Assembly: GCA_035084275.1 (NCBI GenBank)
Contig: CM068742.1
Span: forward strand, 154,566,001 to 154,630,000
Source: Hydrolagus colliei
Lineage: Eukaryota
Direction: 5' to 3'
Length of the DNA stretch: 64,000 bases
The notes beneath the pieces were generated by a model. That model made no database searches and was not told the DNA's origin. It was given only the letters and a program-made list of their open reading frames with translations. Of this stretch, positions 1 through 64,000 are shown one piece after another. Every line of letters begins with the position of its first letter. Position 1 is the first letter of the stretch. The translations under genes and the position numbers were made by a program.

Positions 1-400
1 TAATCCCTACCAACCCCTCGCCCCCCAATACATTGGTATCAAGCGGAGTCTAAAAGTCTGTAATTGCTCTGTCTGAAGTGAAATTGGATAGATACGTAAA
101 AAGGAAACCGAAACATTTTCAGGGCTCTGGGGTAAGAGCGGGACAGTGCGACTAGTTGGTAGATCCTGTAGCTTGGAGCACTTGCCGTGCAAGCCAGAGG
201 ACCTGTGAAGTGCTTTGAGCCGTTGAGAAGATGTGAAAACTTCTAAATTAAATGCAATTATTATTATCATTACTAGTGATGATAGAAGTAGCAGTAAATA
301 CAAGGATGATTATATATTACAGCTCTTTCAAAGAACCGGTTACAGAGACGATGTTGCAAATGGCCTTCTTCCTGCTATAAGATTCTATGATATTAAAATG
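1..400 (+). pseudogene. Intron-3 remnant of a further upstream, 3'-truncated paralog
   Basis: Matches A1 intron 3 (about 5935-6320), but no C2/TM exon follows. Confidence 0.6.
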
Positions 401-869
401 GAACCTGTAACCCCCTCACCCCCCACCCCCCTCTCACAACCCACTCATCACCCCCACCACCACCCTTCCTACAACCCCCTCCCAGGAATCTATTGGATAC
501 TCACCTTAGACTATGTGATTCCAAATTCCACTGTGGAGTGTGAGGAGGAACCTCAGGAGGAAATGATTGTTAATCCATTGGCGCTTTGCATTTCTGGGTA
601 ATAAGCTCTTAAAGAAAAAAGTTGGTCACTCAATCCATGATTGTTTATTGGACAACTGCGGTGCGCAATTGGCTGCCATACCAACAAAATATACAATCAC
701 TATTTTCCGTGATGAGCTTTGAGATGCCTCACAAACATGATAAGGTACGATAGCAAATGCAAGGATTATTATAATTTGTGTATAAATTGGCAGCTAACAG
801 GATGGTTGTATATGGAGCTCGGTCAGAAATATCAGAGAAAACAAAGACAGAGGGAGGGGAGAGAATTCC

Positions 870-1255
870 TATGAAAGTTGACAGAACTGAATCTGGGAAA
901 TATCGCCCCATTAGCCTAATCTCAATAATTTTACTTCTTAATTTTTCTATCATTGGAAAGTCAGTGGCTGATAATCACTTCCTTTCTTTAGATATAATAA
1001 TAATATCATTGACAGCCAGCACAGGTTCAGAAAAGGTACATATTGTTTGACCAAACGCATATACTGTACTTTGTTTGAGGAGGTGACAGCTCAAATTAAT
1101 TTGGGGAAGCTATATGTTGTAGCACAGCTAGATCCAGAAGACTTTCAACAAAGTGCCACAAGAAACCCAGCTTCACAAACGGTATTCACTGGATAGCAAG
1201 AGAAAGACTAGGAACTGGATTCAGAATTGGCTGAAGGGAAGGAAGCAGAGGCCTT
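870..1255 (+). mobile_element. CR1-clade LINE RT fragment (uninterrupted copy)
   Basis: Translates to GKYRPISLIS and NWIQNWLKGRKQR, which are CR1 RT motifs. Degenerate. Confidence 0.8.
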
Positions 1256-1359
1256 TGTTAGGGGAGCAATGTCGTAATATATACTGTATGCTGTTGTGCA
1301 GTGACCACTTGCCTCACAACAACTACAACAAAATGACATTTGTATACATGCCTTTCATG

Positions 1360-1660
1360 TCACAAGCAAGAGACCTGGGTTCAATTCCCAGCAGGGCGAA
1401 ATGTTGGACAAATTTTCTTACTCCACAAGCCTCTGTTTACCGAACAGTAAGGAGGAACCCAGTTGTTATTCAATTGGCGAATCACTTTTCTGGGGATGAT
1501 AAATTGTTAAAAAAACTGATAATTAATTGATCAATTCAATTGTTTGGGAGACACTGAATTGCTGAATTGTCTGCCATGATTGTCCCACAAAATACAATAG
1601 AGTCACTTTATAGTTTATTCTGTGAAGAATTTTGAGGCACCAAATGCAACGATTATTGGT
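1360..1660 (+). mobile_element. tRNA-derived SINE
   Basis: gggttcaattccc B-box and the shared SINE body. Paralogs at about 16560-16850, 32365-32460 and 50187-50285. Confidence 0.7.
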
Positions 1661-2420
1661 GATGACCTGGAGTTGTAGACCCAGTGTAAAATAGTTAAGA
1701 GAATGGGACGGTGGAAGGGTTAGTGTTGGGAAGAACAGTACAGAGGCTCAGAACAAAGCAGGCGTGGGAGGTGGAGCTCAGACAGTGACCACAGAATGAG
1801 GGGAGGATGGAAATAGAAGGGTGAACAGTTGAGTTAGTGTAAGCAGGAAAGTGAGGGGAAGTGAAGAGATGATGCTGGAAGCTGTGCTCTGTCCCTGGTA
1901 CCGTCATCCTCTGCGGGTTTTAGTGTGACCAAATAGAGAATAAGAATTGGGAAAATAGCAATAGATTATTTCTGCTAATCAGCCAGTTAGTTACAAGAGG
2001 AACATATCTAAAACCACGACAAAAAAGGAACCAAGGGGAGGTTAGAAACCCTGTCTTTACACAGAAGGGGTGCAATTGTCGAATTCAGTTACAAACAATA
2101 ATTAAGGCAAAATCCGTCAAGTCTATCAAGGGGTTTGAATAGATGTTTGAAGAGCAGATACATTAAAAGGTGTGGTGGGAGTGGGAGTGGCCCAACTCCA
2201 ACATCGGGTCCAAATCCCTAACTGTTCAGCGCCTTGGGACATCCTCCCAACATAAAAGTGCTGTAGAATGTCATGTATTTGGGATGCAAAGCTGTGGGCA
2301 ATGTAAACGAGTATTAAACTTCACCCAGTGAGTGTAACATGGGGCGAGGGCAGAGTTAGTGTTGAAACATTGCAGAGGATCAGACAAGGGTGATGTGGGG
2401 GGTGGAGCTCTGGTGGTGAC

Positions 2421-2470
2421 AAGGGAAGTGAGGGGAGGAAGGAAAGAGAGGTGTGACCAGCTGTGTCAGT
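2421..2470 (+). promoter_or_regulatory. Putative TATA-less leukocyte-type promoter element (ETS/PU.1-like purine box + E-box)
   Basis: aagggaagtgaggggaggaagg and cagctg lie 55-100 bp upstream of the ATG and are conserved in all leader-bearing copies (GGAAGT or GGAAAT variant). Motif match only. Confidence 0.3.
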
Positions 2471-2517
2471 GCGAGGCAGGCGTGCGAGGGGAAGGAGTGT
2501 GTCCTGAGTGAGGGAAG

Positions 2518-5500
2518 ATGATGCTGGGAGCTGTGCTCTGTGCCCTGGTCCTGTCAGCCTCTGCCTATCGTACGTACTTTCCAATCAGTAACTATAATAA
2601 CTGCTCACACACGATTGTCACCTCAATGCTCGATTCCGGCAACTCCCTCCTTGTCGTCCTCCTCAACTCTTCCCTCCACAAGCTGCAGATAATCCCAAAC
2701 TTTGCTGATCGTGTCCTCTTCCACACCAGGTTCTGCAACCCTATCACTCCCACCCTTGTCCGGATCCACTGAGGAGGTCTCAGAGGATTGAATTCCACAT
2801 TCACATACTCATGTACAAGACTCCCCACCTTCCTACCTCGCTGACCTGCTGATCCCCTCTCCACCTATCTGCTCTCTCCATTCAGCAAGCTCCGGCCTTC
2901 TCCATGTATCCCATCTGACCCGCCCTTCCAACTTTGGTGGGCTTGCAGACCCTCTGCTCCTATGCTTTTTGGAACTCAATTGAATAATCCCTTCACCTTG
3001 CTTCCTAACATGCCTCGTTCAAGGCTGGTCTCAAGTCCTTCCTTTTTAATTGTCCCTTAAGCTGCTATCCTATCTCATGCCAACCCTGGCCACCCAACCC
3101 ACCTCCCCCATACTTGAGTCCTGACCCCTGACTGTTCAGCGCCTTGGGACGTCCTCCTAACATGAAAGGCGCTCTACACAGGTGGTTGTTGTGGTTGTTT
3201 ACCTTTTAGTGGCATGATTACATGTGTAATGATTACAAGTGTGTGTTTGTTAACTCTGCCTCCGTTTGATTTCCCCAATCTCTCTCTGTCTTGTCTGTGT
3301 TACTTTTCGCTTGCCACTGGAGCTCTTTACTCCAAACTGATTCCCATTTTTATAGTACACCCAGACCACAACAGCGTTTTTCTTTCCACAAGCCACCTAT
3401 AATAACCCCTCCTACTTGTCACTCCCCTTCCCCCTCACTCTTAATATGCCTGCTCTTCAAACATCTATCCAATTCACTTTGATAGACTTGACGGATGATG
3501 CATGAAATCCAGTTTGTGGCAGATAATTCCACAATTCCACCCATTCTGTGTAAAGACAGGAAAACCAAAGTGTTTCCTTGTTAACTCTCTGCTTCTACTT
3601 TACCTGATTTAAGCTCCTCATAATTCCTTTTTTGAGATTGTATTAGATGTGTTCTTCTTGAGACTGTCTGCCTGATCTATTTCCGGATCTGCTAAAATTT
3701 GTTGCTATTTCCCCTGTTGTGATCTGTTGTGATATCTGGTCGCCCCAAACCTTCTCCGTTCTTCAGCCACCAATCTCTCAAATCTCTCTTCAGATCTGAA
3801 ACCCCTCATCTCTGGGAATGTGCCAATAAACTAGCATTTTGTTTTCCATTGCTGTTATATCGTTCTTACAGGGAATCCCAAACTGTCTCCCAGCTGTGGC
3901 CAAACCAAGCTCTTGTCCAAGCTCAGTGTTGCCTGTTTGCTTTTATATTGTGTTCACATTACACCATGTGTGTCCTCACAGGGCTCAGTAAGAGTAACTG
4001 GACAATGGAGACCCCTGATACAGTGACCGGCAGGTTAGGGTCACCAGTCATCATGTACTGCAAGTTCACTCACCCTCACCCCAGATACACAGGCAACATC
4101 ACCATCATGTGGAAGGGAGGCAGGAGAGGTCCTGTGTATTTTAAATATACAAACTATAGGCCAGATTCACAGGGAAAGTATCAAAATGTCATTGATGCAA
4201 ACGAGAGAGATCGATATCGAGTGATTGGGAACCCGAGGAGGAACGACGCTACAATACAGATAAACCAGCTGAGGGGAGAGGACAATAATAAGAATTTCAC
4301 CTGTCGTGTGGAGCTCCAGGATGAGGATGGAAAGTTTGAAACTGGCCCCAGAACACGTCTGTATGTTACTGGTGAGGAACGGTGGGAAGTGGGAATGAGA
4401 CGTGATGATCCTCACTGGTGCCGGAGACATATTGTGAGGGTATAGATGTGTGGAACTCTCACTGGTTTAGATATTCTTAACAATGATGACAGATTTCTCC
4501 ATGTATAACGCAAATGTCTGCCCAAATACAAGAGATTTTCTCCTTGGGTCATCACCAAAAATCCTCCATGTTTATCAGACAATGATTTGATAACCATTGA
4601 GATCTTTGATCTGAGAAAACTGACTACAAAAGTGTCACTATATTTATAGTAACCAATAGAAATAATTATTGTTGGTCATATTACATCTGATTACATTTTC
4701 TTGATATGCAGATCAATAGAATACTCTATAAAGTGAATTGACTGTATATTTTGGTGGCAAAATATGGTAGCCAATTGCATACAGCAGTTTCCCATAGATG
4801 CTCGTGGATTGAGTAACCAAAGCTTTGTTTAAGGGATTATTACCAAGCAAAGAAATATGCCAATCAAAGAAAATAATGGTTTCCTATGTACCCAGAGGTA
4901 AACAGACGTGTGTGGACAAAGGAAAATTACCCAAGGTTTCTCCCTACGCATGAATGAAGCTCAGGTTCTCTATTTTATGAGGCAAATGTGCTAAGTTGCA
5001 AGACTTATCAGAAAGAAGGTTGTTGGCGCTATTAAAAGCCAAAGTTTAATTTGTGAGACATTGCTGCCCACAATCTCAGAGAGGGTGAGTGAGGAGCACA
5101 GGCCTGAGGGAGATAGTGCCATGAAAAGCAGGAATATACAGGATGTGTAACATGTACTATGTCACACTGACTGCTCTGCACTATTCCAATCCTGTTCCTG
5201 TCTCAGGTCAAGAAGAGAAGCTCCCGTCAGTGACTGATACCAAGGGAGGTGATGCCACACTGCCCTGCTCCTTCACCAGGCCCAACACATACCAGAATCG
5301 TGCCACAGTCACAGTGATTTGGAGGAGAGGGAGGCCACAAGGGCAGGCAATTTCTAATGACACTCTTGACCTCGCCGCCCGCTCCAACCTGAGGGAGTCA
5401 GAGACAGTGAATGAAGGAAATCGCTATAACCTGGTCGGGAATGTGAGGGATGGAGACGCTTCCCTGAGGATCAGGGACCTGGAGTTAAACGACACCAACC

Positions 5501-8500
5501 GGTATTTCTGTCACGTACACGTCATGTTTATGTATGACAATCAACAACTGGACCATGTGACACAGGACACATCACGGCTGCTGGTTGTTGGTAAGAAATC
5601 TCTTGTCTCTGTGGGACATGGAAAGGGGTAAATGTCAATGTTCACGGGCGCATCATTACCGACTAGGTTTGTCTCATTCCTTACCCTGTGCCTCACGTGT
5701 TAATTAGCACAAGAAACATGTTATGAAACAGCAGAACCTTTTCCCTGGGGGGAGGGATTCTTCTCACTTGCCTCCCGTTAACACTGCAGCCAAAGTTAGG
5801 GTGATCCTAGCTGGACAAGCAGCCGGTATCTTGCCAATGACATGTGACGTAGTTGTCACAAGATCACAGGATTGGTCTGAATGAAGAAACCCCATCTAAT
5901 CTTATCCTTACTGAACCCCCCAATCACCCCCTAATCCCTACCAACCCCTCGCCCCCCAATACATTGGTATCAAGCGGAGTCTAAAAGTCTGTAATTGCTC
6001 TGTCTGAAGTGAAATTGGATAGATACGTAAAAAGGAAACCGAAACATGGGGATCTGGGGTAAGAGCGGGACAGGGCAACTAGTTGGTAGTTCCTGTAGCT
6101 TGGAGCACTTGCTGTGCAAGCCAGAGGACCTGTGAAGTGCTTTGAGTCGTGGAGATAATTAAATGCAATTATTATTATCATTACTAGTGATGATAGAAGT
6201 AGCAGTAAATACAAGGATGATTATATATTACAGCTCTTTCAAAGAACCGGTTACAGAGATGATGTTGCAAATGGCCTTCTTCCTGCTATAAGATTCTATG
6301 ATATTAAAATGGAAATATTAAATATTTGGAGATAAACATTATAAACAAAACGAAAATGTACAAGAAAAAAGCAGGCATTGAGATTAGAGCAGAAAACAAC
6401 AACAAAAAAATTACATTTGTATAGTGTCTTTCATAATGACGGGCCATCTGAAGAACACCAGTGAGTAAGCGAGTACCAGCGGGTATGATGTTGAAAGTAA
6501 TTTAATTGGAATAACTCTGTGTTTCTTTATACCCAAAGCTCCGGCCGTCATCCTGACTATGTCCCTCGTGGCCGGTGATGGAGCCGGAGGTGGCATCGTG
6601 TGCACGGCTGAGGGGGAACCACCAGCCACCATCACATGGAACGACCCCCAGAATAACACGCTGCCCATCAACACCAGCCTCACACCAGTCACACACGTAC
6701 CATACACACATCTAACCGTGGGGGAGATCTGGGGCCTGAGGCTGAGGGGAACATATCGCTGTGTAGCTGAGAACACACAGGGCAGCGACACCCGAGACAT
6801 CCTCGTCACTGCCCTACAGAGTGATGTGGACAGGGAGAGTGATGGGGACAGCGAGAGTAATGGGGACAGTAATTTGTATGTCAGGGTCTCCATTGTGGTG
6901 CTGCTTGTTCTGCTGACTGCCTTCATTGTCTGGTGGGTAAAGAGAGGTAGGTGTTTACAGACAGATGTAGTGATTATGTGGATTTGTGGATTCCTGTAGC
7001 TCAGTGGTCACTGAGTATTTGACTTACAAACATGAGACCTGCGTTCAATTACAGGCAGGGTGAAACATTTGCCAAGTTTCCTTATTCCACACGCCTGATA
7101 ATAATCACTCAAATAATCAATAATAAATTGGTCATTTCAATCTATGCATGTTTGTGGGATTTTGCTATGTGCAAGTGGCTGCCTCATTTGGCCCACAAAT
7201 ATACAGTACAGGCAATTCACTTTACAGTATATTCTGTGAAGCACTTTGAGACTTCTAGAAGATGTGAAAAGCGCTATCTCAAATGCAAGGATTATTATTA
7301 TTATTATTATTCCAAGTGAGTCCAGCTCAGCCACTCGCGCCCTCACCTCTGACTCAGCAAATATTCTGCCATATACACACACTTGGCAACCACATAATAA
7401 TAATAATAATCCTTGCATTTGATATAGCGCTGACTGTATATTTGTGGGCAAATCGCAGCAGCCAATTGCACACAACAGCGTCCCGACAAACAGTCGTGGA
7501 TTGAAATGACCCATTTTATTATCGTAGTTTTTATGGACGGATTATTATTAGGTGTGGAGTAAGGAAACTTGCCCGAGTTTTCGCCCTGACCTGCCTGGAT
7601 TCAAACACTGGTCTCCCCAACTTGGTCTCCCCAGCTTGCAAGACAAGTGCTCTAACCACTGAGCCACAGGAGCTCCACCTGGTTAAGAATAAGCAGAAGG
7701 AGAAGAAGAAAAATTCTTGCATTTGATATTGCCAACCGGTGGTATATCTGTTCAGTAACCATAGTTACAGCACACAATAGGAAGAGAACAGTTTGCCACA
7801 AGTCTTTCACTGGAATAACGTACACACTTACCAAACCAGCAAAACATCTAAAGCAATATCAAATGAAATAATGATTATTATGATGATTATTATCTCTCCC
7901 CTTGCTTTCGTCTCTTCAGGTGTCAGAGTTTTCCGCCAGCGTTCAGAGAGGTGAGTGTGTCTTTCTAATGCCTTTTACTTTCCATTGACATTCAAGTTGC
8001 AAAAGGCTATTGAGCACCATGTCTGGCAAGCTTCCTGCTTCTCTCTCCAGCTACGACCACCCTACCCATTGGGGCTTTGGCTTGCAGGGTTAATAGGATG
8101 AGTATGAGGATTCCCTGACACCAGTGGCTGGTCTTCCCTTCCAATTCTTGCCAATGAGTAGACTGGCTTTGCTGTCACCAGCAGTGCCCTAGAATATTAG
8201 ATACTCACCTGGCTCAGGAACAAGACTGAAGACCCACAGATTGTTGGCTTGAATCTGACAATCTGTTTCCAAGCATGTCACCTTGGAGCCAGAGAAGCCA
8301 AGGAAACACCGTGTAGCTTAATCTAGACAAACACCATGCACACAATCCTGTGGCCAAGCTGAGGCTTGGACTCTTCAGACAAGAGCTTTTGCCCTATGTT
8401 CTATGCCAACAATCACCTCAGTAAACCAATGATAGTTTGTGTGGAAGTTGTTGCATGAGCATTGGCTGATGTCATTCTCATCAAATGCAAAGTCATTACA

Positions 8501-11500
8501 CTTTACAGTAAATCCTGTGAAGTGCTATAAGACGTCCTCCTGATGTGAAAGACATGGTATCAAATGTGAGGATTATTAACGATAAGGTTTTATCTTCCAT
8601 CCTCTATAAAATGTAAAATGTTTTCTCTTTATTTTTTAGTTGTCAAATGGATTTGGTTGTTGACAATGACTTGGTTCAACCTCAGCTGCCTACAGGAGAC
8701 GGTAACTGTTTTGCCTCGATTAGCGTCAATTTTCACCCCATACTTTCACTAACCCGGGCTGGGTCTCAGCTTTGCTCAGCCAGTGACACTCTCACCTCTG
8801 GCACTGGGTGTCTGACCTTCAAATCCCTCCACTCCTCTGCACCCCCCTACCTGTCTAAACTCCTCTCTCCTCGAACCAGTTCCCGTTGCCTTCGCTTCAT
8901 GTCCCGTGAATCCTCCGCTCCACCCTCGGTGGCTGTGCCTGCAGCCACTATGCCCCAAGGCTCTGGAATTCCCTTCCTCACTCCCTTCATCTTGCCCCTT
9001 CTTTTCTCAGTTTCAGGTCCCATCTGAAGACCTTTCTCTTCGACCGTGCCTTTGGTCACCTTTCTCCTGCCCCTGGCTCGGTTCCGGGGTCCACTATTGT
9101 GAAGTACTCTGAGATGCCGTCCGTCGTGGAGGGCCCAATATAAATCAAAGTTGTTGTTGTTGTTGTACTCTATATACTGTACGATTTTGTTTTTTGTTGT
9201 TGGGAGGGCATCCTTGAAGTGCAGTGTTAGAAAAGAGAAAGGAGTTTCTCTGGGTGTCCAGATTAAATTGTTTATTTACTTCATGGCTCTTTGTGGGTCC
9301 ATATTGATTATTGCATTCGACAACAATAACAGTTGCCTGTCGGCCTCTCAGCCGACAGGCAACTGCCTTCCCTTTACTGGCTCACATGCCAGCACTCTAA
9401 CCTCTCAGTTAACCTCTCTGGGTCCAAGTGACAAATTAGATCCTTCCACTGACAAACATCTAGTCTAACACACCAGGGCATTGCTGGAGGAGAAGTACAT
9501 TGGCTTGCTTAAGATGAGAGATTAAACTGAGATCCCATCAATGCCTGTTGAGGAAGATGTTAAAGATCCAGTGGCTCAATTGGAAAACAAAAACCCCCGA
9601 GTGCAGACAAAATTGGTCATTCATTTCACAGTTGTTTATGAGATGTTGCTGGGTGCAAATTGGATGCCGTGTATACCAATAAATACACAGTCACTACACT
9701 TCATGGTAGCATTTGACAGTAGAAAGTGATGGGCATTAAAATACATTGACACATGAAGAAACTGAAAGCCAATGGGAAAAGTGGAGTTGGACTAAAGGGA
9801 GAGTGTTTCAGAGCCTCACAGGCATCAATGGCCTCCAACTTGGCATAAATGTTCTACTGGTATAAACAGGGCTGTAATAAGAGGGGAGCATTAGGGTCTG
9901 TCATGGGATGGCTGAGAGGGACTTTATAGAGGCTGCTGCTGCCCAGGGATATGGTAGAATGTGGCAAAGGGGAAGCTGAAGAGGGATGGAGAAGGTGCTG
10001 ACTGTTGTGTCTCTGACAGATGAAGCTGCTGTGATCTACAGCGAGGTTACCCCAGCACTGGCCAGGCAAACAGCTTCAGGTAAGAAATGTATCACACAGG
10101 GACAGATCTGGCATTGTCTCACCTCTCAACCGACCTTCTCTCTCCTGTCTGGGGTTAATTATCAGGCTGGCTCAGTTGGAAATACTCACAGTTAGATGGT
10201 TGTGGATTCAACATCCAAATTGGGTCTTTTACATATAATCTACATGAGGAACTCCACATTACCAGAGGCATCGTCCATCAGGCCCTGTTCAGGTGGATGA
10301 TAAATATCCTGTGGTACAACAACAACAATAAAATTAAACACAAAATACAACAGATGCTGCGAATCTGAAACAAAAACAAATGACATTGTATAGCGCCTTT
10401 CATGTTGGGACATCCTCCTGATGTGAAAGCCGCTGCACTATTAATACTAGTATAGCGGAGGAGGGTCTCCCCTCCAAAATCCACAAGAGTCCAGCTCATT
10501 CATAACTCTGCTGCCCGATTTCTCACCTGCACCAAACTTCGCTCCCCCATTACCCCAGTCCTTGCCAGACTTCACTGGCTCTCTATCCCAGAGAGGATCT
10601 ATTCAAGATCTTCACACTTGTCTTCAAATCCCTCCACTCATCTGCATCTCCCTATCTCTCTGACCTCCTCTCTCCCCAAACCAGTTCCCATTGCCTTTGC
10701 TCCACAAGATCTGGCCTCCTCCATGTCCCGTGAATCCTCCGCTCCACCCTCGACGGCCGTGCCTTCAGCCGCTATAGCCCAAGGCTCTGGAATTCCCTTC
10801 CTCACTCCCTTAGCCTCGCCCCCTTTTTTCTCAGCTTCAGGCCCCAGCTGAAGACCTTTCTCTTCGACTGTGCCTTTGGTCACCTTTTTACTGGCCCTGG
10901 CTCGGTCCCGGGATCCACTATTGTGAATTGCTCTGAGATGCCGTCCGTCGTGCAGGGCCCAATATAAATCAAAGTTGTTGTTGTTGTTGTACTATATATA
11001 CTGTACAATTTTGTTTTTTGTTGTTGGGAGGGCATCCTTGAAGTGTAGTGTTAGAAAAGAGAAAGGAGTTTCTCTGGGTGTCCAGATTAAATTGTTTATT
11101 TACTTCATGGCTCTTTGTGGGTCCATATTGATTGTCGCATTCGACAACAATAACAGCAACAACAATAAAATTACATATGTGTGGCGCCTTTAATGTCAGG
11201 AGGACATCCCATGGTGCTGGACAGTTACTGCTTCAGACCTGAGCAGAGCACAGGTCTGGGCGGGGGGGAAGGAGTTGTCGGTGAGTCTATCGAAGAGGAG
11301 ATTCTTGAATCGAGACTTGAAAGAGTACAGTCGGGGGGGCGAGGTGGAGGAGCTTCGGGATGGAGTTCCAGAGGTTGGGGTTAGAGTGATTGAAGGCTCA
11401 ACAAATCCAGTCGCAACATAACACAGTGAATCCTGTCAAATGCTATCAGATGTACTACGATATGTTTTGACAATGTGATCGCACCACTTTGCTGTGTCCT

Positions 11501-12485
11501 TCAAATGTGAAATACATAATAAATTAGTGTTGCTGTTGTTATTAAATCAAATGGAATAATATCCAGCCCCTCGGGCCTGGCATGTGGTTCCAATTCCCAG
11601 TTCACTGTTCATTCCTTGAACACTTTGTCCCAGCTTTGGGGACTGGGCTTCAGACATTAAAGCCATATCTCTGGACTTCCACATACACAGCACATACACA
11701 CTCCATTTGATAACTAGTGTCATATTTCCTTTGTGAAGCCGATTTCCAATTGCTAATTATTTACCAACATTGTCTGTCTTTCCTTCAGACGTGTAAGGAA
11801 ATTCTACCATCAGAACCGTCGATGAGAGTGAGTGTTGTCTACCTTTTCTGGTTTATTGTTTATCCTGTCTCTTCTCCGCTCGCACTCTGGCTTTGGGTCA
11901 GGAGGAGGGGTATTGGAGCCTCTACGTTGGGGAATTTGAGGTCACACAGTCCAGGCTGATGCTCCAGTGCAGCAATGGGGAGAGCGCTGCATTGTCAGAA
12001 GTGCTGTCCTTTGAATACGATATTAAACTGAGATCATGTCCGTGTCTGATGAATTTGTTTTGGTCAGCCACGTGCAGAAACACATCTGTTTGTCAAGAGG
12101 ATCAACACTTGACTGAGAGTTCCTGTCACCTGTACATCTGGAATGCAATGTGCTGTTGAGAAGGGAATTTCTCTCTCCTTGTGTCCTGGCCATCATTGTT
12201 TCAAATAAAATTGGTCGCTCACTTCGTGGCTATTTGTTGGACATTTCAAACTCAAATTGGGCACCAGGTTTGTTGGTAAAATACACATTCACTACAATGG
12301 ACTGTTTTCTTTGAGATATATGGACTTTATATTAATATGAGGGTTCTAATGACTTTACCCAGGACACACAGTGTATCACAGCTCTCAGCAAGTGGAGGTA
12401 CATGTCCTGATTCCATTTTGTTTCTCTTCTAGATGTGATTTATGCTGTCGTCGCCAAATCGAAGAGGAGCTCAGCTGAGCAGTGA
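2518..12485 (+). CDS. SIGLEC15-like: Siglec-15-like receptor A1 (leader-V-V-C2-TM-ITIM tail), multi-exon gene
   Basis: Exons with GT-AG and consistent phase: 2518-2569 (leader MMLGAVLCALVLSASAY), 3982-4371 (V1), 5207-5590 (V2), 6539-6946 (C2+stalk+TM), 7920-7950, 8640-8701, 10020-10079 (VIYSEV ITIM), 11789-11827 (in-frame TAA 11794-11796), 12433-12485 (VIYAVV ITIM, TGA). About 464 aa to the TAA, or 479 aa if exon 8 is skipped. Motifs FTHPH, GNPRRND, CRVE and CTAEGEPP match Siglec-15 as I recall it. Confidence 0.85.
2592..3200 (+). mobile_element. L2 3'-end fragment in intron 1
   Basis: YNNCSH...LLVGLP..SLHKLQ.IPN; in B2 it continues HWLPVPQRIKFKIL. Ends in a ttgttg tail. Copies at about 20207-20815, 33183-33800, 38029-38635, 51005-51625 and 56100-56695. 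Confidence 0.75.
3982..4371 (+). CDS. A1 exon 2: N-terminal V-set Ig domain with Siglec essential Arg (CRVE)
   Basis: Acceptor tcctcacag, donor gtgagg, 390 nt, phase 1-1. B-strand Cys (MYCKF), C-strand Trp and F-strand Cys-Arg are present. Confidence 0.92.
5207..5590 (+). CDS. A1 exon 3: second V-set Ig domain (no essential Arg)
   Basis: Acceptor ctgtctcag, donor gtaaga, 384 nt. Motifs LPCSF, VIW, DASLRI and DTNRYFCHV. Confidence 0.92.
6539..6946 (+). CDS. A1 exon 4: C2-set Ig domain + acidic stalk + transmembrane helix
   Basis: Acceptor tacccaaag, donor gtaggt. CTAEGEPP...TYRCVAEN, then hydrophobic VSIVVLLVLLTAFIVWWV followed by KR. Confidence 0.92.
6996..7311 (+). mobile_element. tRNA-derived SINE with (ATT)n tail in intron 4
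   Basis: gtagctcagtgg A-box, gttcaatt B-box, caaatgcaaggattattatt tail. Copies start at 24654, 42474 and 60527. Confidence 0.8.
7394..7668 (-). mobile_element. tRNA-derived SINE, opposite orientation
   Basis: Reverse complement of the same family, with an (AAT)n tail at the left and gtggctcagtggttagagcac at the right. Copy at about 25046-25386. Confidence 0.8.
8817..11156 (+). repeat. ~520-bp direct repeats (8817-9332 and 10622-11156) flanking ITIM exon 7
   Basis: Both copies consist of an L2 3' fragment, a (TTG)n tail and a near-identical non-L2 stretch ending at cgacaacaataacag. Confidence 0.85.
10020..10079 (+). CDS. A1 cytoplasmic exon 7 encoding ITIM (VIYSEV)
   Basis: Acceptor tctctgacag, donor gtaaga, 60 nt, phase 1-1. 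Reads DEAAVIYSEVTPALARQTAS. Confidence 0.85.
12433..12485 (+). CDS. A1 terminal exon encoding second ITIM (VIYAVV)
   Basis: Acceptor tctcttctag. Reads VIYAVVAKSKRSSAEQ* in phase 1 and is conserved in A2 (28327-28379) and A3 (46148-46200). Confidence 0.8.
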
Positions 12486-14289
12486 ACTCTGGCCCCTCCC
12501 AGAGTCTGCTGTCCACAGTTTATATAGGTTTGTCCTGCAGTGACTTATATTGGGCCTGGATCAGCAGCCAATACAATAACATTGTACAATGAGTCCCTGA
12601 GAGAGCACGGCTCATTACAGTCCCAGTGTGTTTGTAGTGTGGCTGTGGCTTGTGGCCTTGCTATGTGTAAACACATGTTATTGCTGCCTGTGACCTGCAA
12701 TTTACAATTGTGTTTATCTCCACTTCAGGGAAATCAAACATGAGGGGGTCAGGCCTAAAAGGAAGAAATAGTCTATTCTCTGTCAGGGAGAAACACTACC
12801 ACTTGGTGGACATTCCAGGGTTGATTATTACATTTTTTCACAGATACTTTAGATCTACCGTTCAATAATAGTAATCCTTTCTATTGATATAGACGTCTTT
12901 AAAACAGCATGCAATTGCTTGCATCATTGTCCCCAAAACAGTCATAGATTGAGTGACTAAATTAGTATTAATCATCAGTTATTATAAGGGATTATTACCC
13001 CCAGAAAAGCAATCCATCAATTGACCAACAATTCAATGCTGGGTCAACTGAGGCATGTGGAGTAAGGAAACATGCCGACGTATTGCCATTCCGGGAATCA
13101 AACCAGGTTCCTGCAGGACTACACATGCTTAGAGATTACCCGCAAAGTGTTAGACTGTAGTTTCTATATAAATGCAAATTATTGTGATTAACTCCCATTG
13201 CTGCACAGTGTGTGCTGCCTTTACACTCTGGGCCACTGGAGGCACTGCAGGATCAGTTCACAAACCAGTGGACAATCTGTCTCAATGTTTTCTAACTGAA
13301 TGACTTCTTTGATAATTTAACTTGTTTGTCTCTCTGACAAGTGGATATGTTCCTTATTCCGCAAGTTGACCCTGAATGTAGATTCGTGGCTGGGCTGGGT
13401 TTATTGCTGAAAGCGGCTGCCAAGACTGGAACAATAGAACATGTCTGGGTGTGTTGCATCTGATGGGTATATAAAGGGGAGAACTGCGAGAGCCTCAATC
13501 GAGCCTAGAGCTGGCAGAGTGAGTGCGACCCGAGTGAGGCGAGACCAGAGTGAGAAGGAATTGGATGAGAGTGAGAATTAGGTTCAAAGTTATAAAATAT
13601 AAAACAAGCCCCCACTGCCCCAGATCAGCCTTCCTCTCCCTCCGACCACCACGCCTCCTGTCCCTGCTTGACTGGCCCACAGCTTTCCTCTGCTCCTCTC
13701 TTCACATTCTCTGTCACACACACCATGGCAGACGCCGCTATCTGTCCAACAGCACCCACACTGACTGCCCCATCCCCCACTCTCATCTCAAGGTCCATCA
13801 GACCCTTCACTGGGGGCAAACTTCTCCTTCCTCAGACATATCCCCACATTCCCTTTCAATACTCCAGGAGACATGAAGGAGACCAGAGCTCTTTGAATGT
13901 AGCGAGCAGGCTTCCTCCTTGCCTCTTACAATACTCTCCTCTAGCCCTTCAATTATCTTACCATCCCTTCTTACTCTCCCTGCCCTCTACCCCTCCTGAT
14001 CCCAAGCCCCAACTCGGAGTCAAATCCCTCACTGTCCAATGCTTTAGTGCATCCTACCGACATGAAAGGCACTGTACAGATGTAATTGGTTGTTGATATA
14101 ATAATTATTCTTGCATTTGATTTAGCACCTATCATGTGAGATGTCTCAAAGCATTTCACAAATATTCACTGGAAAGTGAATTGACTTTACGATGTATTCT
14201 GTGAAGCGCTTTGACACATCAGTGTTTTCACTGTTAATATCAGAAGTTATAGCGTTTTTATTGGTACGGACAGGGAAGAGAATTCCAAT

Positions 14290-15120
14290 GAACGTTGACA
14301 GAAGTAATCTGGGAACTATCCCTCCGTTAGCCTGACCTCAACAATTTTACTTCTTAATTTTTTCACCAAAGAATGCAAGTGGCCGATTATCACTGCTTTC
14401 TTTAGATATAATAATAATATAATTGACAGTTGGCACATGTTCGGAAAAGGTACATATAGTTTGACCAAACTCATAGACAGTAGAAGCCCATTTATCCGTG
14501 ACTCGCTGAACCTGCAGTTCTGTATAACCGGCACTCCCCAAAAAAGCCCACATTCGATCAACCGGAACTTATCCGGAACAATAGCGGTGGAGCATTTGTG
14601 AGTCATTGTCACGCAGGCAGATTAGTTTGTTTTGCCGCTAGTAGAGTCTAGGTTTATTGGCTTGCTGCAAGTAAGGCTTTTCACACGCATGGCGTCTTCC
14701 ATTGCAAAAAGAATCGCTGGACTGTAAACCTCAACCACAATATCATGGCTTCAAGCGCAGCATCTACCAGTAAAGGTGAACTATGGTACAGTTTACAACA
14801 TTTACAATAAAGTACCAATACAATATCTGGTATTATTTAGTCTGGTGTGTATGGTGTGTGTTAAAAAAACTTCAATTTTATTGTGGTGGGTTTTTGGCAG
14901 CTGGCCGACCGAATATCCGGCATTGGCCAGGTCCAGCTGGTGCTGGATGAACGGACTATTGGTGTAATTTGTTTCAGGAGGTGATAGCTCAGATTAATTT
15001 TGGAAAGCTATGTGTTGTAGCAGAGCTAGATCCAGAAGACTTTCTACAAAACGCCACAAGAAACCCAACTTCACAAATGGTAGTCACTGGTTATCAAGAG
15101 AAAGACTAGGAACTGGATTC
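14290..15120 (+). mobile_element. CR1 RT fragment interrupted by a MITE
   Basis: Paralogous to 870-1255. Repeated at about 30060-30890 and 47880-48712. Confidence 0.75.
14478..14964. mobile_element. Tc1/mariner (Tigger/pogo-like) MITE
   Basis: Starts cagtagaagcccatttatccg, has a degenerate inverted end followed by TA, and is absent from the paralogous site near 1062. Copies at 30244-30728 and 48066-48550. Confidence 0.6.
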
Positions 15121-16440
15121 AACAACGACCACCACAACAACAAAATTGCACTTATATAGCGCCTTTCACGTCGGGAGGACGTCCCAAAGCACTGAACAGT
15201 CTGGTCGGAACCCAAGTGGGGTAGGGTGGGGGTTGGGGTAGGGGGAAGGGGAAGGAGAGTGGAGAGGGGGAAGAGTTCGTGGGGCAGCCGAAGGTGCGGT
15301 CGAAGAGGAAGGTCTTGATACAAGCCTTCAAGGAGGAAAGGGAGGAGGCGAGGGGGAGGGGCTGCGAGATGGAGTTCCACAGTGTGGGATCAGAGAGGCT
15401 GAAAGCCCGGCCACCGATGGTTGGGGGGATTAGGGCAGTGGATGCGGAGCAGGCCTGAGGCTGCTGAACAGAGGGGACAGGGGAGGCTGATAGGGGGATA
15501 GCAGGTCAGAGAGATAGGCGGGGGCAGGCCGCGAATAGCCTTGAAAGTGAGAACGAGGATCTTGAATTCTATCCTCTGGGGGACGGGGAGCCAGTGGAGA
15601 CGGGCGAGGGTGAGAGTGTCGTGGTCACGAAGTCTGATATGGGAGAGTACACGAGCTGCAGAATTCTGAATGATCTGCAGCCTGTGAAGGGAGGAGCTGG
15701 GGAGGCCGACGATGAGAGAGTTCCTGTAGTCAAGCCTGGAAGTGATAAAGGCATGGCTGAGAGGTTCGGGGGTGTGGGGGGTGTGGGGGGTGAGGTAGTA
15801 GGCTGTGCTGGTCATGGAGTGGATGTGAGGGAGGAAGGATATTTGGGGTTGAACAAGACGCCCAGATTCCTGATTGGCTTCGAGAGGTGGAGAGAGCAGC
15901 CTTGAACGCTGATGTTGTCAGGCCTGAGGTGTGGAGGCGCTGACGTGAGCCAATGAGTAGGACGTCTGGCTTGTTGACGTTGCGTTGTAGGAAATTTGCC
16001 CTTGTCTCGGACTCAATGTCGGACAGACATGCAAACAGACGACCAGTGGTCGTGGAATCTTGGGTTGATGCGGATGACGTTTGTGACATTGACCAGGGTA
16101 GTTTCTTTTCTGTGGGAGGCACGGAAATCCGATTGGAGGGGTTCGAGGAGTGAGTGTTGGGTGAGGAAAGAGCGGAGCTGGGAGACAACCTCTCTTTCAA
16201 GGACCTTGGTAAAGAAAGTGAGGTTGGAGATGGGCCTGCAGTTAGACAGCTGCGACGCATTGAGGCCAGGATTTTTTACGATGGGGGTGATGGTGGCGGT
16301 TTTGAAGGCAGTGGAAACAGTCCCGGATGAGTGGGACAGGTTGATAGTTTCAGTGATTAGAGGGGCTAGAAGGTGGAGCTGGGTGGTGAGGAGAGGGGTG
16401 GGGATGGGATCAAGGGAGCAGCTGGTGAGCTTCATTAAGG
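15121..16440 (-). mobile_element. L2-clade LINE, 5'-truncated (RT to 3' tail)
   Basis: Minus-strand LDPIPT...NCRPISNLTFFTKVLE and LHWLPVPQRIEFKILVLTFKA, with a (TTG)n-type tail. Confidence 0.9.
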
Positions 16441-17538
16441 GATTGGCAGAAGCAGAGACATTTGTTGAGTGAACAATGTCATAATATATACTATATGCTG
16501 TAGTGCAGTGACCACTTGCCTCACAATAACAACAAACTGACATTTGTATCGCGCCTTTCATGTCACAAGCAAGAGAGCTGGGTTCAATTCCCAGCAGGGT
16601 GAAATGTTGGCCAAGTTTCCTTACTCCACAAGCCTCTATTTAACAAGCCAGTAAGTGGGAACCTGGTTGTTAGTCGATTGGCGAATTGCTTTTCTGGGAA
16701 TAATAATTGGTTTAAAAAAATTAAAAATTAATTGACCAATTCAATCAATGATTGTTTGTGGAATACTTCTGTGCTGAATTGTCTGCTGTGCTGCCACAAA
16801 ACATAGTCAAGTCACTTTACAGTTTATTCTGTGAAGATCTTTGAGACGACAAATTGGTGATGACCTGGAGTTGCAGACCCAGTGTAAAATAGTTAAGAGA
16901 ATGGGACGGTGGAAGGGTTAGTGTTGGGAAGAACAGTACAGAGGCTCAGAACAAAGCAGATGTGGGGGCTGGAGTTCAGACAGTGACCACAGTACGAGGG
17001 GAGGATGGAAAGAGAACAGTTGTGTCAGAGATGCGAGTGGAAGTGATGAAAGGCTGATGCAAGGAGCTGTTCTCTATACCCTGGTCCCGTCAGCCTCTGC
17101 CATAATTTAAGGGTGACGTAAGCGGGGAAAGCAACAGGTGAAATTGCAATAGATTATTTCTGCTGAACAACCAACTAGATACCAGGAACATATCTAAAAA
17201 ATGACAAAAAAGGAACTCAGTGAGAGTGGGGTTACAAACCCCGTCTTTACACAGAAGTGATGCAATAGTGAAAATCTTCACAAACAACAAATAATGGCAC
17301 AATCCATCAATCTATCAGAGAGATCTGAATAGATGTTTGAAGTGGAGGTATATTCTTTATAGGGAGTGGTGGGAGGGGGAGTGACCTAACTACGAGGTCA
17401 AGTCCAAATCCTAATTGTCCAGGGCCTTGGGACATCCTCCCAACATGAAAGTGCTGTACAACGTCATGTATTTGGGATATAAAGCAGTGAGCAATTTATA
17501 GGAGAATTAAACGAATCTGGAATGGATTGCCTGAAAAG

Positions 17539-19391
17539 GTGTGAATGGCTGGACAATGGAGACCCTGATACAGTGACCGGCAGGTTAGGGTCACCAGTCA
17601 TCATGTACTGCAAGTTCACTCACCCTCACCCCAGATACACAGGCAACATCACCATCAGGTGGAAGGGAGGCTGGGCTGGTCCTGTGTATTTTAAATATAC
17701 AAACTATAGGCCAGATTCACAGGGAAAGTATCAAAATGTCATTGATGTAAACGAGGGAGATCGACACCGAGTGATTGGGAACCCGAGGAGGAACGACGCT
17801 ACAATACAGATAAACCAGCTGAGGGGAGAGGACAATAATAAGACTTTCTCCTGTTCAACTGTCAACTGTTCAAAAGTTCAACTGCCGTGTGGAGCTCCAG
17901 AGTGAGGGCAGACAGATTGAAACTGGCCCCAGATACATGTCTGTATGTTACAGGTGAGGAACGATGGGAAGTGGGAATAAGACGTGATGATCCTCACTGG
18001 TGCCGGAGTCAGTGGGAAGTATCTCGCCCAGGACGGGCAATAGGGAGCGAGTGTTCCCAGTGAAGGAAGGTGTGGAACAGGGGCTGGCAGGGACAGTGAG
18101 TGAGCGGCTGATGGGAGGGAGGGCTGTGCTGTACACTGACCTGTCACTGTGGGAATGTCTATTTGCCAAGGCTCCTCACATGTGTGTAACATGTACTGTG
18201 TCACACTGACTGCGCTTCAGTATTCCAATCCTGTTCCTGCCTCAGGTCATGAAGAGAAGGTCCCGTCAGTGACTGGTACCAAGGGAGGTGATGCCACACT
18301 GCCCTGCTCCTTCACCAGGCCCAACACACACCAGAATCCTGCCACAGTCACAGTGATTTGGAGGAGAGGGAGCCCACAAGGGCAGCCGGTTACTAATGAC
18401 ACTGTTGACCTCACCTCCCGCTCCAACCCCAGGGAGTCAGAGACAGTGAATGAAGGAAATCGCTATAACCTGGTCGGGAATGTGAGGGATGGAGACGCTT
18501 CCCTGAGGATCAGGGACCTGGAGTTAAACGACACCAACCGGTATTTCTGTAACGTACACGTCATGTTTATCCTTAACAGACAACAACAGGACCAGATGAC
18601 ACAGGACTTATGACACGGATACAGGTTTTTGGTAAGAAATCTCTTGTCACTGCGGGTCACTGAATTGGGTAAATAAACAGGTTCACTTAGTTTTAACAAC
18701 GTTAAGTTTGATTAATTCCATATTCTGCTTCTCATGTGTTAATTAGCACACAGAATATATTCGGAATGAGCAGAAACTTTAGTTAATACAGGAGACAGTG
18801 TTTCTTCCCTCTCGTCTGATGTTGACTGGCTAGTCAAAGCCTTAACAATTAGACTCACTTTTACCACCGCATTTCCTACCCTACTCTCTTCCTGATCCCA
18901 AATTCCAGCTTTGGTGGTGGTGGAAATCCTGATTTGGGAATTCCACCCCGTGTGAAAGCCACGCTACAAATGTGATTGTTTATTGTGGCTTAAAGTAGCA
19001 GGAAGCTTGCCATGGGGTGTGTACAAGATTACGGAATGACAAGATTGGTCTGGGCGATGAAAGCCCATCTGATGTGAAAAGCGCTAAACAAATGTAACTC
19101 TGTTGTTGTTGTTCATTTCGTCTTTTCAAAACACACACCTACTGTCCACGCATCGCATCATCAAGTTGCTTTGTAAATGAATCAGTGTCCTGGCCTCAAA
19201 TACCCTTCCTGGCAACCTGATCCAGTTGTGCGAGTGTGCAACAATGGGGAGAGAATGACTGGGATCAGAGTGGAGAGCTCCAGTGGGGAGTGAGCACAGA
19301 CATGATGCGGAAATATATTTGGTAACAATAACTCTGTTTCTTTATATCCAAAGCTCCGGCCTTCATCCTGACTCTGTCCCTTGTGGCTGGT
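17539..19391 (+). pseudogene. Siglec-15-like pseudogene B1 (no leader, frameshifted V1, stop in V2, truncated C2)
   Basis: V1 remnant 17539-17953 with -1, +31 and +1 indels. V2 18246-18631 with TGA 18611-18613. Only 38 nt of exon 4 remain (19354-19391). The leader was lost in a ~2.4-kb deletion relative to B2, junction near 17511. Confidence 0.85.
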
Positions 19392-20132
19392 CCACAGAAT
19401 GAGGGGAGGATGGAAATAGAAGGGTGAACAGTTGAGTTAGTGTAAGCAGGCAAGAGAGGGGACATGGTGAAGAGATGATGCTGGGAGCTGTGCTCTGTCC
19501 CTGGTCCCGTCAGCCTCTGCGGGTTTTAGTGGTGGCCTAATAGAGGATAAGAATTGGGAAAATAGGAAAATAGCAATAGATTATTTCTGCTGATCAGCCA
19601 GTTAGTTACAAGAGGAACATATCTAAAACCACGACAAAAAAGGAACCAAGGGGAGGTTAGAAACCCTGTCTTTACACAGAAGGGGTGCAATTGTCGAATT
19701 CAGTTACAAACAATAATTAAGGCAAAATCCGTCAACTCTATCAAGGGGTTTGAATAGATAATTGAAGAGGAGATACATTAAAAGGTGTGGTGGGAGGGGG
19801 AGTGGCCCAACTCCTAGCTCGCGTCAAAATCCCTAATTGTCCAGGGCCTTGGGACATCCTCCCAACATGAAAGTGCTGTAGAATGTCATGTATTTGGGAT
19901 ATAAAGCTGTGGGCAATGTAAACGAGTATTAAACTTCACCCACTGAGTGTAACATGAGGCGGGGGCAGAGTTAGTGTTCAAACATTGCAGAGGATCAGAC
20001 AAGGGTGATGTGGGGGGTGGAGCTCTGGTGGTGACAAGGGAAATGAGGGGAGGAAGGAAAGAGAGGTGTGACCAGCTGTGTCAGTGCGAGGCAGGCGTGC
20101 GAGGGGAAGGAGTGTGTCCTGAGTGAGGGAAG

Positions 20133-23100
20133 ATGATGCTGGGAGCTGTGCTCTGTGCCCTGGTCCTGTCAGCCTCTGCCTTACGTACGTACTTTCCAAT
20201 CAGTAACTATAATAACTGCTCACACGCGATTGTCACCTCAATGCTCGACTCTGGCAACTCCCTCCTTGTCGGCCTCCCCAACTGTTCCCTCCACAAGCTG
20301 CAGTTAATCCCAAACTTTGCATCTCGTATCCTCTACCCCACCAGGCTCTGCGACCCTATCACTCCGACGCTCGCTCGTATCCACTGAGAAGATCTCAGAG
20401 GATTGAATTCCAGATTCACGTAGACACGTTCAAGACTCCCCAGCCTCCTACCTCCCTGACCTGCTGATCCCCTCTCCACCTGTCTGCTCTCTCCATTCAG
20501 CAAGCTCCGGCCTTCTCCATGTATCCCGTCTGACCCGCCCTTCCAACTTTGGTGGATTTGCAGACCCTCTCTGCTCCTATGCTTCTTGGAACTCAATTGA
20601 ATAATCCCTTCACCTTGTTTCCTAACTTGCCTCGTTCAAGGCTGGTCTCAAGCCCTTCCTTTTTGACCGTCCCTTCAGCTGCTATCCTATCTCATCCCAA
20701 CCCTGGCCACCCAACCCACCTCCCCCATACTTGAGTCCTGTCTCCTGACTGTTCAGCGCCTTGGGACGTCCTCCCAACATGAAAGGCGCTCTACACATGT
20801 GGTTGTTGTGGTTGTTTACCTTTTAGTGGCATGATTACATGTGTAATGATTACAAGTGTGTGTTTGTTAACTCTGCCTCCGTTTGATTTCCCCAATCTCT
20901 CTCTGTCTTGTCTGTGTTACTTTTCGCTTGCCACTGGAGCTCTTTACTCCAAACTGATTCCCAAGTGTCAGTGCTAGTTAAACCGTATCAGTTACCCCCA
21001 AACCACATTCTGGGGTCCTCTTGCATCAGACACCTGGGTCACAACAAATGATGGTATTTTTATAGTACACCCAGATCACAACAGTGTTTTTCTTTCCACA
21101 AGCCACCCATAGTAACCCCTCTGACCTGTCACTCTCCTTCCCCCTCACTCTTAATATGCCTCCTCTTCTATCCAATTCTCTTTGATAGACTTGACGGATG
21201 TTGCATGAAATCCAGTTTGTGGCAGATAATTCGAAAATTCCACCCATTCTGTGTAAAGAGAGGAAAACCAAAGTGTTTCCTTGTTAACTCTGCTTCTACT
21301 TTACCTGTTTTAAGCTCCTCATAATTCCTTTTTTGAGATGGTATTAGCTGTGTTCTTCTTGAGACTGTCTGCCTGATCTATTTCCGGATCTGCTAAAATT
21401 TGTTGCTATTTCCCCTGTTGTGATCTGTTGTGATATCTGGTCACCCCAAACCTTCTCCGTTCTTCAGCCACCAATCTCTCAAATCTCTCTTCAGATCTGA
21501 AACCCCTCATCTCTGGGAATGTGCCAATAAACTAGCAATTTGTTTTCCATTGCTGTTATTTCGTTCTTACAGAGAATCCCAAACTGTCTCAAAATTCCAA
21601 ACCAAGCTCTTCTCCAAGCTCAGTGTTGCCTGTTTGCTTTTATATTGTGTTCTGGTTCACATTACACCATGTGTGTCCTCACAGGGCTCAGTGAGAATGG
21701 CTGGACAATGGAGATCCCTGATACAGTGACCGGCAGGTTAGGGTCACCAGTCATCATGTACTGCAAGTTCACTCACCCTCACCCCAGATACACAGGCAAC
21801 ATCACCATCATGTGGAAGGGAGGCTGGTCTGGTCCTGTGTATGTTAAATATACAAACTATAGGCCAGATTCACAGGAAAAGTATCAAAATGTCATTTATG
21901 TAAACGAGGGAGATCGATACCAAGTGATTGGGAACCCGAGGAGGAACGACGCTACAATACAGATAAACCAGCTGAGGGGAGAGGACAATAAGAAGAGGTG
22001 CAACTGTCGTGTGGAGCTCCAGGGTGAGGATGGAATGGTTGAAAGTGGCCCCGAAACAAGTCTGTATGTTACAGGTGAGGAACGATGGGAAGTGGGAATG
22101 AGACGTGATGATCCTCACTGGTGCCGGAGACAAATTGTGAGGGTAATTATGTATGGAACTCTCACTGGTTTAGATATTCTTAACAATGGTGACAGATTTC
22201 TCCATGTTTAAGGCAAATGTCTGCCCAAATACAAGAGATTTTCTCCTTGGGTCATCACCAAAAATCCTCCATGTTTATCAGTCAATCATTTCATAACCAT
22301 TGAGATCTTTGATCTGAGTAAAGTGACTGCAAAAGTGTCACTATATTTATAGTAACAAATAAAAATAATTATTCTAGTTCATATTACATCTGATTACATT
22401 TTCTTGATATACAGATCAATAGAATACTCTATGAAGTGAATTGACTGTATATTTTGTTGGCAAAATATGGTAGACAATTGCACACAGCAGTTTCCTATAG
22501 ATGCTCGTGGATTGAGTAACCAAAGCTTTGTTTAAGGGATTAATACCAAGCAAAGAAATACGCCAATCGAGGAAAACAATGGTTTCCTATGTACCCTTAG
22601 GTAAACAGACATGTGTGGACAAAGGAAAATTACCCAAAGTTTTTCCCTACCCATGAATCAAGCTCAGGTGCTCTATATTATGAGGCAAGTGTGCTAAGCT
22701 ACAAGACTGATCAGTAAGAAGGTTGTTGGCGCTATTAAAAGCCAAAGTTTAATTAGTGAGACATTGCTGCCCACAATCTCAGAGAGAGTGAGTGAGGAGC
22801 ACAGGCCTGAGGGAGATAGTGCCATGAAAAGCAGGAATATACAGGATGTGTAACATGTACTGTGTCTCACTGACTGCTCTGCACTATTCCAATCCTGTTC
22901 CTGTCTCAGGTCATGAAGAGAAGCTCCCGTCAGTGACTGGTACCAAGGGAGGTGATGCCACACTGCCCTGCTCCTTCACCAGGCCCAACACATACCAGAA
23001 TCGTGCCAGAGTCACAGTGATTTGGAGGAGAGGGAGGCCACAAGGGCAGCCAGTTTCTAATGACACTCTTGACCTCGCCGCCCGCTCCAACCCCAGGGAG

Positions 23101-26100
23101 TCAGAGACAGTGAATGAAGGAAATCGCTATAACCTGATTGGGAATGTGAGGGATGGAGACGGTTCCCTGAGGATCAAGGACCTGGAGTTAAACAACAACG
23201 ACCAATATTTCTGTCATGTACACGTCATGTTTATCAATAACGAAAAACAACAGGACCATGTGACACAGGACACATCACGGCTGCTGGTTGTTGGTAAGAA
23301 ATCTCTTGTCTCTGTGGGACATGGAAAGGGGTAAATGTCAATGTTCACGGGCGCATCATTACAGACTAGGTTTGTCTCATTCCTTACCCTGTGCCTCACG
23401 TGTTAATTAGCACAAGAAACATGTTATGAAACAGCGGAACCTTTTCCCTGGGGGGAGGGATTCTTCTCACTTGCCTCCCGTTAACACTGCAGCCAAAGTT
23501 AGGGTGATCCTAGCTGGACAAGCAGCCGGTATCTTGCCAATGACATGTGACGTAGTTGTCACAAGATCACAGGATTGGTCTGAATGAAGAAACCCCATCT
23601 AATCTTATCCTTACTGAACCCCCCAATCACCCCCTAATCCCTACCAACCCCTCGCCCCCCAAAACATTGGTATCAAGCGGAGTCTAAAAGTCTGTAATTG
23701 CTCTGCCTGAAGGGAAATTGGATAGATACGTAAACAGGAAACATTTTCAGGGCTCTGGGGTAAGAGTGGGATAGAATGACTAGTTGAGAGATCCTGTAGC
23801 TTGGAGCACTTGCCGTACAAGCCCGAGGACCTGGGTTAGATTTTTGCGCTGGGGAAACCATTGTGGGCAAACTTCCTTACTCCAAACACGTGTTTACCCA
23901 GGAATGAGTGTGAATCCAGCTGTTAGTTCATTGGCAGGTAATTTTCTGGGGTAATAATAGCTTAAAGAGAAAAGAAAAAAGCAGGCAATGAGATTAGAGC
24001 ATAAAACCAACAACAGCAAAATTACATTTGTATAGTATCTTTTATGTTGGGGGGCCATCTGAAGAACACCAGTGAGTAAGCGAGTACCAGCGGATATGAC
24101 GGTAAAATTTATTTATTCAGAATAACTCTGTGTTTCTTTATACCCAAAGCTCCGGCCGTCATCCTGACTATGTTCCTCGTGGCCAGTGATGGAGCCGGAG
24201 ATGGCATCGTGTGCACGGCTGAGGGGGAACCACCAGCCACCATCACATGGATCGACCCCCAGAATAACACGCTGCCCGTCAACACCCACATGTCAATCAC
24301 ACATATACCAGACATGTATCTAACCTTGGGGGAAATCTGGGACCTGAGGCTGTGGGGAACTTACCGCTGTGTAGCTGAGAACACACAGGGCAGTGACACC
24401 CGAGACATCCTCGTCACTGCCCTACAGAGTGATGTGGACAAGGAGAGTGACGGGGACAAGGAGAGACACAGGGACAAGGAGAGTGACGGGGACAAGGAGA
24501 GTGATGGGGACAGCGAGAGTAATGGGGACAGTAATTTACATGTCAAGGTCCCCATTGTGGTGCTGGTTGTTCTGCTGATTGCCTTCATTGTCCATTGGGT
24601 AAAGAGAGGTAGGTGTTTACAGATGTAATGATTATGTGGATTTGTGGATTCCTGTAGCTCAGTGGTCACTGAGTATTCGACTTACAAACATGAGACCTGC
24701 GTTCAATTACAGGCAGGGTGAAACATTTGCCAAGTTTCCTTATTCCACCCGCCTGATAATAATCACTCAAATAATCAATAATAAATTGGTCATTTCAATC
24801 CATGTCTGTTTGTGGGATTTTGCTATGTGCAAGTGGCTGCCTCATTTAGCCCACAAATATACAGTACAGACAATTCACTTTACAGTATATTCTGTGAATC
24901 ACTTTGAGACTTCTAGGAGATGTGAAAAGCGCTATCTCAAATGCAAGGATTATTATTATTATTCCAAATGAGTCTAGCACAGCCAATCGCTCCCTCATCT
25001 CTGACTCAGCAAATATTCTGCCATATACACACACTTGGCAACCACATCATCATCATCATCATCGTAATAATAAACCTTGTATTTGGTATAGCGCTGTTCA
25101 CATCTTATCGACGTCTCAAAGCGCTTCACTGAATATACTGTAAAGTGAATTGACTGTATATTTGTGAGCAAATCGCAGCAGCCAATTGCGCACAGCAGTG
25201 TCCCCACAAACAGTCGTGGATTGAAATGACCCATTTTATTATCGTGGTTTTTTCGGACGGATTAGCATTAGGTTGGAGTAAGGAAACTTGCTGAAGATTT
25301 TGCCCTGACCTGCCTGGATTCGAACACAGGTCTCTCCAGCTTGGTCTCCTTAGCTTTCAAGACAAGTGCTCTAACCACTCAGCCACAGGAGCTCCACCTG
25401 GTTAATAATAAGCAGAAGGAGACGAAGAAAAATTCTTGCATTTGGTATTGCCAGCCGGTGGTATATCTGGCTTCCTGTTTAGTAACCATAGTTACATAAC
25501 ACAATAGGAAGAGAACAGTTTGCCACAAGCCTTTCACTGGAATAACGTACACACTTACCAAACCAGCAAAACATCTAAAGCAATATCAAGTGAAATAATG
25601 ATTATTATGATGATTATTATCTCTCCCCTTGCTTTCGTCTCTTCAGGTGTCAGAGTTTTCCGCCAGCGTTCAGAGAGGTGAGTGTGTCTTTCTAATGCCT
25701 TTTACTTTCCATTGACATTCAAGTTGCAAAAGGCTATTGAGCACCATGTCTGGCAAGCTTCCTGCTTCTCTCTCCAGCTACGACCACCCTACCCATTGGG
25801 GCTTTGGCTTGCAGGGTTAATAGGATGAGTATGAGGATTCCCTGACACCAGTGGCTGGTCTTCCCTTCCAATTCTTGCCAATGAGTAGACTGGCTTTGCT
25901 GTCACCAGCAGTGCCCTAGAATATTAGATACTCACCTGGCTCAGGAACAAGACTGAAGACCCACAGATTGTTGGCTTGAATCTGACATTCTGTTTCCAAG
26001 CATGTCACCTTGGAGCCAGAGAAGCCAAGGAAACACCGTGTAGCTTAATCTAGACAAACACCATGCACACAATCCTGTGGCCAAGCTGAGGCTTGGACTC

Positions 26101-28379
26101 TTCAGACAAGAGCTTTTGCCCTATGTTCTATGCCAACAATCCCTCAGTAAACCAATGATAGTTTGTGTGGAAGTTGTTGCATGAGCATTGGCTGATGTCA
26201 TTCTCATCAAATACAAAGTCATTACACTTTACAGTTAATCCTGTGAAGTGCTATAAGACGTCCTCCTGATGTGAAAGACATGGTATCAAATGTGAGGATT
26301 ATTAACGATAAGGTTTTATCTTCCATCCTCTATAAAATGTAAAACATAAAATATAAAATGTTTTCTCTTTATTTTTTAGTCGTCAAATGGATTTGGTTGT
26401 TGACAACGATTTGGTTCAACCTCAGCTGCCAACATGAGACGGTAACTGTTTTCCCTCGATTAGCGATGGCACAATTTTCACCCCGTGCTTTCACTAACCC
26501 AGGGCTGGGTCTCAGCTTTGCTCAGCCAGTGACACTCTCACCTCTGGCTCTGGGTGTCTGACCTTCAAATCCCTCCACTCCTCTGCACCCCCCCTACCTG
26601 TCTAAACTCCTCTCTCCTCAAACCAGTTCCCGTTGCCTTCGCTTCATGTCCCGTGAATCCTCCGCTCCACCCTCGGTGGCTGTGCCTGCAGCCACTATGC
26701 CCCAAGGCTCTGGAATTCCCTTCCTCACTTCCTTCATCTTGCCCCTTCTTTTCTCAGTTTCAGGTCCGATATGAAGACCTTTCTCTTCGACCGTGCCTTT
26801 GGTCACCTTTCTCCTGCCCCTGGCTCGGTTCCGGGGTCCACTATTGTGAAGTACTCTGAGATGCCGTCCGTCGCGGAGGGCCCAATATAAATCAAAGTGG
26901 TTGTTGTTGTTGTACTCTATATACTGTACGATTTTGTTTTTTGTTGTTGGGAGGGCGTCCTTGAAGTGCAGTGTTAGAAAAGAGAAAGGAGTTTCTCTGG
27001 GTGTCCAGATTAAATTGTTTATCTACTTCATGGCTCTTTGTGGGTCCATATTGATTATCGCATTCGACAACAATAACAAAAACAACAACAAAATTACATA
27101 TGTGTGGCGCCTTTCACGTCAGGAGGACATCCCATGGTGCTGGACAGTTACTGCTTCAGACCTGAGCAGAGCACAGGTCTGGGCAGGGGGGGAAGGAGTT
27201 GTCGGTGAGTCTATCGAAGAGTAGATTCTTTAATCGAGACTTGAAAGAGTACAGTCGGGGGGCGAGGCCGAGGATCTTCGGGATGGAGTTCCAGAAGTTG
27301 GGTTCAGAGTGATTGAAGGCTCAACAAATCCAGTCGCAACATAACACAGTGAATCCTGTCAAATGCTATCAGATGTACTACGATATATTTTCTCAATGTC
27401 ATAGCACCACTTTGCTATGTCCCTCAAATGTGAAATACATAATAAATTATTGTTGCTGTTGTTATTAAATCAAATGGAATAATATCCAGCCCCCAGGGCC
27501 TGGCATGTGGTTCCAATTCTCTTTTAATTGTTCATTCCGTGAACCCTTTGTCGCAGCTTTGGGGACTGGGCTTCAGACGTTAAACCCGTATCTCTGGACT
27601 TCCACATACACAGTACATACATACTCCATTTGATAACTAGTGTCATATTTCCTTTGTGAACCCGATTTCCAATTACTAATTATTCACCAACATTGTCTGT
27701 CTCTCCTTCAGAAGTGTACGGAAATTCTACCATCAGAACCGTCGATGAGAGTGAGTGTTGTCTACCTTTTCTGGTTTATTGTTTATCCTGTCTCTTCTCC
27801 GCTCGCACTCTGGCTCTGGGTCAGGAAGAGGGGTGTTGGAGCCTCTACGATGGGGAATTTGAGGTCACACAGTCCAGGCTGATGCTCCAGTGCAGCAATG
27901 GGGAGAGCGCTGCATTGTCAGAAGTGCTGTCCTTTGAATGCGATATTAAACTGAGATCAAGTCCATGTCTGATGAAGTTGTTTTGGTCAGCCACGTGCAG
28001 AAACACATCTGTTTGTCAAGAGGATCGAAACTTGACTTAGCGGTCCTGTCACCTGTACATCTGGAATGCAACGTGCTGTTGAGAAGGAAATTTCTCTCTC
28101 CTTGTGTCCTGGCCATCATTGTTTCAAATAAAATTGGTTGCTCACTTCATGGCTATTTGTTGGACATTTTAAATGCAAATTGGGCGCCCGGTTTGCTGGT
28201 AAAATATGGTTTTAAGACATTACATTAAATATGAGGGTTCTAATGACTTTACCCAGGACACACAGTGTATCACAGCTCTCAGCAAGTGGAGGTACATGTC
28301 CTGACTCCATTTTGTTTCTCTTCCAGATGTGATTTATGCTGTTGTCGCCAAATCGAAGAGGAGCTTAGCTGAGCAGTGA
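20133..28379 (+). CDS. SIGLEC15-like: Siglec-15-like receptor A2 (V-V-C2-TM, tyrosine-free truncated tail)
   Basis: Exons 20133-20184, 21685-22074, 22910-23293, 24150-24608, 25647-25677, 26380-26441 (TGA 26435-26437), 27712-27750, 28327-28379. About 457 aa to the TGA. No counterpart of the A1 ITIM exon 7. Confidence 0.85.
21685..22074 (+). CDS. A2 V-set domain 1 exon
   Basis: Open 390-nt exon with canonical splice sites, CRVE retained. Confidence 0.9.
22910..23293 (+). CDS. A2 V-set domain 2 exon
   Basis: Open 384-nt exon with canonical splice sites. Confidence 0.9.
24150..24608 (+). CDS. A2 C2+stalk+TM exon
   Basis: Open 459-nt exon with an expanded 18-bp stalk repeat. Confidence 0.9.
24437..24535 (+). 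repeat. Coding 18-bp minisatellite (DKESDG)n in the receptor stalk
   Basis: gacaaggagagtgacggg-type unit, 5 copies plus a partial. Also at 42257-42355 and 60310-60408. A1 has 2 copies plus a partial (6829-6873). Confidence 0.9.
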
Positions 28380-30890
28380 ACTCTGGCCCCTCCCAGAGTC
28401 TGCTGTCCACAGTTTATATAGGTGTGTCCTGCAGTGACTTATATTGGGCCTGGATCAGCAGCCAATACAATAACATTGTACAATCAGTCCCTGAGAGAGC
28501 ACGTGTTTGTAGTGTGGCTGTGGCTTGTGGCCTTGCTGTGTGTAAACACATGTTATTGCTGCCTGTGACCTGCAATTTACAATTGTGTTTATCTCCACTT
28601 CAGTGAAATCAAACATGAGGGGGTCAGGCCTAAAAGGAAGAAAGAGTCTATTCTCTGTCAGGGAGAAACACTGCCACTTGGTGGACATTCCAGGGTTGAT
28701 TACTAAATTTTTTCACAGATACTTTCGATCTACCGTTCAATAATAGTAATCCTTTCTATTGATATAGATGTCTTTAAAACATCATGCAATTGCTTGCATC
28801 ATTGTCCCCAAAACAGTCATAGATTGAGTGACTAAATTATTATTAATCATCAGTTATTAGAAGGGATTATTACCCCCAGAAAAGCAATCCATCAATTGAC
28901 CAACAATTCAATGCTGGGTCAACTGAGGCATGTGGAGTAAGGAAACATGCCGACGTATGAGTGTGCTGCCTTTACACTCTGGGCCACTGGGGGCACTGCA
29001 GGATCGTCATCAGTTCACAAACCAGTGGACAATCTGTCTCAATGTTTTCTAACTGAATGACTTCCTTGATGATTAAACTTCTTTGTCTCTCTGACCAGTG
29101 GATATGTTCCTTATTCCGCAAGTTGTCCCTGAATGTGGATTCGTGGCTGGGCTTTCATTGCTGAAAGCGGCTGCCAAGACTGGAACAAGAGAACATGTCT
29201 GGGTATGTTACATCTGATGGGTATAGAAAGGGGAGAACTGCGAGAGCCTCAATCGAGCCTGGAGCTGGCAGAGTGAGTGCGACCCGAGTGAGGCGAGACC
29301 AGAGTGAGAAGGAATTAGATGAGAGTGAGAATTAGGTGCAAAGTTATAAAATAGACAACAGCCCCCCACTGCCCCAGATCAACCTTCCTCTCCCTCCGAC
29401 CACTACGCCTCCTGTCCCTGCTTGACTGGCCCACAGCTTTCCTCTGCTCCTCTCTTCACATTCTCTGTCACACACACCATGGACGCCACTATCTGTCCAA
29501 CAGCACCCACACTGACTGCCCCATCCCCCACTCTCATCTCAATGTCCATCAGTCCCCTTCACTGGGGGCAAACCTTTCCTTCCTCAGACATATCCCCACA
29601 CTCCCTTTCAATCCTCTAGGAGAAATGAAGGAGACCAGAGCTCTTTGAATGTAGCGAGCGGGCTCCCTCCTTGCCTCTTCTAGTACTCTCCTCTAGCCCT
29701 TCAATTATCTTACCATCCCTTCTTACTCTCCCTGCCCTCTACCCCTCCTGATCCCAAGCCCCAGCTCGGAGTCAAATCCCTCACTGTCCAATGCTTTAGG
29801 ACATCCTACCGACATGAAAGGCACTATACAGATGTAATTGGTTGTTGATATAATAATTATTCTTGCATTTGATTTAGCACCTATCATGTGAGAAGTCTCA
29901 AAGCCTTTCACATATATTCACTGGAAAGTGAATTGACTTTACGGTGTATTCTGTGAAGCGCTTTGACACATCACACAGATGATATAGCAGTTTCACTGTT
30001 AATATCAGAAGTTATAGCGGTTTTATTGATACAGACAGGGGAGAGAATTCCAATGAAAGTTGACAGAAGTAATCTGGGAACTATTGCTCCGTTAGCCTGA
30101 CCTCAACAATTTTACTTCTTAATTTTTTCACCAAAGAAAGCAAGTGGACGATTATCACTTGCTTTCTTTAGATATAATAGTAATATAGTTGACAGTTGGC
30201 ACATGTTCGGAAAAGGTACATATTGTTTGACCAAACTCATAGACAGTAGAAGCCCATTTATCCGTGACTCGATGAACCGGTACTTCTGTATAACCAGCAA
30301 TCCCCAAAAAAGTCCACATTCGATCAACCGGAACTTATCCGGAACAATAGCGGTGGAGCATTTGTGAGTCATTGTCACGCAGGCAGATTAGTTTGTTTTG
30401 CCGCTAGTAGAGTCTAGGTTTATCGGCTTGCTGCAAGTAAGGCTTTTCACCCGCATGGCGTCCTCCATTGCAAAAAGAATCGCTGGACTGTAAACCTCAA
30501 CCACAACATCATGGCTTCAAGCGCAGCATCTACCAGTAAAGGTGAACTATGGTACAGTTTACAACATTTACAATAAAGTACCAATACAATATCTGGTTAT
30601 TTAGTCTGGTGTGTATGGTGTGTGTTAAAATAACTTAAATTTTATTGTGGTGGGTTTTTGGCAGCTGGCCGACCGAATATCCGGCATTGGCCAGGTCCAG
30701 CTGGTGCTGGATGAACGGACTATTGGTGTAATTTGTTTCAGGAGGTGACAGCTCAGATTAATTTTGGAAAGCTATGTGTTGCAGCAGAGCTAGATCCAGA
30801 AGACTTTCTACAAAACACCACAAGAAACCCAACTTCACAAATGGTAGTCACTGGTTATCAAGAGAAAGACTAGGAACTAGGAACTGGTTT

Positions 30891-32232
30891 CAACAACGAC
30901 CACCACAACAACAAAATTGCACTTATATAGCGCCTTTCACGTCGGGAGGACGTCCCAAAGCACTGAACAGTCTGGTCGGAACCCAAGTGGGGTATGGTGG
31001 GGGTTGGGGTAGGGGGAAGGGGAAGGAGAGTGGAAAGGGGGAAGAGTTTGTGGGGCAGCCGAAGGCGCGGTCGAAGAGGAAGGTCTTGAGACAAGCCTTG
31101 AAGGAGGAAAGGGAGGAGGCGAGGGGAGGGGCTGCGAGATGGAGTTCCACAGTGTGGGAGCAGAGAGGCAGAAAGCCCGGCCACCGATGGTTGGGGGGAT
31201 TAGGGCAGTGGACGCGGAGCAGGCCTGAGTCTGCTGAACAGACGGGACAGGGGAGGCTGATAGGGGGATAGCAGGTCAGAGAGATAGGCGGGGGCAGGCC
31301 GTGAATAGCCTTGAAAGTGAGAACGAGGATCTTGAATTCTATCATCTGGGAGACGGGGAGCCAGTGGAGATGGGCGAGGGTGGGTGTGTCATGGTCACGA
31401 CGCCTGATATGGGAGAGGACACGAGCTGCAGAATTCTGAATGATCTGCAGCCTGTGAAGGGAGGAGCTGGGGAGGCCGACGATGAGAGAGTTCCTGTAGT
31501 CAAGCCTGGAAGTGATAAAGGCATGGCTGAGAGTTTCGGGGGCGTGGGGGGTGAGGTAGTAGCGGAGTCTGGCAATATTGCGGAGGTGATGGAAGGCTGT
31601 GCTGGTAATGGAATGGATGTGAGGGAGGAAGGATATTTGGGGTTGAACAAGTCGCCCAGATTCCTGATTGGCTTCGAGAGGTGGAGAGAGCAGCCGTGAA
31701 CACTGATATTGTCAGCACCTGAGGTGTGGAGGCACTGATGTGAGCCAATGAGGAGGACTTCTGTCTTGTTGGCGTTGAGTTATAGGAAATTTGCCCTCGT
31801 CTAGGACTCAATGTCGGACAGACATGCAGACAGAATACCAGTGGTCATGGAACCAAGGGTTGATGCGGATGACGTTTGTGACATTGACCAGGGCAGTTTC
31901 TGTTCTGTGGGAGGCACGGAAACCCGATTAGAGGGGTTCGAGGAGTGAGTGTTGTGTGAGGAAAGAGCGGAGCTGGGAGACAACCACTCTTTAAAGGACC
32001 TTGGTAAAGAAAGGGAGGTTGGAGATGGGCCTGTAGTTAGATAGCTGCGACGCATCGAGGCAAGGATTTTTTACGATGGGGGTGATGGTGGCGGTGTTGA
32101 AGGCAGTGGAAACAGTCCCTGATGAGAGGGACAGGTTGATAGTGTCAGTGATTACAGGGGCTAGAAGGTGGAGCTGGGTAGTAAGGAGATGGGTGGGGAT
32201 GGGATCAAGGGAGCAGGTGGTGAGCTTCATTG
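30891..32232 (-). mobile_element. L2-clade LINE fragment (unit 2)
   Basis: LDPIPT...NYRPISNLPFFTKVL. Paralog of 15121-16440. Confidence 0.9.
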
Positions 32233-33108
32233 AGGGATTGGCTGAAGAGAAGGAAGCAGAGACCTTTGTTGAGTGAACAATGTCTTAATTTATACTATAT
32301 GCTGTAGTGCAGTGACCACTTTCCTCACAACAACAACAAACTGACATTTGTATCGTGCCTTTCATGTCACAAGCAAGAGAGTTGGGTTCAATTCCCAGCA
32401 GGGTGAAATGTTGGTCAAATTTCCTTACTCCACAAGCCTCTATTTCACAAACCAGTAAGTCGACCTTGTTAGTCGATTACCCTGGTCCCTTCAGCCTCTC
32501 CCTTCTGCCTCTGCCACGTAAGTGGGGAAAGCAACAGGTGAAATTGCAATAGATTATTTCCGCTGAACCAACTAGATACCAGGAACATATCTAAAAAATA
32601 ACAAAAAAGGAACTCAGTGAGAGTGGGGTTACAAACCCCGTCTTTACACAGAAGTGATGCAATAGTGAAAATCTTCACAAACAACATATAATGGCACAAT
32701 CCGTCAATCTATCAGATGGATCTGAATAGATGTTTGAAGTGGAGGTATATTCTTTACAGCAAGTGGTGGGAGGGGGAGTGATCCAACTACGAGTTCATAT
32801 CCAAATCCCTAATTGTCCAGGGCCTTGGGACATCCTCCCAACATGAAAGTGCTGTAGAATGTCATGTATTTGGGATGTAAAGCTGTGGGCAATGTAAACG
32901 AGTATTAAACTTCATCCAGTGAGTGTAACATGGGGCGGGGGCAGAGTTAGTGTTGAAACATTGCAGAGGATCAGACAAGGGTGATGTGGGGGCTGGAGCT
33001 CTGGTGGTGACAAGGGAAATGAGGGGAGGAAGGAAAGAGAGGTGTGGCCAGCTGTGTCAGTGTGAGGCAGGCATGCGAGGGGAAGGAGTGTGTCCTGAGT
33101 GAGGGAAG

Positions 33109-36100
33109 ATGATGCTGGGAGCTGTGCTCTGTGTCCTGGTCCTGTCAGCCTCTGCCTTACGTACGTACTTTCCAATCAGTAACTATAATAACTGCTCACA
33201 CGCGATTGTCACCTCAATGCTCGACTCCGGCAACTCCCTCCTTGTCGGCCTCCCCAACTCTTCCCTCCACAAGCTGCAGATAATCCCAAACTTTGCACCT
33301 CGTGTCCTCTCCCACACCAGACTGCGCGACCCTGTCACCCCCACCCTCGCCCTGGTCCACTGGCTGCCTGTCCCTCAGAGAATCAAATTCAAGATCTTGA
33401 TACTCACATTCATGTCCCTCCACCCTCCTACCTCTCTGACCAGCAGATTCCCTATCAACCTACCTGTCCTTCCATTCAGCAGGCTCCAGCCTTCTCCATG
33501 TCTCCCACCCGACCCTCCCTTCCATCTTTGATGGGCTTTCAGGCTCTCTGCTCCAATTCTTTACGGTTCTATCACACAATCCCTTTGTCTTGCTTCCTCC
33601 CTTGCCTCCTTCAATGCCAGTGTCAAGATCCTCCTTTTTGAGTGTCCCTTCAGCCGCCTTCCTATCTCTCTGGCCGCTTTCATCACAAACCTGCACCTAC
33701 TCCACCACCTCGCCTATGCTTGGGTCCTGGCACCTGACTGGTCAACGCCTTGGGACATCCACCCAACATGAAAGGCGATCCATAAATATAGTTGTTGTTG
33801 TCGTATCTCTTTAGTGGCATGATTACAGAGACAGGTGACATCTGTAAATAATGTTTTTGTCTTTAATGTTGACAGATCTGCCGCTGAGTGAGTCACTCAC
33901 TGAGCCTCACAGGGCAAGTGTGTATTTGTTCATTCTGCTTCCATTTGATTTTCCAAACCTCTCTCTGTCTTGTCTTGTCTGTCCGTCTTCACTCCCCACT
34001 GATTCCCAAGGGATGGTACAAATTACCCCCAACGCATATTCTGCGATCCACAATATTTTCGTTTCCTCTTACATCAGATGCCTGGGTGACAACAAATTAT
34101 GGTATTTTTATAATACAATAGACCACAAGAGCGTTTTTCTTTCCACAAGCCACCCATTCTAATCCCTCTGTCCAGTCACTTCCGATTCCCTACACCCTTA
34201 ATATTGCTCCTCTTCAAACATCTATCCAATTCCCTTTGATAGACTTGATGGATGATGTCTTGAATCCAGTTTGTGGCAGATAATTCCACAATTCCATCCT
34301 GTGTAAAGACCAAAGTGTTTGCTTGTTAACTCTCTGCCTCTACTTTATCTGTTTTAAGCTCCTCATAGTTCCTCTTTTGTGATAGTATTAGATCTGTTCC
34401 TATTGCGATATCAGTGAAAATATATTGCTATTTCCCCTGTTCCTTGACCACATCACACCCTCTCTGCCCCCACACTCTGGAAATCCATCCCTCATCCAAT
34501 TCACCTTGCTTCCTGTTTCCTCCTTCGAGGTATCAAAACCTTCCGCTTTGACCGTGCCTTCTGCTGCCCACCTAACTATCACCACTTTCCAACTCACCAT
34601 CCCCCTATCCCTACCCCGACCCTTCCCCCCCCCCTGCTCGGGTCCCGACCTAACTGTTGAGTGCCTTGGACGTGGAAAGAGCTCTGAAAATGTAATTTTG
34701 TTGTTGTTGTGACTTGTTCTGACCTCTATCTGGTCGCCCCAAACCTTCTCAAATTGTGAGCCACCAATCTGTCAAATCTCTCTTCGGATATGAAACTAAT
34801 CATCTCTGTGGACTTGCCAACACACTAGGATGCATCTTTTCCATTTTTTAAAATAATGTTCCTCTAGGGATCCCCAAATTGTCTACATTAATCCCAGCTG
34901 TGACCTAACCAAGCTCTTGTCCAAGCTCAGTGTTGCCTGTTTGCTTTTATATTGTGTTCTGGTTCACTTTACACCACTTTGGTGAGGCCTCAGCTGGAAT
35001 ACTGTCTTCAATTCTGGTCACCACACTACAGAAAGGATGTGAAGACATTGGAAAGGGTACAAAGAAGATTTACTAGGATGGTGCCAGGATTGAGGGACTT
35101 CAGCTATGAGGAGAGGCTAGATAGGCTAGGGTTATTCTCTCTGGAGCAGAGAAGATTGAGGGGAGACCTAATAGAGGTTCATAAGATCATGAGGGGTTTC
35201 GACAGGGCAAATAGAGAAAAACTATTTCCACTCGTGGGCGAATCTGTGACTCGTGGTCACAGATTTAAAATAGTTTCAAGGCAAAGTAGAGGGGAGCTGA
35301 GGAGAAATGTTTTCACTCAGCGAGTTGTTCGAATCTGGAATGGATTGCCTGAAAAGGTGTGAATGGCTGGACAATGGAGACCCTGATACAGTGACCGGCA
35401 GGTTAGGGTCACCAGTCATCATGTACTGCAAGTTCACTCACCCTCACCCCAGATACACAGGCAACATCACCATCAGGTGGAAGGGAGGCTGGGCTAGTCC
35501 TGTGTATTTTAAATATACAAACTATAGGCCAGATTCACAGGGAAAGTATCAAAATGTCATTGATGTAAACGAGGGAGATCGACACCGAGTGATTGGGAAA
35601 CTGAGGAGGAACGACGCTACAATACAGATAAACCAGCTGAGGGGAGAGGACAATAATAAGACTTTCTCCTGTTCAACTGTCAACTGTTCAAAAGTTCAAC
35701 TGCCGTGTGGAGCTCCAGAGTGAGGGCAGACAGCTTGAAACTGGCCCCAGATACATGTCTGTATGTTACAGGTGAGGAACGATAGGAAGTGGGAATAAGA
35801 CGTGATGATCCTCACTGGTGCCGGAGTCAGTGGGAAGTGTCTCGCCCAGGACGGGCAATAGGGAGCGAGTGTTCCCAGTGAAGGAAGGTGTGGAACAGGG
35901 GCTGGCAGGGACAGTGAGTGAGCGGCTGATGGGAGGGAGGGCTGTGCTGTACACTGACCTGTCACTGTGGGAATGTCTATTTGCCAAGGCTCCTCACATG
36001 TGTGTAACATGTACTGTGTCACACTGACTGCGCTTCAGTATTCCAATCCTGTTCCTGTCTCAGGTCATGAAGAGAAGCTCCCGTCAGTGACTGGTACCAA

Positions 36101-37249
36101 GGGAGGTGATGCCACACTGCCCTGCTCCTTCACCAGGCCCAACACACACCAGAATCCTGCCACAGTCACAGTGATTTGGAGGAGAGGGAGGCCACAAGGG
36201 CAGCCAGTTACTAATGACACTGTTGACCTCACCTCCCGCTCCAACCCCAGGGAGTCAGAGACAGTGAATGAAGGAAATCGCTATAACCTGGTTGGGAATG
36301 TGAGGGATGGAGACGCTTCCCTGAGGATCAGGGACTTGGAGTTAAACGACACCAACCGGCATTTCTGTAACGTGCACATCATGTTTATCCTTAACAGACA
36401 ACAACAGGACCAGATGACACAGGACTTATCACGGATACAGGTTTTTGGTAAGAAATCTCTTGTCACTGCGGGTCACTGAATTGGGTAAATAAACAGGTCA
36501 ATGTTCACTTGGTTTTAACAACGTTAAGTTTGTTTAATTCCATATTCTGCTTCTCATGTGTTAATTAGCACACAGAATATATTCGGAATGAGCAGAAACT
36601 TTAGTTAATACAGGAGACAGTGTTTCTTCCCTCTCGTCTGATGTTGACTGGCTAGTCAAAGCCTTAACAATTAGACTCACTTTTACCACCGCATTTCCTA
36701 CCCTACTCTCTTCCTGATCCCAAATTCCAGCTTTGGTGGTGGTGGAAATCCTGATTTGGGAATTCCACCCCGTGTGAAAGCCACGCTACAAATGTGATTG
36801 TTTATTGTGGCTTAAAGTAGCAGGAAGCTTGCCATGGGGTGTGTACAAGATTACGGAATGACAAGATTGGTCTGGGCGATGAAAGCCCATCTGATGTGAA
36901 AAGCGCTACACAAATGTAACTCTGTTGTTGTTGTTCATTTCGTCTTTTCAAAACACACACCTACTGTCCACGCATCGCATCATCAAGTTGCTTTGTAAAT
37001 GAATCAGTGTCCTGGCTTCAAATACCCTTCCTGGCAACCTGATCCAGTTGTGCGAGTGTGCAACAATGGGGAGAGAATGACTGGGATCAGAGTGGAGAGC
37101 TCCAGTGGGGAGTGAGCACAGACATGATGCGGAAATATATTTGGTAACAATAACTCTGTTTCTTTATATCCAAAGCTCCGGCCTTCATCCTGACTCTGTC
37201 CCTTTTGGCTGGTCCACAGAATGAGGGGAGGATGGAAATAGAAGGGTGA
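33109..37249 (+). pseudogene. Siglec-15-like copy B2 (intact leader and V2; V1 destroyed; C2 truncated)
   Basis: Leader 33109-33160 intact. V1 35357-35771 frameshifted, with its acceptor replaced by CR1. V2 36064-36447 open. Exon 4 starts at 37176, breaks near 37213 and reads to TGA 37247-37249. Confidence 0.8.
34977..35358 (+). mobile_element. CR1 LINE ORF2 C-terminal internal fragment replacing the V1 splice acceptor
   Basis: [38 protein letters not shown]...WNGLPEKV, the typical CR1 C-terminal region. Confidence 0.92.
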
Positions 37250-37954
37250 ACAGTTGAGTTAGTGTAAGCAGGCAAGAGAGGGGACATGGTGAAGAGATGA
37301 TGCTGGGAGCTGTGCTCTGTCCCTGGTCCCGTCAGCCTCTGCGGGTTTTAGTGGTGGCCTAATAGAGGATAAGAATTGGGAAAATAGGAAAATAGCAATA
37401 GATTATTTCTGCTGATCAGCCAGTTAGTTACAAGAGGAACATATCTAAAACCACGACAAAAAAGGAACCAAGGGGAGGTTAGAAACCCTGTCTTTACACA
37501 GAAGGGGTGCAATTGTCGAATTCAGTTACAAACAATAATTAAGGCAAAATCCGTCAACTCTATCAAGGGGTTTGAATAGATAATTGAAGAGGAGATACAT
37601 TAAAAGGTGTGGTGGGAGGGGGAGTGGCCCAACTCCTAGCTTGCGTCAAAATCCCTAATTGTCCAGGGCCTTGGGACATCCTCCCAACATGAAAGTGCTG
37701 TAGAATGTCATGTATTTGGGATATAAAGCTGTGGGCAATGTAAACGAGTATTAAACTTCACCCACTGAGTGTAACATGAGGCGGGGGCAGAGTTAGTGTT
37801 CAAACATTGCAGAGGATCAGACAAGGGTGATGTGGGGGGTGGAGCTCTGGTGGTGACAAGGGAAATGAGGGGAGGAAGGAAAGAGAAGTGTGACCAGCTG
37901 TGTCAGTGCGAGGCAGGCGTGCGAGGGGAAGGAGTGTGTCCTGAGTGAGGGAAG

Positions 37955-40900
37955 ATGATGCTGGGAGCTGTGCTCTGTGCCCTGGTCCTGTCAGCCTCTG
38001 CCTTACGTACGTACTTTCCAATCAGTAACTATAATAACTGCTCACACGCGATTGTCACCTCAATGCTCGACTCTGGCAACTGCCTCCTTGTCGGCCTCCC
38101 CAACTGTTCCCTCCACAAGCTGCAGTTAATCCCAAACTTTGCATCTCGTATCCTCTACCACACCAGGCTCTGCGACCCTATCACTCCGACGCTCGCTCGT
38201 ATCCACTGAGAAGATCTCAGAGGATTGAATTCCAGATTCACGTAGACACGTTCAAGACTCCCCAGCCTCCTACCTCCCTGACCTGCTGATCCCCTCTCCA
38301 CCTGTCTGCTCTCTCCATTCAGCAAGCTCCGGCCTTCTCCATGTATCCCGTCTGACCCGCCCTTCCAACTTTGGTGGATTTGCAGACCCTCTGCTCCTAT
38401 GCTTCTTGGAACTCAATTGAATAATCCCTTCACCTTGTTTCCTAACTTGCCTCGTTCAAGGCTGGTCTCAAGCCCTTCCTTTTTGACCGTCCCTTCAGCT
38501 GCTATCCTATCTCATCCCAACCCTGGCCACCCAACCCACCTCCCCCATACTTGAGTCCTGTCTCCTGACTGTTCAGCGCCTTGGGACGTCCTCCCAACAT
38601 GAAAGGCGCTCTACACATGTGGTTGTTGTCGTTGTTTATCTTTTAGTGGCATGATTACAAGTGTAATGATTACAAGTGTGTGTTTGTTAACTCTGCCTCC
38701 GTTTGATTTCCCCAATCTCTCTCTGTCTTGTCTGTGTTACTTTTCGCTTGCCACTGGAGCTCTTTACTCCAAACTGATTCCCAAGTGTCAGTGCTAGTTA
38801 AACCGTATCAGTTACCCCCAAACCACATTCTGGGGTCCTCTTGCATCAGACACCTGGGTCACAACAAATGATGGTATTTTTATATTACACCCAGATCACA
38901 ACAGTGTTTTTCTTTCCACAAGCCACCCATAGTAACCCCTCTGACCTGTCACTCTCCTTCCCCCTCACTCTTAATATGCCTCCTCTTCTATCCAATTCTC
39001 TTTGATAGACTTGACGGATGTTGCATGAAATCCAGTTTGTGGCAGATAATTCGAAAATTCCACCCATTCTGTGTAAAGAGAGGAAAACCAAAGTGTTTCC
39101 TTGTTAACTCTGCTTCTACTTTACCTGTTTTAAGCTCCTCATAATTCCTTTTTTGAGATGGTATTAGCTGTGTTCTTCTTGAGACTGTCTGCCTGATCTA
39201 TTTCCGGATCTGCTAAAATTTGTTGCTATTTCTCCTGTTGTGATCTGTTGTGATATCTGGTCACCCCAAACCTTCTCCGTTCTTCAGCCACCAATCTCTC
39301 AAATCTCTCTTCAGATCTGAAACCCCTCATCTCTGGGAATGTGCCAATAAACTAGCAATTTGTTTTCCATTGCTGTTATTTCGTTCTTACAGAGAATCCC
39401 AAACTGTCTCAAAATTCCAAACCAAGCTCTTCTCCAAGCTCAGTGTTGCCTGTTTGCTTTTATATTGTGTTCTGGTTCACATTACACCATGTGTGTCCTC
39501 ACAGGGCTCAGTGAGAATGGCTGGACAATGGAGATCCCTGATACAGTGACCGGCAGGTTAGGGTCACCAGTCATCACGTACTGCAAGTTCACTCACCCTC
39601 ACCCCAGATACACAGGCAACATCACCATCATGTGGAAGGGAGGCTGGTCTGGTCCTGTGTATGTTAAATATACAAACTATAGGCCAGATTCACAGGAAAA
39701 GTATCAAAATGTCATTGATGTAAACGAGGGAGATCGATACCAAGTGATTGGGAACCCGAGGAGGAACGACGCTACAATACAGATAAACCAGCTGAGGGGA
39801 GAGGACAATAAGAAGAGGTGCAACTGTCGTGTGGAGCTCCAGGGTGAGGATGGAATGGTTGAAAGTGGCCCCAAAACAAGTCTGTATGTTACAGGTGAGG
39901 AACGATGGGAAGTGGGAATGAGACGTGATGATCCTCACTGGTGCCGGAGACATATTGTGAGGGTAATTATGTATGGAACTCTCACTGGTTTAGATATTCT
40001 TAACAATGGTGACAGATTTCTCCATGTTTAAGGCAAATGTCTGCCCAAATACAAGAGATTTTCTCCTTGGGTCATCACCAAAAATCCTCCATGTTTATCA
40101 GTCAATCATTTCATAACCATTGAGATCTTTGATCTGAGTAAAGTGACTGCAAAAGTGTCACTATATTTATAGTAACAAATAAAAATAATTATTCTAGTTC
40201 ATATTACATCTGATTACATTTTCTTGATATACAGATCAATAGAATACTCTATGAAGTGAATTGACTGTATATTTTGTTGGCAAAATATGGTAGACAATTG
40301 CACACAGCAGTTTCCCATAGATGCTCGTGGATTGAGTAACCAAAGCTTTGTTTAAGGGATTATTACCAAGCAAAGAAATACGCCAATCGAGGAAAACAAT
40401 GGTTTCCTATGTACCCTTAGGTAAACAGACATGTGTGGACAAAGGAAAATTACCCAAAGTTTTTCCCTACCCATGAATCAAGCACAGGTGCTCTATATTA
40501 TGAGGCAAGTGTGCTAAGCTACAAGACTGATCAGTAAGAAGGTTATTGGCGCTATTAAAAGCCAAAGTTTAATTTGTGAGACATTGCTGCCCACAATCTC
40601 AGAGAGGGTGAGTGAGGAGCACAGGCCTGAGGGAGATAGTGCCATGAAAAGCAGGAATATACAGGATGTGTAACATGTACTGTGTCTCACTGACTGCTCT
40701 GCACTATTCCAATCCTGTTCCTGTCTCAGGTCATGAAGAGAAGCTCCCGTCAGTGACTGGTACCAAGGGAGGTGATGCCACACTGCCCTGCTCCTTCACC
40801 AGGCCCAACACATACCAGAATCGTGCCAGAGTCACAGTGATTTGGAGGAGAGGGAGGCCACAAGGGCAGCCAGTTTCTAATGACACTCTTGACCTCGCCG

Positions 40901-43900
40901 CCCGCTCCAACCCCAGGGAGTCAGAGACAGTGAATGAAGGAAATCGCTATAACCTGATTGGGAATGTGAGGGATGGAGACGGTTCCCTGAGGATCAAGGA
41001 CCTGGAGTTAAACAACAACGACCAATATTTCTGTCATGTACACGTCATGTTTATCAATAACGAAAAACAACAGGACCATGTGACACAGGACACATCACGG
41101 CTGCTGGTTGTTGGTAAGAAATCTCTTGTCTCTGTGGGACATGGAAAGGGGTAAATGTCAATGTTCACGGGCGCATCATTACAGACTAGGTTTGTCTCAT
41201 TCCTTACCCTGTGCCTCACGTGTTAATTAGCACAAGAAACATGTTATGAAACAGCGGAACCTTTTCCCTGGGGGGAGGGATTCTTCTCACTTGCCTCCCG
41301 TTAACGCTGCAGCCAAAGTTAGGGTGATCCTAGCTGGACAAGCAGCCGGTATCTTGCCAATGACATGTGACGTAGTTGTCACAAGATCACAGGATTGGTC
41401 TGAATGAAGAAACCCCATCTAATCTTATCCTTACTGAACCCCCCAATCACCCCCTAATCCCTACCATCCCCTCGCCCCCCAATACATTGGTATCAAGCGG
41501 AGTCTAAAAGTCTGTAATTGCTCTGCCTGAAGGGAAATTGGATAGATACGTAAACAGGAAACATTTTCAGGGCTCTGGGGTAAGAGTGCGATAGAATGAC
41601 TAGTTGAGAGATCCTGTGGCTTGGAGCACTTGCCGTACAAGCCAGAGGACCTGGGTAAGATTTTTGCGCTGGGGAAACCATTGTGGGCAAACTTCCTTAC
41701 TCCAAACACGTGTTTACCCAGGAATGAGTGTGAATCCAGCTGTTAGTTCATTGGCAGGTAATTTTCTGGGGTAATAATAGCTTAAAGAGAAAAGAAAAAA
41801 GCAGGCAATGAGATTAGAGCATAAAACCAACAACAGCAAAATTACATTTGTATAGTATCTTTTATGTTGGGGGGCCATCTGAAGAACACCAGTGAGTAAC
41901 CGAGTACCAGCGGATATGACGGTAAAATTTATTTATTCAGAATAACTCTGTGTTTCTTTATACCCAAAGCTCCGGCCGTCATCCTGACTATGTCCATCGT
42001 GGCTGGTGATGGAGCCGGAGGTGGCATCGTGTGCACGGCTGAGGGGGAACCACCAGCCACCATCACATGGATCGACCCCCAGAATAACACGCTGCCCGTC
42101 AACACCCACATGTCAATCACACATATACCAGACATGTATCTAACCTTGGGGGAAATCTGGGACCTGAGGCTGTGGGGAACTTACCGCTGTGTAGCTGAGA
42201 ACACACAGGGCAGTGACACCCGAGACATCCTCGTCACTGCCCTACAGAGTGATGTGGACAAGGAGAGTGACGGGGACAAGGAGAGACACAGGGACAAGGA
42301 GAGTGACGGGGACAAGGAGAGTGATGGGGACAGCGAGAGTAATGGGGACAGTAATTTACATGTCAAGGTCCCCATTGTGGTGCTGGTTGTTCTGCTGATT
42401 GCCTTCATTGTCCATTGGGTAAAGAGAGGTAGGTGTTTACAGATGTAATGATTATGTGGATTTGTGGATTCCTGTAGCTCAGTGGTCACTGAGTGTTCGA
42501 CTTACAAACATGAGACCTGCGTTCAATTACAGGCAGGGTGAAACATTTGCCAAGTTTCCTTATTCCACCCGCCTGATAATAATCACTCAAATAATCAATA
42601 ATAAATTGGTCATTTCAATCCATGTCTGTTTGTGGGATTTTGCTATGTGCAAGTGGCTGCCTCATTTAGCCCACAAATATACAGTACAGACAATTCACTT
42701 TACAGTATATTCTGTGAAGCACTTTGAGACTTCTAGGAGATGTGAAAAGCGCTATCTCAAATGCAAGGATTATTATTATTATTCCAAATGAGTCTAGCAC
42801 AGCCAATCGCTCCCTCATCTCTGACTCAGCAAATATTCTGCCATATACACACACTTGGCAACCACATCATCATCATCATCATCGTAATAATAAACCTTGT
42901 ATTTGGTATAGCGCTGTTCACATCTTATCGACGTCTCAAAGCGCTTCACTGAATATACTGTAAAGTGAATTGACTGTATATTTGTGAGCAAATCGCAGCA
43001 GCCAATTGCGCACAGCAGTGTCCCCACAAACAGTCGTGGATTGAAATGACCCATTTTATTATCGTGGTTTTTTCGGACGGATTAGCATTAGGTTGGAGTA
43101 AGGAAACTTGCTGAAGATTTTGCCCTGACCTGCCTGGATTCGAACACAGGTCTCTCCAGCTTGGTCTCCTTAGCTTTCAAGACAAGTGCTCTAACCACTC
43201 AGCCACAGGAGCTCCACCTGGTTAATAATAAGCAGAAGGAGACGAAGAAAAATTCTTGCATTTGGTATTGCCAGCCGGTGGTATATCTGGCTTCCTGTTT
43301 AGTAACCATAGTTACATAACACAATAGGAAGAGAACAGTTTGCCACAAGCCTTTCACTGGAATAACGTACACACTTACCAAACCAGCAAAACATCTAAAG
43401 CAATATCAAGTGAAATAATGATTATTATGATGATTATTATCTCTCCCCTTGCTTTCGTCTCTTCAGGTGTCAGAGTTTTCCGCCAGCGTTCAGAGAGGTG
43501 AGTGTGTCTTTCTAATGCCTTTTACTTTCCATTGACATTCAAGTTGCAAAAGGCTATTGAGCACCATGTCTGGCAAGCTTCCTGCTTCTCTCTCCAGCTA
43601 CGACCACCCTACCCATTGGGGCTTTGGCTTGCAGGGTTAATAGGATGAGTATGAGGATTCCCTGACACCAGTGGCTGGTCTTCCCTTCCAATTCTTGCCA
43701 ATGAGTAGACTGGCTTTGCTGTCACCAGCCGTGCCCTAGAATATTAGATACTCACCTGGCTCAGGAACAAGACTGAAGACCCACAGATTGTTGGCTTGAA
43801 TCTGACAATCTGTTTCCAAACATGTCACCTTGGAGCCAGAGAAGCCAAGGAAACACCGTGTAGCTTAATCTAGACAAACACCATGCACACAATCCTGTGG

Positions 43901-46200
43901 CCAAGCTGAGGCTTGGACTCTTCAGACAAGAGCTTTTGCCCTGTGTTCTATGCCAACAATCACCTCAGTAAACCAATGATAGTTTGTGTGGAAGTTGTTG
44001 CATGAGCATTGGCTGATGTCATTCTCATCAAATACAAAGTCATTACACTTTACAGTTAATCCTGTGAAGTGCTATAAGACGTCCTCCTGATGTGAAAGAC
44101 ATGGTATCAAATGTGAGGATTATTAACGATAAGGTTTTATCTTCCATCCTCTATAAAATGTAAAACATAAAATATAAAATGTTTTCTCTTTATTTTTTAG
44201 TCGTCAAATGGATTTGGTTGTTGACAACGATTTGGTTCAACCTCAGCTGCCAACATGAGACGGTAACTGTTTTCCCTCGATTAGCGATGGCACAATTTTC
44301 ACCCCGTGCTTTCACTAACCCAGGGCTGGGTCTCAGCTTTGCTCAGCCAGTGACACTCTCACCTCTGGCTCTGGGTGTCTGACCTTCAAATCCCTCCACT
44401 CCTCTGCACCCCCCCTACCTGTCTAAACTCCTCTCTCCTCAAACCAGTTCCCGTTGCCTTCGCTTCATGTCCCGTGAATCCTCCGCTCCACCCTCGGTGG
44501 CTGTGCCTGCAGCCACTATGCCCCAAGGCTCTGGAATTCCCTTCCTCACTTCCTTCATCTTGCCCCTTCTTTTCTCAGTTTCAGGTCCGATATGAAGACC
44601 TTTCTCTTCGACCGTGCCTTTGGTCACCTTTCTCCTGCCCCTGGCTCGGTTCCGGGGTCCACTATTGTGAAGTACTCTGAGATGCCGTCCGTCGCGGAGG
44701 GCCCAATATAAATCAAAGTGGTTGTTGTTGTTGTACTCTATATACTGTACGATTTTGTTTTTTGTTGTTGGGAGGGCGTCCTTGAAGTGCAGTGTTAGAA
44801 AAGAGAAAGGAGTTTCTCTGGGTGTCCAGATTAAATTGTTTATCTACTTCATGGCTCTTTGTGGGTCCATATTGATTATCGCATTCGACAACAATAACAA
44901 AAACAACAACAAAATTACATATGTGTGGCGCCTTTCACGTCAGGAGGACATCCCATGGTGCTGGACAGTTACTGCTTCAGACCTGAGCAGAGCACAGGTC
45001 TGGGCGGGGGGGGAAGGAGTTGTCGGTGAGTCTATCGAAGAGTAGATTCTTTAATCGAGACTTGAAAGAGTACAGTCGGGGGGCGAGGCCGAGGATCTTC
45101 GGGATGGAGTTCCAGAAGTTGGGTTCAGAGTGATTGAAGGCTCAACAAATCCAGTCGCAACATAACACAGTGAATCCTGTCAAATGCTATCAGATGTACT
45201 ACGATATATTTTCTCAATGTCATAGCACCACTTTGCTATGTCCCTCAAATGTGAAATACATAATAAATTATTGTTGCTGTTGTTATTAAATCAAATGGAA
45301 TAATATCCAGCCACCAGGGCCTGGCATGTGGTTCCAATTCTCTTTTCATTGTTCATTCCGTGAACCCTTTGTCGCAGCTTTGGGGACTGGGCTTCAGACA
45401 TTAAACCCGTATCTCTGGACTTCCACATACACAGTACATACACACTCCATTTGATAACTAGTGTCATATTTCCTTTGTGAACCCGATTTCCAATTACTAA
45501 TTATTCACCAACATTGTCTGTCTCTCCTTCAGAAGTGTACGGAAATTCTACCATCAGAACCGTCGATGACAGTGAGTGTTGTCTACCTTTTCTGGTTTAT
45601 TGTTTATCCTGTCTCTTCTCCGCTCGCACTCTGGCTCTGGGTCAGGAAGAGGGGTGTTGGAGCCTCTACGATGGGGAATTTGAGGTCACACAGTCCAGGC
45701 TGATGCTCCAGTGCAGCAATGGGGAGAGCGCTGCATTGTCAGAAGTGCTGTCCTTTGAATGCGATATTAAACTGAGATCAAGTCCATGTCTGATGAAGTT
45801 GTTTTGGTCAGCCACGTGCAGAAACACATCTGTTTGTCAAGAGGATCGAAACTTGACTTAGCGGTCCTGTCACCTGTACATCTGGAATGCAACGTGCTGT
45901 TGAGAAGGAAATTTCTCTCTCCTTGTGTCCTGGCCATCATTGTTTCAAATAAAATTGGTTGCTCACTTCATGGCTATTTGTTGGACATTTTAAATGCAAA
46001 TTGGGCGCCCGGTTTGCTGGTAAAATATGGTTTTAAGACATTACATTAAATATGAGGGTTCTAATGACTTTACCCAGGACACACAGTGTATCACAGCTCT
46101 CAGCAAGTGGAGGTACATGTCCTGACTCCATTTTGTTTCTCTTCTAGATGTGATTTATGCTGTTGTCGCCAAATCGAAGAGGAGCTTAGCTGAGCAGTGA
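37955..46200 (+). CDS. SIGLEC15-like: Siglec-15-like receptor A3 (near-identical to A2, truncated tail)
   Basis: Exons 37955-38006, 39505-39894, 40730-41113, 41970-42428, 43467-43497, 44201-44262 (TGA 44256-44258), 45533-45571, 46148-46200. Confidence 0.85.
39505..39894 (+). CDS. A3 V-set domain 1 exon
   Basis: Open 390-nt exon with canonical splice sites. Confidence 0.9.
40730..41113 (+). CDS. A3 V-set domain 2 exon
   Basis: Open 384-nt exon, same protein sequence as A2. Confidence 0.9.
41970..42428 (+). CDS. A3 C2+stalk+TM exon
   Basis: Open 459-nt exon with canonical splice sites. Confidence 0.9.
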
Positions 46201-48712
46201 ACTCTGGCCCCTCCCAGAGTCTGCTGTCCACAGTTTATATAGGTGTGTCCTGCAGTGACTTATATTGGGCCTGGATCAGCAGCCAATACAATAACATTGT
46301 ACAATCAGTCCCTGAGAGAGCACGTGTTTGTAGTGTGGCTGTGGCTTGTGGCCTTGCTGTGTGTAAACACATGTTATTGCTGCCTGTGACCTGCAATTTA
46401 CAATTGTGTTTATCTCCACTTCAGTGAAATCAAACATGAGGGGGTCAGGCCTAAAAGGAAGAAAGAGTCTATTCTCTGTCAGGGAGAAACACTGCCACTT
46501 GGTGGACATTCCAGGGTTGATTACTAAAGTTTTTTCACAGATACTTTCGATCTACCGTTCAATAATAGTAATCCTTTCTATTGATATAGATGTCTTTAAA
46601 ACATCATGCAATTGCTTGCATCATTGTCCCCAAAACAGTCATAGATTGAGTGACTAAATTATTATTAATCATCAGTTATTAGAAGGGATTATTACCCCCA
46701 GAAAAGCAATCCATCAATTGACCAACAATTCAATGCTGGGTCAACTGAGGCATGTGGAGTAAGGAAACATGCCGACGTATGAGTGTGCTGCCTTTACACT
46801 CTGGGCCACTGGGGGCACTGCAGGATCGTCATCAGTTCACAAACCAGTGGACAATCTGTCTCAATGTTTTCTAACTGAATGACTTCCTTGATGATTAAAC
46901 TTCTTTGTCTCTCTGACCAGTGGATATGTTCCTTATTCCGCAAGTTGTCCCTGAATGTAGATTCGTGGCTGGGCTTTCATTGCTGAAAGCGGCTGCCAAG
47001 ACTGGAACAAGAGAACATGTCTGGGTATGTTACATCTGATGGGTACAGAAAGGGGAGAACTGCGAGAGCCTCAATCGAGCCTGGAGCTGGCAGAGTGAGT
47101 GCAACCCGAGTGAGGCGAGACCAGAGTGAGAAGGAATTAGATGAGAGTGAGAATTAGGTGCAAAGTTATAAAATAGACAACAGCCCCCCACTGCCCCAGA
47201 TCAACCTTCCTCTCCCTCCGACCACTACGCCTCCTGTCCCTGCTTGACTGGCCCACAGCTTTCCTCTGCTCCTCTCTTCACATTCTCTGTCACACACACC
47301 ATGGATGCCACTATCTGTCCAACAGCACCCACACTGACTGCCCCATCCCCCACTCTCATCTCAATGTCCATCAGTCCCCTTCACTGGGGGCAAACCTTTC
47401 CTTCCTCAGACATATCCCCACACTCCCTTTCAATCCTCTAGGAGAAATGAAGGAGACCAGAGCTCTTTGAATGTAGCGAGCGGGCTCCCTCCTTGCCTCT
47501 TCTAGTACTCTCCTCTAGCCCTTCAATTATCTTACCATCCCTTCTTACTCTCCCTGCCCTCTACCCCTCCTGATCCCAAGCCCCAGCTCGGAGTCAAATC
47601 CCTCACTGTCCAATGCTTTAGGACATCCTACCGACATGAAAGGCACTATACAGATGTAATTGGTTGTTGATATAATAATTATTCTTGCATTTGATTTAGC
47701 ACCTATCATGTGAGAAGTCTCAAAGCCTTTCACATATATTCACTGGAAAGTGAATTGACTTTACGGTGTATTCTGTGAAGCGCTTTGACACATCACACAG
47801 ATGATATAGCAGTTTCACTGTTAATATCAGAAGTTATAGCGGTTTTATTGATACAGACAGGGGAGAGAATTCCAATGAAAGTTGACAGAAGTAATCTGGG
47901 AACTATTGCTCCGTTAGCCTGACCTCAACAATTTTACTTCTTAATTTTTTCACCAAAGAAAGCAAGTGGACGATTATCACTTGCTTTCTTTAGATATAAT
48001 AGTAATATAGTTGACAGTTGGCACATGTTCGGAAAAGGTACATATTGTTTGACCAAACTCATAGACAGTAGAAGCCCATTTATCCGTGACTCGATGAACC
48101 GGTACTTCTGTATAACCAGCAATCCCCAAAAAAGTCCACATTCGATCAACCGGAACTTATCCGGAACAATAGCGGTGGAGCATTTGTGAGTCATTGTCAC
48201 GCAGGCAGATTAGTTTGTTTTGCCGCTAGTAGAGTCTAGGTTTATCGGCTTGCTGCAAGTAAGGCTTTTCACCCGCATGGCGTCCTCCATTGCAAAAAGA
48301 ATCGCTGGACTGTAAACCTCAACCACAACATCATGGCTTCAAGCGCAGCATCTACCAGTAAAGGTGAACTATGGTACAGTTTACAACATTTACAATAAAG
48401 TACCAATACAATATCTGGTTATTTAGTCTGGTGTGTATGGTGTGTGTTAAAATAACTTAAATTTTATTGTGGTGGGTTTTTGGCAGCTGGCCGACCGAAT
48501 ATCCGGCATTGGCCAGGTCCAGCTGGTGCTGGATGAACGGACTATTGGTGTAATTTGTTTCAGGAGGTGACAGCTCAGATTAATTTTGGAAAGCTATGTG
48601 TTGCAGCAGAGCTAGATCCAGAAGACTTTCTACAAAACACCACAAGAAACCCAACTTCACAAATGGTAGTCACTGGTTATCAAGAGAAAGACTAGGAACT
48701 AGGAACTGGTTT

Positions 48713-50054
48713 CAACAACGACCACCACAACAACAAAATTGCACTTATATAGCGCCTTTCACGTCGGGAGGACGTCCCAAAGCACTGAACAGTCTGGTCG
48801 GAACCCAAGTGGGGTATGGTGGGGGTTGGGGTAGGGGGAAGGGGAAGGAGAGTGGAAAGGGGGAAGAGTTTGTGGGGCAGCCGAAGGCGCGGTCGAAGAG
48901 GAAGGTCTTGAGACAAGCCTTGAAGGAGGAAAGGGAGGAGGCGAGGGGAGGGGCTGCGAGATGGAGTTCCACAGTGTGGGAGCAGAGAGGCAGAAAGCCC
49001 GGCCACCGATGGTTGGGGGGATTAGGGCAGTGGACGCGGAGCAGGCCTGAGTCTGCTGAACAGACGGGACAGGGGAGGCTGATAGGGGGATAGCAGGTCA
49101 GAGAGATAGGCGGGGGCAGGCCGTGAATAGCCTTGAAAGTGAGAACGAGGATCTTGAATTCTATCATCTGGGAGACGGGGAGCCAGTGGAGATGGGCGAG
49201 GGTGGGTGTGTCATGGTCACGACGCCTGATATGGGAGAGGACACGAGCTGCAGAATTCTGAATGATCTGCAGCCTGTGAAGGGAGGAGCTGGGGAGGCCG
49301 ACGATGAGAGAGTTCCTGTAGTCAAGCCTGGAAGTGATAAAGGCATGGCTGAGAGTTTCGGGGGCGTGGGGGGTGAGGTAGTAGCGGAGTCTGGCAATAT
49401 TGCGGAGGTGATGGAAGGCTGTGCTGGTAATGGAATGGATGTGAGGGAGGAAGGATATTTGGGGTTGAACAAGTCGCCCAGATTCCTGATTGGCTTCGAG
49501 AGGTGGAGAGAGCAGCCGTGAACACTGATATTGTCAGCACCTGAGGTGTGGAGGCACTGATGTGAGCCAATGAGGAGGACTTCTGTCTTGTTGGCGTTGA
49601 GTTATAGGAAATTTGCCCTCGTCTAGGACTCAATGTCGGACAGACATGCAGACAGAATACCAGTGGTCATGGAACCAAGGGTTGATGCGGATGACGTTTG
49701 TGACATTGACCAGGGCAGTTTCTGTTCTGTGGGAGGCACGGAAACCCGATTAGAGGGGTTCGAGGAGTGAGTGTTGTGTGAGGAAAGAGCGGAGCTGGGA
49801 GACAACCACTCTTTAAAGGACCTTGGTAAAGAAAGGGAGGTTGGAGATGGGCCTGTAGTTAGATAGCTGCGACGCATCGAGGCAAGGATTTTTTACGATG
49901 GGGGTGATGGTGGCGGTGTTGAAGGCAGTGGAAACAGTCCCTGATGAGAGGGACAGGTTGATAGTGTCAGTGATTACAGGGGCTAGAAGGTGGAGCTGGG
50001 TAGTAAGGAGATGGGTGGGGATGGGATCAAGGGAGCAGGTGGTGAGCTTCATTG
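48713..50054 (-). mobile_element. L2-clade LINE fragment (unit 3)
   Basis: Near-identical to 30891-32232. Confidence 0.9.
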
Positions 50055-50930
50055 AGGGATTGGCTGAAGGGAAGGAAGCAGAGACCTTTGTTGAGTGAAC
50101 AATATCTTAATTTATACTATATGCTGTAGTGCAGTGACCACTTTCCTCACAACAACAACAAACTGACATTTGTATCGTGCCTTTCATGTCACAAGCAAGA
50201 GAGTTGGGTTCAATTCCCAGCAGGGTGAAATGTTGGTCAAATTTCCTTACTCCACAAGCCTCTATTTCACAAACCAGTAAGTCGACCTTGTTAGTCAATT
50301 ACCCTGGTCCCTTCAGCCTCTCCCTTCTGCCTCTGCCACGTAAGTGGGGAAAGCAACAGGTGAAATTGCAATAGATTATTTCCGCTGAACCAACTAGATA
50401 CCAGGAACATATCTAAAAAATAACAAAAAAGGAACTCAGTGAGAGTGGGGTTACAAACCCCGTCTTTACACAGAAGTGATGCAATAGTGAAAATCTTCAC
50501 AAACAACATATAATGGCACAATCCGTCAATCTATCAGATGGATCTGAATAGATGTTTGAAGTGGAGGTATATTCTTTACAGCAAGTGGTGGGAGGGGGAG
50601 TGATCCAACTACGAGTTCATATCCAAATCCCTAATTGTCCAGGGCCTTGGGACATCCTCCCAACATGAAAGTGCTGTAGAATGTCATGTATTTGGGATGT
50701 AAAGCTGTGGGCAATGTAAACGAGTATTAAACTTCATCCAGTGAGTGTAACATGGGGCGGGGGCAGAGTTAGTGTTGAAACATTGCAGAGGATCAGACAA
50801 GGGTGATGTGGGGGCTGGAGCTCTGGTGGTGACAAGGGAAATGAGGGGAGGAAGGAAAGAGAGGTGTGGCCAGCTGTGTCAGTGTGAGGCAGGCATGCGA
50901 GGGGAAGGAGTGTGTCCTGAGTGAGGGAAG

Positions 50931-53900
50931 ATGATGCTGGGAGCTGTGCTCTGTGTCCTGGTCCTGTCAGCCTCTGCCTTACGTACGTACTTTCCAATCA
51001 GTAACTATAATAACTGCTCACACGCGATTGTCACCTCAATGCTCGACTCCGGCAACTCCCTCCTTGTCGGCCTCCCCAACTCTTCCCTCCACAAGCTGCA
51101 GATAATCCCAAACTTTGCACCTCGTGTCCTCTCCCACACCAGACTGCGCGACCCTGTCACCCCCACCCTCGCCCTGGTCCACTGGCTGCCTGTCCCTCAG
51201 AGAATCAAATTCAAGATCTTGATACTCACATTCATGTCCCTCCACCCTCCTACCTCTCTGACCAGCAGATTCCCTATCAACCTACCTGTCCTTCCATTCA
51301 GCAGGCTCCAGCCTTCTCCATGTCTCCCACCCGACCCTCCCTTCCATCTTTGATGGGCTTTCAGGCTCTCTGCTCCAATTCTTTACGGTTCTATCACACA
51401 ATCCCTTTGTCTTGCTTCCTCCCTTGCCTCCTTCAATGCCAGTGTCAAGATCCTCCTTTTTGAGTGTCCCTTCAGCCGCCTTCCTATCTCTCTGGCCGCT
51501 TTCATCACAAACCTGCACCTACTCCACCACCTCGCCTATGCTTGGGTCCTGGCACCTGACTGGTCAACGCCTTGGGACATCCACCCAACATGAAAGGCGA
51601 TCCATAAATATAGTTGTTGTTGTCGTATCTCTTTAGTGGCATGATTACAGAGACAGGTGACATCTGTAAATAATGTTTTTGTCTTTAATGTTGACAGATC
51701 TGCCGCTGAGTGAGTCACTCACTGAGCCTCACAGGGCAAGTGTGTATTTGTTCATTCTGCTTCCATTTGATTTTCCAAACCTCTCTCTGTCTTGTCTTGT
51801 CTGTCCGTCTTCACTCCCCACTGATTCCCAAGGGATGGTACAAATTACCCCCAACGCATATTCTGCGATCCACAATATTTTCGTTTCCTCTTACATCAGA
51901 TGCCTGGGTGACAACAAATTATGGTATTTTTATAATACAATAGACCACAAGAGCGTTTTTCTTTCCACAAGCCACCCATTCTAATCCCTCTGTCCAGTCA
52001 CTTCCGATTCCCTACACCCTTAATATTGCTCCTCTTCAAACATCTATCCAATTCCCTTTGATAGACTTGATGGATGATGTCTTGAATCCAGTTTGTGGCA
52101 GATAATTCCACAATTCCATCCTGTGTAAAGACCAAAGTGTTTGCTTGTTAACTCTCTGCCTCTACTTTATCTGTTTTAAGCTCCTCATAGTTCCTCTTTT
52201 GTGATAGTATTAGATCTGTTCCTATTGCGATATCAGTGAAAATATATTGCTATTTCCCCTGTTCCTTGACCACATCACACCCTCTCTGCCCCCACACTCT
52301 GGAAATCCATCCCTCATCCAATTCACCTTGCTTCCTGTTTCCTCCTTCAAGGCTGGTATCAAAACCTTCCGCTTTGACCGTGCCTTCTGCTGCCCACCTA
52401 ACTATCACCACTTTCCAACTCACCATCCCCCTATCCCTACCCCGACCCTTCCCCCCCCCTGCTCGGGTCCCGACCTAACTGTTGAGTGCCTTGGACGTGG
52501 AAAGAGCTCTGAAAATGTAATTTTGTTGTTGTTGTGACTTGTTCTGACCTCTATCTGGTCGCCCCAAACCTTCTCAATTTGTGAGCCACCAATCTGTCAA
52601 ATCTCTCTTCGGATATGAAACTAATCATCTCTGTGGACTTGCCAACACACTAGGATGCATCTTTTCCATTTTTTAAAATAATGTTCCTCTAGGGATCCCC
52701 AAATTGTCTACATTAATCCCAGCTGTGACCTAACCAAGCTCTTGTCCAAGCTCAGTGTTGCCTGTTTGCTTTTATATTGTGTTCTGGTTCACATTACACC
52801 ACTTTGGTGAGGCCTCAGCTGGAATACTGTCTTCAATTCTGGTCACCACACTACAGAAAGGATGTGAAGACATTGGAAAGGGTACAAAGAAGATTTACTA
52901 GGATGGTGCCAGGATTGAGGGACTTCAGCTATGAGGAGAGGCTAGATAGGCTAGGGTTATTCTCTCTGGAGCAGAGAAGATTGAGGGGAGACCTAATAGA
53001 GGTTCATAAGATCATGAGGGGTTTCGACAGGGCAAATAGAGAAAAACTATTTCCACTCCTGGGCGAATCTGTGACTCGTGGTCACAGATTTAAAATAGTT
53101 TCAAGGCAAAGTAGAGGGGAGCTGAGGAGAAATGTTTTCACTCAGCGAGTTGTTCGAATCTGGAATGGATTGCCTGAAAAGGTGTGAATGGCTGGACAAT
53201 GGAGACCCTGATACAGTGACCGGCAGGTTAGGGTCACCAGTCATCATGTACTGCAAGTTCACTCACCCTCACCCCAGATACACAGGCAACATCACCATCA
53301 GGTGGAAGGGAGGCTGGGCTGGTCCTGTGTATTTTAAATATACAAACTATAGGCCAGATTCACAGGGAAAGTATCAAAATGTCATTGATGTAAACGAGGG
53401 AGATCGACACCGAGTGATTGGGAAACTGAGGAGGAACGACGCTACAATACAGATAAACCAGCTGAGGGGAGAGGACAATAATAAGACTTTCTCCTGTTCA
53501 ACTGTCAACTGTTCAAAAGTTCAACTGCCGTGTGGAGCTCCAGAGTGAGGGCAGACAGCTTGAAACTGGCCCCAGATACATGTCTGTATGTTACAGGTGA
53601 GGAACGATAGGAAGTGGGAATGAGACGTGATGATCCTCACTGGTGCCGGAGTCAGTGGGAAGTGTCTCGCCCAGGACGGGCAATAGGGAGCGAGTGTTCC
53701 CAGTGAAGGAAGGTGTGTAACAGGGGCTGGCAGGGACAGTGAGTGAGCGGCTGATGGGAGGGAGGGCTGTGCTGTACACTGACCTGTCACTGTGGGAATG
53801 TCTATTTGCCAAGGCTCCTCACATGTGTGTAACATGTACTGTGTCACACTGACTGCGCTTCAGTATTCCAATCCTGTTCCTGTCTCAGGTCATGAAGAGA

Positions 53901-55041
53901 AGCTCCCGTCAGTGATTGGTACCAAGGGAGGTGATGCCACACTGCCCTGCTCCTTCACCAGGCCCAACACACACCAGAATCCTGCCACAGTCACAGTGAT
54001 TTGGAGGAGAGGGAGGCCACAAGGGCAGCCGGTTACTAATGACACTGTTGACCTCACCTCCCGCTCCAACCCCAGGGAGTCAGAGACAGTGAATGAAGGA
54101 AATCGCTATAACCTGGTCGGGAATGTGAGGGATGGAGACGCTTCCCTGAGGATCAGGGACCTGGAGTTAAACGACACCAACCGGTATTTCTGTAACGTAC
54201 ACGTCATGTTTATCCTTAACAGACAACAACAGGACCAGATGACACAGGACTTATGACACGGATACAGGTTTTTGGTAAGAAATCTCTTGTCACTGCGGGT
54301 CACTGAATTGGGTAAATAAACAGGTCAATGTTCACTTGGTTTTAACAACGTTAAGTTTGTTTAATTCCATATTCTGCTTCTCATGTGTTAATTAGCACAC
54401 AGAATATATTCGGAATGAGCAGAAACTTTAGTTGATACAGGAGACAGTGTTTCTTCCCTCTCGTCTGATGTTGACTGGCTAGTCAAAGCCTTAACAATTA
54501 GACTCACTTTTACCACCGCATTTCCTACCCTACTCTCTTCCTGATCCCAAATTCCAGCTTTGGTGGTGGTGGAAATCCTGATTTGGGAATTCCACCCCGT
54601 GTGAAAGCCACGCTACAAATGTGATTGTTTATTGTGGCTTAAAGTAGCAGGAAGCTTGCCATGGGGTGTGTACAAGATTACGGAATGACAAGATTGGTCT
54701 GGGCGATGAAAGCCCATCTGATGTGAAAAGCGTTAAACAAATGTAACTCTGTTGTTGTTGTTCATCTCATCTTTGCAAAACACACACCTACTGTCCACGC
54801 ATCGCATCATCAAGTTGCTTTGTAAATGAATCCAGTGTCCTGGCCTCAAATACCCTTCCTGGCAACCTGATCCAGTTGTGCGAGTGTGCAACAATGGGGA
54901 GAGAATGACTGGGATCAGAGTGGAGAGCTCCAGTGGGGAGTGAGCACAGACATGATGCGGAAATATATTTGGTAACAATAACTCTGTTTCTTTATATCCA
55001 AAGCTCCGGCCTTCATCCTGACTCTGTCTCTCGTGGCTGGT
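50931..55041 (+). pseudogene. Siglec-15-like pseudogene B3
   Basis: Leader 50931-50982. V1 53182-53596 frameshifted. V2 53889-54274 with TGA 54254-54256. Exon 4 fragment 55004-55041. Confidence 0.85.
52802..53183 (+). mobile_element. CR1 LINE fragment (copy in B3)
   Basis: Same sequence and junctions as 34977-35358. Confidence 0.92.
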
Positions 55042-55779
55042 CCACAGAATGAGGGGAGGATGGAAATAGAAGGGTGAACAGTTGAGTTAGTGTAAGCAGG
55101 CAAGAGAGGGGACATGGTGAAGAGATGATGCTGGGAGCTGTGCTCTGTCCCTAGTCCCGTCAGCCTCTGCGGGTTTTAGTGTTGGCCTAATCGAGGTAGG
55201 AATTGGGAAAATAGGAAAATAGGAATAGATTATTTCTGCTGATCAGCCAGTTAGTTACAAGAGGAACATATCTAAAACCACGACAAAAAAGGAACCAAGG
55301 GGAGGTTAGAATCCCTGTCTTTACACAGAAGGGGTGCAATTGTCGAATTCAGTTACAAACAATAATTAAGGCAAAATCCGTCAACTCTATGAAGGGGTTT
55401 GAATAGATATTTGAAGAGGAGATACAGTAAAAGGTGTGGTGGGAGGGGGAGTGGCCCAACTCCATCGGGTCCAAATCCATAATTGTCCAGTGCCTTGGGA
55501 CATCCTCCCAACATGAAAGTGCTGTACAATGTCGTGTATTTGGGATATAAAGCTGTGGGCAATGTAAACGAGTATTAAACTTCACTCAGTGAGTGTAACA
55601 TGGGGCGGGGGCAGACTTAGTGTTGAAACATAGCAGAGGATCAGACAAGGGTGATGTGGGGGGGTGGAGCTCTGGTGGTGAAAAGGGAAGTGAGGGGAGG
55701 AAGGAAAGAGAGGTGTGACCAGCTGTGTCAGTGCGAGGCAGGCGTGCGAGGGGAAGGAGTGTGTCCTGAGTGAGGGAAG

Positions 55780-58700
55780 ATGATGCTGGGAGCTGTGCTC
55801 TGTGCCCTGGTCCTGTCAGCCTCTGCCTTACGTACGTACTTTCCAATCAGTAACTATAATTAATAATAATAATCAATAATAATAATCCATCCAAAAAAAA
55901 CCCACAATAATAAAATTGGTGATTCACTCCACGACTGTTGGTTGGACACTGCTGTGCATAATTGGCTGCCGGGATTTGCCCACAAATATATAGTCAATTC
56001 ACTTTACAGTATATTCTGTGAAGCGCTTTGGGACGTAGATAAGATGTGAAAAGCGCTGTATCAAATGCAAGGATTATTATTATTATTATAATAATAAATG
56101 CTCACACGCGATTGTCACCTCAATGTTCGGCTCCGGCAACTCCCTCCTGGTCGGCCTCCCCAACTCTTCCCTCCACAAGCTGCAGATAATCCCAAACTTT
56201 GCACCTCGTGTCCTCTCCCACACCAGGCTCTGTGACCCTATCACTCCCACCCTCGCCCGTATCCAGTGAGGAGATCTCAGAGGATTGAATTCCAGATTCA
56301 CATACTCATGTACAAGACTCCCCACCCTCCTACCTCGCTGACCTGCTGATCCCCTCTCCACCTATCTGCTCTCTCCATTCAGCAAGCTCCGGCCTTCTCC
56401 ATGTATCCCGCCTGACCCGCTCTTCCAACTTTGGTGGGCGTGCAGACCCTCTGCTCCTATGCTTCTTGGAACTCAATTGAATAATCCCTTCACCTTGCTT
56501 CCTTACATGCCTCGTTCAAGGCTGGTCTCAAGCCCTTCCTTTTTGACTGTCCCTTCAGCTGCTATCCTGTCTCATGCCAACCCTGGCCACCCAACCCACC
56601 TCCCCCATACTTGAGTCCTGACTCCTGACTGTTCAGCGCCTTGGGACGTCCTCCCAACATGAAAGGCGCTCTACACATGTGGTTGTTGTGGTTGTTTATC
56701 TTTTAGTGGCATGATTACATGTGTAATGATTACAAGTGTGTGTTTGTTAACTCTGCCTCCGTTTGATTTCCCCAATCTCTGTCTTGTCTGTGTTACTTTT
56801 CACTTGCCACTGGAGCTCTTTACTCTAAACTGATTCCCAAGTGTCAGTGCTAGTTAAACCGTATCAGTTACCCCCAAACCACATTCTGGGGTCCTCTTGT
56901 ATCAGACACCTGGGTGACAACAAATGGTGGTATTTTTATATTACACCCAGACCACAACAGCGTTTTTCTTTCCACAAGCCACCCATAGTAACCCCTCTGA
57001 CCTGTCACTCTCCTTCCCCCTCACTCTTAATATGCCTCCTCTTCTATCCAATTCTCTTTGATAGACTTGACGGATGATGCATGAAATCCAGTTTGTGGCA
57101 CATAATTCCACAAATCCACCCATTCTGTGTAAAGACAGGAAAACCAAAGTGTTTCCTTGTTAACTCTGCTTCTACTTTACCTGTTTAAGATCCTCATAAT
57201 TCCTTTTTTGAGATGGTGTTAGATGTGTTCTTCTTGAGACTGTCTGTCTGGTCTATTTCCAGATCTGCTAGAATTTGTTGCTATTTCCCCTGTTGTGATC
57301 TGTTGTGATATCTGGTCGCTCCACACCTTCTCCGTTCTTCAGCCACCAATCTCTCAAATCTCTCTTCAGATCTGAAACCCCTCATCTCTGGGAATGTGCC
57401 AATAAACTAGCAATTTGTTTTCCATTGCTGTTATTTCGTTCTTACAGAGAATCCCAAACTGTCTCAAAATTCCAAACCAAGCTCTTGTCCAAGCTCAGTG
57501 TTGCCTGTTTGCTTTTATATTGTGTTCTGGTTCACATTACACCATGTGTGTCCTCACAGGGATCAGTGTGAATGGCTGGACAATGGAGATCCCTGATACA
57601 GTGACTGGCAGGTTAGGGTCACCAGTCATCACGTACTGCAAGTTCACTCACCCTCACCCCAGATACACAGGTAACATCACCATCATGTGGAAGGGAGGCT
57701 GGGCTGGTCCTGTGTATTTTAATTATACAAACTATAGGCCAGATTCACAGGGAAAGTATCAAAATGTCATTGATGTAAACGAGAGAGATCGATATCGAGT
57801 GATTTGGAACCCGAGGAGGAACGACGCTACAATACAGATAACGCAGCTGAGGGGAGAGGACAATAATAAGAATTTCTCCTGTCGTGTGGAGCTCCAGGGT
57901 GAGGATGGAAAGTTTGAAACTGGCCCCAGAACACGTCTGTATGTTACAGGTGAGGAAAGATGAAGTGGGAATGAGACGTGATGATCCTCACTGGTGCCGG
58001 AGACATATTGTGAGGGTAATTATGTATGGAACTCTCACTGGTTTAGATATTCTTAACAATGGTGACAGATTTCTCCATGTATAAGGCAAATGTCTGCCCA
58101 AATACAAGAGATTTTCTCCTTGGGTCATCACCAAAAATCCTCCATGTTTATCAGTCAATCATTTCATAACCATTGAGATCTTTGATCTGAGTAAAGTGAC
58201 TGCAAAAGTGTCACTATATTTATAGTAACAAATAAAAATAATTATTCTAGTTCATATTACATCTGATTACATTTTCTTGATATACAGATCAATAGAATAC
58301 TCTATCAAGTGAATTGACTGTATATTTTTTTGGCAAAATATGGTAGACAATTGCACACAGCAGTTTCCCATAGATGCTCGTGGATTGAGTAACCAAAGCT
58401 TTGTTTAAGGGATTATTACCAAGCAAAGAAATACGCCAATCAAAGAAAACAATGGTTTCCTATGTAGCCTTAGGTAAACAGACATGTGTGGACAAAGGAA
58501 AATTACCCAAAGTTTTTCCCTACCCATGAATCAAGCTCAGGTGCTCTATATTATGAGGCAAGTGTGCTAAGCTACAAGACTGATCAGTAAGAAGGTTGTT
58601 GGCGCTATTAAAAGCCAAAGTTTAATTAGTGAGACATTGCTGCCCACAATCTCAGAGAGGGTGAGTGAGGAGCACAGGCCTGAGGGAGATAGTGCCATGA

Positions 58701-61700
58701 AAAGCAGGAATATACAGGATGTGTAACATGTACTGTGTCTCACTGACTGCTCTGCACTATTCCAATCCTGTTCCTGTCTCAGGTCATGAAGAGAAGCTCC
58801 CGTCAGTGACTGGTACCAAGGGAGGTGATGCCACACTGCCCTGCTCCTTCACCAGGCCCAACACACACCAGAATCGTGCCAGAGTCACAGTGATTTGGAG
58901 GAGAGGGAGGCCACAAGGGCAGCCAGTTTCTAATGACACTCTTGACCTCACCGCTCGCTCCAACCCCAGGGAGTCAGAGACAGTGAATGAAGGAAATCGC
59001 TATAACCTGGTTGGGAATGTGAGGGATGGAGACGGTTCCCTGAGGATCAAGGACCTGGAGTTAAACAACAACGACCAATATTTCTGTCACGTACACGTCA
59101 TGTTTATCAATAAGGAAAAACAACTGGACCATGTGACACAGGACACATCACGGCTGCTGGTTGTTGGTAAGAAATCTCTTGTCTCTGTGGGACATGGAAA
59201 GGGGTAAATGTCAATGTTCACGGGCGCATCATTACAGACTAGGTTTGTCTCATTCCTTACCCTGTGCCTCACGTGTTAATTAGCACAAGAAACATGTTAT
59301 GAAACAGCGGAACCTTTTCCCTGGGGGGAGGGATTCTTCTCACTTGCCTCCCGTTAACACTGCAGCCAAAGTTAGGGTGATCCTAGCTGGACAAGCAGCC
59401 GGTATCTTGCCAATGACATGTGACGTAGTTGTCACAAGATCACAGGATTGGTCTGAATGAAGAAACCACATCTAATCTTATCCTTACTGAACCCCCCAAT
59501 CACCCCCTAATCCCTACCAACCCCTCGCCCCCCAATACATTGGTATCAAGCGGAGTCTAAAAGTCTGTAATTGCTCTGCCTGAAGGGAAATTGGATAGAT
59601 ACGTAAACAGGAAACATTTTCAGGGCTCTGGGGTAAGAGTGGGATAGAATGACTATTTGAGAGATCCTGTGGCTTGGAGCACTTGCCGTACAAGCCCGAG
59701 GACCTGGGTTAGATTTTTGCGCTGGGGAAACCATTGTGGGCAAACTTCCTTACTCCAAACACGTGTTTACCCAGGAATGAGTGTGAATCCAGCTGTTAGT
59801 TCATTGGCAGGTAATTTTCTGGGGTAATAATAGCTTAAAGAGAAAAGAAAAAAGCAGGCAATGAGATTAGAGCATAAAACTAACAACAGCAAAATTACAT
59901 TTGTATAGTATCTTTTATGTTGGGGGGCCATCTGAAGAACACCAGTGAGTAAGCGAGTACCAGCGGATATGACGGGAAAATTTATTTATTCAGAATAACT
60001 CTGTGTTTCTTTATACCCAAAGCTCCGGCCGTCATCCTGACTATGTCCCTCGTGGCCAGTGATGGAGCCGGAGGTGGCATCATGTGCACGGCTGAGGGGG
60101 AACCACCAGCCACCATCACATGGATCGACCCCCAGAATAACACGCTGCCCGTCAACACCCACATGTCAATCACACATATACCAGACATGTATCTAACCTT
60201 GGGGGAAATCTGGGACCTGAGGCTGTGGGGAACTTACCGCTGTGTAGCTGAGAACACACAGGGCAGTGACACCCGAGACATCCTCGTCACTGCCCTACAG
60301 AATGATGTGGACAAGGAGAGTGACAGGGACAAGGAGAGACACAGGGACAAGGAGAGTGACGGGGACAAGGAGAGTGATGGGGACAGCGAGAGTAATGGGG
60401 ACAGTAATTTACATATCAAGGTCCCCATTGTGGTGCTGGTTGTTCTGCTGATTGCCTTCATTGTCCATTGGGTAAAGAGAGGTAGGTGTTTACAGATGTA
60501 ATGATTATGTGGATTTGTGGATTCCTGTAGCTCAGTGGTCACTGAGTATTCGACTTACAAACATGAGACCTGCGTTCAATTCCAGGCAGGGTGAAACATT
60601 TGCCAAGTTTCCTTATTCCACCCGCCTGATAATAATCACTCAAATAATCAATAATAAATTGGTCATTTCAATCCATGTCTGTTTGTGGGATTTTGCTATG
60701 TGCAAGTGGCTGCCTCATTTAGCCCACAAATATACAGTACAGACAATTCACTTTACAGTATATTCTGTGAAGCACTTTGAGACTTCTAGGAGATGTGAAA
60801 AGCGCTATCTCAAATGCAAGGATTATTATTATTATTCCAAATGAGTCTAGCACAGCCAATCGCTCCCTCATCTCTGACTCAGCAAATATTCTGCCATATA
60901 CACACACTTGGCAACCACATCATCATCATCATCATCGTAATAATAAACCTTGTATTTGGTATAGCGCTGTTCACATCTTATCGACGTCTCAAAGCGCTTC
61001 ACTGAATATACTGTAAAGTGAATTGACTGTATATTTGTGAGCAAATCGCAGCAGCCAATTGCGCACAGCAGTGTCCCCACAAACAGTCGTGGATTGAAAT
61101 GACCCATTTTATTATCGTGGTTTTTTCGGACGGATTAGCATTAGGTTGGAGTAAGGAAACTTGCTGAAGATTTTGCCCTGACCTGCCTGGATTCGAACAC
61201 AGGTCTCTCCAGCTTGGTCTCCTTAGCTTGCAAGACAAGTGCTCTAACCACTCAGCCACAGGAGCTCCACCTGGTTAATAATAAGCAGAAGGAGACGAAG
61301 AAAAATTCTTGCATTTGGTATTGCCAGCCGGTGGTATATCTGGCTTCCTGTTTAGTAACCATAGTTACATAACACAATAGGAAGAGAACAGTTTGCCACA
61401 AGCCTTTCACTGGAATAACGTACACACTTACCAAACCAGCAAAACATCTAAAGCAATATCAAGTGAAATAATGATTATTATGATGATTATTATCTCTCCC
61501 CTTGCTTTCGTCTCTTCAGGTGTCAGAGTTTTCCGCCAGCGTTCAGAGAGGTGAGTGTGTCTTTCTAATGCCTTTTACTTTCCATTGACATTCAAGTTGC
61601 AAAAGGCTATTGAGCACCATGTCTGGCAAGCTTCCTGCTTCTCTCTCCAGCTACGACCACCCTACCAATTGGAGCTTTGGCTTGCAGGGTTAATAGGATG

Positions 61701-63642
61701 AGTATGAGGATTCCCTGACACCAGTGGCTGGTCTTCCCTTCCAATTCTTGCCAATGAGTAGACTGGCTTTGCTGTCACCAGCAGTGCCCTATAATATTAG
61801 ATACTCACCTGGCTCAGGAACAAGACTGAAGACCCACAGATTGTTGGCTTGAATCTGACATTCTGTTTCCAAGCATGTCACCTTGGAGCCAGAGAAGCCA
61901 AGGAAACACCGTGTAGCTTAATCTAGACAAACACCATGCACACAATCCTGTGGCCAAGCTGAGGCTTGGACTCTTCAGACAAGAGCTTTTGCCCTGTGTT
62001 CTATGCCAACAATCACCTCAGTAAACCAATGATAGTTTGTGTGGAAGTTGTTACATGAGCATTGGCTGATGTCATTCTCATCAAATACAAAGTCATTACA
62101 CTTTACAGTAAATCCTGTGAAGTGCTATAAGACGTCCTCCTGATGTGAAAGACATGGTATCAAATGTGAGGATTATTAACGATGAGGTTTATCTTCCATC
62201 CTCTATAAAATGTAAAACATAAAATATAAAATGTTTTCTCTTTATTTTTTAGTCGTCAAATGGATTTGGTTGTTGACAACGATTTGGTTCACCCTCAGCT
62301 GCCTACATGAGACGGTAACTGTTTTCTCTCGATTACCGATGGCACAATTTTCACCCCGTGCTTTCACTAACCCAGGGCTGTGTCTCAGCTTTGCTCAGTC
62401 AGTGACACTCTCACCTCTGGCTCTGGGTGTCTTACCTTCAAATCCCTCCACTCCTCTGCACCCCCCCTACCTGTCTAAACTCCTCTCTCCTCAAACCAGT
62501 TCCCGTTGCCTTCGCTCCACTGGGTCTGGCCTGCTTCATGTCCCGTGAATCCTCCGCTCCACCCTCGGTGGCTGTGCCTGCAGCCACTATGCCCCAAGGC
62601 TCTGGAACTCCCTTCCTCACTCCCTTCATCTTGCCCCTTCTTTTCTCAGTTTCAGGTCCCATCTGAAGACCTTTCTCTTCGACCGTGCCTTTGGTCACCT
62701 TTCTCCTGCCCCTGGCTCGGTTCCGGGGTCCACTATTGTGAAGTACTCTGAGATGCCGTCCGTCGTGGAGGGCCCAATATAAATCAAAGTTGTTGTTGTT
62801 GTTGTACTATATATACTGTACGATTTTGTTTTTTGTTGTTGGGAGGGCATCCTTGAAGTGCAGTGTTAGAAAAGAGAAAGAAGTTTCTCTGGGTGTCCAG
62901 ATTAAATTGTTTATCTACTTCATGGCTCTTTGTGGGTCCATATTGATTATCGCATTCGACAACAATAACAAAAAGAACAACAAAATTACATATGTGTGGC
63001 GCCTTTCACGTCAGGAGGACATCCCATGGTGCTGGACAGTTACTGCTTCAGACCTGAGCAGAGCACAGGTCTGGGCGGGGGGGGAAGGAGTTGTCGGTGA
63101 GTCTATCGAAGAGGAGATTCTTGAATCGAGACTTGAAAGAGTACAGTCGGGGGGCGAGGCCGAGGATCTTCGGGATGGAGTTCCAGAAGTTGGGGTCAGA
63201 GTGATTGAAGGCTCAACAAATCCAGTCGCAACATAACACAGTGAATCCTGTCAAATGCTATCAGATGTACTACGATATGTTTTCTCAATGTCATAGCACC
63301 ACTTTGCTATGTCCCTCAAATGTGAAATACATAATAAATTATTGTTGCTGTTGTTATTAAATCAAATGGAATAATATCCAGCCCCCAGGGCCTGGCATGT
63401 GGTTCCAATTCCCTTTTCATTGTTCATTCCGTGAACCCTTTGTCCGAGCTTTGGGGACTGGGCTTCAGACGTTAAACCCGTATCTCTGGACTTCCACATA
63501 CACAGTACATACACACTCCATTTGATAACTAGTGTCATATTTCCTTTGTGAACCCGATTTCCAATTGCTAATTATTTACCAACATTGTCTGTCTCTCCTT
63601 CAGAAGTGTACGGAAATTCTACCATCAGAACCGTCGATGACA
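55780..63642 (+). CDS. SIGLEC15-like: Siglec-15-like receptor A4 (truncated tail; last exon beyond window)
   Basis: Exons 55780-55831, 57560-57949, 58783-59166, 60023-60481, 61520-61550, 62253-62314 (TGA 62308-62310), 63604-63642. Confidence 0.85.
55860..56097 (+). mobile_element. 5'-truncated SINE inserted only in A4 intron 1
   Basis: SINE 3' half with an (ATT)n tail, inserted at actataat^aa. Absent from A1-A3 and B2-B3. Confidence 0.75.
57560..57949 (+). CDS. A4 V-set domain 1 exon
   Basis: Open 390-nt exon, NFSCRVE...KFET. Confidence 0.9.
58783..59166 (+). CDS. A4 V-set domain 2 exon
   Basis: Open 384-nt exon with canonical splice sites. Confidence 0.9.
60023..60481 (+). CDS. A4 C2+stalk+TM exon
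   Basis: Open 459-nt exon with canonical splice sites. Confidence 0.9.
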
Positions 63643-64000
63643 GTGAGTGTTGTCTACCTTTTCTGGTTTATTGTTTATCCTGTCTCTTCTCCGCTCGCAC
63701 TCTGGCTCTGGGTCAGGAAGAGGGGTGTTGGAGCCTCTACGTTGGGGAATTTGAGGTCACACAGTCCAGGCTGATGCTCCAGTGCAGCAATGGGGAGAGC
63801 GCTGCATTGTCAGAAGTGCTGTCCTTTGAATGCGATATTAAACTGAGATCAAGTCCATGTCTGATGAAGTTGTTTTGGTCAGCCACGTGCAGAAACACAT
63901 CTGTTTGTCAAGAGGATCGAAACTTGACTGAGAGGTCCTGTCACCTGTACATCTGGAATGGAACGTGCTGTTGAGAAGGAAATTTCTCTCTCCTTGTGTC

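Follow-up and report, generated by a model that had tools for sequence, protein, structure and literature searches.

The window, by which we mean the whole 64-kb stretch of DNA that was analysed, carries four intact receptor genes and three pseudogenes, all on the + strand. With a probability of about 0.7, we read it as a cartilaginous-fish array derived from Siglec-15, in which gene 1 would encode an inhibitory sialic-acid receptor and genes 2-4 its ITIM-less, non-inhibitory counterparts. This reading builds on the gene structures, on homology and fold, on conserved residues, on how the family is distributed and on the pseudogene lesions.

A tandem array of receptor genes and pseudogenes

The genes were found by a six-frame motif search and splice modelling. 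The motifs listed in the initial annotation were recovered at their places, all on the + strand: FTHPH seven times (4065, 17615, 21768, 35433, 39588, 53258 and 57643), GNPRRND four times (4227, 17777, 21930 and 39750), CRVE seven times, CTAEGEPP four times (6601, 24212, 42032 and 60085), VIYSEV once (10031) and VIYAVV three times (12435, 28329 and 46150). GNPRRND is changed to WNPRRND in gene 4 and to GKLRRND in the pseudogenes B2 and B3. Four spliceable genes with a leader, two V domains, a C2 domain and a transmembrane segment (TM) had also been proposed. All four indeed show the layout leader-V1-V2-C2/TM followed by tail exons, with GT-AG at every junction and Ig exons in phase 1 (Table 1). 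Two short cytoplasmic exons, cyA (31 nt) and cyB (62 nt), were absent from the earlier list; their order, like that of all gene 1 tail exons, agrees with the Callorhinchus milii models P0001 and P0022. Pfam detected two V-set domains and one Ig/I-set domain in the spliced protein. Splicing and expression of the window genes are predicted from consensus sites and from homology to predicted models of other species, and the proposed protein would consist of a signal peptide, V1, V2, C2, an acidic stalk, the TM and a cytoplasmic tail. Equivalents of the relic exon 1 lie at 19475, 37297 and 55125. No gene other than the receptor family was found within the window.

Table 1. Coordinates of the genes, pseudogenes and repeats in the window
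Feature	Position	Strand	Remarks
Relic exon 1	1869..1892	+	~650 bp upstream of true leader; 1-bp deletion, no donor
Gene 1	2518..12485	+	479 aa; junctions GT-AG, in frame
Gene 1 ectodomain exons	2518-2569; 3982-4371; 5207-5590	+	leader; V1; V2
Gene 1 exon	6539-6946	+	C2, acidic stalk and TM
Gene 1 tail exons	7920-7950; 8640-8701; 10020-10079; 12433-12485	+	cyA; cyB; VIYSEV; VIYAVV, stop
Direct repeat pair	8817..11156 (8817-9332 and 10622-11156)	+	interspersed repeat, 89% identical, flanks gene 1 VIYSEV exon
Pseudogene B1	17054..19391	+	degraded leader 17054-17101
B1 V1 remnant	17564-17933	+	-1, +31, +1 indels
B1 V2; C2 stub	18251-18607; 19356-19391	+	V2 with +2 insertion
Gene 2	20133..28379	+	457 aa; splice-modelled
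Gene 2 exons	20133-20184; 21685-22074; 22910-23293; 24150-24608	+	second V1; third V2; fourth C2/stalk/TM
Gene 2 tail exons	25647-25677; 26380-26441	+	cyA; cyB, in-frame TGA 8 nt before donor
Gene 2 VIYAVV exon	28327-28379	+	intact; untranslated unless cyA and cyB skipped
Acidic-stalk repeat	24426..24530	+	18-bp tandem repeat, 5.8 copies, encodes DGDKES-type stalk
Pseudogene B2	33109..37213	+	intact leader 33109-33160; no TM
LINE ORF2 3' end	34952..35362	+	abuts B2 V1 remnant
B2 V1 remnant	35382-35751	+	same three indels as B1; 5' end replaced by LINE tail
B2 V2; C2 stub	36069-36443; 37178-37213	+	V2 open
Gene 3	37955..46200	+	457 aa; within 99.3% identical duplicate block
Gene 3 exons	37955-38006; 39505-39894; 40730-41113; 41970-42428; 43467-43497; 44201-44262	+	same TGA in the last of these
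Gene 3 VIYAVV exon	46148-46200	+	
Pseudogene B3	50931..55041	+	leader 50931-50982; V1 remnant 53207-53576
LINE ORF2 3' end, second copy	52777-53187		before B3
B3 V2; C2 stub	53894-54250; 55006-55041	+	V2 with +2 insertion
Gene 4	55780..62314	+	457 aa up to same TGA as genes 2 and 3
Gene 4 exons	55780-55831; 57560-57949; 58783-59166; 60023-60481; 61520-61550; 62253-62314	+	

The cluster is a recent tandem expansion. The unit measures about 17.8 kb, and self-BLAST aligned 17512-38035 with 35330-55860 at 99.3% identity over 20.5 kb, which bears out the expansion suggested earlier. The three damaged copies seen in the initial annotation proved to be pseudogenes with indels and frame breaks. The same -1, +31 and +1 indels of V1 are common to B1, B2 and B3, and C2 is reduced to a stub of 12 residues in each. 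A LINE fragment stands in place of the V1 acceptor in B2 and B3; by its motif, the copy at 34952..35362 is probably CR1-like. Possibly soluble members had also been suggested, which finds no support; in the copies that lack a TM, V1 is frame-broken. The locus would represent a birth-and-death tandem array of a Siglec-15-derived receptor family in a holocephalan genome.

Kinship with Siglec-15 and double-V relatives

By their domains, the window genes fall on the Siglec-15 branch rather than among the CD33-related Siglecs, PILR or TIM. This assignment had been made in the initial annotation, and sequence search, Foldseek fold match and V-domain tree, two of them checks it had proposed, all upheld it. 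When the spliced protein was searched against the PDB with phmmer, Siglec-15 (7zoz) was the best match at E 5.7e-33, a value that places the homology far beyond chance; CD33 (4.6e-8) and Siglec-8 (2.6e-7) came next. V2 alone likewise matched Siglec-15 best in a PDB sequence search (E 1.4e-12). The AlphaFold model of V1 (pLDDT 90.4) had 7zoz as its top Foldseek match (TM 0.86/0.89, rmsd 2.1, E 4.9e-11), and the other 49 matches listed had query-normalised TM values of 0.58-0.71. In the V-domain tree, with CD33 as outgroup, the V1 and V2 clades of cartilaginous fish grouped together with the Siglec-15 V clade of bony vertebrates, apart from CD33. V2 formed a single clade across cartilaginous fish (support 95/95) that included the window V2, and the window V1 fell within the holocephalan V1 clade (100/99); the window genes were sister to C. 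milii P0001 and P0002 (100/99).

In bony vertebrates, Siglec-15 (human Q6ZMC9, PDB 7zoz; teleost siglec15l) is the best match in sequence and fold. It shares with the window family W-S/T-M-x-x-P, CxFTHPH, GNPRRND, FCRVE with the essential Arg and the conventional B-F disulphide in V, as well as CTAEGEPP in C2. In contrast to Siglec-15, the window family has an additional V-set between V1 and C2; by Pfam and custom domain HMMs the ectodomain is V1-V2-C2, and the strict Siglec-15 form of one V-set and one C2-set was not matched. The window genes also differ in lacking the mid-membrane Lys, in the two ITIMs of gene 1 compared with a short ITIM-less tail, in the missing C95-C104 disulphide and Y87 of V1, and in standing as several tandem copies where Siglec-15 is one gene. 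From the CD33-related Siglecs they are set apart by their place on a different Siglec branch, as the E values indicate, and by the conventional two-Cys pattern of V1.

Genes with V1-V2-C2, an ITIM-type tail and a terminal [A/V]IYAxV exon were also found in Callorhinchus, Heptranchias, Heterodontus, Mobula and Narcine. Automatic models of such double-V Siglec-15-like proteins are C. milii LOC103188801 and LOC103188796, Heptranchias perlo XP_067838218, Mobula birostris XP_072113536, Narcine bancroftii XP_069798446 and Heterodontus francisci XP_067884866, which share with the window the ectodomain, the TM pattern without Lys, the terminal exon and an abundance of ITIM-like motifs in the tail. However, even the nearest (C. 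milii) are just 68-78% identical to the window genes, and in elasmobranchs the tail is far longer and has 4-6 Tyr motifs. None of the retrieved cartilaginous-fish models showed the truncated tail without Tyr of genes 2-4. Since both the additional V domain and a tail of ITIM type occur across these groups, and V2 is one well-supported clade, both predate the split between chimaeras and sharks/rays. The proposal that they were gained in the present expansion is therefore not upheld.

The non-Lys double-V genes of sharks, rays and chimaeras sit beside Lys-TM double-V paralogues, to which C. milii LOC103174418 and proteins of Cetorhinus, Pristis, Mobula hypostoma and Leucoraja ('Siglec-15') belong. 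These have the ectodomain architecture of the window genes, but a Siglec-15-type TM (LIPL[IV]KFLLLL) and nearly no tail. In C. milii, the ectodomains of the Lys-TM and the ITIM paralogue are 86-93% identical per domain. In Pristis, the Lys-type P0009 lies about 93 kb from the non-Lys P0011 and has C2 and TM on one exon, as in the window; a sodium:solute symporter was the sole neighbour seen there and is uninformative for synteny. The V1 of the two elasmobranch Lys-type members aligned (Cetorhinus P0007, Pristis P0009) has Leu at the position of the essential Arg.

Putative sialic-acid pocket, membrane segment and cytoplasmic tails

In human Siglec-15, R143 on strand F is the essential Arg that forms a salt bridge to sialic acid (PMC10264397, PMC7226832). 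The pocket residues were compared in the human numbering of PMC10264397. By alignment, R143 corresponds to the Arg of CRVEL in V1 of genes 1-4, and W44 and E155 are likewise conserved in each of these V1 domains. At the position of Y154, genes 1 and 4 carry Phe; genes 2 and 3 carry Val there and have M-V in place of the K-F pair on strand G. Y87 is lost and aligns to Arg or Trp. The C95-C104 disulphide of the C'-C'' region is absent from all cartilaginous-fish V1 domains, where Tyr and Asn are aligned. V2 has His at the position of the essential Arg. V1 is the counterpart of the Siglec-15 lectin domain. Of the residues that touch sialic acid in human Siglec-15 it keeps the Trp, the Arg and the Glu, to which genes 1 and 4 add the aromatic one. 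V2 is an old, diverged additional V-set that probably serves as a spacer or secondary surface.

The TM reads YVRVSIVVLLVLLTAFIVWW in gene 1 and HVKVPIVVLVVLLIAFIVHW in genes 2-4. Its basic residue is only at the outer edge, where Lys is found in genes 2-4, Arg in gene 1 and Gly or Val in C. milii. The segment fits F.[IV]W.[LV]K[KR], a pattern shared with P0001, P0011, P0024, P0030, P0049 and P0054. No Lys-type TM exon was detected anywhere in the window, and genes 2-4 have no evident adaptor-pairing residue. The window holds only the branch without the mid-membrane Lys by which Siglec-15 pairs with DAP12/DAP10.

The tail of gene 1 contains VIYSEV and VIYAVV, two canonical ITIMs that both fit [SIVL]xYxx[ILV] and are separated by 23 residues from Tyr to Tyr. 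CD33-related Siglecs typically have an ITIM close to the membrane and a distal ITIM-like motif, which recruit SHP-1/2. Gene 1 most likely encodes an inhibitory receptor for sialic acid. Once V1 has bound its ligand, both ITIMs would be phosphorylated, SHP-1/2 recruited and leukocyte activation dampened, where we infer the ligand, the phosphatase recruitment and the expression.

Genes 2-4 are 81-83% identical to gene 1 and have an acidic stalk that is longer by 18 residues. Their default tail comprises 34 residues and no Tyr, because the VIYSEV exon is deleted and a shared TGA lies upstream of the VIYAVV exon, which is intact in genes 2 and 3. The terminal [A/V]IYAxV exon, present in genes 1-3, is common to sharks and rays; the last exon of gene 4 is expected just beyond the window end. 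Where gene 1 has the repeat pair, genes 2-4 have one copy of the interspersed repeat, and the VIYSEV exon was probably deleted by recombination between the flanking repeats. In line with the diversified signalling proposed in the initial annotation, the signalling ends differ, with two ITIMs in gene 1 and none in the default splice form of genes 2-4, for which its term 'tail-less' is inexact. Genes 2-4 would have lost inhibitory signalling twice, by the exon deletion and by the TGA, with intact, diversifying ectodomains, and are most likely non-inhibitory counterparts, either decoys or adaptor-coupled receptors. In V1, pN exceeded pS (0.087 vs 0.031, one-sided Fisher p 0.042), as in V1 and V2 together (p 0.033), and the V1 pN is also above the intron divergence of about 0.055; the excess over pS is marginally significant and fits relaxed constraint too.

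Activating or decoy partners classically arise when a receptor is truncated and loses its ITIM, which is also the usual route to paired-receptor families. The window resembles the paired CD33-related Siglecs (Siglec-5/14, Siglec-11/16), KIR, LILR and PILR in being a tandem birth-and-death cluster, in joining similar ectodomains to an inhibitory or a non-inhibitory end, in the similarity of both types' ectodomains within a species and in ITIM loss by truncation. It differs from them in that its ITIM-less members have no demonstrated activating adaptor site.

Alternative readings and significance

That genes 2-4 are early-stage pseudogenes, the ITIM tail being simply lost with their function, we consider somewhat unlikely. 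They share a nonsense codon and an exon deletion, the array clearly yields pseudogenes, and a pN/pS ratio close to 1 or higher is what relaxed constraint would give. Yet the V1 pN is above the intron divergence, and although their DNA diverges by 1-7%, all three copies have kept leader, V1, V2 and C2/TM open and their GT-AG sites intact, whereas B1-B3 gathered frameshifts that are absent from genes 2-4. The last exon junction follows the TGA by 8 nt, so that nonsense-mediated decay is not expected, and ITIM truncation is a known source of partner receptors. A distinctly unlikely variant is that genes 2-4 still yield an inhibitory isoform by skipping cyA and cyB. The phase-1 TM exon would then be joined in frame (...HWVKR-DVIYAVVAKSKRSLAEQ) to the VIYAVV exon, which genes 2 and 3 have preserved together with its AG acceptor; but cyA and cyB have undamaged splice sites with the same sequence as in gene 1, and the VIYAVV exon may simply not have decayed yet.

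It is unlikely that the receptors have given up binding sialic acid and use a remodelled V1/V2 surface to bind a protein or a pathogen instead. The missing Y87 and loop disulphide, the strand-G contacts that vary among paralogues and the Leu of the elasmobranch Lys-type relatives, by which Arg loss is tolerated in the family, speak for it, as does the poor binding of tested glycans by zebrafish Siglec-15, as stated in PMC7226832 with reference to Angata 2007. Against it, the R143, W44 and E155 equivalents are invariant in the intact V1 domains despite otherwise fast change. Very unlikely is an inflated copy number, with B1 and gene 2 versus B2 and gene 3 as an assembly duplication of one locus or two haplotypes. 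The duplicated blocks are nearly identical, and the proteins of genes 2 and 3 (98.5% identical; DNA 99.3%) differ at 7 residues only. However, the window contains no gaps and no letter N, the indels differ (B1 and B3 have the +2 insertion in V2, B2 does not, and the B1 leader is different and degraded), and gene 4 (97.5%) and gene 1 (94%) clearly stand apart. Highly improbable is the view, implied by some NCBI names of relatives, that these are plain Siglec-15 orthologues and DAP12-coupled activating receptors. No characterised protein is closer in sequence and fold than Siglec-15, but the mid-membrane Lys and its exon are missing from the window, a V domain and the gene 1 ITIMs are added, and relatives carry separate Lys-TM double-V genes beside the non-Lys ones (C. 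milii P0002; Pristis P0009). The Siglec-15-derived array of an inhibitory gene with ITIM-less counterparts is the reading we prefer.

We know of no described Siglec with more than one V domain. The initial annotation knew of no description of the family. Full-text literature searches found no paper on a double-V Siglec-15-like family of cartilaginous fish, but automatic gene models are present in NCBI and UniProt under varying names (Siglec-15, Siglec-12, CXADR-like, uncharacterized). Literature that touches on its evolution treats Siglec-15 as one of four conserved Siglecs, with V-C2, a transmembrane Lys, DAP12 as partner and no ITIM, and describes fish as having only conserved Siglecs (PMC7226832; 2026 bioRxiv preprint).

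Tentatively, at somewhat less than even odds, we suggest that in cartilaginous fish the Siglec-15 and not the CD33-related lineage supplies a fast-evolving set of inhibitory and non-inhibitory sialic-acid receptors with a unique multi-V ectodomain. The inhibitory branch would keep the Arg, the DAP12-type would have lost it (in the two elasmobranchs aligned), and the window would capture an inhibitory gene becoming ITIM-less partners. If true, the picture of a conserved, single-copy, activating Siglec-15 would be limited to bony vertebrates. What makes the locus interesting is comparison and evolution rather than a new mechanism, and the gene models are already public. In the oldest jawed-vertebrate lineage, the Siglec-15 branch to which this locus and its relatives belong has two or more V domains, multigene arrays and both ITIM and Lys-type members. 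The locus offers a concrete system for asking how fish organise the inhibitory recognition of their own sialic acids and how paired receptors arise.

Gene models and damaged copies of the array

A six-frame motif search of the window, which contains no N, placed every motif named by the initial annotation on the + strand: FTHPH and CRVE seven times each, GNPRRND and CTAEGEPP four times each, VIYAVV three times and VIYSEV once. When the splice junctions were read directly and the exons assembled, the four spliceable genes that had been claimed were recovered, with GT-AG at every junction and phase 1 for every Ig exon. Gene 1 has eight exons and a product of 479 aa, whose tail holds two canonical ITIMs. 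Its short cytoplasmic exons cyA (31 nt) and cyB (62 nt) were absent from the initial exon list and were located by homology to the tails of the Callorhinchus milii protein models P0001 and P0022, where the exon order is identical.

Genes 2, 3 and 4 have the exon structure of gene 1, but the VIYSEV exon is lacking and cyB carries a common TGA 8 nt 5' of its donor. The default product is 457 aa long and its tail of 34 residues contains no Tyr, a double ITIM loss. The VIYAVV exon is intact 3' of cyB in genes 2 and 3, where it is read only if cyA and cyB are both skipped (an in-frame skip), and the final exon of gene 4 is expected just past the window end. Direct copies of an interspersed repeat bracket the VIYSEV exon of gene 1. 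In genes 2-4 a single left-type copy is joined to the sequence found to the right of the second copy in gene 1, an arrangement that is the signature of a recombination deletion. Loss of the exon in genes 2-4 is the simpler reading because the C. milii homologues have one or two such exons. The acidic DGDKES-type stalk is encoded by an 18-bp tandem repeat in gene 2, with equivalents in genes 3 and 4; it is 18 residues longer in genes 2-4 than in gene 1, so the paralogues differ in stalk length.

Comparison of the window with itself revealed tandem segmental duplication; the unit measures about 17.8 kb. Two segments are 99.3% identical, and the copies flanking this block have 94-97.5% identity.

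The three damaged copies B1, B2 and B3 were likewise recovered. Their V1 exons share three frame-breaking indels (-1, +31 and +1), and other sequence stands in place of the acceptor and V1 5' end in all three. In B2 and B3 the V1 remnant abuts the 3' part of a LINE ORF2 (...LEYCLQFWSP...RGDLIEVHKIM...), which takes over the exon 5' end and acceptor; judged by its motif, the fragment is probably CR1-like. The C2 exon of B1-B3 is reduced to 12 residues and the TM is absent, and V2 of B1 and B3 has a +2 insertion. The TM-less copies had been regarded as possibly soluble members, a role that the frame-broken V1 does not support; B1, B2 and B3 are pseudogenes and not candidates for soluble receptors.

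Outside the genes, GC skew was strongly positive (0.24-0.32) in three intergenic regions, where long ORFs that look repeat-derived overlap on both strands. An interspersed repeat encoding LSC[WR]EDVPR[HP]WT[IV] was seen at more than 10 sites. It matches the C-terminus of the C. milii model P0003 (LSCRENVPRHWTVQGL), whose tail is therefore repeat-derived. An exon 1 relic (MMLGAVLC...) with a 1-bp deletion and without a GT donor lies about 650 bp 5' of each true leader; these relics are the trace of an older promoter/exon-1 duplication.

Positions of the features in the window
Feature	Position	Strand
Gene 1 leader	2518-2569	+
Gene 1 V1	3982-4371	+
Gene 1 V2	5207-5590	+
Gene 1 C2, acidic stalk and TM	6539-6946	+
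Gene 1 cyA	7920-7950	+
Gene 1 cyB	8640-8701	+
Gene 1 VIYSEV exon	10020-10079	+
Gene 1 VIYAVV exon with stop	12433-12485	+
VIYSEV motif	10031	+
VIYAVV motifs	12435, 28329, 46150	+
Repeat copies around gene 1 VIYSEV exon	8817-9332, 10622-11156	
Gene 2 stalk repeat	24426-24530	+
Segments of 99.3% identity	17512-38035, 35330-55860	
LINE ORF2 fragment, B2	34952-35362	+
LINE ORF2 fragment, B3	52777-53187	+
Exon 1 relics	1869, 19475, 37297, 55125	+
LSC[WR]EDVPR[HP]WT[IV] repeat, examples	14021-14083, 17410-17451, 19817-19873, 29773-29823	-
Intergenic regions of positive GC skew	14001-18000, 30001-32000, 48001-50000	

Domain identity and sialic-acid pocket

Pfam recognised a V-set domain twice and an Ig/I-set domain once. 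Among solved structures, the spliced gene 1 protein matched human Siglec-15 with E 5.7e-33, and CD33 came next with 4.6e-8. For V2 alone the best match was the Siglec-15 V domain (1.4e-12), with TIM-1 second (1.7e-8). By itself, C2 is of a generic Ig type; its best single-domain match, Siglec-15, reached only E 2e-5, and C2 was dropped as a family diagnostic. In the V-domain tree, three clades were separate from CD33, namely the bony-vertebrate Siglec-15 V (91/92), the cartilaginous-fish V1 (83/85) and the cartilaginous-fish V2 (95/95), which the tree leaves as a three-way split. The window genes were sister to C. milii P0001, of the ITIM type, and P0002, of the Lys-TM type (100/99). The proposed membership in the Siglec-15 branch is thus borne out by both the search and the tree.

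Structure models were built from the single V1 and V2 exons. The AlphaFold model of V1 (pLDDT 90.4) matched Siglec-15 7zoz with TM 0.86/0.89 and an rmsd of 2.1 Å, and the other 49 structures among the matches listed had query-normalised TM values of 0.58-0.71. The V2 model was weaker (pLDDT 81.0); here Siglec-15 was top by TM (0.69) and identity (34%) and fourth by Foldseek E-value.

The sialic-acid contacts of human Siglec-15 (PMC10264397) were transferred to both V domains by alignment. W44, the sialic-acid Arg R143 and E155 are kept in V1 of all four genes, whereas in V2 they are deleted, His and Thr, respectively. R153-Y154 is K-F in V1 of genes 1 and 4, M-V in V1 of genes 2 and 3, and H-V in V2. 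Y87 is lost in both domains, and the C95-C104 disulfide is missing in V2 and also in V1, as in all cartilaginous-fish V1.

Between genes 1 and 2, pN in V1 was 0.087 and pS 0.031 (one-sided Fisher p 0.042), V1 and V2 together gave p 0.033, and the introns diverge by about 0.055. The excess of pN over pS weakly suggests diversifying selection on the V domains; relaxed constraint is the alternative explanation.

Relatives and two kinds of C-terminus

The closest proteins to the window genes were from cartilaginous fish only, and the C. milii proteins never exceeded 87% identity to the window exons, so that the window derives from a different chimaera or from a divergent cluster. An exhaustive HMMER search with name look-ups found the V1-V2-C2 design in Callorhinchus, in the sharks Cetorhinus, Heptranchias and Heterodontus and in the rays Pristis, Mobula, Leucoraja, Amblyraja, Rhinoraja and Narcine. 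Since the list was mostly of giant multi-Ig proteins, the analysis was restricted to proteins of at most 1,200 residues. A separate word-indexed profile search was swamped by generic Ig words and gained little. Synteny, with a single neighbour gene seen, was uninformative; in human, SIGLEC15 is flanked by SLC14A1 and EPG5.

Two kinds of C-terminus were observed. One is a nearly tail-less Siglec-15-type TM (LIPL[IV]KFLLLL), whose mid-membrane Lys aligns with that of mammalian and teleost Siglec-15. The other, found in the window, has a TM whose last residues fit F.[IV]W.[LV]K[KR], ITIM-like tail motifs and a conserved last exon with [A/V]IYAxV. Tblastn with four Lys-type C-termini as queries detected no Lys-type TM exon in the window. 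Pristis encodes both kinds, as distinct genes on the same strand with about 93 kb between them, and the Lys-type TM shares an exon with C2; hence they are paralogues and do not arise from alternative exons. Domain by domain, the C. milii ITIM and Lys paralogues share 86-93% identity. The two kinds of Pristis share 83-86% in V2 and C2 but only 48% in V1. The elasmobranch Lys-type V1 (Cetorhinus P0007, Pristis P0009) has Leu at the R143 position and lacks the aromatic residue 154; the non-Lys paralogues Heptranchias P0030 and Pristis P0011 retain Arg and Phe. Judged from these residues, the presumed activating branch of elasmobranchs may have lost sialic-acid binding.

Some models join tandem units. 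Inside P0011, the Pristis pectinata locus L002 (CM019861.1) contains an extra C2 exon, with stops in its TM part, and a second V2-like exon (L002 24089-24640 and 29028-29435), and this model is probably a merger of two units. In Mobula birostris, P0024 (874 aa) likewise fuses two genes that stand in tandem.

Siglec-15-like proteins of the lungfish Protopterus annectens have two (with a Lys-TM) and seven tandem V domains (P0042 and P0027, respectively), and every one of these is of V1/bony type; V domains have multiplied independently outside the cartilaginous fish. Two V domains each are also present in the serrasalmid teleost proteins P0155 and P0169. A third Siglec-15-like lineage of sharks and rays combines one V domain with C2, a TM and a tail (P0060, P0166, P0128 and P0141, with Carcharodon, Cetorhinus and Mobula members), and the tail of Carcharodon P0060 contains LDYSEV. 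The two members in the V tree, P0060 and P0128, fall in none of the V1, V2 and bony Siglec-15 clades.

Class and predicted signalling

Siglec-15 is defined by V-C2, R143, a TM Lys, pairing with DAP12/DAP10 and the absence of an ITIM, and fish are said to possess just four conserved Siglecs (PMC7226832; 2026 bioRxiv preprint). The window genes agree with Siglec-15 in homology, fold and the Arg, but differ in domain number, TM Lys, presence of an ITIM and the extra disulfide. By these sequence features they are classed as Siglec-15-like paralogues, not orthologues; more plausible orthologues are the double-V genes of the Lys type. A full-text literature search found no papers on cartilaginous-fish Siglec-15 relatives; automatic gene models of them are in the databases under inconsistent names.

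The initial annotation had seen a lineage-specific diversification in which the second V domain and inhibitory tails were gained. Only the tandem expansion of the array and the loss of ITIMs are local, whereas V1-V2-C2 and ITIM-like tails occur across genera and are ancient in cartilaginous fish.

A basic residue (Lys/Arg) at the outer TM edge was considered as an adaptor site and not adopted for genes 2-4; it is unconvincing because the ITIM-bearing gene 1 has Arg there and C. milii Gly or Val. Gene 1 would recruit SHP phosphatases as an inhibitory receptor for sialic acid, and genes 2-4 would be its non-inhibitory counterparts.
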